Shown: piece by piece, positions 1 to 64,000 of the stretch | Layout: each line of letters opens with the position of its first letter | Position numbering within the stretch: position 1 is the stretch's first letter | Made by a program: the position numbers and the translations under genes | Source of the DNA: Scenedesmus sp. PABB004 | Taxonomy: Eukaryota | NCBI GenBank assembly: GCA_014905635.1 | Contig: JABVCE010000012.1 | Location: 558,001 to 622,000, forward strand | Length of the DNA: 64,000 bases | Reading direction: 5' to 3' | The notes under the pieces: generated by a model | The model's database searches: none | What the model was told of the DNA's origin: nothing | Seen by the model: the letters and a program-made list of their open reading frames with translations, nothing else

Positions 1-426
1 CCAGCGGCGCCCGGGCCGCGCAGGCCCAGCGGCCCACGCGACGCGCCCGCCCGCCGCGCACCGCCGGAGCCCCCGCCGCCCGCAGCGGGCGCCGCGCAGC
101 GCTGCCCGCCCGCTGCTGCCCTCCCCGCCTGCCCGCGCGCGGCTCGCCTGGTGCTGCGCTGGGCGGCACGGCCTGGTCTCCAGGCGTCCGCAGGCCCGCG
201 CCCCGCCTGGCCAGGGGCGCGCGGCGGGCGGGGGCGGCCGCTGGGCGGCGCAGCGCGTGCGGGAGCTGTGTCGGCCGCGGCTGGTGCTTGTGCGTGTGCG
301 CGTGTGGCAGGGGGGCTGAAGGCTGCGGCTGTGGGTGGCGGCGGGGCGGCGCGCGCGGGGGCCTCCTCGGCGGCGGCGCAGGCAGGCGGTCGGGCGGCGC
401 CTGCGCCCTGGGCCCTGCACCGCCGC
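1..426 (-). repeat. F-box/ankyrin cassette copy A (partial: upstream region, non-coding exon and start of 5'UTR intron; the rest lies left of the window)
   Basis: Co-linear by eye with the upstream regions of copies B, E and F: GCCCTGGGCCCTGCACCGCCGC at ~405-426, TGTGCGTGTG..GGGGGGCTGA block, CCTGGCCAGGGGCGCGC, and CTCGC|CTGG (the GC donor read on the minus strand). Begins about 60 nt after the TASH3 stop. Confidence 0.85.
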
Positions 427-486
427 TCGCCGCGGCCGGGGCACGGCTCGGGCGGTCGCGGTCGCGGGCTGTTGCAGTCGCGCGCG

Positions 487-3400
487 TCAGAACTGCTCGA
501 CGTCGACGTACGTCGCGGGCACGAGGCCGCGCGCGCCGTCGCCGTCGCGCACGACCGTGTACCAGCCGTCCACCTCCGCCTCCACCCACAGCCCGTCCCC
601 GACCGCGACGCTGAGCTCGCCCTCCGCCTCGGCGTCAAACGCGTACAGCACGCGCACCTGGCGGGCGCGGCGGCAGGGGCGGGGGGGGGGGGGGGGGCGT
701 CGGTCGGCAGGGGCGGGGGCGGACCGGCGGCCCGCGCGGCGCGGCGCGCGCGGCGCGCGGGCGGGCGGGCGGGGCGGGGGCGGGGCGCTGCGCAAGCGAG
801 CGGGCTGCGCGCGGGCGCCGCCGCCGCCGCCGCGCCTTGGTCGGCTGGTACCGGTACCCCTCCTCGCCGCCGCCGCCGCCCGCGAGCGACGCTGCGTCGG
901 GTGAGCCCGGCCCGCCGCCGCCGAGGCCGCCGCCGCCCGGGCCGCGCGGCGTCGGCGCCGCCGCCGCGGCGCCGGGCGACGCCGGCACCGCGAGCGGCGT
1001 CGCGGCGGCGGCGGGCGCGCTGCTGGCGCCGCCGCCGCCCACGGCGTGCCGGCGCAGCGCCTCGAGCTTGTCCAGCCCCGCCAGCACGCGGTCAGCCATT
1101 TGCCGCCGCATTGCGCGCGCGTCGCCGGCGAGCTGCGGCGCGGCGCGGCGCGGCGCGGTGTGTGCTGTGTGGGCGCGGGCGGCGCGCGGGCGGCGTGCGC
1201 GCGGGTGCCCGGCCCGCTGCGCGTGGGCGCGCGCACGTGCAGCGCGTCGAGCTGCGTGAGCGCGGCGCCGAGGCTCTCGCGCAGGTGGAGGTACTGCGGC
1301 TGGTTGAAGGCGCCGCCGCCCCGCGACGCCGCGTCCAGCGCGTCCACCTGTGGCGCACGTGCGCGCGCGCCGCGGGCCGGCGGCGTGAGCGGCGAGCGCA
1401 CTTTGTCCGAGCACGGGCGTCAGCGCGGGCGCGCACGCGCGGGCGCGCGCAGGGCGCCGCAGGCACCTGCGCCAGCGCGGTGTCAACCTCGCCGCCCTGC
1501 TGCGCGACGAGCGCGACCATGCGCGCCGCGGTCGCGGCGTCGACGTCGCCCCCGACGCCGCCGTCGTCGGCGGACGAGCGCCTGTCGGCGGCGGGGCAGC
1601 AGGGCGACGTCGGCTCAGCGGCGAGCGCGGGCCGAGGGCGGCGGCGGCGGCGGCGGCCAGGTGCAACCCCCAACGCCCCACGCCCACGCCCACGCACGAG
1701 CCCGCGCGCACCTCGCGCCGCGCGCGCCGCGCTGGCGCGGCGCGCCGAAGGTCGACGACGACGCCTCGCTGTCGGCCGTGCTCACGCGCGTGCGGAGCCG
1801 CATCGATGACCTGCCGGGGGGGGGGGGGGCAGCGGCGCGGGGCGGCGTGGGCGGCGCCAGGCGCGGCGCGCGCTGCGCACGCCCTCTCTCGGGCTCCGCC
1901 CTGCCCCCGATCCAACGCACCCCCCCCCCCCACACACACTACACACACAACACAAGACGCCCAACACGCCCCAGCACGCCCCCCTCACCGCGCGAGGAAT
2001 GCGTTGTAGTCGGCCGCGCCCTCCGCCTGCGTCTGCGCCCCGCTCACGCTGCTGCGCCCCGCCAGGCTCAGCGCGTCGCTCTCCTCCTCCTCCTCAGCGA
2101 CCTGCGCGTGTGCCCCCGGCGGCATGCGGCGCGCGGCGCTGGGCGGCGGCGCGGCGGGCGCAGGAGGCCTGGCCCGGCGCGGGGCGCGGCGCGGTGCGGT
2201 GCGGTGCAGGCGCGGTGTGCGCGGGCGCATGCGGTGTGCGCGTGCGCGCCTGGACGTAGGTCTTGGGCACGAGGCCGCGCTCGCCGTCGGCCTTGGCGAC
2301 CTGCAGCCACCCGCCGACCTCGTACTCCACCGACACCACCTCGCCCACCGAGATGGACACCTGCCGCCGTCGCGCGGCGGCGGCAGAGCGGGGGCCGGCG
2401 CTCGGCGCGCGCGGCGGCGCTCGAAGGGCGCGGCCGCGCTCGCAGGGCGCGCGGCGGCGCGCTCGGAGGGCGCGCCGCGCGCCGGCGCCGGCGCGGCGCC
2501 CTGCCCCCGCCCTGGCCCTGCGGGCCTCCCTCTCTCGTCGCCTGCCCCCTGCGCCGCACCTCGTCCTCCTCCTCCGCGTCAAACGCATACAGCGCCGTCC
2601 CGCGGCGCACCACGACGTCGCTGTCGTCGTCGCTGCCCGCGCCTGCCGGCCGCGCGCGCGCGCGCGCCCGCCCCGGCGGCGGCGGCGGCCGCGGCGCGTC
2701 AGCCAGCCGGCGCGCGGCGCGGCGCGGCACGCCGCACAGCGCGCTCCTCAGCGCCCCCGCCCCCAGGCCGGCCCCTGGCCGCGCCGCGCACCCGGCTCGC
2801 GCGCGGCGTAGTCGTCGGCGTAGTCCAGCTGGCTGACCGAGTCGTCCGGGTACTCCTCCTCGGGCGGCTGCGCCGAGGGGTCGTAGTCGTACCCCGGCAG
2901 CCGCTCCAGCAGCGCCGCCTGCTTGTCCGCCGCGCCGCTGCGGCGGCGAGGACGGGGACGGCGGGGACGGCGGCGGTGAGCGGCGGCGCGCAGGCGGCGG
3001 CGCGCGGCGGCGCGCATGGGGCAGCGCGGCGACGCACCGCGGGCTGCCGCCGTCGCTGCTGCCGGCGTAGCGCCGCGCCGGCTCCTCCGCCGCGGCGGCC
3101 GCTTCGCCGCGCGGCGGCTGCTCCGCCGCGCCCGGCTCGGCGCCCGCGGCGGCCGCGGCTGCGGCCGCCGCTTCGTCCGCTGCGGCCTGCTTCTGCCGCC
3201 GCCGCTCCTCCTCGTCCTCTGCGCGGGCGGGCGGGCGGGCGAGCGGGCGGCGCGCGCGCGGGCGGCGGCGGCGGCGCGCTCGGGGCGCGCTCGGGGCACG
3301 GCGGCCGCGGCCGCAGCAGCGCGGCGGACGCGGCGGGCGCACACCGTCGGGGCCGGTGATCAGCTGCTTCGCCGCGGCGCCGAGCGGCCAGAAGTGCTCG

Positions 3401-6400
3401 CGCGGCACGAAGCACACGCGCTCGCCGATCGCGGACAGCAGCGCCGCGTTGCGCGCCTCGAGGTTGCGCAGGAGCTTCTTGGGCCACTTGCCCCGCCGCG
3501 GGCCGTAGCGTGCGAGCAGCTGCTCCACCACCAGCACGCCGGCATACATGTGGTCCAGCACCTCCAGCGCCGGCCCCGCGACCGCGGCGACGCCGAGCGG
3601 GTCGGCCGCGGCGCCCTCGGCCGCGGCGGCGGCGGCCGCCGCCGCCGCGCCGCCGCTGCCGCCGCCGCGCCGCCGCGCGGCGGGGCCGCCGCGGCTCGCG
3701 CTGCGGCTGCGGTGCGCGATGCTGCCGCCGGCGGCGGTCGCGAGGATGGCGTAGCACTGCACCCGGAACGGCTCGCCGCTGCGCACCGCAATCTTGGCCA
3801 GCGCCTGCGCGGCCGCGGCCAAGGTGGCGCGCTGAGCCGCGACCGGCGCGGCGCGGCGCGGCGCGGCGCGGCGCCCCAGGCGCGGGCCCTCGTCACCGAC
3901 CCACCTGCGCCGCGGCGAGGCGCAGCTCCCAGCCGCCGGAGACGAGCACGCGCTGCAGGCGCGCGATGAGCAGCGCCAGCACCGGGTTGGCCGCGACCGC
4001 GGCGGCCGCGAGCTGCGCCTGGCTCGCGCCGTCGGCGTCCGCGAGCGCCGCCACGAGCGCCGGCGGCGGCGGTGATGGCGTCCACGCGTACTCGTTGCAC
4101 CCAAAGTTGGCGTTCTCGCCGAGCCACCACGCGGCGGAGCTGGCCGCGGCGGCGGCGACGGCGCGGCGGCGACGGCGCGGCGGCGGGGCGCGTCGGTCAG
4201 CGTCGGTCGGCCGCGGGCGCGCCGCCGGCCCCGTGCCGGCCGGGCCGCGGGCGCGCCGGCGCCGCGGGGGCGCCCTCCCCCGGCCTCACCGCGAGAGGGC
4301 GACCATCGCCGCCTCCTCCCTGCTCGCGAGGGCCTTGACCTCGGGCGCGGCCGCGCTCGGCGGCGCGGCGATGGGCGGCGTGGGGGCGCACATCAGCGCG
4401 AGCGCTGCCTGCAGCCCCGCGAGCTTGATGCCCGGAACGTTGGCGCTGCGCGCGGCGCAGGGCACGGGGTCAGCCTCAGCCGCGCCGTCGGCGCGGCACG
4501 CGGCGCCGTCCGAGCCGCTGCTGCTCCCGCCCGCGGCGCGCCCCGCTGGGGCTCTCACCGCAGGCAGACGTCCCACAGGCCGTGCAGCTGCTCCTGGCGC
4601 ATGCGGCTCGGCGCGGCGCTCGCGGCGGCCGCGGCGCACGCGAGCAGGTGCGCCGCCGCGGCGGGCGCGGAGAGCAGGCGGCGCGCGAGCGTGTGCATGA
4701 AGGCAGCCACCACGTCCTCCGGCCACGGGTCGGCAAAGATGGCCCGCACCGCGGCCGACACCGTGCCGCCGCCTGCCGGCCGCGCGCGCGGCCCGGGCGG
4801 GAGGGGCAGCCGGCGTGGGCGGGGAGATTGGGGGCGGGCGGGTGGGCGGGGGCGAAGGCGAGCGCGCTCGGCAGCGGCGGCGGCGGCGGCGGTCGCGGTC
4901 GCGGCGCGCGCGCACCGCTGCTCATCCAGCGCGCGATGTCGCGCGGCGCCAGCGGCGGCGGCGGCCCGCGCGAGCCCGCCGGCAGCGCGCTGAACCAGAG
5001 CAGCGCCTCCATGGCCTTCTCGCGCTGGTGTGCGCTGAAGCCTGCGCGGCACGTGCGGCGGCAGCGGCGGGCCCCTAAGCGGCGCCCGGGCCAGGCGAGG
5101 GCAGGCGCCGCGCGCGCACGCAAGCGGCGCCCCGCCGGCGCACCCGGGTCGCTGGCGATCGCCGCCATGCGCTCCTGCAGCGCCGCCATGCCGTCGACCA
5201 GCTCCGCGTCGCCCATCGCGGCGGCGCGGTCGGCGGCGCTGCGCGCCGCGGCCAGCGCGTGCGCGCGCGCCTCGGCCAGCACCGCGACGGCCCGCGTCGC
5301 GCTGCGGGCGGGCAGGCGGCGGCGGCGGGCGGGGGCGTCAGGCGTGCTCGCTCGAGGGCGGCGGCGCGGCGCAGCTCGGCGAAGCGCACCTGCAGATCGC
5401 GGCGTGGCTCATCTGGCCGAGGCAGGTGAGCAGGCGGGAGACGATCGCGCCAAAGAGCGTCGTCGTGGCGGGCGCGCCGCCGCCGTCGCCGCCCTCCGCG
5501 GCGGCGGCGCCGCCCGCGCCCAGCGACGCGAGGCGGCGCAGCGACGCGCTCTCCTCCACCGAGCGCGCCGTCCTGCGCGGGCGGGCAGCGGCGGCGGCTC
5601 AATATGCAGCACCCTGCCCCGGCCCCGCCCGGTCCTGGCGGCCCGCACGGCCAAACCGTTGTCCCTGGCACGCTGATCCGCGGCCAGGGAGGGGCCGCCC
5701 GCCCTCGGCGGGGCCTGCACCAGCCGCGGGTGCGTGTGGCCCGCGGCGCAGCGCCATGCCTGATTCTTTTGGGGGGAAGCAAGCGCCCAAGACCCCTTCC
5801 CAGCCATTGCTGCCAAGTGACTGGCCAGTGCAACTCTAGTTTAGGGTTTAGAGGTTGGTGTGGAAACCTTCTCAACCTTTTCGGTGGCTGCAGCGGCCAA
5901 CAAGCCGGCCGGGTGCGTGCCCGCCGCACGCGCGCGCGCGGCCTGTATCCCCTCCGCCGGCCCCGGGGGGTCGGGGACGGTTGCGTCATGCCACGTCAGC
6001 GTTATGTGCGCAAACTAACAACCAACTCGCACAACCCACATAACACACCCCCACCCGGCCCCAGCGCGCCCCCCGGCGCACCTGGAGATGGTGAACTGCT
6101 TGGGCGCCGCTGCGGCGGCCGCCGCGGCCGCGGTCGCCGCCGCGGCAGCCGCGCCGGCTGCGCCCGGCGCCTCGTCGTCCGCGTGCGCGGCGAGCAGCTG
6201 CCACGACATCGCGAACCGCACCCGCGCGTCCGCCTCAGCGTGCTCGTCCGGGAGCTGCACCGGGCGCCGACCGCCGGCGCCGCCCGCGGCGCCGCCGGCC
6301 GCGGCGGGCGAGGCCGCCGACGGCGACAGCGTCGCCGCGACGGGGAAGGGCGCGCCGGCGAGGGCCTTGATCGCCTCCATGGCCACGATGGTGGACTTGT

Positions 6401-8542
6401 CGCAGCACGCCAGCAGCACCAGCATCTCCCAGAACGGCGCGGCGTTGCCTGCCGCGGCGCGCGCGGGGAGAGACGGGGCGCGGCGGGCTCGGCGCGGCCC
6501 GCGGGCGGCGCGCACGCGCGGGGCGGCCGCCCCGCGCCCCCGCGCGCCCCGCGTGCACGGCCGCCGCCGCGCCGCCGCGGCAGCCGCGGCCGCGCCGCGC
6601 AGCGCGGGCGGGCGCGGCGCGCGCGGCGCGCACCCACGCCCGCGTGAACGACCGCGCCGCAGCCGCGCGCGAGGTAGAGGCGCGCCCAGGCGTCGCTGAG
6701 GTTGAGGCTTTTCTCCTGGAACAGCTCCTTGGTCGGCCGCAGCGGCGCGGGCATGCCCTCTGACGCGGCGGCCGCGATCGCGGCGGCCTGCTCCGCGCCG
6801 CCCAGGCTGCCTGCGCCGCGCCGCGGGGAGGGAGGGAGAGCGGCGCAGGGCAGGTGAGAGGGAGCGAGAGGGTGGGCGGGCGGGCGAGAGCCGCGACGCC
6901 TCGGCGCCGGCCGCGCCGCCGCGGGCGCGCTCTGGGCGCCGCGGCGGCCCGGCGCCGCGCGCTGCTGCGCACCCGTGGTGCGGTAGATTTCGAGCGTGTT
7001 GGCCACCAGCTGCCGCATCTGGTCCGCAAACATGCCCGGCATGTCCCGCGCCGCGAGCGCCGCCACGGCGAGCGCGTGCCGCGCGCACGTCGCGTCGGGC
7101 GAGTTGACCTGGCGCGGCGCGGCGCGGCGCAGCGCGGCGCGGCGGGCGGGACGGCCGGCGGTGAGGCGCGCGCAGCCGGCGGCGCTGCGCGCCGCCGCCG
7201 CGCGCTGCCGCCGCGCCGCACCCCGCCAAACGCGCGCGGCGCGATCTTGCTGGCGAGCACAAAGCCCGGCAGGCCCACGCGCGCGGCCGAGAGCGCGACG
7301 CGCTGCGCCGCGACGCGCTCGAGCGCGGCGCGGCGCTCGGCCTCGCGCGGCTTCTTGCCCTCGCCGATGCCGAACGGCAGCCGCCGCCGCCGCGCCGCCT
7401 CGGCGCGGTCGAGCGTCGTCGCGACGGCGGCCATGAGCGCCGACACGAGGCTGAGGTCGTCGGGGTCGCTCTCGAGGCTCGACCGCGCGAGCGCGCCGAG
7501 CGCGCGGAACGCCGCCGCGCGCTGGTAGTGGCTCGCCGCCTCGCTCTTCGCGTCCGCCCAGAGCGGCTCCAGCGCGCCGTACTCAAACGTGTCGGTCGCG
7601 CTCGGCGCCAGCGCCTGGCCTGCGGCGGCGCGCGGACGCGTGCGCGGGCGCGCGGGCGCGCCGGCGGCGAGCAACGAGCGGGTCAGGTGGGAGCTGCGGG
7701 CGCGACGCGGATGCTGCCGCTGCGCCCGCCGCTGCGCCCGCAGCCGCTGCGCCCGCCGCTGCTGCACCCGCGCCTGCCCCCGCCCGCTCCTGGCCCCGCC
7801 CGCTGATGCGGCCGCCGCCATTGCGGCCGCCGCCACTGCGCCCGCTGCTGGGCTCCTGCTCCTGCTCCCGCCACCGCGCCGCGCCCCGCCCCGCCGCGCC
7901 GCGCACCGCCGAGCGTCGAGAACGGGACGACCGTGCCCGCGCTGCCCGGCCCCGCTGCGAGCTGGATGAGGTAGCTCACGACGCGCAGCAGCTTGCGGTC
8001 GACCGACTTGGGCATGTCGGCGCGCGTGCGCGCGGTGACGAGCATGGGCAGGATGCTGGGCGGCAGCGCGCCAAAGAGCGCGAGCCGCGTGAGCAGCTTG
8101 CTCACGACCTCCTTCGTCGCGCCCTCGCCGCCGCCCAGCGCGTGTGCTGGCGGGGGGAGGCGGGGCGCGGGCGCGGCGGGGGAGCGGCGGGTTGAGAGGG
8201 CGCGGCGGCGGCGCGCACGCGGCGCAGCAGCAGCGGCGGGCGCGCGCCCGCGCCGCGGCCCGCCCCGCGCCGCGCTGCCGGCGCCGCCGCGGCCACGCCC
8301 AGCTCGGCGGCGCCGCGTGGTACGGCGGCGCGCGCGGGGCCCGGGGGGCTCCCGGGGCAGCGGTTGGGTGCTGCTGCTGCCGATCGCCTGGCCCCCTCAC
8401 CCAGCGCGCGCGCCACGTCGGCGAAGGAGAGCGCCTCGCTGCGGGAGAGCTTGCCGCGCACGTAGTTGTTGAGGTTGGGCACCAGCTCCTCGCCCCGGGC
8501 CGGCTGCGCGAGCGCCGCGCCGGGCGACGCCGGGGTCTGCAT
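487..8542 (-). CDS. TASH3: TPLATE/TSET complex large subunit TASH3 (TSAUCER) homolog, multi-exon, with C-terminal SH3 - BAG-like - SH3 region
   Basis: Spliced exons give ALAKIAVRSGEPFRVQCYAIL and LEVLDHMY...KWPKKLLRNL..RNAALL...CFVPREHFWPLGAAAKQLI, matching my recollection of plant TASH3 motifs (AIRSGEP.RLQIY; VLDEMY...PR.KYLPLG...AKLI). Two clear SH3 domains: ALYAFDAEEEDE/ISISVGE..GGW..GERGLVPKTYV (~2251-2620) and VLYAFDAEAEGELSV..DGWY..ARGLVPATYV (~490-657). ATG at 8542 (MQTPASP), TGA at 487-489. Internal exon boundaries are approximate. Confidence 0.85.
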
Positions 8543-8929
8543 CGCGGCGGCCGGCTGGAGCCCCTCCCACGCGTCGATCACGCCGCCCCTGCGTGAGGGC
8601 GGCGTGCGCGGACCTGGGTCCTCCGTGCGCGCTCGCGGCAGAAGCGCGCAAAAAACTAACGCGACAGCTGCGCACTGGTCGAGGGCCGGCCCCAGCGCGC
8701 CCCTCCACCGCGCCCGCCACAGACCGGCGCCACTCCGTGCGCAGCGCCGCACCGCGCCCACGCGCCCAGCCGACGCCCGGGCCCGCGCCCGCCCCCGCCC
8801 GCCCCCCGACGCCGCGGCCGCCCGCCCGCTGCCGAGCCGCCCCCCGACCCGATGCCCGCCTGAACGGACCGCGCCGCGCAGCTCTCGCGCGCCCTGCCCG
8901 CCGGGGCTGGCGTGGTTGTTGCCCGCACG

Positions 8930-11900
8930 ATGGCCGGCTTTGCCGACATCCTGGCCTCGCTGGAGGGCGGCACCAAGGCCAAGCTGGCCGCCCTGGACCA
9001 GCTGGCGGTGCGGAGCGGCGACGGGCGGCCTGGCAGGGCCTGGCGGCGCCGGCGCGGCGCGGCGCGGCGCGGCGCCGCTGCTCGCGCCCACGCGGCGGCC
9101 CGTGCGGCACGCAGGACCACGTCTCCGCGCGCGCGGTGTCGCGGGACCAGGTCAGCGCGCTGCTGGACATGTCGGGGCAGCTGCTGGGCGACAACAACTT
9201 CAAGGCGCGGCCGCGCGGCGCCCGGCGGGCGGGCGGCAGGGGGCGGCCGCTGCGCGCCGGCGCTGGCGGCGCGTGGCGGACAGCGGGCGGACGGCCGGCG
9301 GTCGGGCGGCGCAGGCAGCGGCGTGCCGGCCGCGCGGCGCCGGATGGCCGCCGGCCGCCGGCAGCGCGGCGCGGCGTGTGCCGCCAACCGCCGCGCGGCG
9401 CGCCGGTCGCGCGCGCAGGTCGCGCTCAAGCTGCTCAACTGCTGGGAGAGCATCGCCGCCAGCGATCACGACGTCATCCGGCCGTACATGCACGCGCTGC
9501 TGCCGCACACGGTCGAGCGGCTGGGCGACAACCGCCAGGAGGTGCGCCAGGCGGCGTGCAACCTCATGCTGGAGCTGCTGCAGGTGCGGCGTTGCGCGGC
9601 GCGGCGCGCGGGGCGGCGCCGGGCAGCGGCCGCGCCAGCAGCGGCCGTCGCCGCCGCGCTGACTGATCGCCTGCGGCCGGGCGCAGGTGGTGCCGCCGCA
9701 CGTGATGATGGAGAAGCTGGGCCGCTTCTGGGGCCACAAGCACTGGAAGGTGCGCCACGGGCTGCTCCAGTTTGTCGCCGAGGCGGTCGCGACGACGGGC
9801 GAGGCCGCGCTGCTCGCGCCGCGCGACGAGGCGGCCTGGGTGCTGCACAAGGTCATCGCGCTCGTGGGCGACCCGGAGAGGTGCGCGCGCCCCGCAACCG
9901 CGGCGGCGGCGGCGGCGGCGGCGGCACCTCGCAGCGCGCGGGTGCAGCGGGGGGCAGCCCAGCGCGCGGCCGACGCGTCGCCGCCGCCCCGCCGCTGCCC
10001 CGTTCCCCCGCGCAGCGCGGTGCGCGACGCGGCGGTGGAGTGCCTCGAGGAGGTGTACAAGGTCTACGGCGAGGCGCTGGTCGACATCATCGGCCGCCAC
10101 GCGCTGCGCCCGGCGCACCTCAACGCGATCTACGCCCGCCTCGCGCAGATGGGCGCCGACGTCGCGCCGACGCCGACCGCGTCGGGCGGCGGCGCGAGCG
10201 ACCAGGCGAGCCCGCCGCACCACGCCGCCGGCGGCGCGGCGGCCAAGGCGCGCCGCGGCAGCGCGGGTGGCGCCGCGGCGTACGAGGACCCGGACACCGC
10301 GTGCAGCGGCGCGCCCGACACCGGCGTGCTGGAGGAGGAGGAGGAGGCGGCGGCCGAGGAGGAGGAGCAGGAGTACCGCGAGGCCGCGTACGCGCCCGCG
10401 CCGCCGCCCGCGCGGCGGCAGCTGGCGCCGGCGCTCGTGGAGCCAGCCGCGCCGACAGCCAGGCGCGGCGGCTACAAGGTGCGCCGCGCCGCGCCACCGG
10501 CGGCGGCGGCGGCGGCGCTCTGGGGGCCGCGCGCACACGCGGGGCACCAGCGGCCGCCCAACGCCCACGCCGCGCACGCCCCGCGCGCAGGACGGCGGCG
10601 GCGTGGCCGCCGACGGCGGGCTGCCGCCCGTGGCGCCCGTGCACGTGGCCTCGGAGCGCGAGCTGCGCGCCGAGGTCGAGCGCATCGCCGCCACGCTCGG
10701 CCGCGGCCCGCTCGACTGGGAGAAGCGGTGCGCCGCGCGGGCAGCCGGCTGCAGGGGGCGCGCGCTCGCGGCGGCAGTGCAGCGCGCGCGCGCCCCGCCG
10801 GTGCTCGCGGGGCGCCCCTCACCGCGCCCGCGCGCCGGCCGCGCCGCAGCGTCGCGGCGATGGTGCGGCTGGAGGCGCTCGTCAAGGGCGGCGCGGCGGG
10901 CGCGTTTGAGGGCCCCTTTGCCGAGCTGCTGCGGGGGCTGAAGGACCTGATCCTGGAGCAGATGGTCGACCGGCGCTCCGCGGTCGCGCGCCAGGCGGCG
11001 CACCTCATGGAGGTCCTCGCCGCGGGGCTGGGCCCGCGGTTTGAGCCCTACGCCCTGCCCTGCATGGCCGCGCTGTTCAAGGGCCTGGTCATCACCGTGC
11101 AGGCGCGCGCGCGCGCGCGCGTGCTGCGGGGCGGACGCGGCGGCGGGCTGACTGCGGGGCGGGGCGCGGGCGGCGCCGCGGCCGCGGCTGACCACGCCGC
11201 CGCCACCGCCGGCGCGGGCGCGGGCCGCGCCGCGCAGGTCGTCAGCGAGTCGGCCGACCTCGCGGCGCGCGGCATCCTGCACCACTGCCGCGCGCCGCGG
11301 CTCGTGCCGCAGCTGTGCGACATCCTCACCAAGGACCGCAGCGCCAAGCTGCGCAAGCACTGCTCCGCGTTCCTGCTGCAGGCGCGGCGGCGGCGGCCCG
11401 GCGGGCGGGGCGCGCCGCGAGCGCGCAGCGGACACAGCCCACGCCGCTCACGGCTCACGCGCCGCGCCGCGCAGATGGTCGAGGACTGGGAGCCGAGCGA
11501 GTACGGGCACCACCTCGACGCGCTCGAGGCGGCCATCGCGGCGGCGAGCCAGGACGCGCTGAGCGAGACGCGCGCCGCGGGGCGGTCCGCGTTTGCCGCC
11601 TACGCGGCGCAGCTCCCCGACCGCGCGTCCGCGCTGCTGCGCCGCCTCGACGGCGGGCTGCAGCAGAAGCTGCACGAGGCGGTCGCCGCGTACAGCCGCG
11701 GCGCCGCGCAGCAGCTCGGTGAGCGCGCGCACGCTGCGCCGGCGCCGCGGCCCGTGGCACGCCACCGCCGACGCGCGGCCCCCGGCCACTCACCCGCCGC
11801 GCCGCGCCGACCGCAGCACACGTTGTGCCGGAGCGTCGCGCCGAGCGCCCCGCGAGCGCCAAGCCGTGGCGCGCGCCGCGCCCCGCGAGCGCCGCCGAGG

Positions 11901-14900
11901 CGCAGCCGGAGGTGGAGATTGTGGTCATGGCGCCGCCGCCGGCGCGGCCGCCGCGCTCCGCGCGCACCACGGGGACCTACCAGCGCGCGCCGCTGCCCGC
12001 GGGCGGCGCGCCCGGCAGCGGCGGCAGCCACGCGCACGCGCAGCAGCCCGCCGCGGCGGCGCCGGCCGCGCCGGCGCCCGCGGCGGCGCTCGCGATGCCC
12101 GCGCCCGCGACGCTGCCCGCGCGCGGGCGCAAGAGCGTCGCGGGGCTGCCGATGCGCGTGCCGGGGCCGAGCCTCGGCGATGCCGGCAGCGGCGCCCCGG
12201 GCGAGCTGGGCCCCGCGGCGGCGGCGCTCGCGGCGGCGGGCGGGCGGCGGCGCACGAGCGTGATGCCGCAGCGCGTGGCGCTCTACCAGCCCGAGTCGCC
12301 GCCCCGCGGCCGCGGCCTGGGCGGCGAGGCCGGCAAGCTGCTCTCAGCGCCGGGCTCGCCCGACAGCTGCGCGCACAGCGAGGCGTCCGCCACGCACAGC
12401 GTGGGCGGCGGCGGCGGCGACGCGCGCGCCGGCCACCACGGCGCCGCCACGCGGTGCGCCGCGGCGGCGGCGGCGGCGGCGCGCCCGCACCCGGTGCCAC
12501 CGCCCCTGCCGCGCGCGCTCACCCGCCCGCCCGCCGCGCTCTGCGCATCGCAGGCTATACAGCGCGCACCCCAAGCCGCACCTCGCGCACCCGGCGGCGC
12601 TGCAGCAGCAGCAGCACGGCGGCATCAGCCGCACCGCGTCGGCCACCGACGACCTGCAGCTCCTCGCCGCGCTGCGCGACCAGCAGGCCGCGGCGCAGCA
12701 GGCCGCGGCGACGCACCACCACCAGCAGCAGGCCGCGGCGGCGGCGGTCGCGTACCACCAGCACGCGGCCGCGCTGGACGGCCTCGCGGCGCAGGCGAGC
12801 GCGGCGTCGCTGTTCGCCGCCGCGCCGGCGCGCCCCGCGACGCTCGCCAAGGCCGTCGCGGGCGTGCTGGCCAACCCCAAGGGCTGGCAGGAGCGCGTGG
12901 AGCGCATCAACGCCCTCGCCGACGCGCTCGCGCGCCAGGCGCGCGCCGCGCGGCGCCGCCGCGACTGCTGCCACGCCGCGCCGCGCGCCTCCTCCCCGCC
13001 GCCGCCGCGCGCCCGAGCCGCCGCCGCGCGCGCCGACCGCCGCCGCCGCGGCAGGCCGAGGGTGGCGGCCCGCCCGAGGCGTTTCTAGAGCTGGAGAAGA
13101 CGCTGCCCAAGCTGCTCGCGGCCATGGACGACGCGCACTTCAAGGTCTCCCTCGCCGGCCTCGCCGCGCTGCAGGTAAAGTCGGGCTCGCGGCGCGGGCC
13201 AAGCTCCACGCATGCTGCGCGCGCCGCTGCCGCCGCGCCGCCGGCCCCGGCCGACCCCCCGGCCGAACCCCGCGCCGCGTGTGCAACGACGCAGATGTGC
13301 CTCGACGTGTGCCCGCACGTGATGGAGCCGTCGCTGGACAAGCTCATGCCGCTGCTCTTCCTCAAGCTCTGCGCCGCCAAGCCCGCGCAGCGCAGCGCGG
13401 CCGAGAGCGCGCTGCAGAGTGAGCGGGCGCCGCGCGCGCCGCTGTCGCCGCTGTCCCCGCCGTCCCTGCCCTCCCGCCGACACCGCGCCCCCCCCCCCCC
13501 CCCATCCCCCCTTCCGCAGCGTGCGCGGTGCGGCTGAGCGCGGACGCGCTGCTGCCGGCGCTGAACCGCTCGCTGGACTCGATGAAGCAGCCCGCGGCGC
13601 GCGTGAGCGTGATGGAGTTCACCGTCCTCTTCCTCGGCGACGGCAAGGCCGCGGGCGTGCCGACCTCGGCCACGCACCTCAGGCGCGCCGGCGCCGCCGC
13701 GCGGGCGCGGGAGGCGGGAGGCGCGGGGTTGTGGCAGGTCGCGGCGGGCACGCCTGCCGGCTGCCGGCGGGGGGCGCGTGCGGCGCGCGCTGACACGGGC
13801 CGGTCACGCGCTGCGCGACTCGCGGCGCAGGACGTGGCTGGGCAAGAACGTGCCGCTGCTGCTCGACAAGAACCCCAACGTGCGCGCGATGGCGGGCCGC
13901 GCGCTCGCGACGATGTATGCCATGGACCCCCACTCGGTGAGAGGGGAGGAGGGTTAGGGCGACGGCGCCTGCCCGTGCGGCAGGCCGTCACGGCGCGGCG
14001 CGCGTTGCCAGCCCGCGCAGCGGGAGCGCCGGGGTATCGGGAGCGGCGGCTCAGCAGCGCCCGCCCGCGCGCGCGCGCAGGTCGCGGCGTGCCTGCAGCA
14101 CGCGACGAGCCAGGAGGTGCTCGCGGTGCAGCGCAGCCTCGCGGCGGCCGAGGCGCGTGCCGCGGCGGAGGAGGACGACGAGGCCGCGGCGTCCGCGGCG
14201 GGCCTGACCGACCGCGTCGCCGCGTGGGCGCACCGCGGGCACTGGGGCACGCATGGCGGCGCGAGCACGAGCAGCAGCATGGACCTCTCCACCGCCTCGG
14301 CCGGCGGCGCGGAGCAGGCCGCGCACGGCCTCGCGGCGGGCGTGGCCGAGCTCTCGCTCGCCCCGGCGGCGGCGCGCGCGCGCGCACGGCGCGGCCGGCC
14401 ACGCGCCGCAGCAGCCCGCGGCGCCGGCGCCGGTGCACGCGGCGCCAGCGGCGCAGGCCGCCCCGCAGCAGCAGCTCCCCGCCGCAGGCGGTGGGAGCCA
14501 CAGCATTTACCAGCACCAGGCGGGTGCCGCGGACGCGCAGAGCGTGTGCAGCAGCCCCGGCGCCGCCGCGCAGCCGGGCGGCGGCGCGGTCGCGCGCGAC
14601 CTGCTGGGCCGGCCGGTCGCGGCGGCACCCGACGCCGGGCACACCACCACGACCTGTGTCGGCGCCGGCGCCGGCGCCGGCGCCGCGGCGCTGCTCGGCC
14701 TGGGCAGCGCCAACGGCAGCGGCGCGGGGTCGGCGTTCAGCAGCAGCGGCGGCGGCCTGCCCGGCGCCGGCGCCGGCGCACCGCCGCCGAGCCCGCCCGA
14801 GGGCGGCGCCATCAGCGCGGCGGCGGCGTCCGCCGCGGCCGCGGCCGCGGCCGGCGACGCGGGCAGCCAGGCGCGGCACCTCACGGTGCTCGTGCACCGC

Positions 14901-16095
14901 CTGCAGAGCCGCCCCGGGGAGGACGTGCTCGCCGAGCTCGCCGCGTGCGCGGGCACGGTGTGCAAGCAGGCGTGGGAGGAGAACTTCCAAAAGGTCGGCG
15001 GGCGGGGCAACTGCGACGGTCGCGCGCCGCGCGCGCCGCCGCCGCTGCAGACCGCACCGCGCGCCGCCACTGCGACGGCCTCTGCCGCTGGGGTGTGCCA
15101 ACCCGCCGCCGGCTGCCCGCGCCGCTGCCGCGCGCGCGCAGGTGCTGCTGGCGGGCCTGTCGGCGGCGCAGAACAGCCACGAGCCGATCCGGGAGCTCGC
15201 ATTCCTGCTCGTCCTCGCGCTCGCGCGGGCGCAGGGCGAGCTGTTCGAGCCGGTGCTGGACGTGGTGCTGCAGCCCCTGCTCGCCGGCTGCGCCGACGCG
15301 AGCCGCGAGGTGCGCGCGACGGCAGGGGGCGCGCGGCGCGCAGCAGCACGGCCGCCGGCCGCGGGGCGCAGCCTAGCGCGCGAACGCGCGCTGCCGACGG
15401 CTCGCCGCCGAGCAGGTGCTCGTGGCGGCGCAGCAGGCGCTGGACGTGCTCATGGCCAGCCAGCCGCCGCTGCGCTGCGTCGACATCCTCGCGCACAAGC
15501 TGCCCAGCGACGAGGCGACCGCGAGCGGCACCGCCGTGGACGGCGAGGTGCTCTGCGGCACCATCCGCTGCCTGCAGGTGCGTGCCGCGCGCATGGACCA
15601 CGCCGTGCCGCGCCGCGGCGGCCCCTGCGCCGTGGTGCCCGCGCGCGCGCGCGGCGCGCCGCCCACCCGCCGCCTGCGCGCGCGCGCAGGCTGTGTGCCG
15701 CCGCATGGCGCCGGGCGAGCTGCTCGCCGTCGCGCCGGCCCGGCTGCTGCCGGGGCTGTTTGCGGCGTTCAACCACCCCCGCCCCGACGTGCGCAAGGCC
15801 GTGGTGTTCTGCCTCGTCGACGTCTGGCTCGCCGCGGGCGACGGGTGCGCTCGGCAGCGCCTGGCTCGCGCGGCCGCCCGCCCGCCCGCCGCCGCGACGG
15901 CGGGGATGCACGCCCCCGCGCGTCGCCGCGACGCCGCCGTCCTCTGCCCCCGCCCCCTCCACCCGCCGCCGCCACCGCCGCAGGCTGACGCCGCACCTCT
16001 CCAGCCTGCCCTGCTCGCAGCTGAAGCTGCTGACCATCTACTACAACAGGAGCCAGGCCGGCACGCAGCAGCGCGCGCAGTACGCCGCGCGCTGA
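8930..16095 (+). CDS. CLASP: CLIP-associating protein (CLASP), TOG/HEAT-repeat microtubule regulator, multi-exon
   Basis: Spliced exons: LLGDNNFK|VAL..VERLGDNRQEVRQAA; FWGHKHWKVRHG; DWEKR..AMVRL; DRRSAVARQAAHL; LFKGLVITVQ|VVSESAD; KDRSAKLRKHC; DALSETRAAGR; DAHFKV; C-terminal LPGLFAAFNHPRPDVRKAVVFCLVD..QLKLLTIYYNR. These are hallmark CLASP motifs. Apparent frameshift at a (CG)n tract ~14375. Confidence 0.93.
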
Positions 16096-16436
16096 GCGGG
16101 GCGGCCCGGGCGCGGGCGGCGGCTGGGGCGCGGTCGCTGGGGGCTGCGGCGTGCGATCTCGCGCGGCTGGGCACTGCACAGGCGGCGGGCAGTTGGCGGT
16201 GGCGGTTGGGCGGGGCGGGGCGCCGCGCGTGACCAGCGCGGCCAGGGCGTGGGAGCCAGGGCTCGGGGGGTGGGGCTTGGCGGCGCTTCCGCCGGCGGTG
16301 ACGAGCGTGTTCCGCTCGACAGATCGCACTGGGCCGCGAGCGCCCGCGCAGCAGCCCGCGGCGCCGGGAGCGAGCAGCGCCGGGCCCGCCATCCAGCGGC
16401 GGCGCCGCCGCTGCTCCCTCTCTCGCGGCCGACGCG

Positions 16437-18193
16437 ATGTCGTCCCTAGCTGCCGCCGTGGCGTCAATGGTGCCGTCGGAGCTGGTCTCCGCCCTCGCCG
16501 CCGCTGCAGCGTTCTGGCGGGGGCTGCCCTTCGCCGCCGTCTTCGCCGGGCACTGCTGCTTCTGCGCGATGGCCGGGCGCGGCCTGCGCGACCGCTTTGC
16601 GCTGCACTACGTGGTGCGCTGCTTCTGGGTTTGCCGCCGCAGCCGGGCGGCTCGGGCCAGCGCCAGCGCCCCGACCGCGCAGCGCTGCTGCCCGCGCGGC
16701 TCCGCCGCAGCTCACGTTCCTGTGGGGCAACGGCGGCGGCGTGGTCACGGCGCTGCTGCTGATGGTGCGCCGCCGCGCAGCGGGGGCGCGCGGCGGCGGC
16801 CGGCCAGGGGCGCGGCCCGCAGCCCCGCCGGCGCCGGCCGAGCGTGCCTCGCCGCGCCGCGCCGCGCCGCGTGCAGGCGCCGCAGCACGCCAAGTTTTCG
16901 TTCTTTGCGAGCAACGAGGTCCTGGGCATCTGGACGGCCTGCTGGTGCGCCGGCGCGCTTGCGCGGCACGGCGCGCGGCGGCGCGCGATGCGCGCGCGCG
17001 GCGCCGAGCGCGCGCGGCGCCGCGCAGGTGGCTCGTGAGCTACTGCCCCGGCGAGCTGCCCTACCGGCTGCTGAGCCACTGGTACATCAAGGTGTGGCGC
17101 CGGCAGCGGTGCCCTGGCGGGCGCCGGCGCAGCGCCCAGGCGGCGGTCGCCGCCGCGCCCGCCCACGGTCCCACGTGCCGCTCGCCGCGCCGCGCTGCGC
17201 CGCGCCGAGCAGCTGTTTGCGCGCAGCTGCACGGCGCTGCTGCGGGCGATGCTCATCGTCTCGCGGGTGCGCGGCGCCGCCGCGGGGCGCGCGCGCGCTC
17301 TTGCTCACAGGGCGGCCACCGCGGGGCGCGGCCCAGCGACGGACCGCCGCCGCCGCCGCCGCCGGGCGCGCGGCACCGCGCAGGTGGACCTCGCGGTCGC
17401 GCTCTATCCCGGCATCGCCGCGGCGCCGCTGCTGCTCGGCACGCTCGCGGGCTGCGGCGGGCGGCTCATCGCGGACGCGCTGCTCACCGCGTGGGGCGCG
17501 CTGCCGGGGCTCGCGGAGCTCTCGTCGCCCGGCTTTGTGAGCCGCTCCGCCGCGCTCGCGGCGGCCAGCTACTACGCCCTCGCCCACGCCGCCGGCGTGC
17601 TGCCGCCCGACGCCGCGGCGGGGCTGGTGATCACGACCCTGGTGCGGCCGGCGCGCGTGGGCGCGCGTGGCGCGCACTCGGTGCGCACGCGGTGCGCACG
17701 CTCATGCGCGCGCCGACCGCGGCTGCCGCGCCCGTGCCCGCGCCAGGTGCTGCACAGCGCGGCGTCCGAGGCGACCGGCCTGGACCTGGACTTCACCGCC
17801 CCCGTGGCGCGCCTGCTGCACACGCTCACGTGCGAGCACGCGCGCCCCTCCCCGGCCCGCAAGCGAGCGCCCGCCAGCGAGCGCCCGGTCCGCGCAGCTG
17901 ACCGGCCCCCGCCGCCGCCGCCCCTATCGCAGGCTCGTGCCCCTGCCGCCGCCGCAGCCGGTGCCGGCGCCGGCGGTGGTGTTCAGCAAGGCGCACGCCC
18001 CGCCCGCCGTCGCCAGCAGAGCCGCCAGGCCCCGCGTGCGGGCGGCGGACGACGGCGCCGGCGCGGCGCGTGCGTGGCTGGCGACGAGGAGCCGAACAGC
18101 CCGCGCGTCGTCAAGCGTGCGGCGGCCGGCGGCGAGGGCAGCCTGGCGGCCACGCGGCCGCGCCGCTCGCAGCGGCGGGCGGTGGCGGCATAG
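16437..18193 (+). CDS. TRIC/TMEM38-like trimeric intracellular cation channel, multi-exon
   Basis: Spliced product has about 7 hydrophobic segments with paired Gly motifs (FLWGNGGGVVTALLL; LLGTLAGCGGRLIAD), WWLVSYCPG, ELSSPGFVSRS and LDFTAP, as in TRIC-family proteins. Start is ATG 16437 or 16467. The end is uncertain (18193 or 18278, possible indel near 18070). Confidence 0.65.
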
Positions 18194-18509
18194 GGGGCGC
18201 GCGGCGCTGGGAGCTTGGCCTGCGCCTGGGCAGCGCGCGGGTGGCTGGGTCTCCGGCGTGGCGGCCAGACTGATCTGAAACTGGGCATGTCCGTGTTTCC
18301 AGGCACACTGCCCCCACACCCCCGACAGCCCACCACACACGCGCCGGCGCACGGGCAGCCAGCCGCCGACACGGCCGCGCGCCGCGCGGCAGGCGCGCCG
18401 CCCGCCCAGCCGCTGTCTCGAGTCCAGCCAACTTGGCGGCGCTCCTCCCCGCCGCCGCTCCTCCCCGCCGCCGCCGCCGGGCCGCCGCCGGGCCGCCACT
18501 ACGCGGCGC

Positions 18510-20113
18510 TCAGCTGCGGCTGCGGCGCGGCGGGCTGCGGCTGCCGGCGGCGGCCGGGCTGCGGCCGCGGCGCGGCGGCGAGCCGCTGGCGGCCCGGCCG
18601 GGCGGGGAGCGGCTGTCCCTGCGCCGCGGCGGGGGGCTGCCGCGCCGGTCCTCGGGCGGCGGCGAGCCGCGGCGCCGGTCGCCGGGCGGCGAGCCGCGGC
18701 GCCGGTCCTCGGGCGGCGAGGCGCGGCGGCGCGGCGGGGAGCCGCTGCGGTCGCGGCGGCGGGGCGGGCTGTCGTCGTCGCGGCGGCGCCGCGGGCTCCC
18801 GTCGCGGTCGCGGTCGCGGCGAGGGCTGTAGTCGCGGCGGGGCGGGCTGCGCGGCGGGCGGGCGGCGGGCGGGGCGGTCAGCGCAAGCCAGCGGCGAGGG
18901 CCCGCGCGGCGCCGCCGCAGCGCGCACGCGTGTACGCGCGCAGCGCGCGGCGCGCACCTGCGGCCCCTGTAGCCGCCGCCGCCGCCGCCGCCGGGCGCGC
19001 GGTTGCGGCAGTCGCGCGCGATGTGGCCGACCTCGTTGCACTCGTAGCACCTGGGGTTGAGAGGCGGGGGAGCGGGGCGGGCGGCAGGCGGCGAGCGATG
19101 AGCGCGCCGCTCTGTGCCTGTGCCCGGCCGGGCGCGCGCACGCACGCGCAGCAGCCGCCGGCGGCGCCCGCGCACCTCAGCTCGCCGCGGCCGCCGCCAA
19201 AGCCGCGGCCGCCGCCAAAGTCGCGGCCGCCGCCAAAGTCGCGCGAGGGCCCCGCGCCGGGCGTGCGCCGGGAGATCTCCACGCGCCAGCCGTGGACGCC
19301 TGGGCGACGCACGAAGGGGGGGGGGGGGGGGGGCGGGGCGGCGCGCCGCAGGACGAAGGGGCGGGGGCGCAGGGATGAGTCGACGCGCCCGGGCGGCCGA
19401 GCAGGGGCGTGGCGTGGGGCGCCCACACGCAGCGAGACGGCGGCGCCGCGGGCGCCGGTGGCGGGGCGACGCGGCTCCACGGACGCGGCGGCGCAGGCGC
19501 AGGGCGCGTGGCGTGGCGTGGCGTGGCGCAGGGGCCGACGAGACGGGAGGGGAGGCGCCGCGTGTGCCGCGTGCCGCGTGGCGTGCCGATCGCTGCGCCG
19601 CGCCGCCGCCGCTGCTGCCGCTGTCGCAGCGTAGCCGGGGGCGCGCGCTGGGCGGCGTGGACGTGCAGGGGCGCGCTTGGGCTGTCGCCAGGAGCGCTCG
19701 GGAGTCGTGCCGCGACGCAGGCGCGCGCCGCGGGAAGGCCGCGTGATGCCGCCGGCCGGGGAGGCGCCGCCGGGGCTCGCGGGCGCGCCTCACGCACCGT
19801 CCAGGCGGCGCACGGCGTCCTCGGCGTCGCGGGCGTCCTCAAACTCCACGAAGGCGAAGCCAGGCGGCTTGCGGGCCACCCAGATGGAGCGAATCTGGCC
19901 GTAGCGCCCGAACTGGGCGCCCACGCGGCGCGGCGGCGGGTGCGGGCAGTGCGGTCGGGCGCGGCGGACCCCGAGCGCGGCGCTGAGGGGGCGCGGGGGC
20001 CGCGGCGGCGCGGGGCGGGCCGGGGCGGCTGCGCGCGCCCGCACCTCGTCCTCGAGCTCGCGCTCCTGCGTGTCCGGGCGGAGGCCACCCACGTAGCAGC
20101 GACTGCTCGCCAT
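18510..20113 (-). CDS. RSZ/9G8 (SRSF7)-type serine/arginine-rich splicing factor (RRM + CCHC zinc knuckle + RS/SP domain)
   Basis: [65 protein letters not shown]; one knuckle [14 protein letters not shown]; tail of SPPRR/RSRS repeats ending at TGA 18510-18512. Confidence 0.93.
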
Positions 20114-20687
20114 GTTTGCGATCAGGGGGCGCGCGCGCGCTCGCCTAAGGGGGCGGGAGCAAGCGGGATGGTGTGCCGCGCCTGCGGCTGTGCGCGCTGT
20201 GGCTGTGGGGCGGTGGTGGTGGGGCAGGGGGCCAGTGCGCAGAGAGCGAGCGAGAGAGCGAGAGGGCGCGGTGCGATCGATCGGCGCGCGGCGCGAACGA
20301 CGGCGGCGGCGCAGGGTCCAAGCCGGCGGCGCGCCGGCCCCCACGCCCGGGCTCTCGCAATGTGTTGCGGCCTCCGCACATGTTTCCAGGCCCGCTGCAC
20401 GCCGCGTCTGCGCCCTGGGCACCGCCGCCCGCGTGCCACGGCTGCCGGGCGGGCGCGGACGCGCGGCGACGCGCCCCTGCCGCCAGCGCCCGGCGACGGC
20501 GTGGGAGCGCGGCCCGCCCAGGTGGGCACTGCCTGCGCGGCCGGCCGGTTGCCAGCGCGCGCCGCCTCGCCGCCGCCAACTTGCCTCCCTCGCCACGCGC
20601 GCGCACCACGCACCACGCCTCCGGCAGCGCCCCACGCGCCCACGCGCGCGCCCAGCCACGGGCGGCCTGCCTCGCCTCGCCCAAGTA

Positions 20688-21723
20688 TCAGTCGGCGTCT
20701 GAGCTGAGGTCATCGGAATCGCGAGAGTCAGGGCCGCCGTCCAGCCTGCGCCCGGATCCACGCGACCACGGCCTCGTGGCCGGCGCGTGCTGCTCGCGCT
20801 CGCACTCGGCGCGACGCCACGGGCAGCCGTGCGCGCGCAGCCAGCGCAGCACCTCCAGGTGCCCCCACTCAGCCGCCACGCAGCACACCCCCGCGCCCCA
20901 CCGCGCGGGCTCGGCCTGGGCGCGCGCCCAGCGCAGCATCTCCAGGTCGCCGCGCTCTGCAGCCCAATAGCACACGTCGTCGTCCCAGGGCAGCGGCGGC
21001 GCCTGCGCGCGCGCCCAGCGCAGCACGCCCAGTGGCCCGCCCCAGGCTGCTGCCTCGCACGCGCTGCTCAGGTCCAGCCCCTCGCCGCGCGCCCACTCCA
21101 GCACGGCGATCTGGCCTGCCCGCGCCGCTTCCCAGACCACGCTGTCATGCACTGCATACACGTCGCCCATGCTGCAGCCGGCGCCGCGCAGCCAGGCCAG
21201 CCCCGCCACGTCGCCGCACGCCGCGCGCGCCCTGGCCAGCTGAAGCCGGTCGCTGCCCCCCACTGCCCGCCAAGCCTCTCGCACCGCCGCAAGCGGCAGC
21301 TCGGGGCAGCACAGCGAGACGACCGTGGCACCGCGGAAGCGCTCGCGCGCCGCCTTGCACACCAGCTTGGCGGCCCACGCCTGCAGGGCCGGCGGCAGCA
21401 AGCTCAGGGCGTGGAGCACGAGCGGCTCGGGCAGGTCGCGCCACAGGGAGCTGGCGGCGCGGGCGGCGCGGGCGGGTGCGCGGGTGCGGCGGTGAGGCAG
21501 CGCGCGGTGCTTGCTGGAGCTGGCCGTGGCTCGCTGCTGAGCGCCCGCGCGGCCAGAAGCGGCAGCCGGGGGCGCCCCCAGCAGCAGCGTCCCACCTCCC
21601 CGCCTCCTCGCCAGCGCCCGCCTTGCGCTGCGCTGCCGCCGGCGCCGCGCTCGCTGCTGCTGCGGCAGCCTGCGCGCGTGTGGTCGGCCCGGCATGCCGC
21701 TTGCCGTCTGGCGCAGCTGACAT
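20688..21723 (-). CDS. F-box-like + ankyrin-like repeat protein, cassette copy B (coding exons 21723-21596 and 21450-20688)
   Basis: ATG 21723 [20 protein letters not shown]; phase-2 GT-AG intron 21595-21451; then [32 protein letters not shown] (F-box-like) and repeats of the form VC..AA..G.L..L.WAR...PW. Acidic tail. The last helix is read in a shifted frame between two compensating indels. Confidence 0.8.
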
Positions 21724-22283
21724 GAGCCACCTGACAGCCTGCGGGCCACCAGCGACCAGCAGGCGGCAGGGCAAGCGCGCGGGCGCGGCGTGAGCGGAGC
21801 AGCAGCGGCAGCCCGCGCCCGCCCCGGCGCGGCGGTGCGGCGGCGGGCCTGCCAGCGGCGCCCGGGGCGCGCGAAACCAGCGACCCACGCGACACGCCCG
21901 CCCGCCGCGCAGCGCCGCTGCCCCCGCCGCCCGCAGCGGGCGCCGCGCAGCACGGCCCGCCCGCCGCTGCTGCCCTCCCCGCCTGCCCGCGCGCCCAGCT
22001 CGCCTGGCGCTGCGCTGGTCGGCACGGCCTGGTCGCCAGGCGCCCGCAGGTCCGCGCCCAGCCTGACCAGGGGCGCGCCGCGGGCGGGCGCGGGCGCTGG
22101 GCGGCGGCAGTGGTGCGTGCGGAAGCTGTGGGCGGCGCGGCCGGCGCTTGTGTGAGTGTGTGTGTGGCAGGGGGCTGAGGACGGCGGCTGTGGGCGGCGG
22201 GGCGGCGCGCAGGGGGGGGGGCTCCTCGGGGGCGGCGCGGCGGGCAGCCAGCCGGGCGGCGCCTGCGCCCTGGCACCGCCGCC
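20688..22283 (-). repeat. F-box/ankyrin cassette copy B (whole unit including conserved upstream region and GC-AG 5'UTR intron)
   Basis: Aligns by eye along its length with copies A and C-F. Its 5' edge lies about 90 nt after the AP-4 beta stop codon. Confidence 0.9.
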
Positions 22284-22371
22284 TGCGCACGCACGGCCGC
22301 GGCTCGCGCTCGTTGCTCGCGCGCGGCCCGGTTGCGGCGCGCGCCCCGCTCCCCGCGCGCGGCCCGGGGCC

Positions 22372-27198
<4,827 letters not shown>

Positions 27199-27240
27199 GG
27201 CGGCGGGCGCCCCCGGCCGACCCGGCGCCCGCCCTGGCGC

Positions 27241-29009
27241 GGGCGGCGCGCGGGCGGGCCGCGGCGGGCCGGCGGCGCTGCTGCTGCGCGTGCGCGTGCG
27301 CGCGCCCGGCGAGCTCGCGTCTGGGAGGGGGCGGAGTCGGGGGCTTCGTGGACGCGCCACTGTGTGCGCGATCGCAGGCAGAGCGCGGGTCGTCGACCAA
27401 AGCAGCGACGGCGGCGGTGCAAGGGCCCAGGCCGCCCGCCGCCGTGCGACGCCCCCGCCACACAGCCACACAGCCGCCGCCCTCCTCAGCAGCGCCCCTG
27501 CCACGCACAACCTCCCAGTGCACCCCCCGCCGCCTACGCGCGCGCCGTTCGAAGCGCGGCGCCCCCGCCCCCGCCCGCGGCGCGCCCCTGGCCAGGCGGG
27601 GCGCGGACCTGCGGGCGCGTGGTGACTAGATCGTGCCGCCCAGCGCAGCGCCAGGCGAGCCGGGCGCGCGGGCAGGCGGGGAGGGCGCCGGCGGGCGGGC
27701 TGCGCCGCGCAGCGCCCGCTGCAGGCGGCGGGGGCGCCGGCGGTGCGCGGCGGGCGGTCGTATGGCCTGGGCCGCTGGGCCTGTGCGCCCCGGGCGCCGC
27801 TGGCAGGCCCGCCGCCACGTCGCCGCGCCGGGGCGGGGGCGGGCGCCGCACGCGCTGCTGCTGCCTTGCTCACGCCGCCCGCGCGCTCGCCCTGCCGCCT
27901 GCTGCTCCCTGGTGGCCCGCAGGCTGTGAGGTGGCGCCATGTCTGCTGCGCCAGACGGCAAGCGGCGCGCCGGGCCGACCACGCGCGCGCGGGGCGGCTG
28001 CAGCGGGCGCGGCGGCGGCGCCAGCGGCAGCGCAGCGCAAGGCGGGCGCTGGCGAGGAGGCGGGGAGGTGGGTGCGCTCTGCTGCTGCTGCTGGGGGGTG
28101 CCCCCGGCTGCCGCTGCTGGCCAGGCGGGCGCTGAGCGGCGAGCCACAGCCAGGTCCGCCACGCGCCGCTCGCTGCCTCACCGCCGCACCCGCGCACCCG
28201 CCCGCCCCGCCCGCGCCGCCAGCTCCCTGTGGCGCGACCTGCCCGAGCCGCTCGTGCTCCACGCCCTGAGCTTGCTGCCGCCGGCCCTGCAGGCGTGGGC
28301 CGCCAAGCTGGTCTGCAAGGCGGCGCGCGAGCGCTTCGGCGGCGCCACGGTCGTCTCGCTGTGCTGCCCCGAGCTGCCGCTCGCGGCGGTGCAGGAGGGC
28401 TGGCGGGCGGTGCAGGACGACAGGCAGCAGCAGGAGCGGCTGGCAGCGGCGCGCGCTGTGTGCGGCGACGTGGCGGGGCTGGCCTGGCTGCGCGGCGCCG
28501 GCTGCTACGTGGAGCACGTGTGCTACGCAGCAGCGAAGCATGGCCAGATCGCCGTGCTGGAGTGGATGCGCGACGAGGGACTGCACCTGCAGCACGTGCG
28601 CATCCCAGCAGCCGAGGGCGGGCAGCTGGCGGTGCTGCGCTGGGCGCGCGCGCATATACCGCTGCCCTGGGGCAACGGTGTGTGCTACTTTGCCGCACTG
28701 CGCGGTGGCGTGGAGGTGCTGCGCTGGGCGCGCGCGCAGACGCCGCCCGTGCCGTGGGGCACCGGCGTGTGCTGGGCGGCGGCTTTGAACGGGCACTTGG
28801 AGGCGCTGCGCTGGCTGCGCGCCAGCGGCTGCCCCTGGCGCCGCGCTGGATGCGAGGTCGAGGCGGCCAGGCGTGGCCACGAGGCCGTGGTCGCGTGGAT
28901 TCGGGCGCAGCCTGTGTCGCCGGACGACGAATACCACAGCTCTGAGAGCGAGGGCGGGGACGGCGGCAGCTCCGACTCGGACGCCGCGAGCTCGGACGAC
29001 GACGCCTGA
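27241..29009 (+). repeat. F-box/ankyrin cassette copy C (core from ~27411; 27241-27410 shared only with copy D)
   Basis: Aligns with the other copies. GC donor CCAG|GCGAGC at ~27655, acceptor CCCGCAG at 27922, ATG 27939, intron 28068-28222. Confidence 0.9.
27939..29009 (+). CDS. F-box-like + ankyrin-like repeat protein, copy C
   Basis: [15 protein letters not shown]..; [30 protein letters not shown]; ankyrin-like repeats; acidic Ser/Asp tail. The first coding exon is 2 nt short of phase 2 (indel at the CG tract ~27985), so the frame is open only if the intron is retained or the indel is an assembly error. Confidence 0.7.
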   Translation: MSAAPDGKRRAGPTTRARGGCSGRGGGASGSAAQGGRWRGGGEVGALCCCCWGVPPAAAAGQAGAERRATARSATRRSLPHRRTRAPARPARAASSLWRDLPEPLVLHALSLLPPALQAWAAKLVCKAARERFGGATVVSLCCPELPLAAVQEGWRAVQDDRQQQERLAAARAVCGDVAGLAWLRGAGCYVEHVCYAAAKHGQIAVLEWMRDEGLHLQHVRIPAAEGGQLAVLRWARAHIPLPWGNGVCYFAALRGGVEVLRWARAQTPPVPWGTGVCWAAALNGHLEALRWLRASGCPWRRAGCEVEAARRGHEAVVAWIRAQPVSPDDEYHSSESEGGDGGSSDSDAASSDDDA

Positions 29010-29324
29010 GGCTGCGGCGGCGGCGGCGGGCCGCACGTTCCGGGGCTGAGCGCCCGTGCGGCCGCAGCTCGCACGGGCGCCGCGCGGGCTATGGAGGCGC
29101 TGCGCGGGGTGTGCGCGCGCGGTGCGCGCTGGCGGCCGCGCGAGGGAGTTGTCGCAGCAGCAACTCACACGTCAGGCAACACGCCCGTCGTCCGGCGGCA
29201 CTGACCGAGCTCCCGCTCAATGTCCGCACGACCGCGTCGCGCGCGCGGCGCAGACACATGCCGGCCGGGCCGGCCACAGCTCGCGCGTCACGTGCCCTGA
29301 CTCACACAATCATTTGCTGTCCGC

Positions 29325-30084
29325 TCATGCCATGTTGGCCTTGTAGGTCAGGTGGTCCATGGCGGCGTAACGCTGTCCCGCGACCCCGCCCGCCGGCACG
29401 GCGGCCTCGAGCTCGGCCAGCTCGTCGGCGGTGAGCGTGATCGCCGCTGCGGCCGCGTTCTCCGCCACCGCGGCCAGCCGGCGCGTGCCGGGGATGGGGA
29501 TGACGTCCGGCGCCTTGGCCAGCAGCCACGCGAGGGCCAGCTGACTGGGCATCACGCCCTTGGCGGCGGCGAGGCGCTCCAGGTTGGCCACGAGCGCCAG
29601 GTTCTGCGGTGGGGAAAGGGTCCGCGGCGGCGCCGCGCTGTGATAGCGCGCAGGCGGGTGCCGCGCGGGCGCCGCCGTGCGCGCGCCGCACGCGTGCTGC
29701 CTTGCCTTGCTGAGGTTGTCGCCCGTGAACCAGGGGCTGTGCACGCGGAAGTCGCCCGCCTCGAGGCCCGCCGTGTCCTTGAGCTTGCCCGTCAGCAGCC
29801 CGCGGCCCTGCGGCGGCGCCGCGCGGCGGCGGCACCGCGCGGCGGCGGCGGCGGCGGCGGCGGCAGTGGGTCGGCGCGGCGCGGCGCCGCGGCCGCGGGG
29901 CAGGCGCGAGCGCGGGCGCCGCGCGGCGCGCGTCCGCTCGCCAGGGGGCTGTACGCCAGCACGCCGATGCCGAGCTCGCGGCACACGGGCAGCAGGTCGT
30001 CCTGGCCGCGCCGGCGCGGCGGCGGCGGCGGCGGTGTGTGAGGTGTGTGTGTGTGAGGGGGGGGGGCGTGGTGTGACAGCAGCA

Positions 30085-30154
<70 letters not shown>

Positions 30155-31338
30155 ACCTCGAGGTCGCGCACAAACAGCGAGTACTCCTGCGCGCCGAGCG
30201 GGAGCGGGGCGGGAGGGCGGGGAGCTTCCTTTGCTCGCCGCTGACCCGCGCCGCCAGGCAGCGGGGCGCAGGAGCGGCCGCCGCGCTGCACGGTGGCGCG
30301 CGCGGCGCGGCGCGGCGCACCTGCTCGATCGCTGCTATGGGCACGACCGCGGCCGCGGCGCGGATCTGGTCCGGCCCGACCTCGCTCAGCCCCACGCCGC
30401 GGACCTTGCCCTCGGCGACGAGCGCCTGCGGCGGCGCGCGCGGGGCGCTGCTGGCTGGGCCCGCCGCCGCATTCGGCGCGCGGGGCGGCGCGGCGCGGCG
30501 GTTTAGCGTCTCGACCTAAACCCCGCCGCCTCACCTTGAGCTCCAGCATGACCTCACCGATGTCCACGCCCGGCTGTGGAGGTGCGCAGCGAGCGGGGCG
30601 CGAGCGGCGCGGCGGCGCCCGGCGGCGGCGGCGGCGCGCGGGCGGTGAGCAGGGGCGGCCGCGCCGGCGCGGCGCCGGGGAGCAGGGGCGGCCCGCCCCG
30701 CAGCACCAGCGGCGCGCCTGCACGGGGCCGCGCAGGGTGAAGAGGTCGACGTAGTCGGTGCCCAGGCGGCGCAGGCTCGCCTCGCATGCGGCGCGCGCGT
30801 ACGCGCGCGTCTGCGTGTGCGACACGCCGCCGTCGGGCGTGAACATGGGGCCCCACTTGGTGCAGAGCACGTACGAGTGCCGCGGCACGCCCGACAGCGC
30901 GCGGCCTGCGGCGCGCCGTGGCGCGGCGCGGGACGGCGTTGACTCAGGGCCCGCGTCGCGGAGGTTGGGTCGGTGGGCGGAGGTCTCAACGCGCCCGCGC
31001 CCGCGCCCGCGCGCGCGCGCGGCGTTCACGCGCCCAGGAGCTCCTCGTTGATGTAGGGGCCGTACAGGTCGCTGGTGTCAAAGACCTGCGGGGGCACGGC
31101 GCGGACGGCGGGGCGGCGGCGGCGGTGAGAGCTGCGCGTCGCCGCGCTCGGCCCGCGCTGCCGCGCCCGCGCGTACGTTCACGCCGAGCGACAGCGTGCC
31201 GCGGATGACCGCGACCGCCTCCTCCTCGCTCGGCGCCGCCGCCGCGCCGCCGTAGAAGCCCTGCGTGAGCGACATGCACCCCAGGCCGATGCAGGAGCCG
31301 GTCAGCACGCCGCCCAGCGTGCGCTGCGGCAGCGCCAT
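29325..31338 (-). CDS. Aldo-keto reductase (AKR13/IN2-2/auxin-induced PCNT115-like), multi-exon
   Basis: IGLGCMSL..FYG; VFDTSDLYGPYINEELLG; LCTKWG; ACEASLRRLGTDYVDL; GLSEVG..IRAA; EYSLFVRDLE; CRELGIGVLAYSPL|GRGLLTG; QLALAWLL..DVIPIPGTRR..EN. Catalytic Asp, Tyr and Lys are visible. Confidence 0.95.
30076..30152. repeat. (GCG)n trinucleotide run (~23 units) preceded by (CAG)3, inside an AKR intron
   Basis: Directly visible. Confidence 0.9.
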
Positions 31339-32195
31339 CGCGGCGGCGTCGCAGCTGCCGTCGAGAGGGCGCCGCCGGGTGCGAGGCAGCCGCTGCTGGC
31401 GCGGCAGCCGCGTGATGGGACGCAGCAAGCAGAATGAGCGGCGGGGGTGCGCTGGCGCGGGCGGGCGGCGCGGGGTGGGCCGCGGCGGGCTGGCGGCTCT
31501 CAGCGCAGCTGCGCGTGCGCCCGGCGAGCCCGCGGGCGAGCTCGCGCCAGGGCGCGGGCAGGGCGGAGGGCTTCGTGGACGCGCGACTGTACGCGATCGG
31601 CAGGCAGAGCGCGGGCCGTCGACCAAAGCAGCGACGGCGGCGGTGCAAGGGTCCAGGCCGCGGCGCCCCGCCGGCCACCCCCGCGCCGTGCGACGCCCCC
31701 GCCGCCGCACACACAGCCGCCGCCCCCCTCAGCACCCCGCCACGTACAACCGCCCAGCGCAGCCCCGCCGCGCCGCCGGAACGCCCGCCGTTCGAAGCGC
31801 GGCGCCCCCGCCCCCCGCCCGCGGCGCGCCCCTGGCCAGGCGGGGCGTGGCGCAGTAGGATCCTAGTGGCTGGATCGTCCCGTCCAGCGCGGCGCCAGGC
31901 GAGCCGGGCGCGCGGGCAGGCGGGGAGGGCAGCAGCGGCGGGCCGCGCTGCGCGGCGCCCGGTGCAGGCGGCGGGGGCGCCGGCGGTGCGCGGCGGGCGG
32001 GCGTGTCGCGTGGGCTGCCGGGCCTGTGCGCCCTGAGCGCCGCTGCTGGCGGGCCCGCCGCCGCACCGCCGCGCCGGGGCGGGGGCGGGCGCCGCACGCT
32101 GCTGCTGCTGCGCTCACGCCGCCCGCGCGCTTGCCCGCTGCTGCCGGTGCCCCGCCTGCTGCCCCCTGGTGGCCCGCAGGCTGTCAGGTGGCACC

Positions 32196-33308
32196 ATGTC
32201 TGCTGCGCCGGCGGCAGCGCGCCGCGAGGCGGCGGCGCGCAGCACTGGCGACGAGGCGAGGTGGGGCGCGCTGGCGCTGCCGACGCCCCCAGCTGTCGCT
32301 GCTGGCCAGGCGGGCGCTGAGCGGCGAGCCACAGCCAGGTCCAGCACGCGCAGCGCGCTGCCTCACCGCCGCCCCCGCCCGCCCGCCGCGCCCCGCCGCG
32401 CCGCCAGCTCCCTGTGGCGGGACCTGCCCGAGCCGGAGCTCAAGATCCACGTCCTGAGCTTCCTGCCGCCGGCCCTGCAGGCGTGGGCCGCCAAGCTGGT
32501 CTGCAAGGCGGCGCGCGAGCACTTCCGCGGCGCCACGGTCGTCTCGGTGCGCTGCCCCGAGCTGCCGCTCGCGGCGATGCAGGAGGCGTGGCGGGCGGTG
32601 CAGGGTGGCTGGCAGCAGCAGCAGCGGCTGGCCAAGGCACGCGCGGCGTGCGGCGACGTGGCGGGGCTGGCCTGGCTGCACGGCGCCGGCTGCAACATGC
32701 ACCAGGTGTGCTGGAACGCAGTGCAGGCCGGCCAGCTTGCGGTGCTGGAGTGGGCGCACGGCGCGGGGCTCGACCTGTGGGATGTGTGCCCGGCAGCAGC
32801 ACAGCACGGCCAGCTCGCCGTGCTGGAGTGGGCACGCGGCGAGGGGCTGGACCTGCAGGACGTGTGCGGCGCAGCAGCCAGGGTCGGGCAGCTGGATGTG
32901 CTGCGCTGGGCGCGCGCGCAGACGCCGCCGCTGCCGTGGGACGACGGCGTGTGCCACGTGGCTGCAGCGCGCGGCGACCTGGAGATGCTGCGCTGGGCGC
33001 GCGCCCAGGCCGAGCCCGCGCCGTGGGGCAAGGAGGTGTGCTGGGCGGCGGGTGCGCGCGGGCACCTGGAGGCGCTGCGCTGGCTGCGCGCCGGCGGCTG
33101 CCCGTGGTGGCGCAGCAGCTGCGAGGAGTGGGCAGCGCACAAGGGCCACGCGGCGGTGGTCGCGTGGATCCGGGCGCAGCCCGTGTCGCCGGACGACGGC
33201 CCTGACTGGGGCGAGGATGATGACGGGGAGGGCTGGGAGGGGGAGGGCTGGGAGGGGGAGGGCTGGGAGGGGGAGGGCTGGGAGGGGGGGGGCTGGGGAG
33301 AGGGGTAG
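32196..33308 (+). CDS. F-box-like + ankyrin-like repeat protein, copy D (most intact copy; one extra repeat)
   Basis: ATG 32196; phase-2 intron 32261-32407 (147 nt); [31 protein letters not shown]; repeats VCWNAVQAG, VCPAAAQHG, VCGAAARVG, VCHVAAARG, VCWAAGARG; (GEGWE)n tail ending at TAG. Confidence 0.85.
   Translation: MSAAPAAARREAAARSTGDEARWGALALPTPPAVAAGQAGAERRATARSSTRSALPHRRPRPPAAPRRAASSLWRDLPEPELKIHVLSFLPPALQAWAAKLVCKAAREHFRGATVVSVRCPELPLAAMQEAWRAVQGGWQQQQRLAKARAACGDVAGLAWLHGAGCNMHQVCWNAVQAGQLAVLEWAHGAGLDLWDVCPAAAQHGQLAVLEWARGEGLDLQDVCGAAARVGQLDVLRWARAQTPPLPWDDGVCHVAAARGDLEMLRWARAQAEPAPWGKEVCWAAGARGHLEALRWLRAGGCPWWRSSCEEWAAHKGHAAVVAWIRAQPVSPDDGPDWGEDDDGEGWEGEGWEGEGWEGEGWEGGGWGEG
33225..33299 (+). 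repeat. 15-bp tandem repeat (GGGGAGGGCTGGGAG) x4 plus one degenerate unit, encoding GEGWE
   Basis: Directly visible; G-run rich (possible G-quadruplex). Confidence 0.9.
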
Positions 33309-33466
33309 GGCTGGAGCTCGGACGAGGAGGAGGACGAGGAGGACTGGGGTGACGCCGCCTGACTGCGGCCGGCTGCGAGCTGCGCCCGGCGCCTGGGGCG
33401 GCGGCCAGCGCCGGTGCCGCCGCGCGGCCGCAGTTGCTACCCAAGCCCCTCCCTCACGTCGCGCCG

Positions 33467-36400
33467 TCAGCATGCGCGGCCGCCGCGCCCGCCGCCGCCC
33501 GCGCTCGACCGGCGCGCCGTGCCCGGCCGCGCCGCGTGCACGGCGGGGCCCCAGCCCGCGGCCGGCGGCGTCACCGGCGCCGCGCCGCCGGCGCTGCCGC
33601 TCGCCGCGCTGCTGCGCGCGCGCGCAGGGCGTGACGAGCGCCGCCAGCGAGCGCGGCAGCGTCTCGCCGCCAAAGCTGGGCAGCGCCGTGCCCGGCGGCG
33701 CGCCGACGCTCGCGCCCGCCTGCGGCGGCTGCCGCCGCGGCGACTGCCCCGCCGCAGCCGGCCACCACTTGCCGTACAGCCGCTGCTGCAGCCGGCGCTC
33801 CTCCTCAGCGCCGCGCGCCGCCTCGCAGCCGGCCGCCGAGCCGGCCGTCGCGCTGGCGCCGCTTGAGCTGGGGCTGCCGCTGCGGCTGGTGCCGCCGCTG
33901 CCGCCGCCGCCGCCGCCGTGCTCGGCCCGCGCCAGCAGGCCGGCGCGGCGCTCGCCCCAGTGCGTGCCGCCCCGCGGCGGCGCGCCCGAGTCGTGCCACG
34001 GCTGCGGCGCCGCGCAGCCCCCCGGCGGCGCGCTAGGCGGGCGCGGCGCCGCCGGGCTGCCGAGCCGCAGCTGCAGGCGCGCCTGCTCGACCTCCCAGAC
34101 CCGCAGCTCCAGCTGCTGCTGCTGCAGCTCCAGCTGGCGCTGCAGCAGCGGCTCATAGTCAGCGCCGCCCGTGCCGGCCGAGCCGGGGCGCCCGACCACG
34201 GGCGCGCGCGGCGGGCCGCCGCCCGCCCAGCTGGCGCGCGTGGGCTCCCCCTGAGCAGGCGAGTCCTGGCCGCGCTGGCGCAGGCTGTAGAGATAGGCCG
34301 CCGCCCAGTCCCGCAGCTCCGCCAGGCTCAGGCTGGTCGGGTGCGGCGCGCGCGGCGGCGGCGACGTGCGCACGCTGGGAAGCTGCCACGGCGGCAGCCC
34401 CAGCTCGTGCGCCTGCGGCCGCGCGCGAGGGCGAGGGCGGTTGGGGGCGGGGAGGACGGGTCAGGGCTGCAGCGCGGCCTGCGACGCGGTGCCGGGGCCC
34501 GCTCGGCGCGCGCCCGCCGCCCACCTGGCGCACGCTGTCCGCAACGGCGCGCAGGTCGACGCCGCGCGGGCTCAGCCTGCCGCCCGCGCCGCCCGCCGCG
34601 TCGTCGTACGACGCGCGGTCGTCGCCGAGCGTGACGCGGCGGCCCTGGAAGCCGCGGGAGAGCGCCAGCAGCGGCGCCTGGCGCTCGCCGCGCTCCGCCG
34701 CCGCGGCGGCGGCCGCGCTGGGCGGCAGGCCGGCAAAGAGCCCCGCCTCGTCCGACTCGGAGCCGGGGTCGACCTGCGCCGCGCGGCCAGCGGCGGGCGG
34801 CGGGCGGGCGGCGCGGCTGCACTCAGCGCGAGGCCGTGGTCGCGCGACGCGGTGGCGGCGGCGGGCGCGCGGCGCCGCACCTCGCCGGCGCCGCCGCCGA
34901 GCGCCGCCATGCGCCGCGCGAGGGTGCGGTCCTGGTGCGCGCTGCGCGGGCCCAGCAGCGGCGAGCCGGGGCCGCCGCTCACGGGCAGCAGCCCGCGCGG
35001 CAGCGCGTCCACGTCCGGAGCATGCGCCGGCTCAAAGTCGAGCCGCCGGCGCAGCGCGGGGGGCCCCGGCGAGCACGGCAGCCGCGCGGCGTCCGGCCAG
35101 CCGCCGGGGCCCGCGGGCGTGCCGGCCAGGCTCGCGGCCGCCGAGAGCAGCGCCGCGCCGTCGGTCCTCATCGCTGCGGCGTAGCTGCGCCACAGGTCCA
35201 GGAAGTCGGACAGGCAGGCCAGGCGGCGGCGGTTGACAAAGCCCGCCACGCGCGCGCGCGGCGCCACGCGCGCGGCCGCCGCGGCCGCCCAGCCGCGCAG
35301 CGCGTCGCCCAGCAGCGCCGCGCGCTCGCGCGCGAGCGCGGCAAGCAGCACGCGCCACAGCGCGCCGCGCTGCTCGCGCAGGCAGGCCAGCTCCTCGCGC
35401 CAGCCCGCGAGCGCGGCGCGCGCGAGCGCGCGCCGGCGGCGCCGGTCGGCGGCCGCCTCGGCTGCCTCGCGCGCGCGCGCGCCGTCGGCCGCCGCGTCGG
35501 CCCACGCCGGCAGCAGCCTGCGCAGCGCCGCGCCCGCCCAGTGGCGCTCCGCGCGCAGGCGGTCGACGCGCGCCTGGTCGGCGGCGGCGCGCCATGCGCG
35601 GAAGCACGTCGCCAGGCTGTGCGCCAGCAGGCCCGCCAGGCGCTGCGCGACCTTGCGGTACTTGCTGACCTGCGCAGCGGGCGGTGTGATGGTGAGTTGG
35701 TGGTGTGAGTGTGGGTGTGTGTGCGAGTGAGGCATGCGGCGTGCGCGGCGGGCCAGCCCACTGGGGAGGGCGCAGCGCGGCCGCACCTGGACGTGCCACG
35801 CCATGAACGACGCCGTGAGCAGCTCCCGGCGGCGCCGCCGCGCGACCTGCTCCCCGATTGCCAGCGCCTCGGCGATGGCGCGCTGCTTCGCGTGGAACGC
35901 GGCGCCGCGCAGCACGCGCACCTGCGGCGGCGCACGCGCAGGGCGCCTTGCCGCGCAGGGCGCGCGCGGGGCCCCAGCCCTGGGCCTGCCAAGCCCCCCC
36001 CAACCACCCACCCACACGCACACACCTGGCAGTACCAGCGCCAGCAGTAAAAGGCGCGCTCCAGCTGCCGGCGCTGCAGCGTCGCCGCGGCGGTGCGCCA
36101 CGCGGCGTTGCGCGCGCGGTGCCCCGGCGCCCACGCCGCCCACCGCCGCAGGCAGCCGCGCAGCAGGAGGCCGCGCCAGTGGCGCTGCGCCGCAGTCGTC
36201 GCCGACCAGCCCGCCAGCAGGCCGCCCGCGCGGCGCGTGGCGAGCTCGTGCGTCAGCTCGAGACCGGCGCCGCGCCACGCGGCGCGCTCCTGCGCGGCCT
36301 GCGGCGCGCGTGCGGCGGCGGCGGCGGCGGCGCAGGGCTCTCAGGCCAGCCGGCCACGGCGGCGGCCGCCGCTGCAGCAGCGCGGCGCGCCGCGGGCACG

Positions 36401-39400
36401 CGCACCTGCATCCAGCCGCGCAGCGCGAGGCAGCCCAGGCGGCGCACGCGGAAGTGCAGGGCGACGTGGGCCATGTGTCGGTAGTAGGTCGCCACCATCC
36501 AGCCCCGCAGCGCGGCACAGCACGCGTGCCGCGCCCGCAGCGCACCCGCGGCGCGGGACAGCGCGCGCTTGCGGTGCGCGAGCGCCATGCCGCGCCGCCA
36601 CGCCGCGAGCGCGCGCGCCGCGAGGCGAGCGCCGCGGTGCGCGTCGGCGCGCGCGTCGCGCGCGTCCTCGCGCGCCGCGACCCACGCGCCAAACGCCTGC
36701 GGGCGCGGCGGGCGGGTGCTGAAGCAGGCCGCTGGGTCCGGGGCGCGGCGCTGGCGCTGGCCGCGCTGGAAGGACGGCAAGCCTCATCGTCCCCCGGCCT
36801 CCGCCCCCGCGGCTGCCGCACCGTGACGAGCAGCCGGTTCCAGCGCGCCACCATGGCCCGCCGCTCCTGCGTGCGCTCGCGCGCCCACTCGCGCCAGGCG
36901 CCCAGCACGGCGCCGCCGTCGCGGCGCAGCGCGCGCGCGCGGAAGCTCGCCAGCACGACGCGGTGGTGGTGCATGTCTTGCGCGAGCAGGTGCCACCAGC
37001 GCAGTGCGGATGCGCGCTGCCGCGCCTGGCGCCGCTTGAGCGCGGACGCGGCGGCCGCCGCCGCGCCGCGCGCGCGCGACACATTGGAGGCAAGCGCCGA
37101 CAGCGCGGCGCGCGCGAGCGCAGCACGCCGGTGGCTGAGCGCGAACGCGAGCAGCTCCCACTTGCGCGAGCGGTGCGCCGCGTACGCGCGCCACTGCCGG
37201 AGCGCGCCCGCCAGCTGGCGGCGCAGCGTGCGCGCGAGCACCTCCCGCGCCCGCGCGCGCAGGGCCTGGCGCCGCTCCGTGGCCTCCCGCCAGCGCGCAA
37301 AGGCGCGGCAGAGGAGCAGGTTGCCCAGCCGGGTGACGGCGGCCTGCGGCGGCGGCGAGGCGCGTGAGCCGCTCCGCGGCAGCCGAGCGGCGGCGCCCCC
37401 GGCGCAGTGCCGCGCACCTGCAGGAGCCCGCGGCGCCGGCCGCGCGCGAGCGCCGCGCCGCGCCAGCCGTCAAACGCGCCCGCCAGGACGCGCTGCGCGC
37501 GCGCCGCGAGCGCGCCCTGCAGCAGCTGCCCGCGGCGAGCCTGCGCGCGCCAGGCGGCGAACGCCTGCCGCGTGCGGCCCTGCAGGCGCTGCAGCGGCGG
37601 CGGCGGCGTCGGGTGTCGGGCGTCAGGCGTGCGGGCGACGCGGCGGTGCGCGCTGCCGAGGGGCGGTGCGCGCCGCGGCGCGGCGCCCCCGCCCACCTTG
37701 CCCTGCAGGCGGCCCAGGTTGCGGCGCAGCGGCGAGAGGTAGCCCACGACGCCCGCCCACGCGGCGATGCAGCGCCGCCCCCGCCGCGCCGCCCAGTGGC
37801 GCGCCGCGGCGTCGCTGTGCGCGGCGCTGCGCAGGCGGTGCTGCGCGTAGGCCATCCACGCTGCCAGCGCCCGCGCGGTCAGGCCGTTGGAGTAGGTGAA
37901 CACGGCGGCGACAAGCTTGCGCCGCTTCTCCTGCGATGGCGCACAGCACGGAGCGGCGTTGGTGCGGCGCGCGTCCGAGGTGCGGCGCGCGCCCGCCTGC
38001 CCGCCGGCGCGCCCGGCCGCGCACCTGGCGCATCGCCGCGCCGCGCCGCCACGCGCGCAGCGCGCGCCGCGCCGCGCCGCCGCGCGCGTGGCGCCTCGCC
38101 GCGTCGGCCGCGCGGCGCTCCCCGACCGCCCACTTGAGGGCGGTCAGGGCCTTGAGCGTGAGGGCATAGTAGAGGAAGGTGGCCGCGCGGTGCTCCGCGG
38201 CGCGCTCCGCCACGCGCTCCGCTGCCGCGGCGCGCCAGCCGTCGAGCGCGGCGCCGAGCGGCGCGGCCGCCCAGCGGCGCAGCGCGCGCGCTGCCAGCAG
38301 CGCGGCGCGCTCGCCGTCGGGGGTCTGGATGCGCTGCAGCAGGCGGTCCTCGGTCTGGGCGCGGCGTGTTGGCGCGGCGGCGCGGCGCGGGTGGGCGCGT
38401 GCGGCCAGCGCAGGCGGCCGCCGCGGCGCCGCTGCGCGCCGCGCGCCAGCGCCGCGCACCCGCCGCCAGTGCGCCTGCTCGCGCGCGGTGATGCGCCACT
38501 CGGAGAACGCGCCGCGCAGCGTCGTCGCCAGCAGCGTGCGCAGCAGGTGCCCCGCGCCGGCCAGCTGGCGCGCGCGCTCGCGCCAGGCGAGCAGGCACGC
38601 GCGCAGGCGGCGCGTGGCAAAGCGGAGCAGGGCGGCCTGCGGGCGCGCGCCCCGGCGACGGCGGGGCTGAGCGGCGGCGGCGGCGCCGCCGCCGCGCGTC
38701 GCGTGGGCGGCCTCGCTGCGCGCTCACCCGCAGCGCGGCGCTGCGCGTCGCCGCCGCGCGCCAGCCGGCAAACGCCTCGGCGAGTAGCCGGTTGTGCAGG
38801 CGTGCCGCGGCGCGCGCCGCCATGTCCACTGCCGCGGTCGCCTTGTGCCGCGCTGCGCAGGCCAGGCCCGCCCAGGCGAGGAACGCGCGCTGCTGGCGCC
38901 GCGCACACGCGTACGCGTCAGCCACGGCCGCCTGGCGGCGGCGCTGCACGTGCGACTGCCAGGCCGACAGGCTGCGCCGCAGCAGCTGCGCGCCCGTGCG
39001 GACGTGCTGCAGCTGCACGCGCTGCGGGCGGGCGGGCGGGCGAGCGGTGCGGGGGCGGTGAGCTGCACGCTTGCTGCAGCGCAGCGAGCGAGCGCCGCGC
39101 GCGCCGCCTCACCTGCGCGTGGCCGGCCTCGCGCTGCGCGTGGCGCCGCCACAGTCCCAGCAGCGCGCGCAGCACCGCGGCGCGCCAGCGCGCGTCGGCC
39201 GCCGCCTTGGCGCCACGCCAGGCGACGACGCCGCGCCAGTGCGCCAGCGCGGCGCGCGCCCCCAGCCGGCCCCAGGCGCCCTCCACCTGGTGGGCCTTGC
39301 CGCGCAGCGCCGCGCGCGCGCCCGCCGTGGCGCGCCAGCCGGCAAAGGCCGCACAGAGCGCGGCGCGTTCGCGGCGCCGCACCGCGCCCTCGGCCGCCGC

Positions 39401-42400
39401 GGCGCGCTCCGCGGCCTCCGCGACGGCGACGCGCCAGGCGGCAAACGCGGCTGCGACGTGCAGGTTGGTCCAGCGCGCCGCTACGGCCGCGCCGGCCGCG
39501 CGGCGCCGCCGCCGCGCGGCCACGAACGAGCGCCAGGCGCCGAACGCTGCCGCCGCGTGCAGGTTGCGCCAGCGCCCCGCCAACGTCGTCAGCGCCGCCG
39601 CGCGGTGCCGCGCGCCGTCGACGACCTCGCGCCAGCCCCGGAATGCGGCGGCGAGGTGCAGGTGCGTCCAGCCGCGCGACACGGTCGCCACGAGGTCCGC
39701 CTTGCGCCGCCGCTCGGCGACAAACGCGCGCCACGCGCGCCACGCCGACGAGACGTGCAGGTTGGCCCACCGCGCGCCGACCGCGGCGTCGAGCCGCGCC
39801 CAGCGGCGGCGCTGGTCCAGCCAGCCCGCCCAGCCGCGCAGCGCGCGGCGCTGCAGCACGCGCCGCGCGAGCGCGTCCGCGTCGCGCTGCCGCGGCAGCG
39901 CCCACGCGGCGCCCGCCCAGGCGTGCAGCACGTCGGCGGCGAGGCGGCGGCCGGCCACCGCGCGCGCGGCGGAGACGGCCGCCGCGCCGCGCCGCCGCGC
40001 GGCCGCGCGCGCGTGCCAGGCGCCGAAGCACCGCGCCGCCGCGCCGCGCCGCCAGGTGGCGCCGGCCATGCGCGCCATCTGCCGCAGCAGCGCCGCCTCA
40101 CGCCACGCGTCCCAGCAGCGCGCGAGCTCGTCGCGCGCGAGCCGCACCGCCACGCCGCGCAGGCGGCCGGCGGCCTGGCGGCGCTGGTCCACCACCTCCT
40201 GCGCGGCCGGCGGCATGGGTTGCGTGTTAGGCGCAGCGAGCTGCGGCGTGCCCGCGCGGCCATTGCAGCGCCCGGCCTGGTCGCGCGGCCGCACCTGCCA
40301 GGCCGTCCACGCGGCCGTGAGCAGGCGCCGCCGCGCCTTGCCGCTGACGAGGGCGGCGGCAATGCCGCGTCGCTGCGCCACCAGCGTGGCCTCGCGCCAG
40401 CCGGTCAGCGCCGCCGCGAGCACGTGCCGCGTCCAGTGCGCCTCGACGCGGCGCGCCACGCCGGCGTCGCGCGCGAGCGCGTGCCAGCGGGAGAACGCGC
40501 CGGCGCGCGCACGCCGCGCCCAGCGCGCGTGCGCCGCCGCCAGCGCGACGCGGCGCGCCTGCTTGGCGTCCACCGCGTCCCTGCGCGAGCGCGCGCGTGA
40601 AGCCGGGTGGGCCGGCCGCGGACACGGGGCGGGCGCAAGCCACCAGCAGGCCCCCACAAGCCCCTGCGGGTGCCGGCGCCGCCAGCATCCCCCGCGGCGT
40701 CCCTTCTCCGCCCGCCCCGGCCCCGATAAACTCACTTCCAGGCGTTGAACGCCTTGAGCAGCGTGCCGTTGCTCTGCCGCGCGCCCACGACGGCGATCAC
40801 GTGCCGCCGGTACGCCGCGACCTGCGCGGCGCGGCGCCAGCCGCAGAACGCTGCGCGGCGCCGCGCGCGCGTCGCGTGCGCGGCCGCCATGGCGACGCCG
40901 CGCCGCCGCCGCGCCGCGCCGGCCGCGGCGTCCTGCCAGGTGAACAGGGCGACCGCGAGCAGGCGGCGCTGCCAGAAGAGCAGCGCGCGCGAGAGGTGGC
41001 GCCGCGCCGCGCGGCGGCCGGGCACAAACGCGCGCCACGCGTCCCACGCGCCGCGCAGCGCCTGCGCGCGCCGCGCCCCGCCAGCTGGCGCGACGCGGCC
41101 GCGAGCCGCGCCCCGCGCGCCGCCTGGGCGCGCCAGGCCTCCAGCGCGCCCGCCAGGCGGCGGCGCCGGAAGTGCGCCAGCACCGCGCGCGCCACCTGCG
41201 CGCGCGCCGCGTGCTCCTGCCACGCGCTGAAGGCGTGCGCCAGGTAGGCGCGCTGCCGGTGGAGCAGCGCGGCGTGCAGCGAGCCGCGCCGCCCCTGCTT
41301 CAGCGCCGTCCACTGGCGCCACGTCTGGAAGCACAGCCGTTTGCGGTTGCCGCCCCACGCCATGAGCGCCCTGCGCCGCGCGGCGCGCGCGGCCGGTCAG
41401 GCGCCGCCGCGGCCCCGCCGCCGGCCGCCTGGCCCTCGCCCCAGCCCTCCCTGCGAGCGCGCTCACCTCAGCACGCTGGCGCCCTTCCACTGCCGCAGCC
41501 GCACGACGTCGCGCCAGCCGCCAAACGCCGCCGCGAGCAGCCCGCGCGCAGCGCCGCGCCCACGCCGTCCAGCACCGCCCTGAAGCCCCGCCCCTCGTCG
41601 GCGACGCGCCGCCAGCTGCCCAGCACGGCCGCCGCGAGCTGCGCCGCCGCAAAGTGGCGCGCGGAGCGTGTGTGGCGCTTGCGCAGCGCGTGCTCCCTGC
41701 GCGCCAGAGGCGGCGGTGGCGTGCGCGTCGGTGGCGCCACGAGAATCGTGCGGCCCGCCAGCGCGGCGCGCCGCCCTGCCTCCGCCCGCTGCGGCAGCGC
41801 GGCGCGCCCGGGCACGCACCGGAGCTTGCAGAACGCCCACGCCTGGCTGCGCCCCGCGAGCAGCGACATGACTGCGCGCGCGCGGCGCTGCAGGCCCGCA
41901 TGGTGCAGCGCCCAGCTGCGCCACTGCTCAAACGCGCGCGCCGCGGTGAGCTGGCTCCAGCGCTGCAGGCTGGCCGTGACGAGGCCGCGCAGGCGCGCGC
42001 GCCGCGCCGCCTCGGCGCGCCACGCCGCCAGCACCTGCTGCTGGCGCGTCAGCGCGGCGTGCAGCCCCGCGCTGCGGCGCGCGGGGTGTGGCGGCAGAGG
42101 GCGGGGGTCGGGGTTGGAGCGCCCGCGCGCAGTGGCCGCCATCCGCCGCCTCACGCCTGCCGCGTCCCGTCACCCGCCCGCCCGCGCCGCTCACATCTCC
42201 AGCCGCTCGCGCTTGACCCGCAGCCGCGCCGCCTGCTCGCGCCAGCCCCGCAGCACCGCGACCTGCAGCTCCGCCTGGCGGCCGAGGGCAAAGAGCGCGG
42301 CGCGCTGGCGCAGCTCCTGGGCCTCCGTCCAGACGCTGGCCCACGTGGTGAGCGCGAGGTCGAGCAGCCGCAGCCCGCTGTACGTGTCCGCGCGCAGCAG

Positions 42401-45400
42401 CCGCTCCCGCCTGCAAGACACAAAACGGCGGCGGCGGCGGCGGGGTGGCGCGGCCGGCCTGCGCGAGGCAACGGCGCCGGCGCGCTGCAGCGGCGGGCCG
42501 CCGCGACGGGGCGCCGCAGGCTCACTTCCAGCGCCACGCCTGGGCGCGCGCAGTCCAGGCGGCCAGCGCGCGGCGCGTGAGGCCCTGCTCCCAGAGCAGC
42601 AGCGCCGACAGAGCGTTCATGCGCCGCGCCACGCGCTGCGCGAGGAAGCCGTGCCAGGCCGAGAAGTGGACCGCCAGCACGCGGCCGCGCCTCGCCTGCA
42701 GCAGGCCCGCCAGCAGGCGCCGCAGCTCGCCGCGCCGCGCCGCGACGCTCGCCCAGGCGCGCAGCACGCCGGCGGCGCGCCGCCGCGCCATGTGCTGCGC
42801 CGCGCCGGCCTCGAACACGCGCCAGTCTGCCCGCTGGTCCACGCGCGCCTTCCAGTGCCGCACGCAGCGCCGCAGCAGGCTGTGCTGGATGGTGGCCGCC
42901 GCCTGCGGCGCCGGCGCCGGCGCAGTGCGTCGTGGGCGGGTCGGCCGGCCGGCGCGCCGCGGCGCGCCGGGACGCAACGGCCGGGGCTGCCCCCTCTCTC
43001 CGCGCCGCCGCACCTGGACGAGCTTGACCTTGCTGTGCAGCGCCGCGCACCATGCGTCCACGCCCTGCTGCCACACGCGCGCGCGGTCGTGCGCGGCGAG
43101 CTCCGCGAGCTGCGCGCGCTGCTCGCGCCGCCGCAGCACGTAGCCGCGCCAGGCCGCCCAGGCCGTGCTGAGCTGGCGCCGCAGCACCGCCGTGGCGATG
43201 GCAAGCATGGCCGCCTGGTGCCGCCGGCGCAGCGCCACGAGCTGGCGCGCGGCGCGGAGGAGGCGCGGCTGGGTGAGCCGGGCGCAGCACGACCGCGCCG
43301 CCGCTGCCGGGCCGGGCCGCCTAGCGCGCGCTGCGCCGCGCGCGCACCTGCTGCCAGGCGCGGAGCGCTGCGCGGCCGGCCGCCAGCAGCGAGAGGCGGC
43401 GGCAGCGCTCCTCCAGCTCTGCGAGCTCCGCGCGGCGGCACACGAGGCCGCGCCAGGCGCCAAAGCACCTGCCGAGCGTGAAGCCCGCCATGTGCTCCAG
43501 CGCGTGCAGCTCCAGGTCCTCCCGCGCCTGCCTCAGGCCCACCCAGCGGCGCCACCATGCGAGCGCGGCGCCGCCGCGGCGCGCCAGCGCTCGCTCCCAC
43601 GCGCCGTCGGAGAGCTGCTCCAGCGCGGCGCGGATGTCCAGGGCGTGGCCCCAGTGCGCGAGGTGCTTGGTGAGGCAGGCGCGTCTGGTGGCAGCGAGCG
43701 TCGAGCGGGCAGAGCAGGCCTCAGAGCGCGGCGCGACGCAACGCGCAGGCAGGCGCGCAGGCGCGCGGGCCGCCAGCGACGGGCCGGCCACCTGAAGTGC
43801 TGCGCGGCGACGCGCTTGGCGCCGTTGACGGCGCGCCGCTTCGCGGCATAGTCCCGCAGCACACGCCACACGCGGCGGCGCTCCCGGGCGCCCAGCGCAG
43901 CCTGCGCGTCGCGCAGCCGCCGCCGGCTGGCCCGCTTTGCCGGCGCCCAGAGCCGCCAGTGGCGCAGCGCCTGCGGCGGCGGCGGCGGCGCGACGGCGGG
44001 GCCGTCGGCGCGCGCGCGGCGCCGCTCGGGCGTGCGGCGGGCGGCGGGCGCGGCGCTTTGCGGCGCAGCGCTCACCCGGCGCAGCGCCGCGTGGCGGCGG
44101 CTGCGATACACCACGCGCATGAGCCCGTGGTGGGGGCTGGCCGCCTCAAACGCGAGGCGCCACTTGCTCCACGCGCCCGCCTGCACGTGCTGGACGTGGT
44201 GCCACGTGAGCAGCGACTGCGTGTGCGCCGCGTCGCGCCGGGACGCCACGAGGCCGCGCCAGGCGGCGAGCGCGTAGCCCGCGACCAGCCGGCCGCTCGG
44301 GTGCGCCCGCAGCGCGGCCGCGGCGCTGGTGGGCGCCCGCAGCTGCGGCTGCGCCGCCAGCAGGCGCGCGATGCCCGCGAGCGGCGAGCAGGGGCGCTCC
44401 GGCGGCGGCGGCGGCGGCGCCGCCGCCGCCGGCGCTCCGCCCGCGCCGTCCGCGCCTGCTCGCGGCGGCGGCTGCTGCTGCTGCTGCAGCTGGACCGCGG
44501 CGCGCGCCTGGCGGTAGTGCCGCGCCATCGACTGCCACCAGCTGAAGGCGTGCAGCAGCAGCCAGCGCTGATCGCCCGCGCCGCGCGACACCGCCGCGTC
44601 CGCCGCGTGCCGCCGCCAGCAGGCGAAGCAGCGCCACGCCGCATGCACCTCCCAGAACGACATCGCCAGCCGCCAGCGGTGCTCCGCCGCTGCCAGCGCG
44701 TCCCTGCGCGCGCGGCGGGTGCGGCGGGGCGGGGCGGGGTGAGGTGGGGCTGGCAGCACGCGCAGCGCGGGGCGGGGCGGGGCGGGGCGGGCCCGCGCGC
44801 GGCGCCGCGCGCGCCGGGCGCGCGCGCACCTCGGCTCGCCCGCCGCGCCGGCGAGCTGGCGCGCCCAGCCCTGCTGCTTCGCCATGCGGCGGGCAAAGTC
44901 GACATACTGTGCGAGCGCCAGCCCCGACAGGTGCGACGCCGCCGCCTCGCCCCGCCAGGCCGAGCCCGGGCGGGCGGCCACGGGTGCGCGCTCCGCCGCG
45001 GCCGCCGCCGCGGCGAGCGCGTCGGTGCTGCGCGCCGCCGGCCAGAGCCCCGGGCTGAAGCAGTGCTCTGCCGAGGCGGCCGCCGCGGGCGGCTGGAAGC
45101 CGGCCCCCGCCGCGGCGGCCGCCACCGCCGCGGCGCGCTCCGGCGACGCGGGGCGCGCGACCTCGCACACGGGGCTGCTCCAGGCGGCCGCGCAGAAGCT
45201 GCCGTCCGCGCTGCCCGCGCGGCCCCCCGCGCGCGCGCCGGGCGGCGACGCCGAGCGCGAGCGCTGCCGCCACGCGTCGCCGGGGGCGCGCCGGCGGCGC
45301 AGCCGCAGCCGCCCGGCGGCGGGCTCGCCGAGCGCGCGCGCGGCGCCTGGCGCGGCGAGCCGCGCCGGCCCGCCTCGACCGCCGCCGCGGCGCCGCCGCT

Positions 45401-46191
45401 CCGGAGCCCCGCGGCCGCCAGCGCGGCCGCGACGGCCTCCGTCGCGGCGTCGACCGCCGCCGACGCGGCCGCGACCGCCGCCGCCCGCCCGGGCTGCGCC
45501 CCGGGCTGCGCCGCGGCGCGCGGGCGCGCGGGCTGCCGCGGGCCCCCGCGCCGCCGCCGCCGCCGCCGCCGCGCCGCGCGGCGGCGAGCTTGGCGTGCCA
45601 GTCGGGGCGCGGGTCAAGGCTGAGCTGCAGCAGCAGGCGGTAGACAGCCACGTCCTCCGCCGGCGCCACGCCGTGCGCGGGCAGGACCGCCTCGTACGCG
45701 GCGAGCAGCCGCGGCAGCGTCACCGCGCCGCCGCCGTCGCCGCGCCCGGCCGCGTGGTCGGCGCGCGCGGCGGCCTCCGCGGCGCGCAGCACCGCCTCCA
45801 CGACGCCCCAGTCGTGCGCCGACGGCGGGTCGCCGGCGCCCGGCTCCTCCGGCCCCGCAGGCGCGTGGGGCGGCGCCCCGGGGGCTGCTCCAGCAGCTGC
45901 ACGTCATACCTGCGCGCGCGGCGCGGCGCGGCGCGGCGCAGCGCGGCGCGCGTGCTCGGGGCCGCACGAACGCGCGCGCGACAGCCGACGGCCGGCCGCG
46001 GGCGCGCCGCCGCAGCGGCTGCGGCGCCCGCACCCGCCTCCCACGCGCTCCAGTCTGACCGGAGAGCCCCCCGAGCGGCGCGGCCGCTTGGCCTGCGGCG
46101 GCGGCGACGCGCGCGACAGCAGCGGCCGCGTCGGCGGGGCCGCCGCGGAGCCAGGGAGCGGGGTGCCGCGGTGCGGCCGGCCGTGCACCAT
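33467..46191 (-). CDS. SFI1: Very large Sfi1-like centrin-binding repeat protein (basal body/centriole), multi-exon; both ends approximate
   Basis: Dozens of ~33-aa repeats A..hW...l...aF.aWr (e.g. ARWANLHVSSAWRAWR, RGWTHLHLAAAFRGWR, GRWRNLHAAAAFGAWR) and an N-terminal block TLPRLLAAYEAVLPAHGVAPAEDVAVYRLLLQLSLDPRPDWHAKL resembling the N-terminus of algal/fungal Sfi1-like proteins. Several apparent indels in GC tracts. Start and stop are tentative. Confidence 0.78.
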
Positions 46192-46710
46192 CCCAGTGCG
46201 CCTGCCGTGCCTTCAGCACCCCGCACCTCGCCTCCGGCCGCGGGCCGCGCCCTCGCAGGCCGCCCCATGCTCAGGGAGGCCCGCCCCCAGGCGCGGGCAG
46301 CGCCCCCGGCAGGCCGGGCGGCCGCCTGCAGCCGTCCAGCTGCGCTCTGAGCACGCCCATGTGCGTGGAGCGGGCGTGCGGGCGCCGCAGGCGGCGCGTC
46401 GTCGACGCGGCGGCGCAGGCGGGCGGCGGGGGCGACGCCGCGCGCCCGAGATCGCGATTCGGCGCGCGCTGAGCGAAGCTGCGGCGACGCTGGTGCCGCG
46501 GCCGGGCGGGGCGCCCAGTCTGAGCGCCGGCGAGAGCGGCGGCCAAAAAAGTCAAAGTGTTAGACCGGCGCCGCCTGCACGGCCGCAGCCGCTCATCCTG
46601 CGAGTCCCTCTCGCCACCGCGGGCCCCTGCTCCCCCCCGGCACGCGCGCGCGTGAAATTGGTTGGCATTCCGCGAAAACAAAATCGGGCCCAGCGCCGCC
46701 GCCCGGGTCG

Positions 46711-47904
46711 TCACATGGCAAAGCCCATGACCGGCAGGCCCGCGCTCGGCGCGGGGCTGCCCGCGGGCGGCGGCGCGCGCGCGGGCTGCCCGGGAACGCC
46801 AGCTGCTGCTCGGGCGGGCCGCCGCCGCCAAACGCGCCGCCGCCCTGGCGGCCGGGAGCCCCCCGGGGGCTCGCCGCGGGCGAGGCGCCCTTGAGCAGCG
46901 GGCTGCCGTAGCGGCAGGGGAAGGGGTTGTCCGGCGTGAAGCCGCCTGCGCGGCGCGCGGGCGACGGGCGACGGGCGCGGCGGGGGCGGGGCGCGGCGGG
47001 GCGGGGGGGGGGGGGGCGGTGAGGCGCGGCACGGCGCGGCCGCGCGCCACTGGCAGGCGCCCGCGTCGGCAGGCGCCCGCGTCGGCAGGCGCCCGCGTCG
47101 GCAGGCGCCCGCGTCGGCCGGCGCGCCGCGCGCGCGCCGCGGCGGCTCACACGCGGGCACCGCGGAGGGCGGCACGAAGATGCTCATCGGCGGCGGGGAC
47201 GCGCTGCACGGCAGCGGGCTCCGCGGCGGCGACTCCGGCACCCGCGCCGGCGCGCCCGCCGCCGCCGCGGGGAGCGCGCGCCACGCGGCCGCGAGCGCGG
47301 CCGCCGCCGCGTCGTCGCCGCCGCCGCCGGCCTGGTCGCCGCCGCCGGGCGGCGCCTCGCCCGCGCCGGCTGGCGCGAGGCTGGCGTCCATGACCAGGAT
47401 CGACGGCGCCGCGACCGCGACGCCCTTGGCGTCGCGCGCGCCGCCCGCGAGCAGGGCATCTCGCCGCCCATGGGGTAGCCGTACACGGGGCGCTGGACGC
47501 GCTGCCGGCAGTCGGCGCACACGAACGGCAGCCAGCTCAGCGGCGCCGCCGCGGCGAGCAGCGCCGCAAAGCAGGCCCACCCAAACGGGGTGAGCCGGCA
47601 GCCGCCGGCCTGGCGGAGCAGCGGCAGGGCAAAGGGAGGGCAGGCAGGGCAGGCAGGGCAGCAGCAGGGCGGCAGCGGGTCGGCGCCGCGCCGGCGGCGC
47701 AGCAGCGCGCAGCAGCAGCAGTACGGCGCGCGCGCAACCGCTCGCGCCGGCGCGCAGCGCGCGCGGCCGCCGCCGCCGCCGGGACACACGCACCAGCTCC
47801 ACCTCGTAGCCCAGCAGCACCTCGCCCGCGCGCTGCGGCTGCGCGGGGGGCAGGAGGGGCACGCCCGGGAGCGGCTGCTCGGCCGCGCCCAGCAGCCTGC
47901 CCAT
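46711..47904 (-). CDS. Small membrane protein of unknown function (VLLGYE...hydrophobic hairpin...C-x2-C...QRPVYG) with Pro-rich tail
   Basis: ATG 47904 MGRLLG..EVLLGYEVEL; second exon CRLTPFGWACFAALLAAAAPLSWLPFVCADCRQRVQRPVYGYP; later exon GGFTPDNPFPCRYGSP. Requires indels at CG tracts ~47435 and ~46778 to reach the TGA at 46711. Confidence 0.5.
   Translation of the reverse strand: MGRLLGAAEQPLPGVPLLPPAQPQRAGEVLLGYEVELVRVSRRRRRPRALRAGASGCARAVLLLLRAAAPPARRRPAAALLLPCLPCLPSLCPAAAPPGRRLPAHPVWVGLLCGAARRGGAAELAAVRVRRLPAARPAPRVRLPHGRRDALLAGGARDAKGVAVAAPSILVMDASLAPAGAGEAPPGGGDQAGGGGDDAAAAALAAAWRALPAAAAGAPARVPESPPRSPLPCSASPPPMSIFVPPSAVPACEPPRRARGAPADAGACRRGRLPTRAPADAGACQWRAAAPCRASPPPPPPPRRAPPPPRPSPVARAPRRRLHAGQPLPLPLRQPAAQGRLARGEPPGGSRPPGRRRVWRRRPARAAAGVPGQPARAPPPAGSPAPSAGLPVMGFAM
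47052..47118. repeat. 16-bp tandem repeat (GGCAGGCGCCCGCGTC) x4, intronic minisatellite
   Basis: Four perfect adjacent copies without spacers. Confidence 0.92.
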
Positions 47905-48255
47905 GGCGCCCCCGGAAGCTGCTCCGCGCCCTGGCCGCGGGTCACCGGTCACGGAGGGGCATAGCTGTCGGCGCGCCGGGGCGCCGGCGCGCGGGGCGGG
48001 GCGGGGGCGAGGGCCTGCGCGCGAGAGGCTGGGACGTGGGCCGTGTGAGCGCGGAGGGAGAGCACAGCGGCGTCAAAGCACAGGGGCGTGGCGCTGCGGG
48101 CCTGTGGGGGCGTCGTGGGCGAGCAGGCAGGGGGACTGTTGCCAGTCAATCGGGGCTTTGCTCGGGCCCCCTGAGCTCCTATTCGCGTCCCCGCCGCGTC
48201 TGTGAGGCGCACTGCACACCACCGCCCACCTCAGCATCAGCATCCAGCTCCCGCC

Positions 48256-49058
48256 ATGCGCGCCGCCGCCTCTCCGCCGGCCGCACGCCTGGCCGCGCCG
48301 CCGCGCCGGGGCGCCGCCGCCGCAGCGGCGCCGCCCCCGGCCCGGCGGTGGCGCGCCCAGCTCCGCCGCCTGCCGGGACCGGCGCGTGCAGCGGCTGAGG
48401 ACAGCGGCAGCAGCGGCGGCGGCAGCGGCGGCAGCGGCGGCAGCAGCAGCTGCTGCTGCAGCAGCGGCGGGAGCGGAGCCGGGCGCCGCGCGCTGCTGCT
48501 GGGCGCCGCAGCGGCGGCGGCGGCGGCCGCGGCGCCACAGCCGGCGCACGCGGGCCTGCTGGACCTGCCGGCCTGCGCCGACTTCAGGCCCGCGGGCCCG
48601 CTGCAGCTGTGCGAGGTGCGCGTCGGCACCGGCGACCCGCCCGCGGCGGGCGACCTGATCGAGGTCGACTACACCGCGCGCGCGGCGGCCACGGGCAAGG
48701 TCTACGACGGCAGCCGCGGCTTCAAGTTCACCGTCGGCAACGGCGAAGGTGAGCTGCCGGCACGGCGGCGCGCGGCGCGCGCCAGCCTCCCCCCCCCCCT
48801 CTGCCTCCCTTGAATGCACCGCGCCCCGCGCGCCGCGCCCGCGCAGTCATCCCCGGCTGGGAGCTCGGCATCCTCGGCGACGGCAGCGCCGCGCTGCCGC
48901 CCGTGCGCGCCGGCGGCACGCGCACGCTGCTCGTCCCGCCGGACCTCGCCTTTGGCGCGCGCGGCGACAACTGCCTCTTCGGTCGCGCGCAGAGCTGCCG
49001 CGTGCCGCCCGGCTCGGCCGTGGTCATCACGTTTCGGTTCGTCGGCCTCGGGTACTGA
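48256..49058 (+). CDS. Thylakoid-lumen FKBP-type peptidyl-prolyl isomerase (FKBP13/FKBP16-2-like), 2 exons
   Basis: Transit peptide, Tat signal GRRALLLG..AHA; FKBP core EVRVGTG..GDLIEVDYTAR..GKVYD..FTVGNGE|VIPGWELGI..GGTRTLLVPPDLAFGARG; N- and C-terminal Cys pairs as in redox-regulated FKBP13-type proteins. Confidence 0.88.
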
Positions 49059-49186
49059 CTGACCACGCCGAGGTGGTGATCGAGGTGGTGACTCATCGCG
49101 CTTGGGTCTGCCCTCGGCCGCGCGCGCGGCCGAGGCGCGCGGGTCGGCGCGCGCGACAACGTTGCGACTCGCCGCGCGCGCAGCCG

Positions 49187-50179
49187 TCAGCTGTCGTCCG
49201 GTGAGTCAGGCTGCGCCCGGATCCACGCGGCCACGGCCTCGTGGCCGCGCTGTGCCGCCACGACCTCACACTCGCTGCGCCACCACAAGCAGCCGTGTGC
49301 ACGCAGCCAGCGCAGCGCCTCCAGCTGCCCCGCCTCAGCCGCCCGCCTGCATACAAACTCGTCCCACAGCGCGGGCGGCGTCTGCGGGCGCAGCCAGCGC
49401 AGCATCTCCAGGTCGCCGCGCTCCGCAGCCCAGTAGCACACCCAGTCGTCCCACGGCAGCGGCGGCGTCTGCGCGCGCGCCCAGCGCAGCACACCCAGCT
49501 GCCCGCCCCTGGCTGCTCCGCAATACACGCTCCCCAGACAAAGCCCCTGGCCGCGCGCCCACTCCAGCACGGCGAGCTGGCCGTGGTATGCTGCTGTTGC
49601 CAGGCACACGTCCTCCACGTAGCAGCCGGCGCCGTGCAGCCAGGCCACGCCCACCACGTCACCGCATGCAGCGCGTGCCTTGGCCAGCCGCTGCTGCTGC
49701 TGCCAGCCACCCTGCACCGCCCGCCACGCCTCCTGCACCGCCGCGAGCGGCAGCTCGGGGCAGCGCAGCGAGACGACTGTGGCGCCGCGGAAGCGCTCGC
49801 GCGCCGCCCTGCAGACCAGCTTGGCGGCCCACGCCTGCAGGGCCGGCGGCAGGAAGCTCAGGACGTGGAGCACGAGCGGCTCGGGCAGCTCTGGCAGCGA
49901 CCTGCGGGCGGCGCGGGCGGGCGCGCGGGTGCGGCGGTGAGGCAGCGGGCGGCGCGTGCTGGACCTGGTTGTGGCTCGCTGCTCGGCGCCTGCCTGGCCA
50001 GCAGCGGCAGCCGGGGCGCCCCCAGCAGCAGCAGCAGAGCGCGCTCACCTCCCCGCCTCCTCGCCAGCGGGCGCCTTGCGCTGCGCTGCCGCTGGCGCCG
50101 CCGCGCTCGCTGCTGCTGCGGCAGCCTGTGCGCGTGTGGTCGGCCCGGCGCGCCGCTTGCCGTCTGGCGCAGCAGAAAA
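49187..50179 (-). pseudogene. F-box/ankyrin copy E; start codon replaced (ATG to TTT), otherwise open
   Basis: GCCTTTTCTGCTGCGCCAGAC versus GCCATGTCTGCTGCGCCAGAC in copies C and F; an in-frame TAG upstream blocks an earlier start. Exon 2 ([28 protein letters not shown]) is intact. Confidence 0.6.
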
Positions 50180-50727
50180 GGCGTCGGCTGTGCCTGCCAC
50201 CAGGGAACAGGGGGCGGCGCTGGCAGCACGCGAGCGCGGCGTGAGCGCGGCAGCAGCAGCGCGAGCGGTGCGCCGGTCCTGGCGCGGCGGCGGGCCTGCC
50301 AGCGGCGCCCGGGGCGCGCAGGCCCAGCTGAACTCGCGACACGCCCGCCCGCCGCGCACCGCCGGTGCCCCCGCCGCCCGCAGCGGGCGCCGCGCAGCGC
50401 TGCCGCTGCTGCTGCCCTCCCCGCCTGCCCGCGCGCCCGGCTCGCCTGAAGCTGCGTCGGGCGGCACGGTCTAGTCACCAGGCGCCCGCAGGTCCGCGCC
50501 CCGCCTGGCCAGGGGCGCGCCGTGGGCGGGGCGGGCGCGGGGCGGCGGCGGCGCGGTGCGTGCGGGCGCTGTGTGGGCGAGGCCGGCGCTTGTGCGTGTG
50601 CGTGTGGCGGGGGGCTGAGGGCGGTGGCTGTGGGCGTCGGCGGGGCGGCGCGCGCGGGAGGCTCCTCGGCGGCGGTCGCGGGCAGCCGGCCGGGCGGCGC
50701 CTGCGCCCTGGGCCCTGCACCGCCGCC
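49187..50727 (-). repeat. F-box/ankyrin cassette copy E (whole unit)
   Basis: Aligns with the other copies; 50581-50727 is identical by eye to 59210-59356 of copy F. Confidence 0.9.
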
Positions 50728-50922
50728 GCCCGCAAGCGCTGGCGGCGCGGGGCGCAGCGCGGGCCAGCGCCGCCGCCAGCGCTTGCGGCATGGTCAGCCG
50801 GTTGCCAGCGCGCGCGCCCCTCTCGCCGCCGCCGCCAGACCACCAACTCGCGGGCCGCTGCCGGTGTCGCTGCCTCGTTCGTTCAAGCACGCCGCCGCGC
50901 CGCGCCCGTCGCGCCGCCGCCG

Positions 50923-52704
50923 TCACTGCACGTCGGTCTTGCAGATCGGGCAGACCTTGTGGGCCTCGAGCCAGGGCAGCACGCAGTCCTCGTGGTACGC
51001 GTGCAGGCAGGGGAGGTGCATCAGCCGCTCGCCCTCCGCGTACGCCTGCTGGCACACCACGCAGCTGTCCGAGTCGCCGGGGCGGCGGCCGGACACGAAC
51101 GTCGAGCGCGGCAGCGCCGCGAGCACGGCGGGGTCGGTCGGGACGTCGACGTTTTGGAGGCCCACCAGGTCTTCGTAGCGCATGCCGCCGCCACCGCCGC
51201 CGCCGCCGGCGCCGCCGCCCAGCACGCCGTCCTGCAGCAGCATGGACAGCAGCGCGCCCAGGCCGTCGGGGCCGGCGCCGGGGCCGCCGCCGCCGAGCGC
51301 CGGCTCGAAGCTGGTCGTGCCAGCGGCGGGGTCGTGGTGCGCGAAGCCGCCGCCGGCGGCTTCGCCCTGGCGGCGCGCCGCCGCGCTGCGCGCGCCGCCG
51401 AGCAGCAGCATGGACAGGAGGTCGTCATCAAAGGGGTCCAGCGGGCCCCCGCCGGGCATGCCGCCCAGCGGGCCGCCGGGCGCGCCGCCGCCCAAGCCGC
51501 CGCCGCCGCCAAAGCCGCCGCCAAAGCCGCCGCCGCCGCTGGTCCAGGTCGCGGTGAAGCCGCCCGGCAGCCGCGTCACGTGGAACCCGCCGCGGCCCGC
51601 GCCTGCGCTGCCACCGCCGCTGGGCCCGGCCGCGCCGGCGCCGCCGTCGCCGCCGAGCACAAGGCGGGCGAGCAGCGCCTGCAGCGGGTCGAGGTCCGCG
51701 CCGCCGCCGCCGCCGGCGCCGCTGGGCTGGTGCTGCGCTGGGCGCGCAGCGTGCTGCTGCGCCGCTGTGGCGCTGCCCCCGCTGCCGGCGCTCGCCGTGG
51801 CGCTCGCCGAGCTGCTGGAGCTGCTGGCGAGGTACCTTCGCAGCGCGCCGACACCCGCGCTGACCAGCGCCTGCATTCCCCCTCCGCCGCCACCCGGCGC
51901 CTGCGCGCCGCCCGCGGCCGTGCCGGCGCCGCCGGGCGCCGCGGGCGCCGCGCCGCCGCTGCCGCCGGCCGCCGCCGGCGCCGCCGCCGCTGGCGCGCTC
52001 GCGCCCGCGCCGGTGCTGGCGCCCGCCTGCGCCGACGCGTGCTGCCCGTCCGCGGCCATCGCCAGCAGCGCCGCCAGCGCCGCGCCGAGCGCGCTGCCGA
52101 GGCCGCCGCCCGCCGCCGCCGCGGCCTGCGACGACGGCCGCGCGGCACCGGGGCCGGCGCTGGTGCTGCCGCCGCCGCCGCCGCCGCCAGCGGCGGCCGT
52201 CGCTGCCTGCATCGACGGCGTGCGCGTGACCCGCTGCCAGTCGTCGTCGGTCTCGCTGCCCAGCGCCGCGGCCGCGGCCGCCTCCTCCTCCGCCTGCAGC
52301 CGCAGCGCGAGCGCGTGGTCCTCGTCCTCAGTGCTCGGCGCTGCCGGGCGCGTGGCGGGCGCGGGGATGGCGGGGTAGCGCGGCGCCGGCGCCTGCTGCT
52401 GCTGCGGCGCCTGCTGCTGCTGCTGCTGCGCCTGCTGCGGCGCCTGCTGCGCCTGCGTGTGCGCCGGCGCTCGCGGCCGCGCCGCGCCGTGCTGCTGCTC
52501 CCAGCGCCGGCGCTGCGCCGCCAGGGCCTCGGCGCGCTGCGCGTCGAAGCTGCTCGGCGGCGCGCCGCCCGCTGCCCCGGCCGGCAGCGGCGGCGCGCTC
52601 GGCGTCGTCTGCGGCTCGCTGTCGCCATCGCCCGCCTGCCAGCGCGCGTCCGCCAGCGAGGCTGCCAGCGCCTCCTGCAGCTCCGGGTCGTCCCGGGAGT
52701 CCAT
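50923..52704 (-). CDS. RING-H2 E3 ubiquitin ligase with N-terminal UIM and MIU-like motif (BIG BROTHER-like C-terminus), intronless
   Basis: DDPELQEALAASLAD (UIM), EDEDHALALRLQAEEE (MIU-like), MRYEDLVGL, and CVVCQQAY..LPCLHAYHEDCVLPWL..KVCPICK (C3H2C3). Confidence 0.9.
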   Translation of the reverse strand: MDSRDDPELQEALAASLADARWQAGDGDSEPQTTPSAPPLPAGAAGGAPPSSFDAQRAEALAAQRRRWEQQHGAARPRAPAHTQAQQAPQQAQQQQQQAPQQQQAPAPRYPAIPAPATRPAAPSTEDEDHALALRLQAEEEAAAAAALGSETDDDWQRVTRTPSMQAATAAAGGGGGGGSTSAGPGAARPSSQAAAAAGGGLGSALGAALAALLAMAADGQHASAQAGASTGAGASAPAAAAPAAAGGSGGAAPAAPGGAGTAAGGAQAPGGGGGGMQALVSAGVGALRRYLASSSSSSASATASAGSGGSATAAQQHAARPAQHQPSGAGGGGGADLDPLQALLARLVLGGDGGAGAAGPSGGGSAGAGRGGFHVTRLPGGFTATWTSGGGGFGGGFGGGGGLGGGAPGGPLGGMPGGGPLDPFDDDLLSMLLLGGARSAAARRQGEAAGGGFAHHDPAAGTTSFEPALGGGGPGAGPDGLGALLSMLLQDGVLGGGAGGGGGGGGMRYEDLVGLQNVDVPTDPAVLAALPRSTFVSGRRPGDSDSCVVCQQAYAEGERLMHLPCLHAYHEDCVLPWLEAHKVCPICKTDVQ

Positions 52705-53047
52705 GCGTGCGGCTGCGCGCGCTGACTGGAGCGGCGGCGAGGTGTCCGCCGGCGCAGCGCGCAAGCGTCTGCGCGCCGTGCGTGCGCACGGGCCTTGAGA
52801 GGAGGCGGGCTGGCCGCGGGAGGCGAGCGGGAGGCGAGCGCGCCGGACCAGGGCGTGGCGGCGGCGGTGGCGCAGACGCCGGTGCGCCCCGCCCCGACGC
52901 CCGCCGCCCACGGCGCCCGGCGGCACGCTCGCCACTTGTCTCGTCTCCAGGTGTTCCCGAACTGCTCGTCCAGCCGCTCCACGCACGCCCGCCGAGCGCG
53001 CAGCAGCAGCGAGTGCTCCCGCCTCGGCAGCAGCGGCCGCTTCCGGC

Positions 53048-54959
53048 ATGCAGGCGCTGGCGCAGCGCGCGCCCGGTCGCGCGTTGCCATGCCGCACGCA
53101 CGGCCGTGCCTGGCCGCGGCGGCGCGGGCTGGGCGCGGCAGCAGCAGCGCGTGGACGGGCGGCCACAGGCGCGCCCGCCCGCTCGCCAGGGCGCCCGGCG
53201 CCGCCATCGCGGGCGCCCAGCAGCAGTAGCAGCAGCAGCGGGCGCGACGAGAGCGGCAGCGCGGCCCCATGCGCGCCGGCGGCGGCGCAGCGCTGGGCGG
53301 CGGCGTCGTCGCTGCTGCTCGGCGGCGCGGGCAGCGGTGGCGCGCTGCTGGGCGTCGCCGCCGCCGCCGGCGCGGGCGCGCTGGGCTCGGGCTTCCAGCT
53401 GGAGGGCCCCGCGAGCGTGGCGCAGGCGCTGGGCGTGCTCGCGGCCATCATCGCCGTGCACGAGGCGGGGCACTTCACCGCCGCGCGGGCGCAGGGCATC
53501 CACGTCACCCAGTTTGCCATCGGCTTCGGCCCGCCGCTGTTCAGCTTCAAGGCGCGCCCCGCGCGCGCGCGCGCCGCTGCCGCCGCCGCTGCCGCAGCAG
53601 CGCTGGCGTCCCGCGCCGCCCGCGACGCCCGGCGCCGCGCCCCGCCGCTGCGCCGCGCAGCGCGGCGAGGTGGAGTACTCGCTGCGCGCCATCCCGCTGG
53701 GCGGCTACGTGGCCTTCCCCGACGACGACCCCCAGAACAGCAGCTACGCGCCCGACGGTGCGCCGCCGGCGGCGGCAGCGGCGGCAGCAGCAGCTGCGCC
53801 GGCGTGAGCGCGCCTCGGCGCGCGGCCCGCGCCGCCGCCGACGCCGCCGCCGCCGCCGCCGCAGACCCGGACCTGCTGCAGAATCGCAGCGTGCCGGAGC
53901 GCGCGCTCGTGATCAGCGCGGGCGTCATCGCCAACGTCGTCTTTGCGCTCGCCGTGCTCTTCGCGCAGGTGCCTGCCGCACGGGCGCGCGCGCGCCGGCG
54001 CGCCGGCTGGCCTCAGCAGGCCGCCAACCCGCAGCCAGCGCGGGCGTGAGCGCCGACGCCGCCCGCCCGCCCGCCGCGCGCGCGCGCAGGTCAACGTCGT
54101 GGGCAAAGCGCAGACGTCGTACCTGCCGGGCGTGCTCGTGCCGGAGGTCACCCCGGGCGGCGTCGCCGCGGCGGCGGGCTTCCAGCCGGGCGACGTCATC
54201 CTGCGCGTCGGCGACTTTGAGGTCCCCGCCAACCCCGGCCAGGTGCGGGCGAGGCCGAGGGCGGGGCGGGCGGCGGGCGGCGGGCGGCGCGCGGGCGGCA
54301 GGGCGGCAGTCGACCGAGGGCGGCGGCGCGGCGGCGCGGCGGCCGGCGCGCCGACGCGGCCCCGCCCCGCCGCCGCGTGCGCGCAGGTGCCGGACGTCGT
54401 CGCGGCGATCAAGGCCCACCCGGGCGAGGCGCTGCCGTTCCGCGTGCAGCGCGGCGAGGGCGTGCTGGACCTCTCGGCCACGCCCGCGGCGGGGCGCGAC
54501 GGGCGCGGCGCGATCGGGGTGTCGCTCTTCTCCCACACGTTCATCAAGCACACGCTGCCGGCCTCGCTGCCCGACGCCGCGGGCATGGCGGGCGCCGAGT
54601 TTGCGCGCCTCGGGAGCACCGTGCTCGGCGGCCTCGCGTCGATCGTGACCAACTTTGGCGCCGCGTCGGCGCAGCTGTCGGGCCCCGTCGCGATCGTCGC
54701 GGCGGGGAGCGAGATCGCGCGCGCCGACGCCGCGGGGCTGTACCAGTTTGCGGCGATCGTCAACATCAACCTCGCGGTCGTCAACACGCTGCCGCTGCCC
54801 GCGCTCGACGGCGGGTACCTGCTGCTGCTCGGCCTGGAGGCCGCGCGCGGGCGCAAGCTGCCGGCGGGGCTCGAGCAGGGCTTCATGGCCAGCGGCCTGC
54901 TGCTCATGCTCGCGCTCGGCGTCGGCCTTGCCGTGCGCGACACCATCAACCTGCTGTGA
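53048..54959 (+). CDS. Plastid RseP/site-2 (M50) zinc metalloprotease with PDZ domain (ARASP-like), multi-exon
   Basis: Transit peptide; IIAVHEAGHF..FAIGFGP; EYSLRAIPLGGYV; AGVIANVVFA; PDZ (PGGVAAAAGFQPGDVILRV); LSGPVAI; NINLAVVNTLPLPALDGG. Confidence 0.95.
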
Positions 54960-55306
54960 GGCGGCGCGCCGCGGCGGCGCGCGCGAGGGAGCGAGCGAGC
55001 GCAGCGCGCCCGGCGCGGCGCGCGCGGTGTACACAAGCGAGCGGCGGCGGTGCGCGAGGAGGGAGAGAGCGTGAGAGTGGTGTCGAGAGGGTAAGCTCGT
55101 GCGCGGCACAGAGCGGGACCGGCGCAGGACGGCGGAGGACGGCGGAGGTACGCGAGCAGGGCGCGGCGGCGGCGCGTGCGCGCGGGATCGACCGCCCTTC
55201 ACCTCCCGCGCGCGACGCCGCGCCCGCCAGTCCTGTCCTCAGCCCAGGCCGTAGGCGCCCCGGCCCGCAGGCAGCAGCGCGCGCAGGGCGCCGCCGCCGC
55301 AGCAGG

Positions 55307-57677
55307 ATGGCAGAGAAGGTGCCTGTGACCGTCGTGACGGGCTTCCTGGGGGCGGGGAAGACGACGCTGGTCAACCACATCCTGAAGGGTGTGCGCGCCG
55401 GGCGGGCAGCAGCGCGACAGCAGCATCTCGTGCCTCCCGCGCCGCCTGCAGCGCCCGGAGCGCCGCGGCAGCGGTCGCACAGCGCGTGCGGACGTCTGAT
55501 CGTGGCCACGGCGCAGCCGCACCGGCGAGGCGGCCCCACGCCGCGGCGCGCCGATTGTCGCCGCTGCTGCTGCGCGCCGCCGCCGCCGCCGCAGGCAACC
55601 ACGGCAAGCGCATCGCCGTGATCGAGAATGAGTTCGGTGCGGGGGTCGCGCCGGGACCGCCTGCGGGAGGGGGGGGCACCGCGCAGCGCGTGGCGGCGCG
55701 ACGTGCGGCGCGGCGCGGCGGGGGCGGCGCCTGCCCACCGCAACCGCCGCGCGCCGCGCCGCGCCGCCTCGGCAGGCGAGGTGGGCATCGACGACGCGCT
55801 GGTGGTGGAGACCAAGGAGGAGATCTACGAGATGAACAACGGCTGCGTCTGCTGCACGGGCGAGCGGCGGCAGCGCCGCCGCCGCCCTTCGCCCCGGCCC
55901 CTCCCCACACGCGCCCGCCCGCCCACGCCTGCCCGCCCCGACCCACCCGCCCGCCCGGCCCCTCCCTCGCCATCGCCACCACGCGCCCGCCCGCCCGCCC
56001 GGGCCGCCGCCGCCGCAGTGCGCGGCGACCTCATCCGCATTCTGGCCAAGCTCCTCCGCCGCAAGGCCAAGTTTGACGCCATCATGATCGAAACCACTGG
56101 CCTCGCAAACCCAGCGCCCGTCATTCAGGCGAGTGCCACCCCGGGCGCGCCCCCACGCGCGCAGCCGCGGCGCGCGCGTCGCCCGCCGCCCGCCGCGCTC
56201 GCGCTCCTGCACTGCACGCCGCGCGCCGTGCGTCGCGGCCGCCGGCGGCCCATCGGTCGTCCCCTGCGCCCTCCCTCCTGCACGCCCTCGCCCGCAATCG
56301 CCAGACGTTCTTCGTTGACGACGACCTCAAGGACGCGCTGGCGCTGGACGCGGTGCTCACGCTCGTGGACGCGAAGCACGTCACGCAGCACCTCGACGAC
56401 GTCAAGCCAGACGGCGTGGTCAACGAGGCGGGTGCGCGGCGGGCGCGCGCCCGCGGGCGCACGCATTGCTGTGTGCCATCACTCGGCCCCTGGCCGCGCG
56501 CGCGCGCGGCGGCCGGGCGCGCGGCGGCGGCGGCGCCAGCGCGCGGCGGCGGCGGGCGGTCGCCCGCGCCGACGCGCCGCCCCCGCCGCGCGGTTGCGCC
56601 TCCGCAGTGCAGCAGGTCGCGTTTGCGGACAAGCTGCTGCTGAACAAGGTGGACCTGGTCAGCCCAGAAGACAAGGCCGCCGTCGTGCGGCGCCTGCGGG
56701 TGGGTGCGCGACGCCGCGCCATGCCAGGGGCGCGGCCCGCGCCGCGCAGCGCGCCCCGCGCTGCGGCGGCCGTGGCCGCTGACGTTGACCGCCCCCGGCG
56801 GCCGCCCACGGCGCGCCTTCTCGCGCCGTCGGCGCAGGGCATCAACCGCAGCGCGGAGGTCATCGAGTGCAGCCACGCCGCGGTCGACCTCGCACGTGTG
56901 CTGGGCATTCAGAGCTTCAGCATGGACCGCATGCTGGAGATGGACCCAGACTTCCTGGTGTGTGCCCGCGGCGCGGCGCGCTGCAGGGCCTGGGCCTGGC
57001 CCCACAGGGCGGCGCCCTCCGGCGGGAAGGAGAGAAAGGCCGCCGACCGCGGCGCCGCGGGCCGCCGCAGGAGGACGACGAGCCGCACCACCACGGCCAC
57101 GGCCACGGCCACGACCATGGCCACGACTACAACCACGCAGACGGCCACGACCACGGCCACGACCACGGGCACGGCGGCCACGGCCACGGGCACGGCGACG
57201 GGCACGGTGAGCACCACCACGGGCACCACCTGGACCACAAGCACGACGACCGCGTGACGAGCGTGGGCATCGTCGCGGAGGGCAGCGTCGACATGGCCAA
57301 GCTCAACGCCTGGCTCAGCGGCCTGCTGCAGGAGCGCGGCGCCGACATCTTCAGGCGCGCGCGCGGGACCCCGCCGCCCGCCGCCTGTCCCCGCCGCCCG
57401 CCGCCGCGACGCGCCGGCCGCCGACGCGCGCTCGCCGCGCCCGTCGCCGGCGCGCAGGTCCAAGGGCGTGCTGTCGATTGAGGGGTCGCCGCACAAGCAC
57501 GTCTTCCAGGGCGTGCACATGCTGCTGCAGTTCAGCAGCAGCGCCGAGGGCGCCGGCCGGCCGTGGCGGGAGGGCGAGCCGCGCTACTGCAAGCTGGTGT
57601 TCATCGGCAAAAACCTCGACCGCGCGGAGCTCAACGCCGCGTTCGACGCGTGCCGCGTGCCGGCGGCGGCGGCGTGA
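55307..57677 (+). CDS. COG0523/CobW-family G3E GTPase metallochaperone with His-rich linker, multi-exon
   Basis: VPVTVVTGFLGAGKTT; IAVIENEFG|EVGID; NNGCVCCT|VRGDL; IETTGLANPAP; QQVAFADKLLLNKVDLV; HG-rich stretch; CobW_C (DIFR|SKGVL..FQGVH..KLVFIGKNLD). Confidence 0.96.
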
Positions 57678-57776
57678 CGCCTCGTGGAAGCGGGCGCGGC
57701 GCGCGGGGAGGGCGGCGGGCACGCAGCGGCGGCTGCGGGCGCAGCGGCGCGTTGCAACTCCCCTCGTGCGCAGCGG

Positions 57777-58773
57777 TCAGTCGTCATCCGCGGCCGGCTG
57801 CGCCCGGATCCATGCGATCATGGCCTCGTGCCCAATGCTCTGCGCCATGAATTCACAGTTGCAGCGACGCCACGGGCAGCCGTTGGCGCGCAGCCAGCGC
57901 AGCGCCTCCAGCTGCCCGTTCACAGCGGCCCGCCTGCACACCTCCTTGGCCCACGGCGCGGGCTCGGCCTGGGCGCGCGCCCAGCGCAGCATCTCCAGGT
58001 CGCCGCGCTCTGCAGCACTGTACCACACAAAGTCGCCCCACGGCAGCGGCGGCGTCTGCTCGCGCGCCCAGCGCAGCACCGCCAGCTGCCCGACCCAGGC
58101 TGCTGCCTCACACACGCTCCGAAGGTCAAGCCCCTCGCCGCGCGCCCACTCCAGCACGGCGAGCTGGCCGGCCTGCGCTGATTTCCAGCACATGTCCGCC
58201 ACAAAGCAGCCAGCGCTGTGCAGCCAGGCCAGCCCCGCCACGTCGCCGCACGCTGCACGCGCCCCTGCCAGCTGCCGCTGCTGCCAACTGCCACCCTGCA
58301 CCGCCCGCCAGGCCCCTGCACCGCCGCGAGCGGCAGCTCGGGGCAGCGCAGCGAGACGACCCTGGTGCCGCGGAAGCGCTCGCGCGCCGCCTTGCACACC
58401 AGCTTGGCGGCACACGCCTGCAGGGCCGGCGGCCAGAGGCTCAGGACGTGGAGCACGAGCGGCTCGGGCAGCTCTGGCAGCGGGCTGCGGGCGGCGCGGC
58501 CGGCGCGGGCGGGTGCGCAGGTGCGGGGGTGCGGCAGCGGGCGGCGCGTGCTGGACCTGGTTGTGGCTCGCTGCTCAGCGCCCGCCTGGCCAGCAGCGGC
58601 AGCCGGGGGCACCCCCCAGCTGCAGCAGCCGAGCGCGCCCACCTCCCCGCCTCCTCGCCAGCGCCCGCCTTGCGCTGCGCTGCCGCTGGCGCCGCCGCGC
58701 TCGCTGCTGCTGCGGCAGCCTGCGCGCGTGTGGCCGGCCCGGCGCGCCGCTTGCCGTCTGGCGCAGCAGACAT
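57777..58773 (-). pseudogene. F-box/ankyrin copy F with a 1-nt deletion frameshift (~58314)
   Basis: ATG 58773, intron 58642-58485; ...GTGCAGGGGCCTGG versus consensus GTGCAGGAGGCGTGG shifts the frame after PELPLAAVQ; the ankyrin repeats continue in another frame to TGA 57777. Could be a sequencing error. Confidence 0.6.
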
Positions 58774-59502
58774 GGCGCCACCTGACAGCCTGCGGGCCAG
58801 CAGGGAGCAGCGGGCGGGGCACCGGCAGCAGCGGGCGAGCGCGCGGGCGGCGTGAGCGCAGCAGCAGCAGCGCGCGGCGCGCCCGGGCCCGCTCCCGGCG
58901 TGGCGACGTGGCGGCGGGCCTGCCAGCGGCGCCCGGGGCGCACAGGCCCGGCGGCCCACGACACACGCCCGCCCGCCGCGCAGCGCCGCTGCCCCCGCCG
59001 CCTGCGGCGGGCGGCACGCATCGCGGCCCGCCCGCCGCTGCCCTCCCCGCCTGCCCACGCGCCCAGCTCGCCTGGCGCTGACCTGGGCGGCACGGCCTAG
59101 ACACCAGGCGCCCCCAGGTCTGCGCCCCGCCTGGCCAGGGGCGCGCCGCGGGCGGGGGCGGGCGCGGGGCGGCCGCGGCGCGGTGCGCGCGGGCGCTCGT
59201 GTGCGTCGCGGCCGGCGCTTGTGCGTGTGCGTGTGGCGGGGGGCTGAGGGCGGTGGCTGTGGGCGTCGGCGGGGCGGCGCGCGCGGGAGGCTCCTCGGCG
59301 GCGGTCGCGGGCAGCCGGCCGGGCGGCGCCTGCGCCCTGGGCCCTGCACCGCCGCCCGCGTGCCGCGCGGCTGCCGGGCGGGCGCGGCGCGGCGACGTGG
59401 CACCGCCGCCAGAGACCGGCGACGGCGCGGGAGCACGACCCCCCGCCCAGGCGCGCGGTCGGCCGGTTGCCAGCACGCGCGCGCGCCCGCTCGCCGCCCA
59501 CT
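57777..59502 (-). repeat. F-box/ankyrin cassette copy F, including the upstream segment also found at 20408-20580
   Basis: Aligns with the other copies; 59330-59502 aligns with 20408-20580. Confidence 0.88.
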
Positions 59503-60119
59503 CGAGCGCGCCGTCACCTCGGGCCCGCTGTCGTGCGACCCCCCCCCCCCCCCCCACACCCACACCCACACCACTGCTGCGATGATGCTGCGATGATGGC
59601 CGCGAGCCGGGGCGCCACGCCCGGGCGGGCGGAGTGATGACGCCAGGCTCGGCCGTGCGCGCACTCAAGACACACAGGTGAATGGGTGAGTGATGGTGAC
59701 GAGGCGGTGGGGCGGGGAGCTCGCCCGCGGACGCATGCATGAGCCGGCCCGCCAGCCGCCCGGCCGACCAATTGGTCAGGGGCGGCTGGCGAGTCGGCGG
59801 AGCGTCATGTGATCGTGGAGGGTGCAGCGCCACGCGACCGTGCGGGTGATCGTGTCATGCCCATCCCATGCTCCCTGCCCCACAGGGGGCGCGCTCCAGC
59901 AAGCACCGTCCCGCCCCCTCCCTCGGCTTGACCCCCATCTCCCCCTGACGCCCCCGAGGGCCCCGAGGCCGGCAGCGGCTGCGCCGCGCGCACGTGCGCC
60001 GCACGCACCAACAGCTTGTGAGTGCCACGTGCGCGCCCGGCGCTTATGTCGCCCCCCCCCTCCGGGCTCAAATCAACATCCCTGGCCAGCCCCCGGCGCG
60101 GGCCCCCGCACCGGCGGCG

Positions 60120-61408
60120 CTAGCCCTGCGCCGCCCCCCGCGCGCCGGCGGCGCACACGACCTGCGCGGGCGCGCCGTAGTGCGCCCGCGACCCGGCCGG
60201 CAGGCGCGCGCCGAGCGGGATGACGGCGACGGCGCCGCCGTCGCGGCCGGTGAAGGCGAGCGGGTCGACCGACACGGCCGAGAGCTGCGCGACCGCCGCG
60301 TTGGACAGATCGAGGCAGAGCCGCGTCTGCAGCGCCGCCGGGGGGCGCGCGGCGGCCGCGGCCTGCGTGACCGCGTACGCGGCGACGCCGGCGTAGCGAG
60401 ACAGCGACTCGCCCGCGCCGGTGTGGTCGTCGATCGGCCACTGCGCCGCACGGCGGCAGCGTTTGATGAGAGCCGGCGCGGGCGCGGGCGCGGGCGCGGC
60501 GGAGCGCGCGACGGAGCGCGCGCGGCACGCGCGGCCGCGCGGCGCACCTGCACGTTGTTGAGGCAGCGCGCGCCGGGCGCGAGCCAGTCGAGCGCGGCGA
60601 GGCCCTTGGCGATGAGCGGGCGCGGCACGGGCACGTCGCTGAGCGCCGCCGTGAAGATGGTGCGCCCGCTCGCGTGCTCCACGACCGTCACGCGCGTCAC
60701 GCCGCCCTCCACGGTCCACTCAAAGCGCGCCATCTCCTGCGCGGCGGCGGGCGGCGGGGTCGCTCAGCGCGCTCCGGGCGGGCGGGCGGTCGTGCCAGCA
60801 GGCTCCCACCCACCCTGGGCGCCGCGGCCGGGGCCCCGAGGCAGCCAGCCAGCCGCGCCACGCGCCTTGGGGATGCCCCACACGTTGCGCCCCGCGCGCA
60901 TGCTGAACTGGCTGTCGACCCAGATGCGCGCGACGCTCTGCGCCGCGTCGGCGCAGTCCGGCTTGTACGCGCCCGGGCTCCACAGCAGCTCGCTGTACGC
61001 GCCGATGTTGGAGTTGGAGTAGCGGATGATCGACAGCATGCCCGGCCCGCCCACAAACGGCAGGGGCGGCAGGCCCGCGTACGCCGGCGGCGGCGCCGGC
61101 GCGGCCGGCTGCGGCGCGGTCATGAACAGCCACGCCTCGGCCTCGAACGTCCACGGGAACGCGCTGTACCCCGGCGCGGTCGCGTAGGTGTCCACCGCCG
61201 TCGTGGCGGCGGCCATGCCGGTCTCCGCGGGGCCGGGCGGCGCGGCGGCGGTGGCCTTGGGGTCGGGCCACTGCGGGGCGTCGTCGACGGTTGGCTTGGG
61301 CGCCGCCGCCGCCCACGGGTGCCACGGCAGCCCCAGCTTGGCTGCCGCTGGCGCCGGGGCGGCCAGGAGGGCTAGGAGAGCCGCCGCGAGGGCGAGCTGG
61401 CGCCCCAT
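60120..61408 (-). CDS. Acetoacetate decarboxylase-like (ADC-fold) protein with signal peptide, 3 exons
   Basis: MGRQLALAAALLALLAAPAPAAA signal; FPWTFEAE; IIRYSNSNIGAYSELL; VARIWVDSQFSMRAGRNVWGIPK|EMARF, with the GxPK Schiff-base lysine motif of the ADC superfamily. Confidence 0.75.
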
Positions 61409-61810
61409 CGGGCCAGGCCGGGCGGCGGCGGCGCCAGCGGCGGGCGCGGCGCTGCGGCGGGCTGTGAGCGCAGGGCCTGGCTGCGGCGACGTGGGCTAAG
61501 GAAAGATAGTTTGTGAATGAACGCCGCGGCCGGCAGGCTCAGGGGATGCTCGGCGCGCGCGCGCTGTCATTCGCAGAGCCGCGGTCGCCGAAACTCGCTC
61601 GACGGCCGCCCAGCACCTCCCCGGGCTCACACGCAGCTCGCCACAGCAACGCGCGATCACGGCCGCACGCGCAGCAACGGGCGCGCGCATCGGCGGCGGC
61701 AGCAGCGGCGGCAGCGGCGGCAGCGGCGGCGCACCCGCGGCCGTGTGACCGGCGCGCCGGTCCTCAGCTCCATGCGGCCGTTCTGACAGGAGGCGGACCA
61801 ACACACCGCC

Positions 61811-64000
61811 ATGGCTGCGCCCGGCGGCGCGGCGTGGCGGCTGTGGCGGCCGGGGCCGCTCGACGCTGTCCGAAAGTTTGCGCTGAGCGAAACCTTCCAG
61901 GGCGCGCTGCAGCTGACCGTGGGCATGCTCTTCGTGTCGCTGTTCGTCTTCGTCCAGTGAGAGGCGGTGCCTCACCGGCAGCAGGCTGCAGCGGCCGCGC
62001 GGGCGCGGCGGCCGTGTGCAGCGCAGCACGGCCGAGCGCGGCGCAACCGCCCCCCGGGCTCACCCGCCGCGGCGCCGCCGCGGCGCGTGCCGCCCGGCCG
62101 GCGCAGGGCGCTGCGCTTCCCCGGGTCGTGCGTGGCGGTGCTGCTGTACATCGTCGTCGCGGTGACCGCGGCGCCGGACAACCACGTCGGCACGCGCATC
62201 TTCATCGCGGGCTTCATGATCGGACCCATGTGGCTCGGCCTCCTCACCGGCGGCGTCGTGGTGCGCGCGCCTCGGCGCGGCGGGCGCGCGGGCAGCGGGC
62301 AGCGCCAGCCGCGGCCGAGCGCCGGCGGCGAGCCGCGGCGCCGTGCCGGCGGCGCGCGGCGTGCCGGCCGCGACGCCGCCGCCGCCGGCCGCGCGCCGCC
62401 CGCGCCGCGCACAGGGCACGGTCGGCATGCTCGCGCCGAGCGGCGTGGGGCGGCTCGTCGTGCTGTCGACGCTCGGCCCCGCCGCGGTCGTGCCGTTTGC
62501 GGTCACGCGCGTCGGCACGGGGCACCTCTACCTCTGGGCCATGGGCATGGTCACCGCGCTCTACGTGGGCATGCCCATAATTGCCGGCTGGCCCGCCCCC
62601 ACGCTCGCCGTGTTCTGGATGCGCAGCGTCGTCTGGGTGTTTGCCGCCGCGGGCGTCGCGATGTTTGCCGGCGGCGCGCTCAGCATGGTCGTCGCGCCGT
62701 CGCTCGCGTCGCACGCGGTGGGCGCGACGAGCAAGCGGCGCGCGGCGCGCGGCGCGCGGCGTGCGCGGGGCAGCCGCCGCCGCGGCGGCGGCGCCCCGCT
62801 GCCCGGCCCGCGCGCGGGCTCACGCCCGCGCACCGCACCGCGCACCGCAGCTGGAGGGCGACGTCGCGGCCGCGCTGCGCGCGCTGGGACACCACCTCGG
62901 CGCGACGGCGAGCCACCTGCTGCGCGGCGCGGACGCGCGCGCGCCGCTGCCGGCGCACCTCCAGGGCCTGCACCCGCTCGCGCTCGAGGACGCCGCCGGC
63001 ACGGCGCTCACGCCGGGCGTGCGCGAGCAGGACGGCATGGCCAACGTGCGGCGCCGCGCCGCGCCGCGCCGCGCCGCGCCGCGCCGCGCCGCACCGCGCT
63101 CGGGGCGGGGCCCGCGGGGCTCGCTCGCGCACGCCTCCGCGGCGCCCGAGCGCACGCCCGCGGCCCGCGCCCGCGCCGCCGCGCCCGCGCGCAGGCGAGC
63201 GTGCGTGACATGTACGTCGCGGTCATGGACTGGTTTGAGCACCTCAGCCGCCCGCCGCCGCCCGCCGCGGCGGCGGCGCGGTCCGCCGGCGCGCTGCCCT
63301 GCCTCGCGCGCAGCGACGGCGGCAGCAGCTTCGCGAGCAGCACCGCCGCCAAGAGCACCTTTTACGGCGCCGACGCGGCGGGTGCGCGCCTGGCCTGCCG
63401 CGGCCGGCTGCCTCGGCGCTCGCGCGCCGCTGCGGAAGGCGCCCGCCGTCGCACGCCGCCACGCGCGCGCTGCGCTGACCTGACGTGCCGGCGCCGCCGC
63501 CACCGCCCGCCAGGCCTGGCCGCCGCCGCGGTCGCGGCGGCCGCGGGGGACGTGTCGGACGCGGACGTGGACATCAACGGCGAGCAGTCTGACGACGGCG
63601 GTGAGCCCGGCGGCCGCGGCGGCAGCGGCGCGAGCCTGGGCCCCTTTGCGGCGCGGGCGTCGCGGCCCGGCAGCATCGCGGAGGGCCGGCCCGTCTCGGC
63701 CGGCGCGGGGCTTGGGCTGCGCCTGGCCAGCAGCAGGGAGGCGTCCGCGGGCGTGCGCGACCTGCGGCTGAGCTCGGGCCTGCGCGCCGCGTCGACCGTC
63801 GCCGTGCGCGCCAAGGCGGCCGCCACGGCCACCCGCGCGCCGAGCGACGGCGTCAAGTGGGCGGACAGCGTCGTCGGCGGCGGCGGCGGCGGCGGCGGCC
63901 CGCGCGGCGCGCCGACGCCGGCGCCGGGCATCGCCGCCGCGCGGCAGCTGCTGGCGCACGCGTTCCAGCTGCTTGACGCCGCCGCGTCGGAGCCGGGCTG
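61811..64000 (+). CDS. ALMT/FUSC/aromatic-acid-exporter-like multipass membrane protein, 5' part (continues beyond window)
   Basis: ATG 61811; FQGALQLTVGMLFVSLFVFV; ..DNHVGTRIFIAG..; about 6 TM segments ending GALSMVVAPSLASHA|LEGDVAAALRALG, the P..A...l..dva..l pattern that follows the TM block in this superfamily; then a long low-complexity cytosolic region. Confidence 0.6.

Follow-up and report, generated by a model that had tools for sequence, protein, structure and literature searches.

The F-box families of nematodes and plants are lineage-specific, clustered expansions that arose by local duplication (Thomas 2006, as cited in PMC8120010). In these families, the F-box is described as being under purifying selection and the substrate-recognition domain as being under positive selection among paralogues, and a link to defence against intracellular pathogens is put forward as a hypothesis. 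Hypervariable repeat surfaces have been described in fungal NOD-like receptors, which carry variable ankyrin, TPR, and WD repeats. According to PMC4986451, a conserved repeat scaffold in these receptors bears a few positively selected positions per repeat, and these positions lie on the inner helices and the hairpin/loop, which form the concave face in ankyrin repeats. The number of repeats varies, and there are signs of exchange both between repeats and between paralogues. Fast-evolving F-box families and hypervariable ankyrin surfaces are already known. A full-text literature search for a host-encoded family that joins the two returned none. A SKP1-binding motif is combined with ankyrin repeats in Legionella AnkB, poxvirus ANK/PRANC proteins, and chlorovirus ankyrin proteins, which redirect ubiquitination as tools of a pathogen against its host (PMC7019647).

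Here, we describe a stretch of 64,000 nucleotides (the window) from the green alga Scenedesmus sp. PABB004 (contig JABVCE010000012.1, positions 558,001 to 622,000), which holds members of an F-box/ankyrin family. The family resembles those of nematodes and plants in its clustering, local duplication, constrained F-box, and fast recognition domain. However, the recognition domains in those families are FTH, FBA, Kelch, LRR, and others, whereas ankyrin repeats occupy this place in the alga. The algal host is a unicellular chlorophyte, and its variable sites, unlike those of the nematode and plant families, are strictly periodic on a repeat scaffold. With the fungal receptors, the algal family shares the conserved scaffold with a few apparently selected positions per repeat, the variation in repeat number, and the signs of exchange between repeats and paralogues. 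The fungal repeats are joined to NACHT or NB-ARC domains and to death/effector domains, whereas the algal repeats are joined to an F-box; no NACHT or NB-ARC domain was found in Pfam scans of the copies or of the window ORFs, and no death/effector domain matched the copies. In addition, each repeat position in the alga keeps its own scaffold signature, whereas the fungal repeats are described as near-identical to each other. The combination of ankyrin repeats with a SKP1-binding motif, which is a prediction in the alga, is shared with the Legionella, poxvirus, and chlorovirus proteins. In contrast to those pathogen proteins, the algal genes are host-encoded and form a diversifying paralogue cluster, and their F-box is N-terminal, whereas the Skp1-binding motif described for poxviruses and chloroviruses is C-terminal.

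The GC content across the window is ~80%, and gene calling from ORF lists is uninformative at this composition, with 102 ORFs of at least 300 aa over the six frames. A 586-aa ORF across copy B was rejected as a gene, being mostly an open non-coding frame. Self-BLASTN of the window revealed five full paralogous units (copies B–F), each ~1.6–1.7 kb long, and a partial sixth (copy A). All 10 full-length pairs among B–F are 73–84% identical over 1.4–1.7 kb (E = 0). Copy A (1–485, minus strand) consists of a 5′ flank only, with a coding part that would fall past the left end of the window; it matches the upstream flanks of B (21852–22344, 82%), E (87%), and F (84%), and also those of C and D. Scanning with a family HMM returned zero further copies in the window, and no Rfam family reached its gathering score anywhere in it. 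Copies B–F lie in both orientations and are interspersed with unrelated host genes rather than forming a pure array. Their neighbors are ordinary genes (SH3, CLASP, RRM/zinc knuckle, adaptin, aldo-keto reductase, RING, M50 peptidase, and CobW). A preliminary description of this DNA had listed peptide strings for five paralogous units with a shared scaffold, and our translations reproduce them for every repeat of B–F, including the extra repeat of D. As also described, E and F share an identical run of exactly 147 nt, the longest between them, in non-coding DNA upstream of the start codon (50581–50727 in E and 59210–59356 in F, both minus strand). A fragment just downstream of B (20401–20581, minus strand) is 78.5% identical to the far-upstream flank of F (59323–59502; self-BLASTN) and may be the remnant of a neighboring unit.

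The family extends beyond the window. Proteins of Scenedesmus sp. PABB004 are the top 7 of 21 protein matches to it, and eight further close relatives, with locus tags 003958–004028, all lie on the contig of the window (1,235,393 bp). The module recurs in at least 13 annotated gene models besides the window copies, and 12 of these are on this 1.24-Mb contig. The public gene model HT031_004038 is encoded in the window at copy F. B–F are members of a clustered nuclear multigene family in a very GC-rich green alga.

Judging from the copies themselves, an intron of ~150 nt probably separates a short exon 1 from the F-box. In copy B (unit 20688–22344, minus strand; ATG at 21723), exon 1 at 21723–21596, a putative intron at 21595–21451 (145 nt, GT..AG), and exon 2 at 21450–20688, including the stop, give a spliced ORF of 296 aa. 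Two gaps, of 1 nt (20795/20794) and 2 nt (20736/20735), put ~20 residues of its last repeat out of frame; the family HMM finds this repeat in another frame at 20743–20805, and the acidic tail is back in frame. The unspliced ORF of copy C (unit 27239–29009, plus strand; ATG at 27939) is intact at 27939–29009 and encodes 356 aa. Aligned with the other copies, C has a gap of 2 nt after 27993 that shifts its exon 1, and splicing of its putative intron (28068–28222, 155 nt) puts the F-box and ankyrin part out of frame, so the open frame of C requires intron retention. Copy D (unit 31461–33308, plus strand; ATG at 32196; exon 1, 32196–32260; putative intron, 32261–32407, 147 nt; exon 2, 32408–33308) is intact either way, at 321 aa spliced and 370 aa unspliced. 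Repeat 1 of D is duplicated internally, which gives this copy one extra repeat, and its tail is repetitive and rich in Gly, Glu, and Trp. In copy E (unit 49187–50779, minus strand; exon 1, 50179–50049; putative intron, 50048–49902, 147 nt; exon 2, 49901–49187), TTT occupies the position of the start codon (50179–50177), and an upstream in-frame ATG is absent. The putative intron of E holds an in-frame TGA, and the spliced frame is otherwise intact over 281 codons. In copy F (unit 57777–59412, minus strand; ATG at 58773; exon 1, 58773–58643; exon 2 from 58484), the intron at 58642–58485 (158 nt) is spliced in the public gene model. A 1-nt gap (58315/58314) splits the F-box frame of F from its ankyrin frame, which has its stop after 57780.

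The "five coding copies" of the preliminary description therefore stand as units but not as intact genes. Whichever gene model is used, only D comes through intact; indels or the loss of the start codon affect C, E, F, and the last repeat of B. In a free-ratio branch model, the terminal branches all have a scaffold ω of 0.24–0.46 and show no heterogeneity (p = 0.96). Because scaffold constraint is not relaxed on the damaged copies, we rejected an old-pseudogene status for B, C, E, and F, and their lesions are thus recent, tolerated, or assembly errors. The copy damage, the probable ~150-nt intron, the dispersal among unrelated genes, and the reach of the family beyond the window were all absent from the preliminary description.

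Each unit encodes the same module, in which an F-box-like motif at the N-terminus is followed by six or seven short repeats of the ankyrin type and then by an acidic tail. The ankyrin-type domain of copy C spans 28422–28907 (plus strand) and comprises six helix pairs, R0–R5, of ~29–30 residues each. Pfam Ank_4 (PF13637) scores above its cut-off of 22.7 bits in four of the five copies (B, 29.9; C, 29.2; D, 33.0; E, 29.1), and the copy F fragment gives no Ank_4 match at E ≤ 1e-5. An AF2 model (pLDDT 90.3, pTM 0.84) shows paired helices across residues 70–231. At E ≤ 1e-3, Foldseek lists 12 matches in the PDB, every one an ankyrin-repeat protein or a DARPin fusion; Espin1-AR, DARPins, AnkB, and FEM1B/C are among the matches listed. 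The Pfam and structural matches bear out the earlier assignment of the repeats to the ankyrin type. The canonical ankyrin repeat has a 33-residue period with a TPLH motif. The algal repeats depart from this form, with 29–30 residues and Val-Cys-x-x in place of TPLH, and this short variant is common to 16,406 cluster representatives (E ≤ 1e-3).

The F-box-like motif lies at 28230–28334 (plus strand) in copy C and has an equivalent segment in all five copies. Pfam F-box-like (PF12937) matches each copy (E = 3.3e-4 to 0.034), always at profile positions ~1–30, with scores of 14.4–20.8 bits that lie below the gathering score of 24.3. Scores for Pfam F-box (PF00646) are 11.2–16.3 bits, below the cut-off of 20.5 in all five. 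An F-box profile match also occurs in five of nine other proteins scanned. In a PDB search with a profile built from the five N-termini, all five hits at E < 1e-3 (3e-4 to 5e-4) were F-box proteins, MAX2/D3 and FBXO2, aligned on the F-box. A relative in the chlorophycean alga Tetrabaena socialis has the same F-box plus ankyrin architecture and four F-box matches above the PF00646 cut-off (93 bits), and the window motif is 43–46% identical to these above-threshold F-boxes. The full AF2 model places helices at residues 11–19, 23–33, and 35–40, with pLDDT of 59–85 in that part. From the Pfam matches, the PDB profile hits, and the homology to T. socialis, we consider the N-terminal motif very likely to be an F-box, in agreement with the preliminary description.

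To map the variation, entropy was computed over an alignment of the window copies with 21 further domain segments from 13 annotated paralogues (228 positions). The constant scaffold with variable positions, first noted for the window copies, extends to these 21 segments, with peaks at periodic first-helix and loop positions. Of the 30 highest-entropy columns, 27 fall within 37 periodically placed face positions, and mean entropy is 2.2–3.0 bits at face positions versus 0.54–0.64 elsewhere. The variable positions lie in the first helix of each repeat, at i, i+1, i+4, and i+5 around a fixed Ala-Ala, together with two to four residues of the preceding loop. In copy C (plus strand), the hypervariable helix-face codons flanking Ala-Ala in repeat 1 are 196, 197, 200, and 201 (28524–28541). 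They are followed by codons 222, 223, 226, and 227 in repeat 2 (28602–28619), 250, 251, 254, and 255 in repeat 3 (28686–28703), and 279, 280, 283, and 284 in repeat 4 (28773–28790). Family-wide, entropy peaks at codon 222 (3.62 bits). Helical periodicity and ankyrin homology suggest that the variable residues are exposed on the binding surface. As in DARPins, the scaffold is constant, and diversity is confined to the loop and the first helix; however, DARPins are designed proteins with a 33-residue repeat, whereas the algal repeats are natural, shorter, and without TPLH. The residues after Ala-Ala align to Pfam Ank profile positions that correspond to the randomized DARPin positions 13 and 14. 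The proposal that the algal variable sites are those randomized in DARPins thus applies to the two residues after Ala-Ala but not to the two before it, and two of the four variable helix positions are DARPin framework positions.

Rates of change at the face were compared with neutral proxies, using a helix-face class of 16 codons from the first helix of repeats 1–4. At codon positions 1+2 of this class, the mean difference between copies is 0.51 (0.32–0.63), as compared to 0.14 in upstream DNA, 0.13 in the putative intron, and 0.16 at scaffold third positions. Helix-face positions 1+2 therefore differ 3.6 times more than flanking non-coding DNA and intron, and helix-face third positions, at 0.27, are far less raised. 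Codon models were fitted to the five DNA sequences (B–F), with codons 190–199 of B and D masked and the extra repeat of D omitted. A fixed-sites model gives ω of 0.245 for the F-box and 0.242 for the scaffold; both are under purifying selection (ω ~0.24). With site classes suggested by the same data that were tested, ω in this model is 3.8 for the helix face (LRT versus 1 = 34.1, p = 5e-9) and 2.8 for the loops (LRT versus 1 = 19.2, p = 1e-5). Comparison of M1a with M2a gives 2ΔlnL = 77.1, and 11 of the 12 M2a sites with posterior > 0.9 are face positions. The codon-model result holds with F61 and with equal codon frequencies. In tree-free pairwise fits, ω for the helix face exceeds 1 in all 10 pairs, with p < 0.05 in nine. 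Multi-hit codons at face positions are about as frequent as independent hits predict.

The explanation that we favor, and consider fairly probable as a whole, is a diversifying F-box/ankyrin family of the SCF-receptor type in which the face is varied by selection. The gene would probably have two exons, a short basic Ala-rich exon 1 and, beyond the intron, a second exon that runs from the F-box through a helical linker and six short ankyrin-type repeats (seven in some copies) to the acidic tail. Through its F-box, the protein would dock on the SKP1 subunit of an SCF ubiquitin ligase (SKP1-CUL1-RBX1), and a substrate captured in the ankyrin groove would then be ubiquitinated. Purifying selection would hold the scaffold and F-box in place while the face stripe and loops outpace neutral DNA. 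Because the face changes faster than neutral and the scaffold is constrained, most of the difference between paralogues would lie in the presumed binding surface. The repertoire may be fed by local duplication and by point substitutions selected for new or different specificities, as well as by segment exchange between paralogues and gain or loss of whole repeats. Turnover would proceed by birth and death, with some window copies now damaged.

Neutral birth-and-death with concerted evolution could also produce such a pattern if the face were unconstrained (ω ~1) and conversion kept the scaffold, synonymous sites, and flanks alike. We regard this as unlikely, although several observations are consistent with it. 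When instantaneous double and triple substitutions are allowed, 2ΔlnL for M1a/M2a is 7.65 (p = 0.022), and the multi-nucleotide-aware fixed-sites model lowers ω to 1.7 for the helix face (p = 0.043) and 1.35 for the loops (p = 0.24). Clustered substitutions are 1.6 times as frequent as expected even in non-coding DNA. The copies are also mosaic: all 10 possible two-against-three splits are supported, 58% of informative site pairs are incompatible, and segment trees differ between parts of the copies. Spatial clustering of the incompatible sites was only borderline in a PHI-like test (101 of 2000 permutations ≤ observed). Because the copies are mosaic, the site-model tests may be inflated, and a lesion of some kind in four of the five copies would likewise fit neutral turnover. 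However, conversion tracts would need to spare two-codon patches repeatedly yet homogenize synonymous sites a few bases away, and such sparing would itself need selection against homogenized surfaces. The 3.6-fold excess at positions 1+2, the smaller difference of 0.27 at third positions of the same codons, and the consistent tree-free pairwise fits also argue against neutrality. Diversifying selection, as claimed in the preliminary description, is partly supported, by non-synonymous change above the neutral proxies and by standard ω > 1. We infer that it acts on the face positions, with a signal that becomes marginal once multi-nucleotide changes are modeled.

The proteins might instead be ankyrin binders that work outside SCF, with an N-terminal helical motif that is merely F-box-like and serves, for example, dimerization, localization, or another adaptor. 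This seems quite improbable to us. Pfam scores that stay at 11–21 bits in every copy, short of the 20.5 and 24.3 cut-offs, would be compatible with it, as would the replacement in the aligned window motif of a Trp that is conserved in many F-boxes. The N-terminus folded alone yields a low-confidence model (pLDDT 61.7) with no Foldseek match below E = 4. Yet the same profile positions are matched in all five copies and in five of the nine other proteins, every hit of the PDB profile search below E = 1e-3 is an F-box protein, the motif is homologous to the above-threshold F-boxes of T. socialis in proteins of the same architecture, and it is under purifying selection (ω 0.245). More far-fetched still is an origin of the units as recent giant-virus insertions or mobile-element cargo. 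Such an origin would account for copies scattered in both orientations; giant viruses are rich in F-box and ankyrin families, and a weak match to a Pandoravirus ankyrin protein was found (E = 1.2e-7). However, the copies have the extreme GC content of the host (77% in the coding scaffold), a probable GT-AG intron like the introns of a neighboring gene, locations between housekeeping genes, and same-architecture relatives in another chlorophycean alga. A single-protein scan of a viral contig collection gave 12 pattern matches, none of which was confirmed by tblastn, and recent viral origin was dropped because no relative was confirmed in that collection. A Pfam scan of 167 window ORFs detected no transposase or other mobile-element family. 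Around the units, no terminal inverted repeats were found beyond GC-rich, low-identity noise, and a transposon reading of the units was dropped because the inverted repeats around them are matches of this kind.

According to PMC12571836, the genome of the alga is small (39.8 Mb), has few genes (7,092) and few repeats, and shows many gene-family contractions. The retention of at least 20 copies of the F-box/ankyrin family in a contracted genome suggests that it confers a real benefit. The SCF-receptor-type family that we favor might, more speculatively, constitute an innate-immunity-like germline library, in which receptors with DARPin-like faces, kept diverse by selection, send proteins of viruses or intracellular parasites to the proteasome, and new specificities would come from duplication, segment shuffling between paralogues, and repeat gain or loss. 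We offer this reading tentatively and think it rather unlikely. If the face binds foreign proteins, the family would provide a tractable handle on how microalgae recognize viruses and parasites, which is a practical concern in pond cultivation. It would also be a natural counterpart of DARPin libraries, and the surface residues that it tolerates or prefers could guide the design of binders. With endogenous targets, the family would still be a clean, small model for the evolution of SCF receptor specificity. Should the immune-repertoire reading prove true, the family would be the first recognition repertoire of this kind, acting by degradation, to be described from a chlorophyte, and would have stayed expanded in a 39.8-Mb genome that is otherwise contracted.

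Self-BLASTN of the window resolved five full units of the F-box/ankyrin family, copies B (20688-22344, minus strand), C (27239-29009, plus strand), D (31461-33308, plus strand), E (49187-50779, minus strand) and F (57777-59412, minus strand), together with a partial copy A (1-485) that comprises upstream flank only. The ten full-length pairs of B-F are 73-84% identical over 1.4-1.7 kb. Translation of B-F at their coordinates reproduced every peptide string of the preliminary description, and the longest identical run between E and F is exactly the 147 nt upstream of the start codon that it had reported. A family HMM run over the window returned zero further copies beyond the known units. The units do not form a pure tandem array. 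Ordinary genes lie between them, and a Pfam scan of the 167 window ORFs of at least 250 aa identified these as SH3, CLASP, zinc knuckle plus RRM, adaptin, aldo-keto reductase, RING, M50 peptidase with PDZ, and CobW genes. Just downstream of B, a segment of ~180 nt (20401-20581) shares 78.5% identity with the far-upstream flank of F (59323-59502); it may be the remnant of a once-adjacent unit, or the duplicated segment may at times have taken in the tail of a neighbour. An inverted match of ~270 nt (3087-3341 versus 48257-48526, 72.8%) is unrelated to the F-box/ankyrin units.

Every 2-kb bin of the window has a GC content of 74-85%, and the 102 ORFs of at least 300 aa are spread over all six frames, with long open stretches in each. 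Because all six frames are open at ~80% GC, ORF length is no evidence of coding in the window. A 989-aa open frame (26122-29088, minus strand) runs antisense to copy C, and its single real exon-sized match is to an adaptin N-terminal region; ORF-based readings of the window therefore need homology support. Hypothetical proteins of Scenedesmus sp. PABB004 are the top 7 of the 21 database matches to the copies, and the public gene model HT031_004038 was found exon by exon within the window. A comparative paper (PMC12571836) gives this genome as 39.8 Mb in 77 contigs, with 78.5% GC, 7,092 genes, 1.31% repeats and the most gene-family contractions of its group.

Judged by sequence comparison, the N-terminal motif is very likely an F-box. 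The Pfam F-box-like profile matches it in all five copies at the same profile positions, with scores of 14.4-20.8 bits, under the 24.3 cut-off. When a profile of the five N-termini was compared with the PDB, MAX2/D3 and FBXO2 were the sole matches below E = 1e-3, and both aligned on their F-boxes. A 2,493-aa protein from Tetrabaena socialis (P0109), which has the same module order, contains four F-box matches well over the cut-off that are 43-46% identical to the window motif. Folded alone, the N-terminus afforded a low-confidence model (pLDDT 61.7) and no fold match. P0109 is one public chlorophycean protein model in which ankyrin repeats follow each of the four F-box modules, and it is probably several tandem genes merged. 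Its modules suggest that the F-box/ankyrin family was present, and already clustered, before Scenedesmus arose.

Four copies (B-E) score above the Pfam Ank_4 cut-off. An AlphaFold2 model of residues 93-330 of C, built from 28 sequences, has a pLDDT of 90.3 and a pTM of 0.84 and displays six repeats, each as a helix pair. Every one of the 12 Foldseek PDB matches at E <= 1e-3 is an ankyrin-repeat protein, Espin1-AR, DARPin fusions and AnkB among them, and FEM1B/C fall just short of this threshold. At 29-30 residues the repeat is a short variant, and it lacks the TPLH motif; this variant is very common, with 16,406 cluster representatives matching at E <= 1e-3. An extra repeat is found in D and in three annotated paralogues (P0027, P0028 and P0037), and repeat 2 is absent from the paralogue P0007 and from one domain of another, P0023. 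In D, one whole repeat is internally duplicated (~32664-32762), and the two halves have near-identical scaffolds and different variable residues. Copy D also ends in a C-terminal tail of repeated Gly-Glu-Gly-Trp units (33240-33305).

The position of the variation was examined in an entropy alignment of B-F and 21 domain segments of 13 annotated paralogues (26 rows, 228 columns). Repeat periodicity sets 37 positions, hereafter the face: the two residues on either side of the fixed Ala-Ala in the first helix of repeats 1-4, the two to four residues of the loop that leads into this helix, and the last-repeat equivalents. These contain 27 of the 30 highest-entropy columns, bearing out the location originally proposed for the variability. 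The two helix classes average 2.96 and 2.23 bits of entropy and the loops 2.20, versus 0.54 in the scaffold and 0.64 in the F-box and linker. The four helix positions occupy i, i+1, i+4 and i+5 of helix A in the model and form one stripe; hardly any variation is seen in the second helix or the inter-repeat turns. The variable residues had also been equated with the positions randomised in DARPins. This holds for the residues after Ala-Ala, which the Pfam alignment places at Ank profile positions 11-12 and which correspond to DARPin positions 13 and 14, but not for the two residues before Ala-Ala, which correspond to DARPin framework positions. We infer that the variable residues are exposed on the concave face. 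The pattern reported for fungal NLR ankyrin repeats (PMC4986451) agrees with such exposure. Within the unit, conservation is lowest in the ankyrin segment, with 77-82% identity versus 83-94% for the flank, exon 1/intron and F-box. Face codons are less GC-rich than the rest (67.8% versus 77.2%; GC3 86% versus 92%) and often encode Trp, Tyr, Phe, Arg, Glu or His; amino-acid choice at these codons seems to override the GC pressure of the genome. They include TTT, AAA, AGT and ATT, which are rare in the PABB004 genome.

A model-free comparison, expressed as mean differences over the ten pairs of B-F, supports an excess of non-synonymous change at the variable sites. Codon positions 1 and 2 differ by 0.51 (range 0.32-0.63) in the 16 helix-face codons and by 0.48 in the 21 loop and last-repeat codons, as compared to 0.14 for upstream DNA, 0.13 for the putative intron and 0.16 for scaffold third positions, which serve as neutral proxies. 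Scaffold positions 1 and 2 differ by 0.09. Codon likelihoods (Goldman-Yang, F3x4 frequencies, 229 codons, gapped codons as missing) were calculated on the IQ-TREE tree (B,C,(D,(E,F))), with codons 190-199 of B and D masked for doubtful alignment and the extra repeat of D left out. M0 gives an omega of 0.43 for the five copies. Fixed-sites models, in which the site classes came from the same data and the DNA is that of five sequences only, give omega values of 0.245 for the F-box and linker, 0.242 for the scaffold, 3.8 for the helix face (LRT vs 1 = 34.1) and 2.8 for the loops (LRT vs 1 = 19.2). M2a is favored over M1a (2dlnL = 77.1) with a positive class of 9.9% of sites, and 11 of the 12 sites with posterior > 0.9 are face positions. 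F61 and equal codon frequencies agree with the F3x4 result. In pairwise fits of the ankyrin part without a tree, omega exceeds 1 in all ten pairs both for the helix face (p < 0.05 in nine) and for the loops (p < 0.05 in five), with a scaffold omega of 0.17-0.25.

Allowing instantaneous double and triple changes gives a much better fit and smaller evidence for selection. The M1a/M2a comparison then yields 2dlnL = 7.65 (p = 0.022), and the fixed-sites omega is 1.7 for the helix face (p = 0.043) and 1.35 for the loops (p = 0.24). At face codons, 46 double differences are observed versus 46.4 expected from independent hits, and 16 triple differences versus 11.7; in non-coding DNA and scaffold codons, clustered changes exceed expectation only ~1.6-fold. 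Because multiple hits at the face approximate the independent-hit expectation, we think the multi-nucleotide model over-conservative for B-F, although the formal selection test is still marginal. The copies are also mosaic. The 86 informative columns support each of the ten possible 2|3 splits, incompatibility affects 58% of site pairs, and different segments of B-F give different trees. Such mosaicism can inflate random-site tests, but not pairwise tests.

The start region and ~390 nt of 5' flank can be aligned across all copies, and homology stops near the stop codon. In the HT031_004038 model of F, a 158-nt GT-AG intron lies between a short Ala-rich exon 1 and the F-box, with donor and acceptor similar to those of the neighbouring gene's introns. 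Each of the five copies has equivalent putative splice sites, which bound introns of 145-158 nt, with donors after 21596 (B), 28067 (C), 32260 (D), 50049 (E) and 58643 (F). The proposal of five coding copies overstates the case, as D alone is intact under both gene models (321 aa spliced, 370 aa unspliced, with its one extra repeat). Spliced copy B reads through to give 296 aa, with a 1-nt gap (20795/20794) and a 2-nt gap (20736/20735) that place ~20 last-repeat residues out of frame. Copy C has a 2-nt gap in exon 1 (27993/27994) and is therefore in frame only with intron retention (356 aa). The spliced frame of E is intact, with TTT (50179-50177) at the ATG position of the others and no in-frame ATG found upstream of it, and F has a 1-nt gap (58315/58314) between the F-box and the repeats. 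Scaffold omega is 0.24-0.46 on all terminal branches with no heterogeneity (p = 0.96), from which it follows that the lesions are either recent or tolerated, or are errors of assembly.

HT031_004038 (P0008; 57780-61408, minus strand) fuses an unrelated upstream gene (exons 61408-60884, 60736-60548 and 60443-60156, minus strand) to copy F. It splices out 58360-58173, losing the F frameshift and conserved coding sequence from the linker to the first helix of repeat 1. The public annotation fuses other family members to neighbours too, under the names CM1, HET-E1, SLC4A1AP and btgE; these fused models appear to be artefacts of gene prediction at 80% GC. Exon 1 of B-F (27939-27992 in C) encodes a conserved N-terminus, a short basic stretch and then an Ala-rich run, that is common to paralogues elsewhere on the contig and could be a candidate localisation signal.

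A viral or transposon origin of the units is unlikely, since they share host-like GC content, probably contain an intron, adjoin host genes and have a relative in another chlorophycean alga, while a viral contig search confirmed no relatives and no terminal repeats were found around them. Pathogen-encoded F-box/ankyrin proteins, such as the Skp1-binding ankyrin proteins of chloroviruses (PMC7019647), differ from the algal family. The algal family has the same pattern as the F-box families of nematodes and plants (Thomas 2006, as cited in PMC8120010) and matches the diversification of fungal NLR ankyrin repeats (PMC4986451). Full-text searches of main articles returned no description of such a host F-box/ankyrin repertoire in green algae.

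The interpretation offered in the preliminary description is partly supported: it stands for the domains, the location of the variability and the excess non-synonymous change, and falls where it takes all five copies to be intact. Any antiviral or antiparasite role is hypothetical. The copies are best read as a clustered family of putative SCF substrate receptors. Its F-box and repeat scaffold are conserved, and selection would diversify the presumed binding groove, helped by segment exchange and by repeat gain and loss. The damaged copies indicate turnover of the family.
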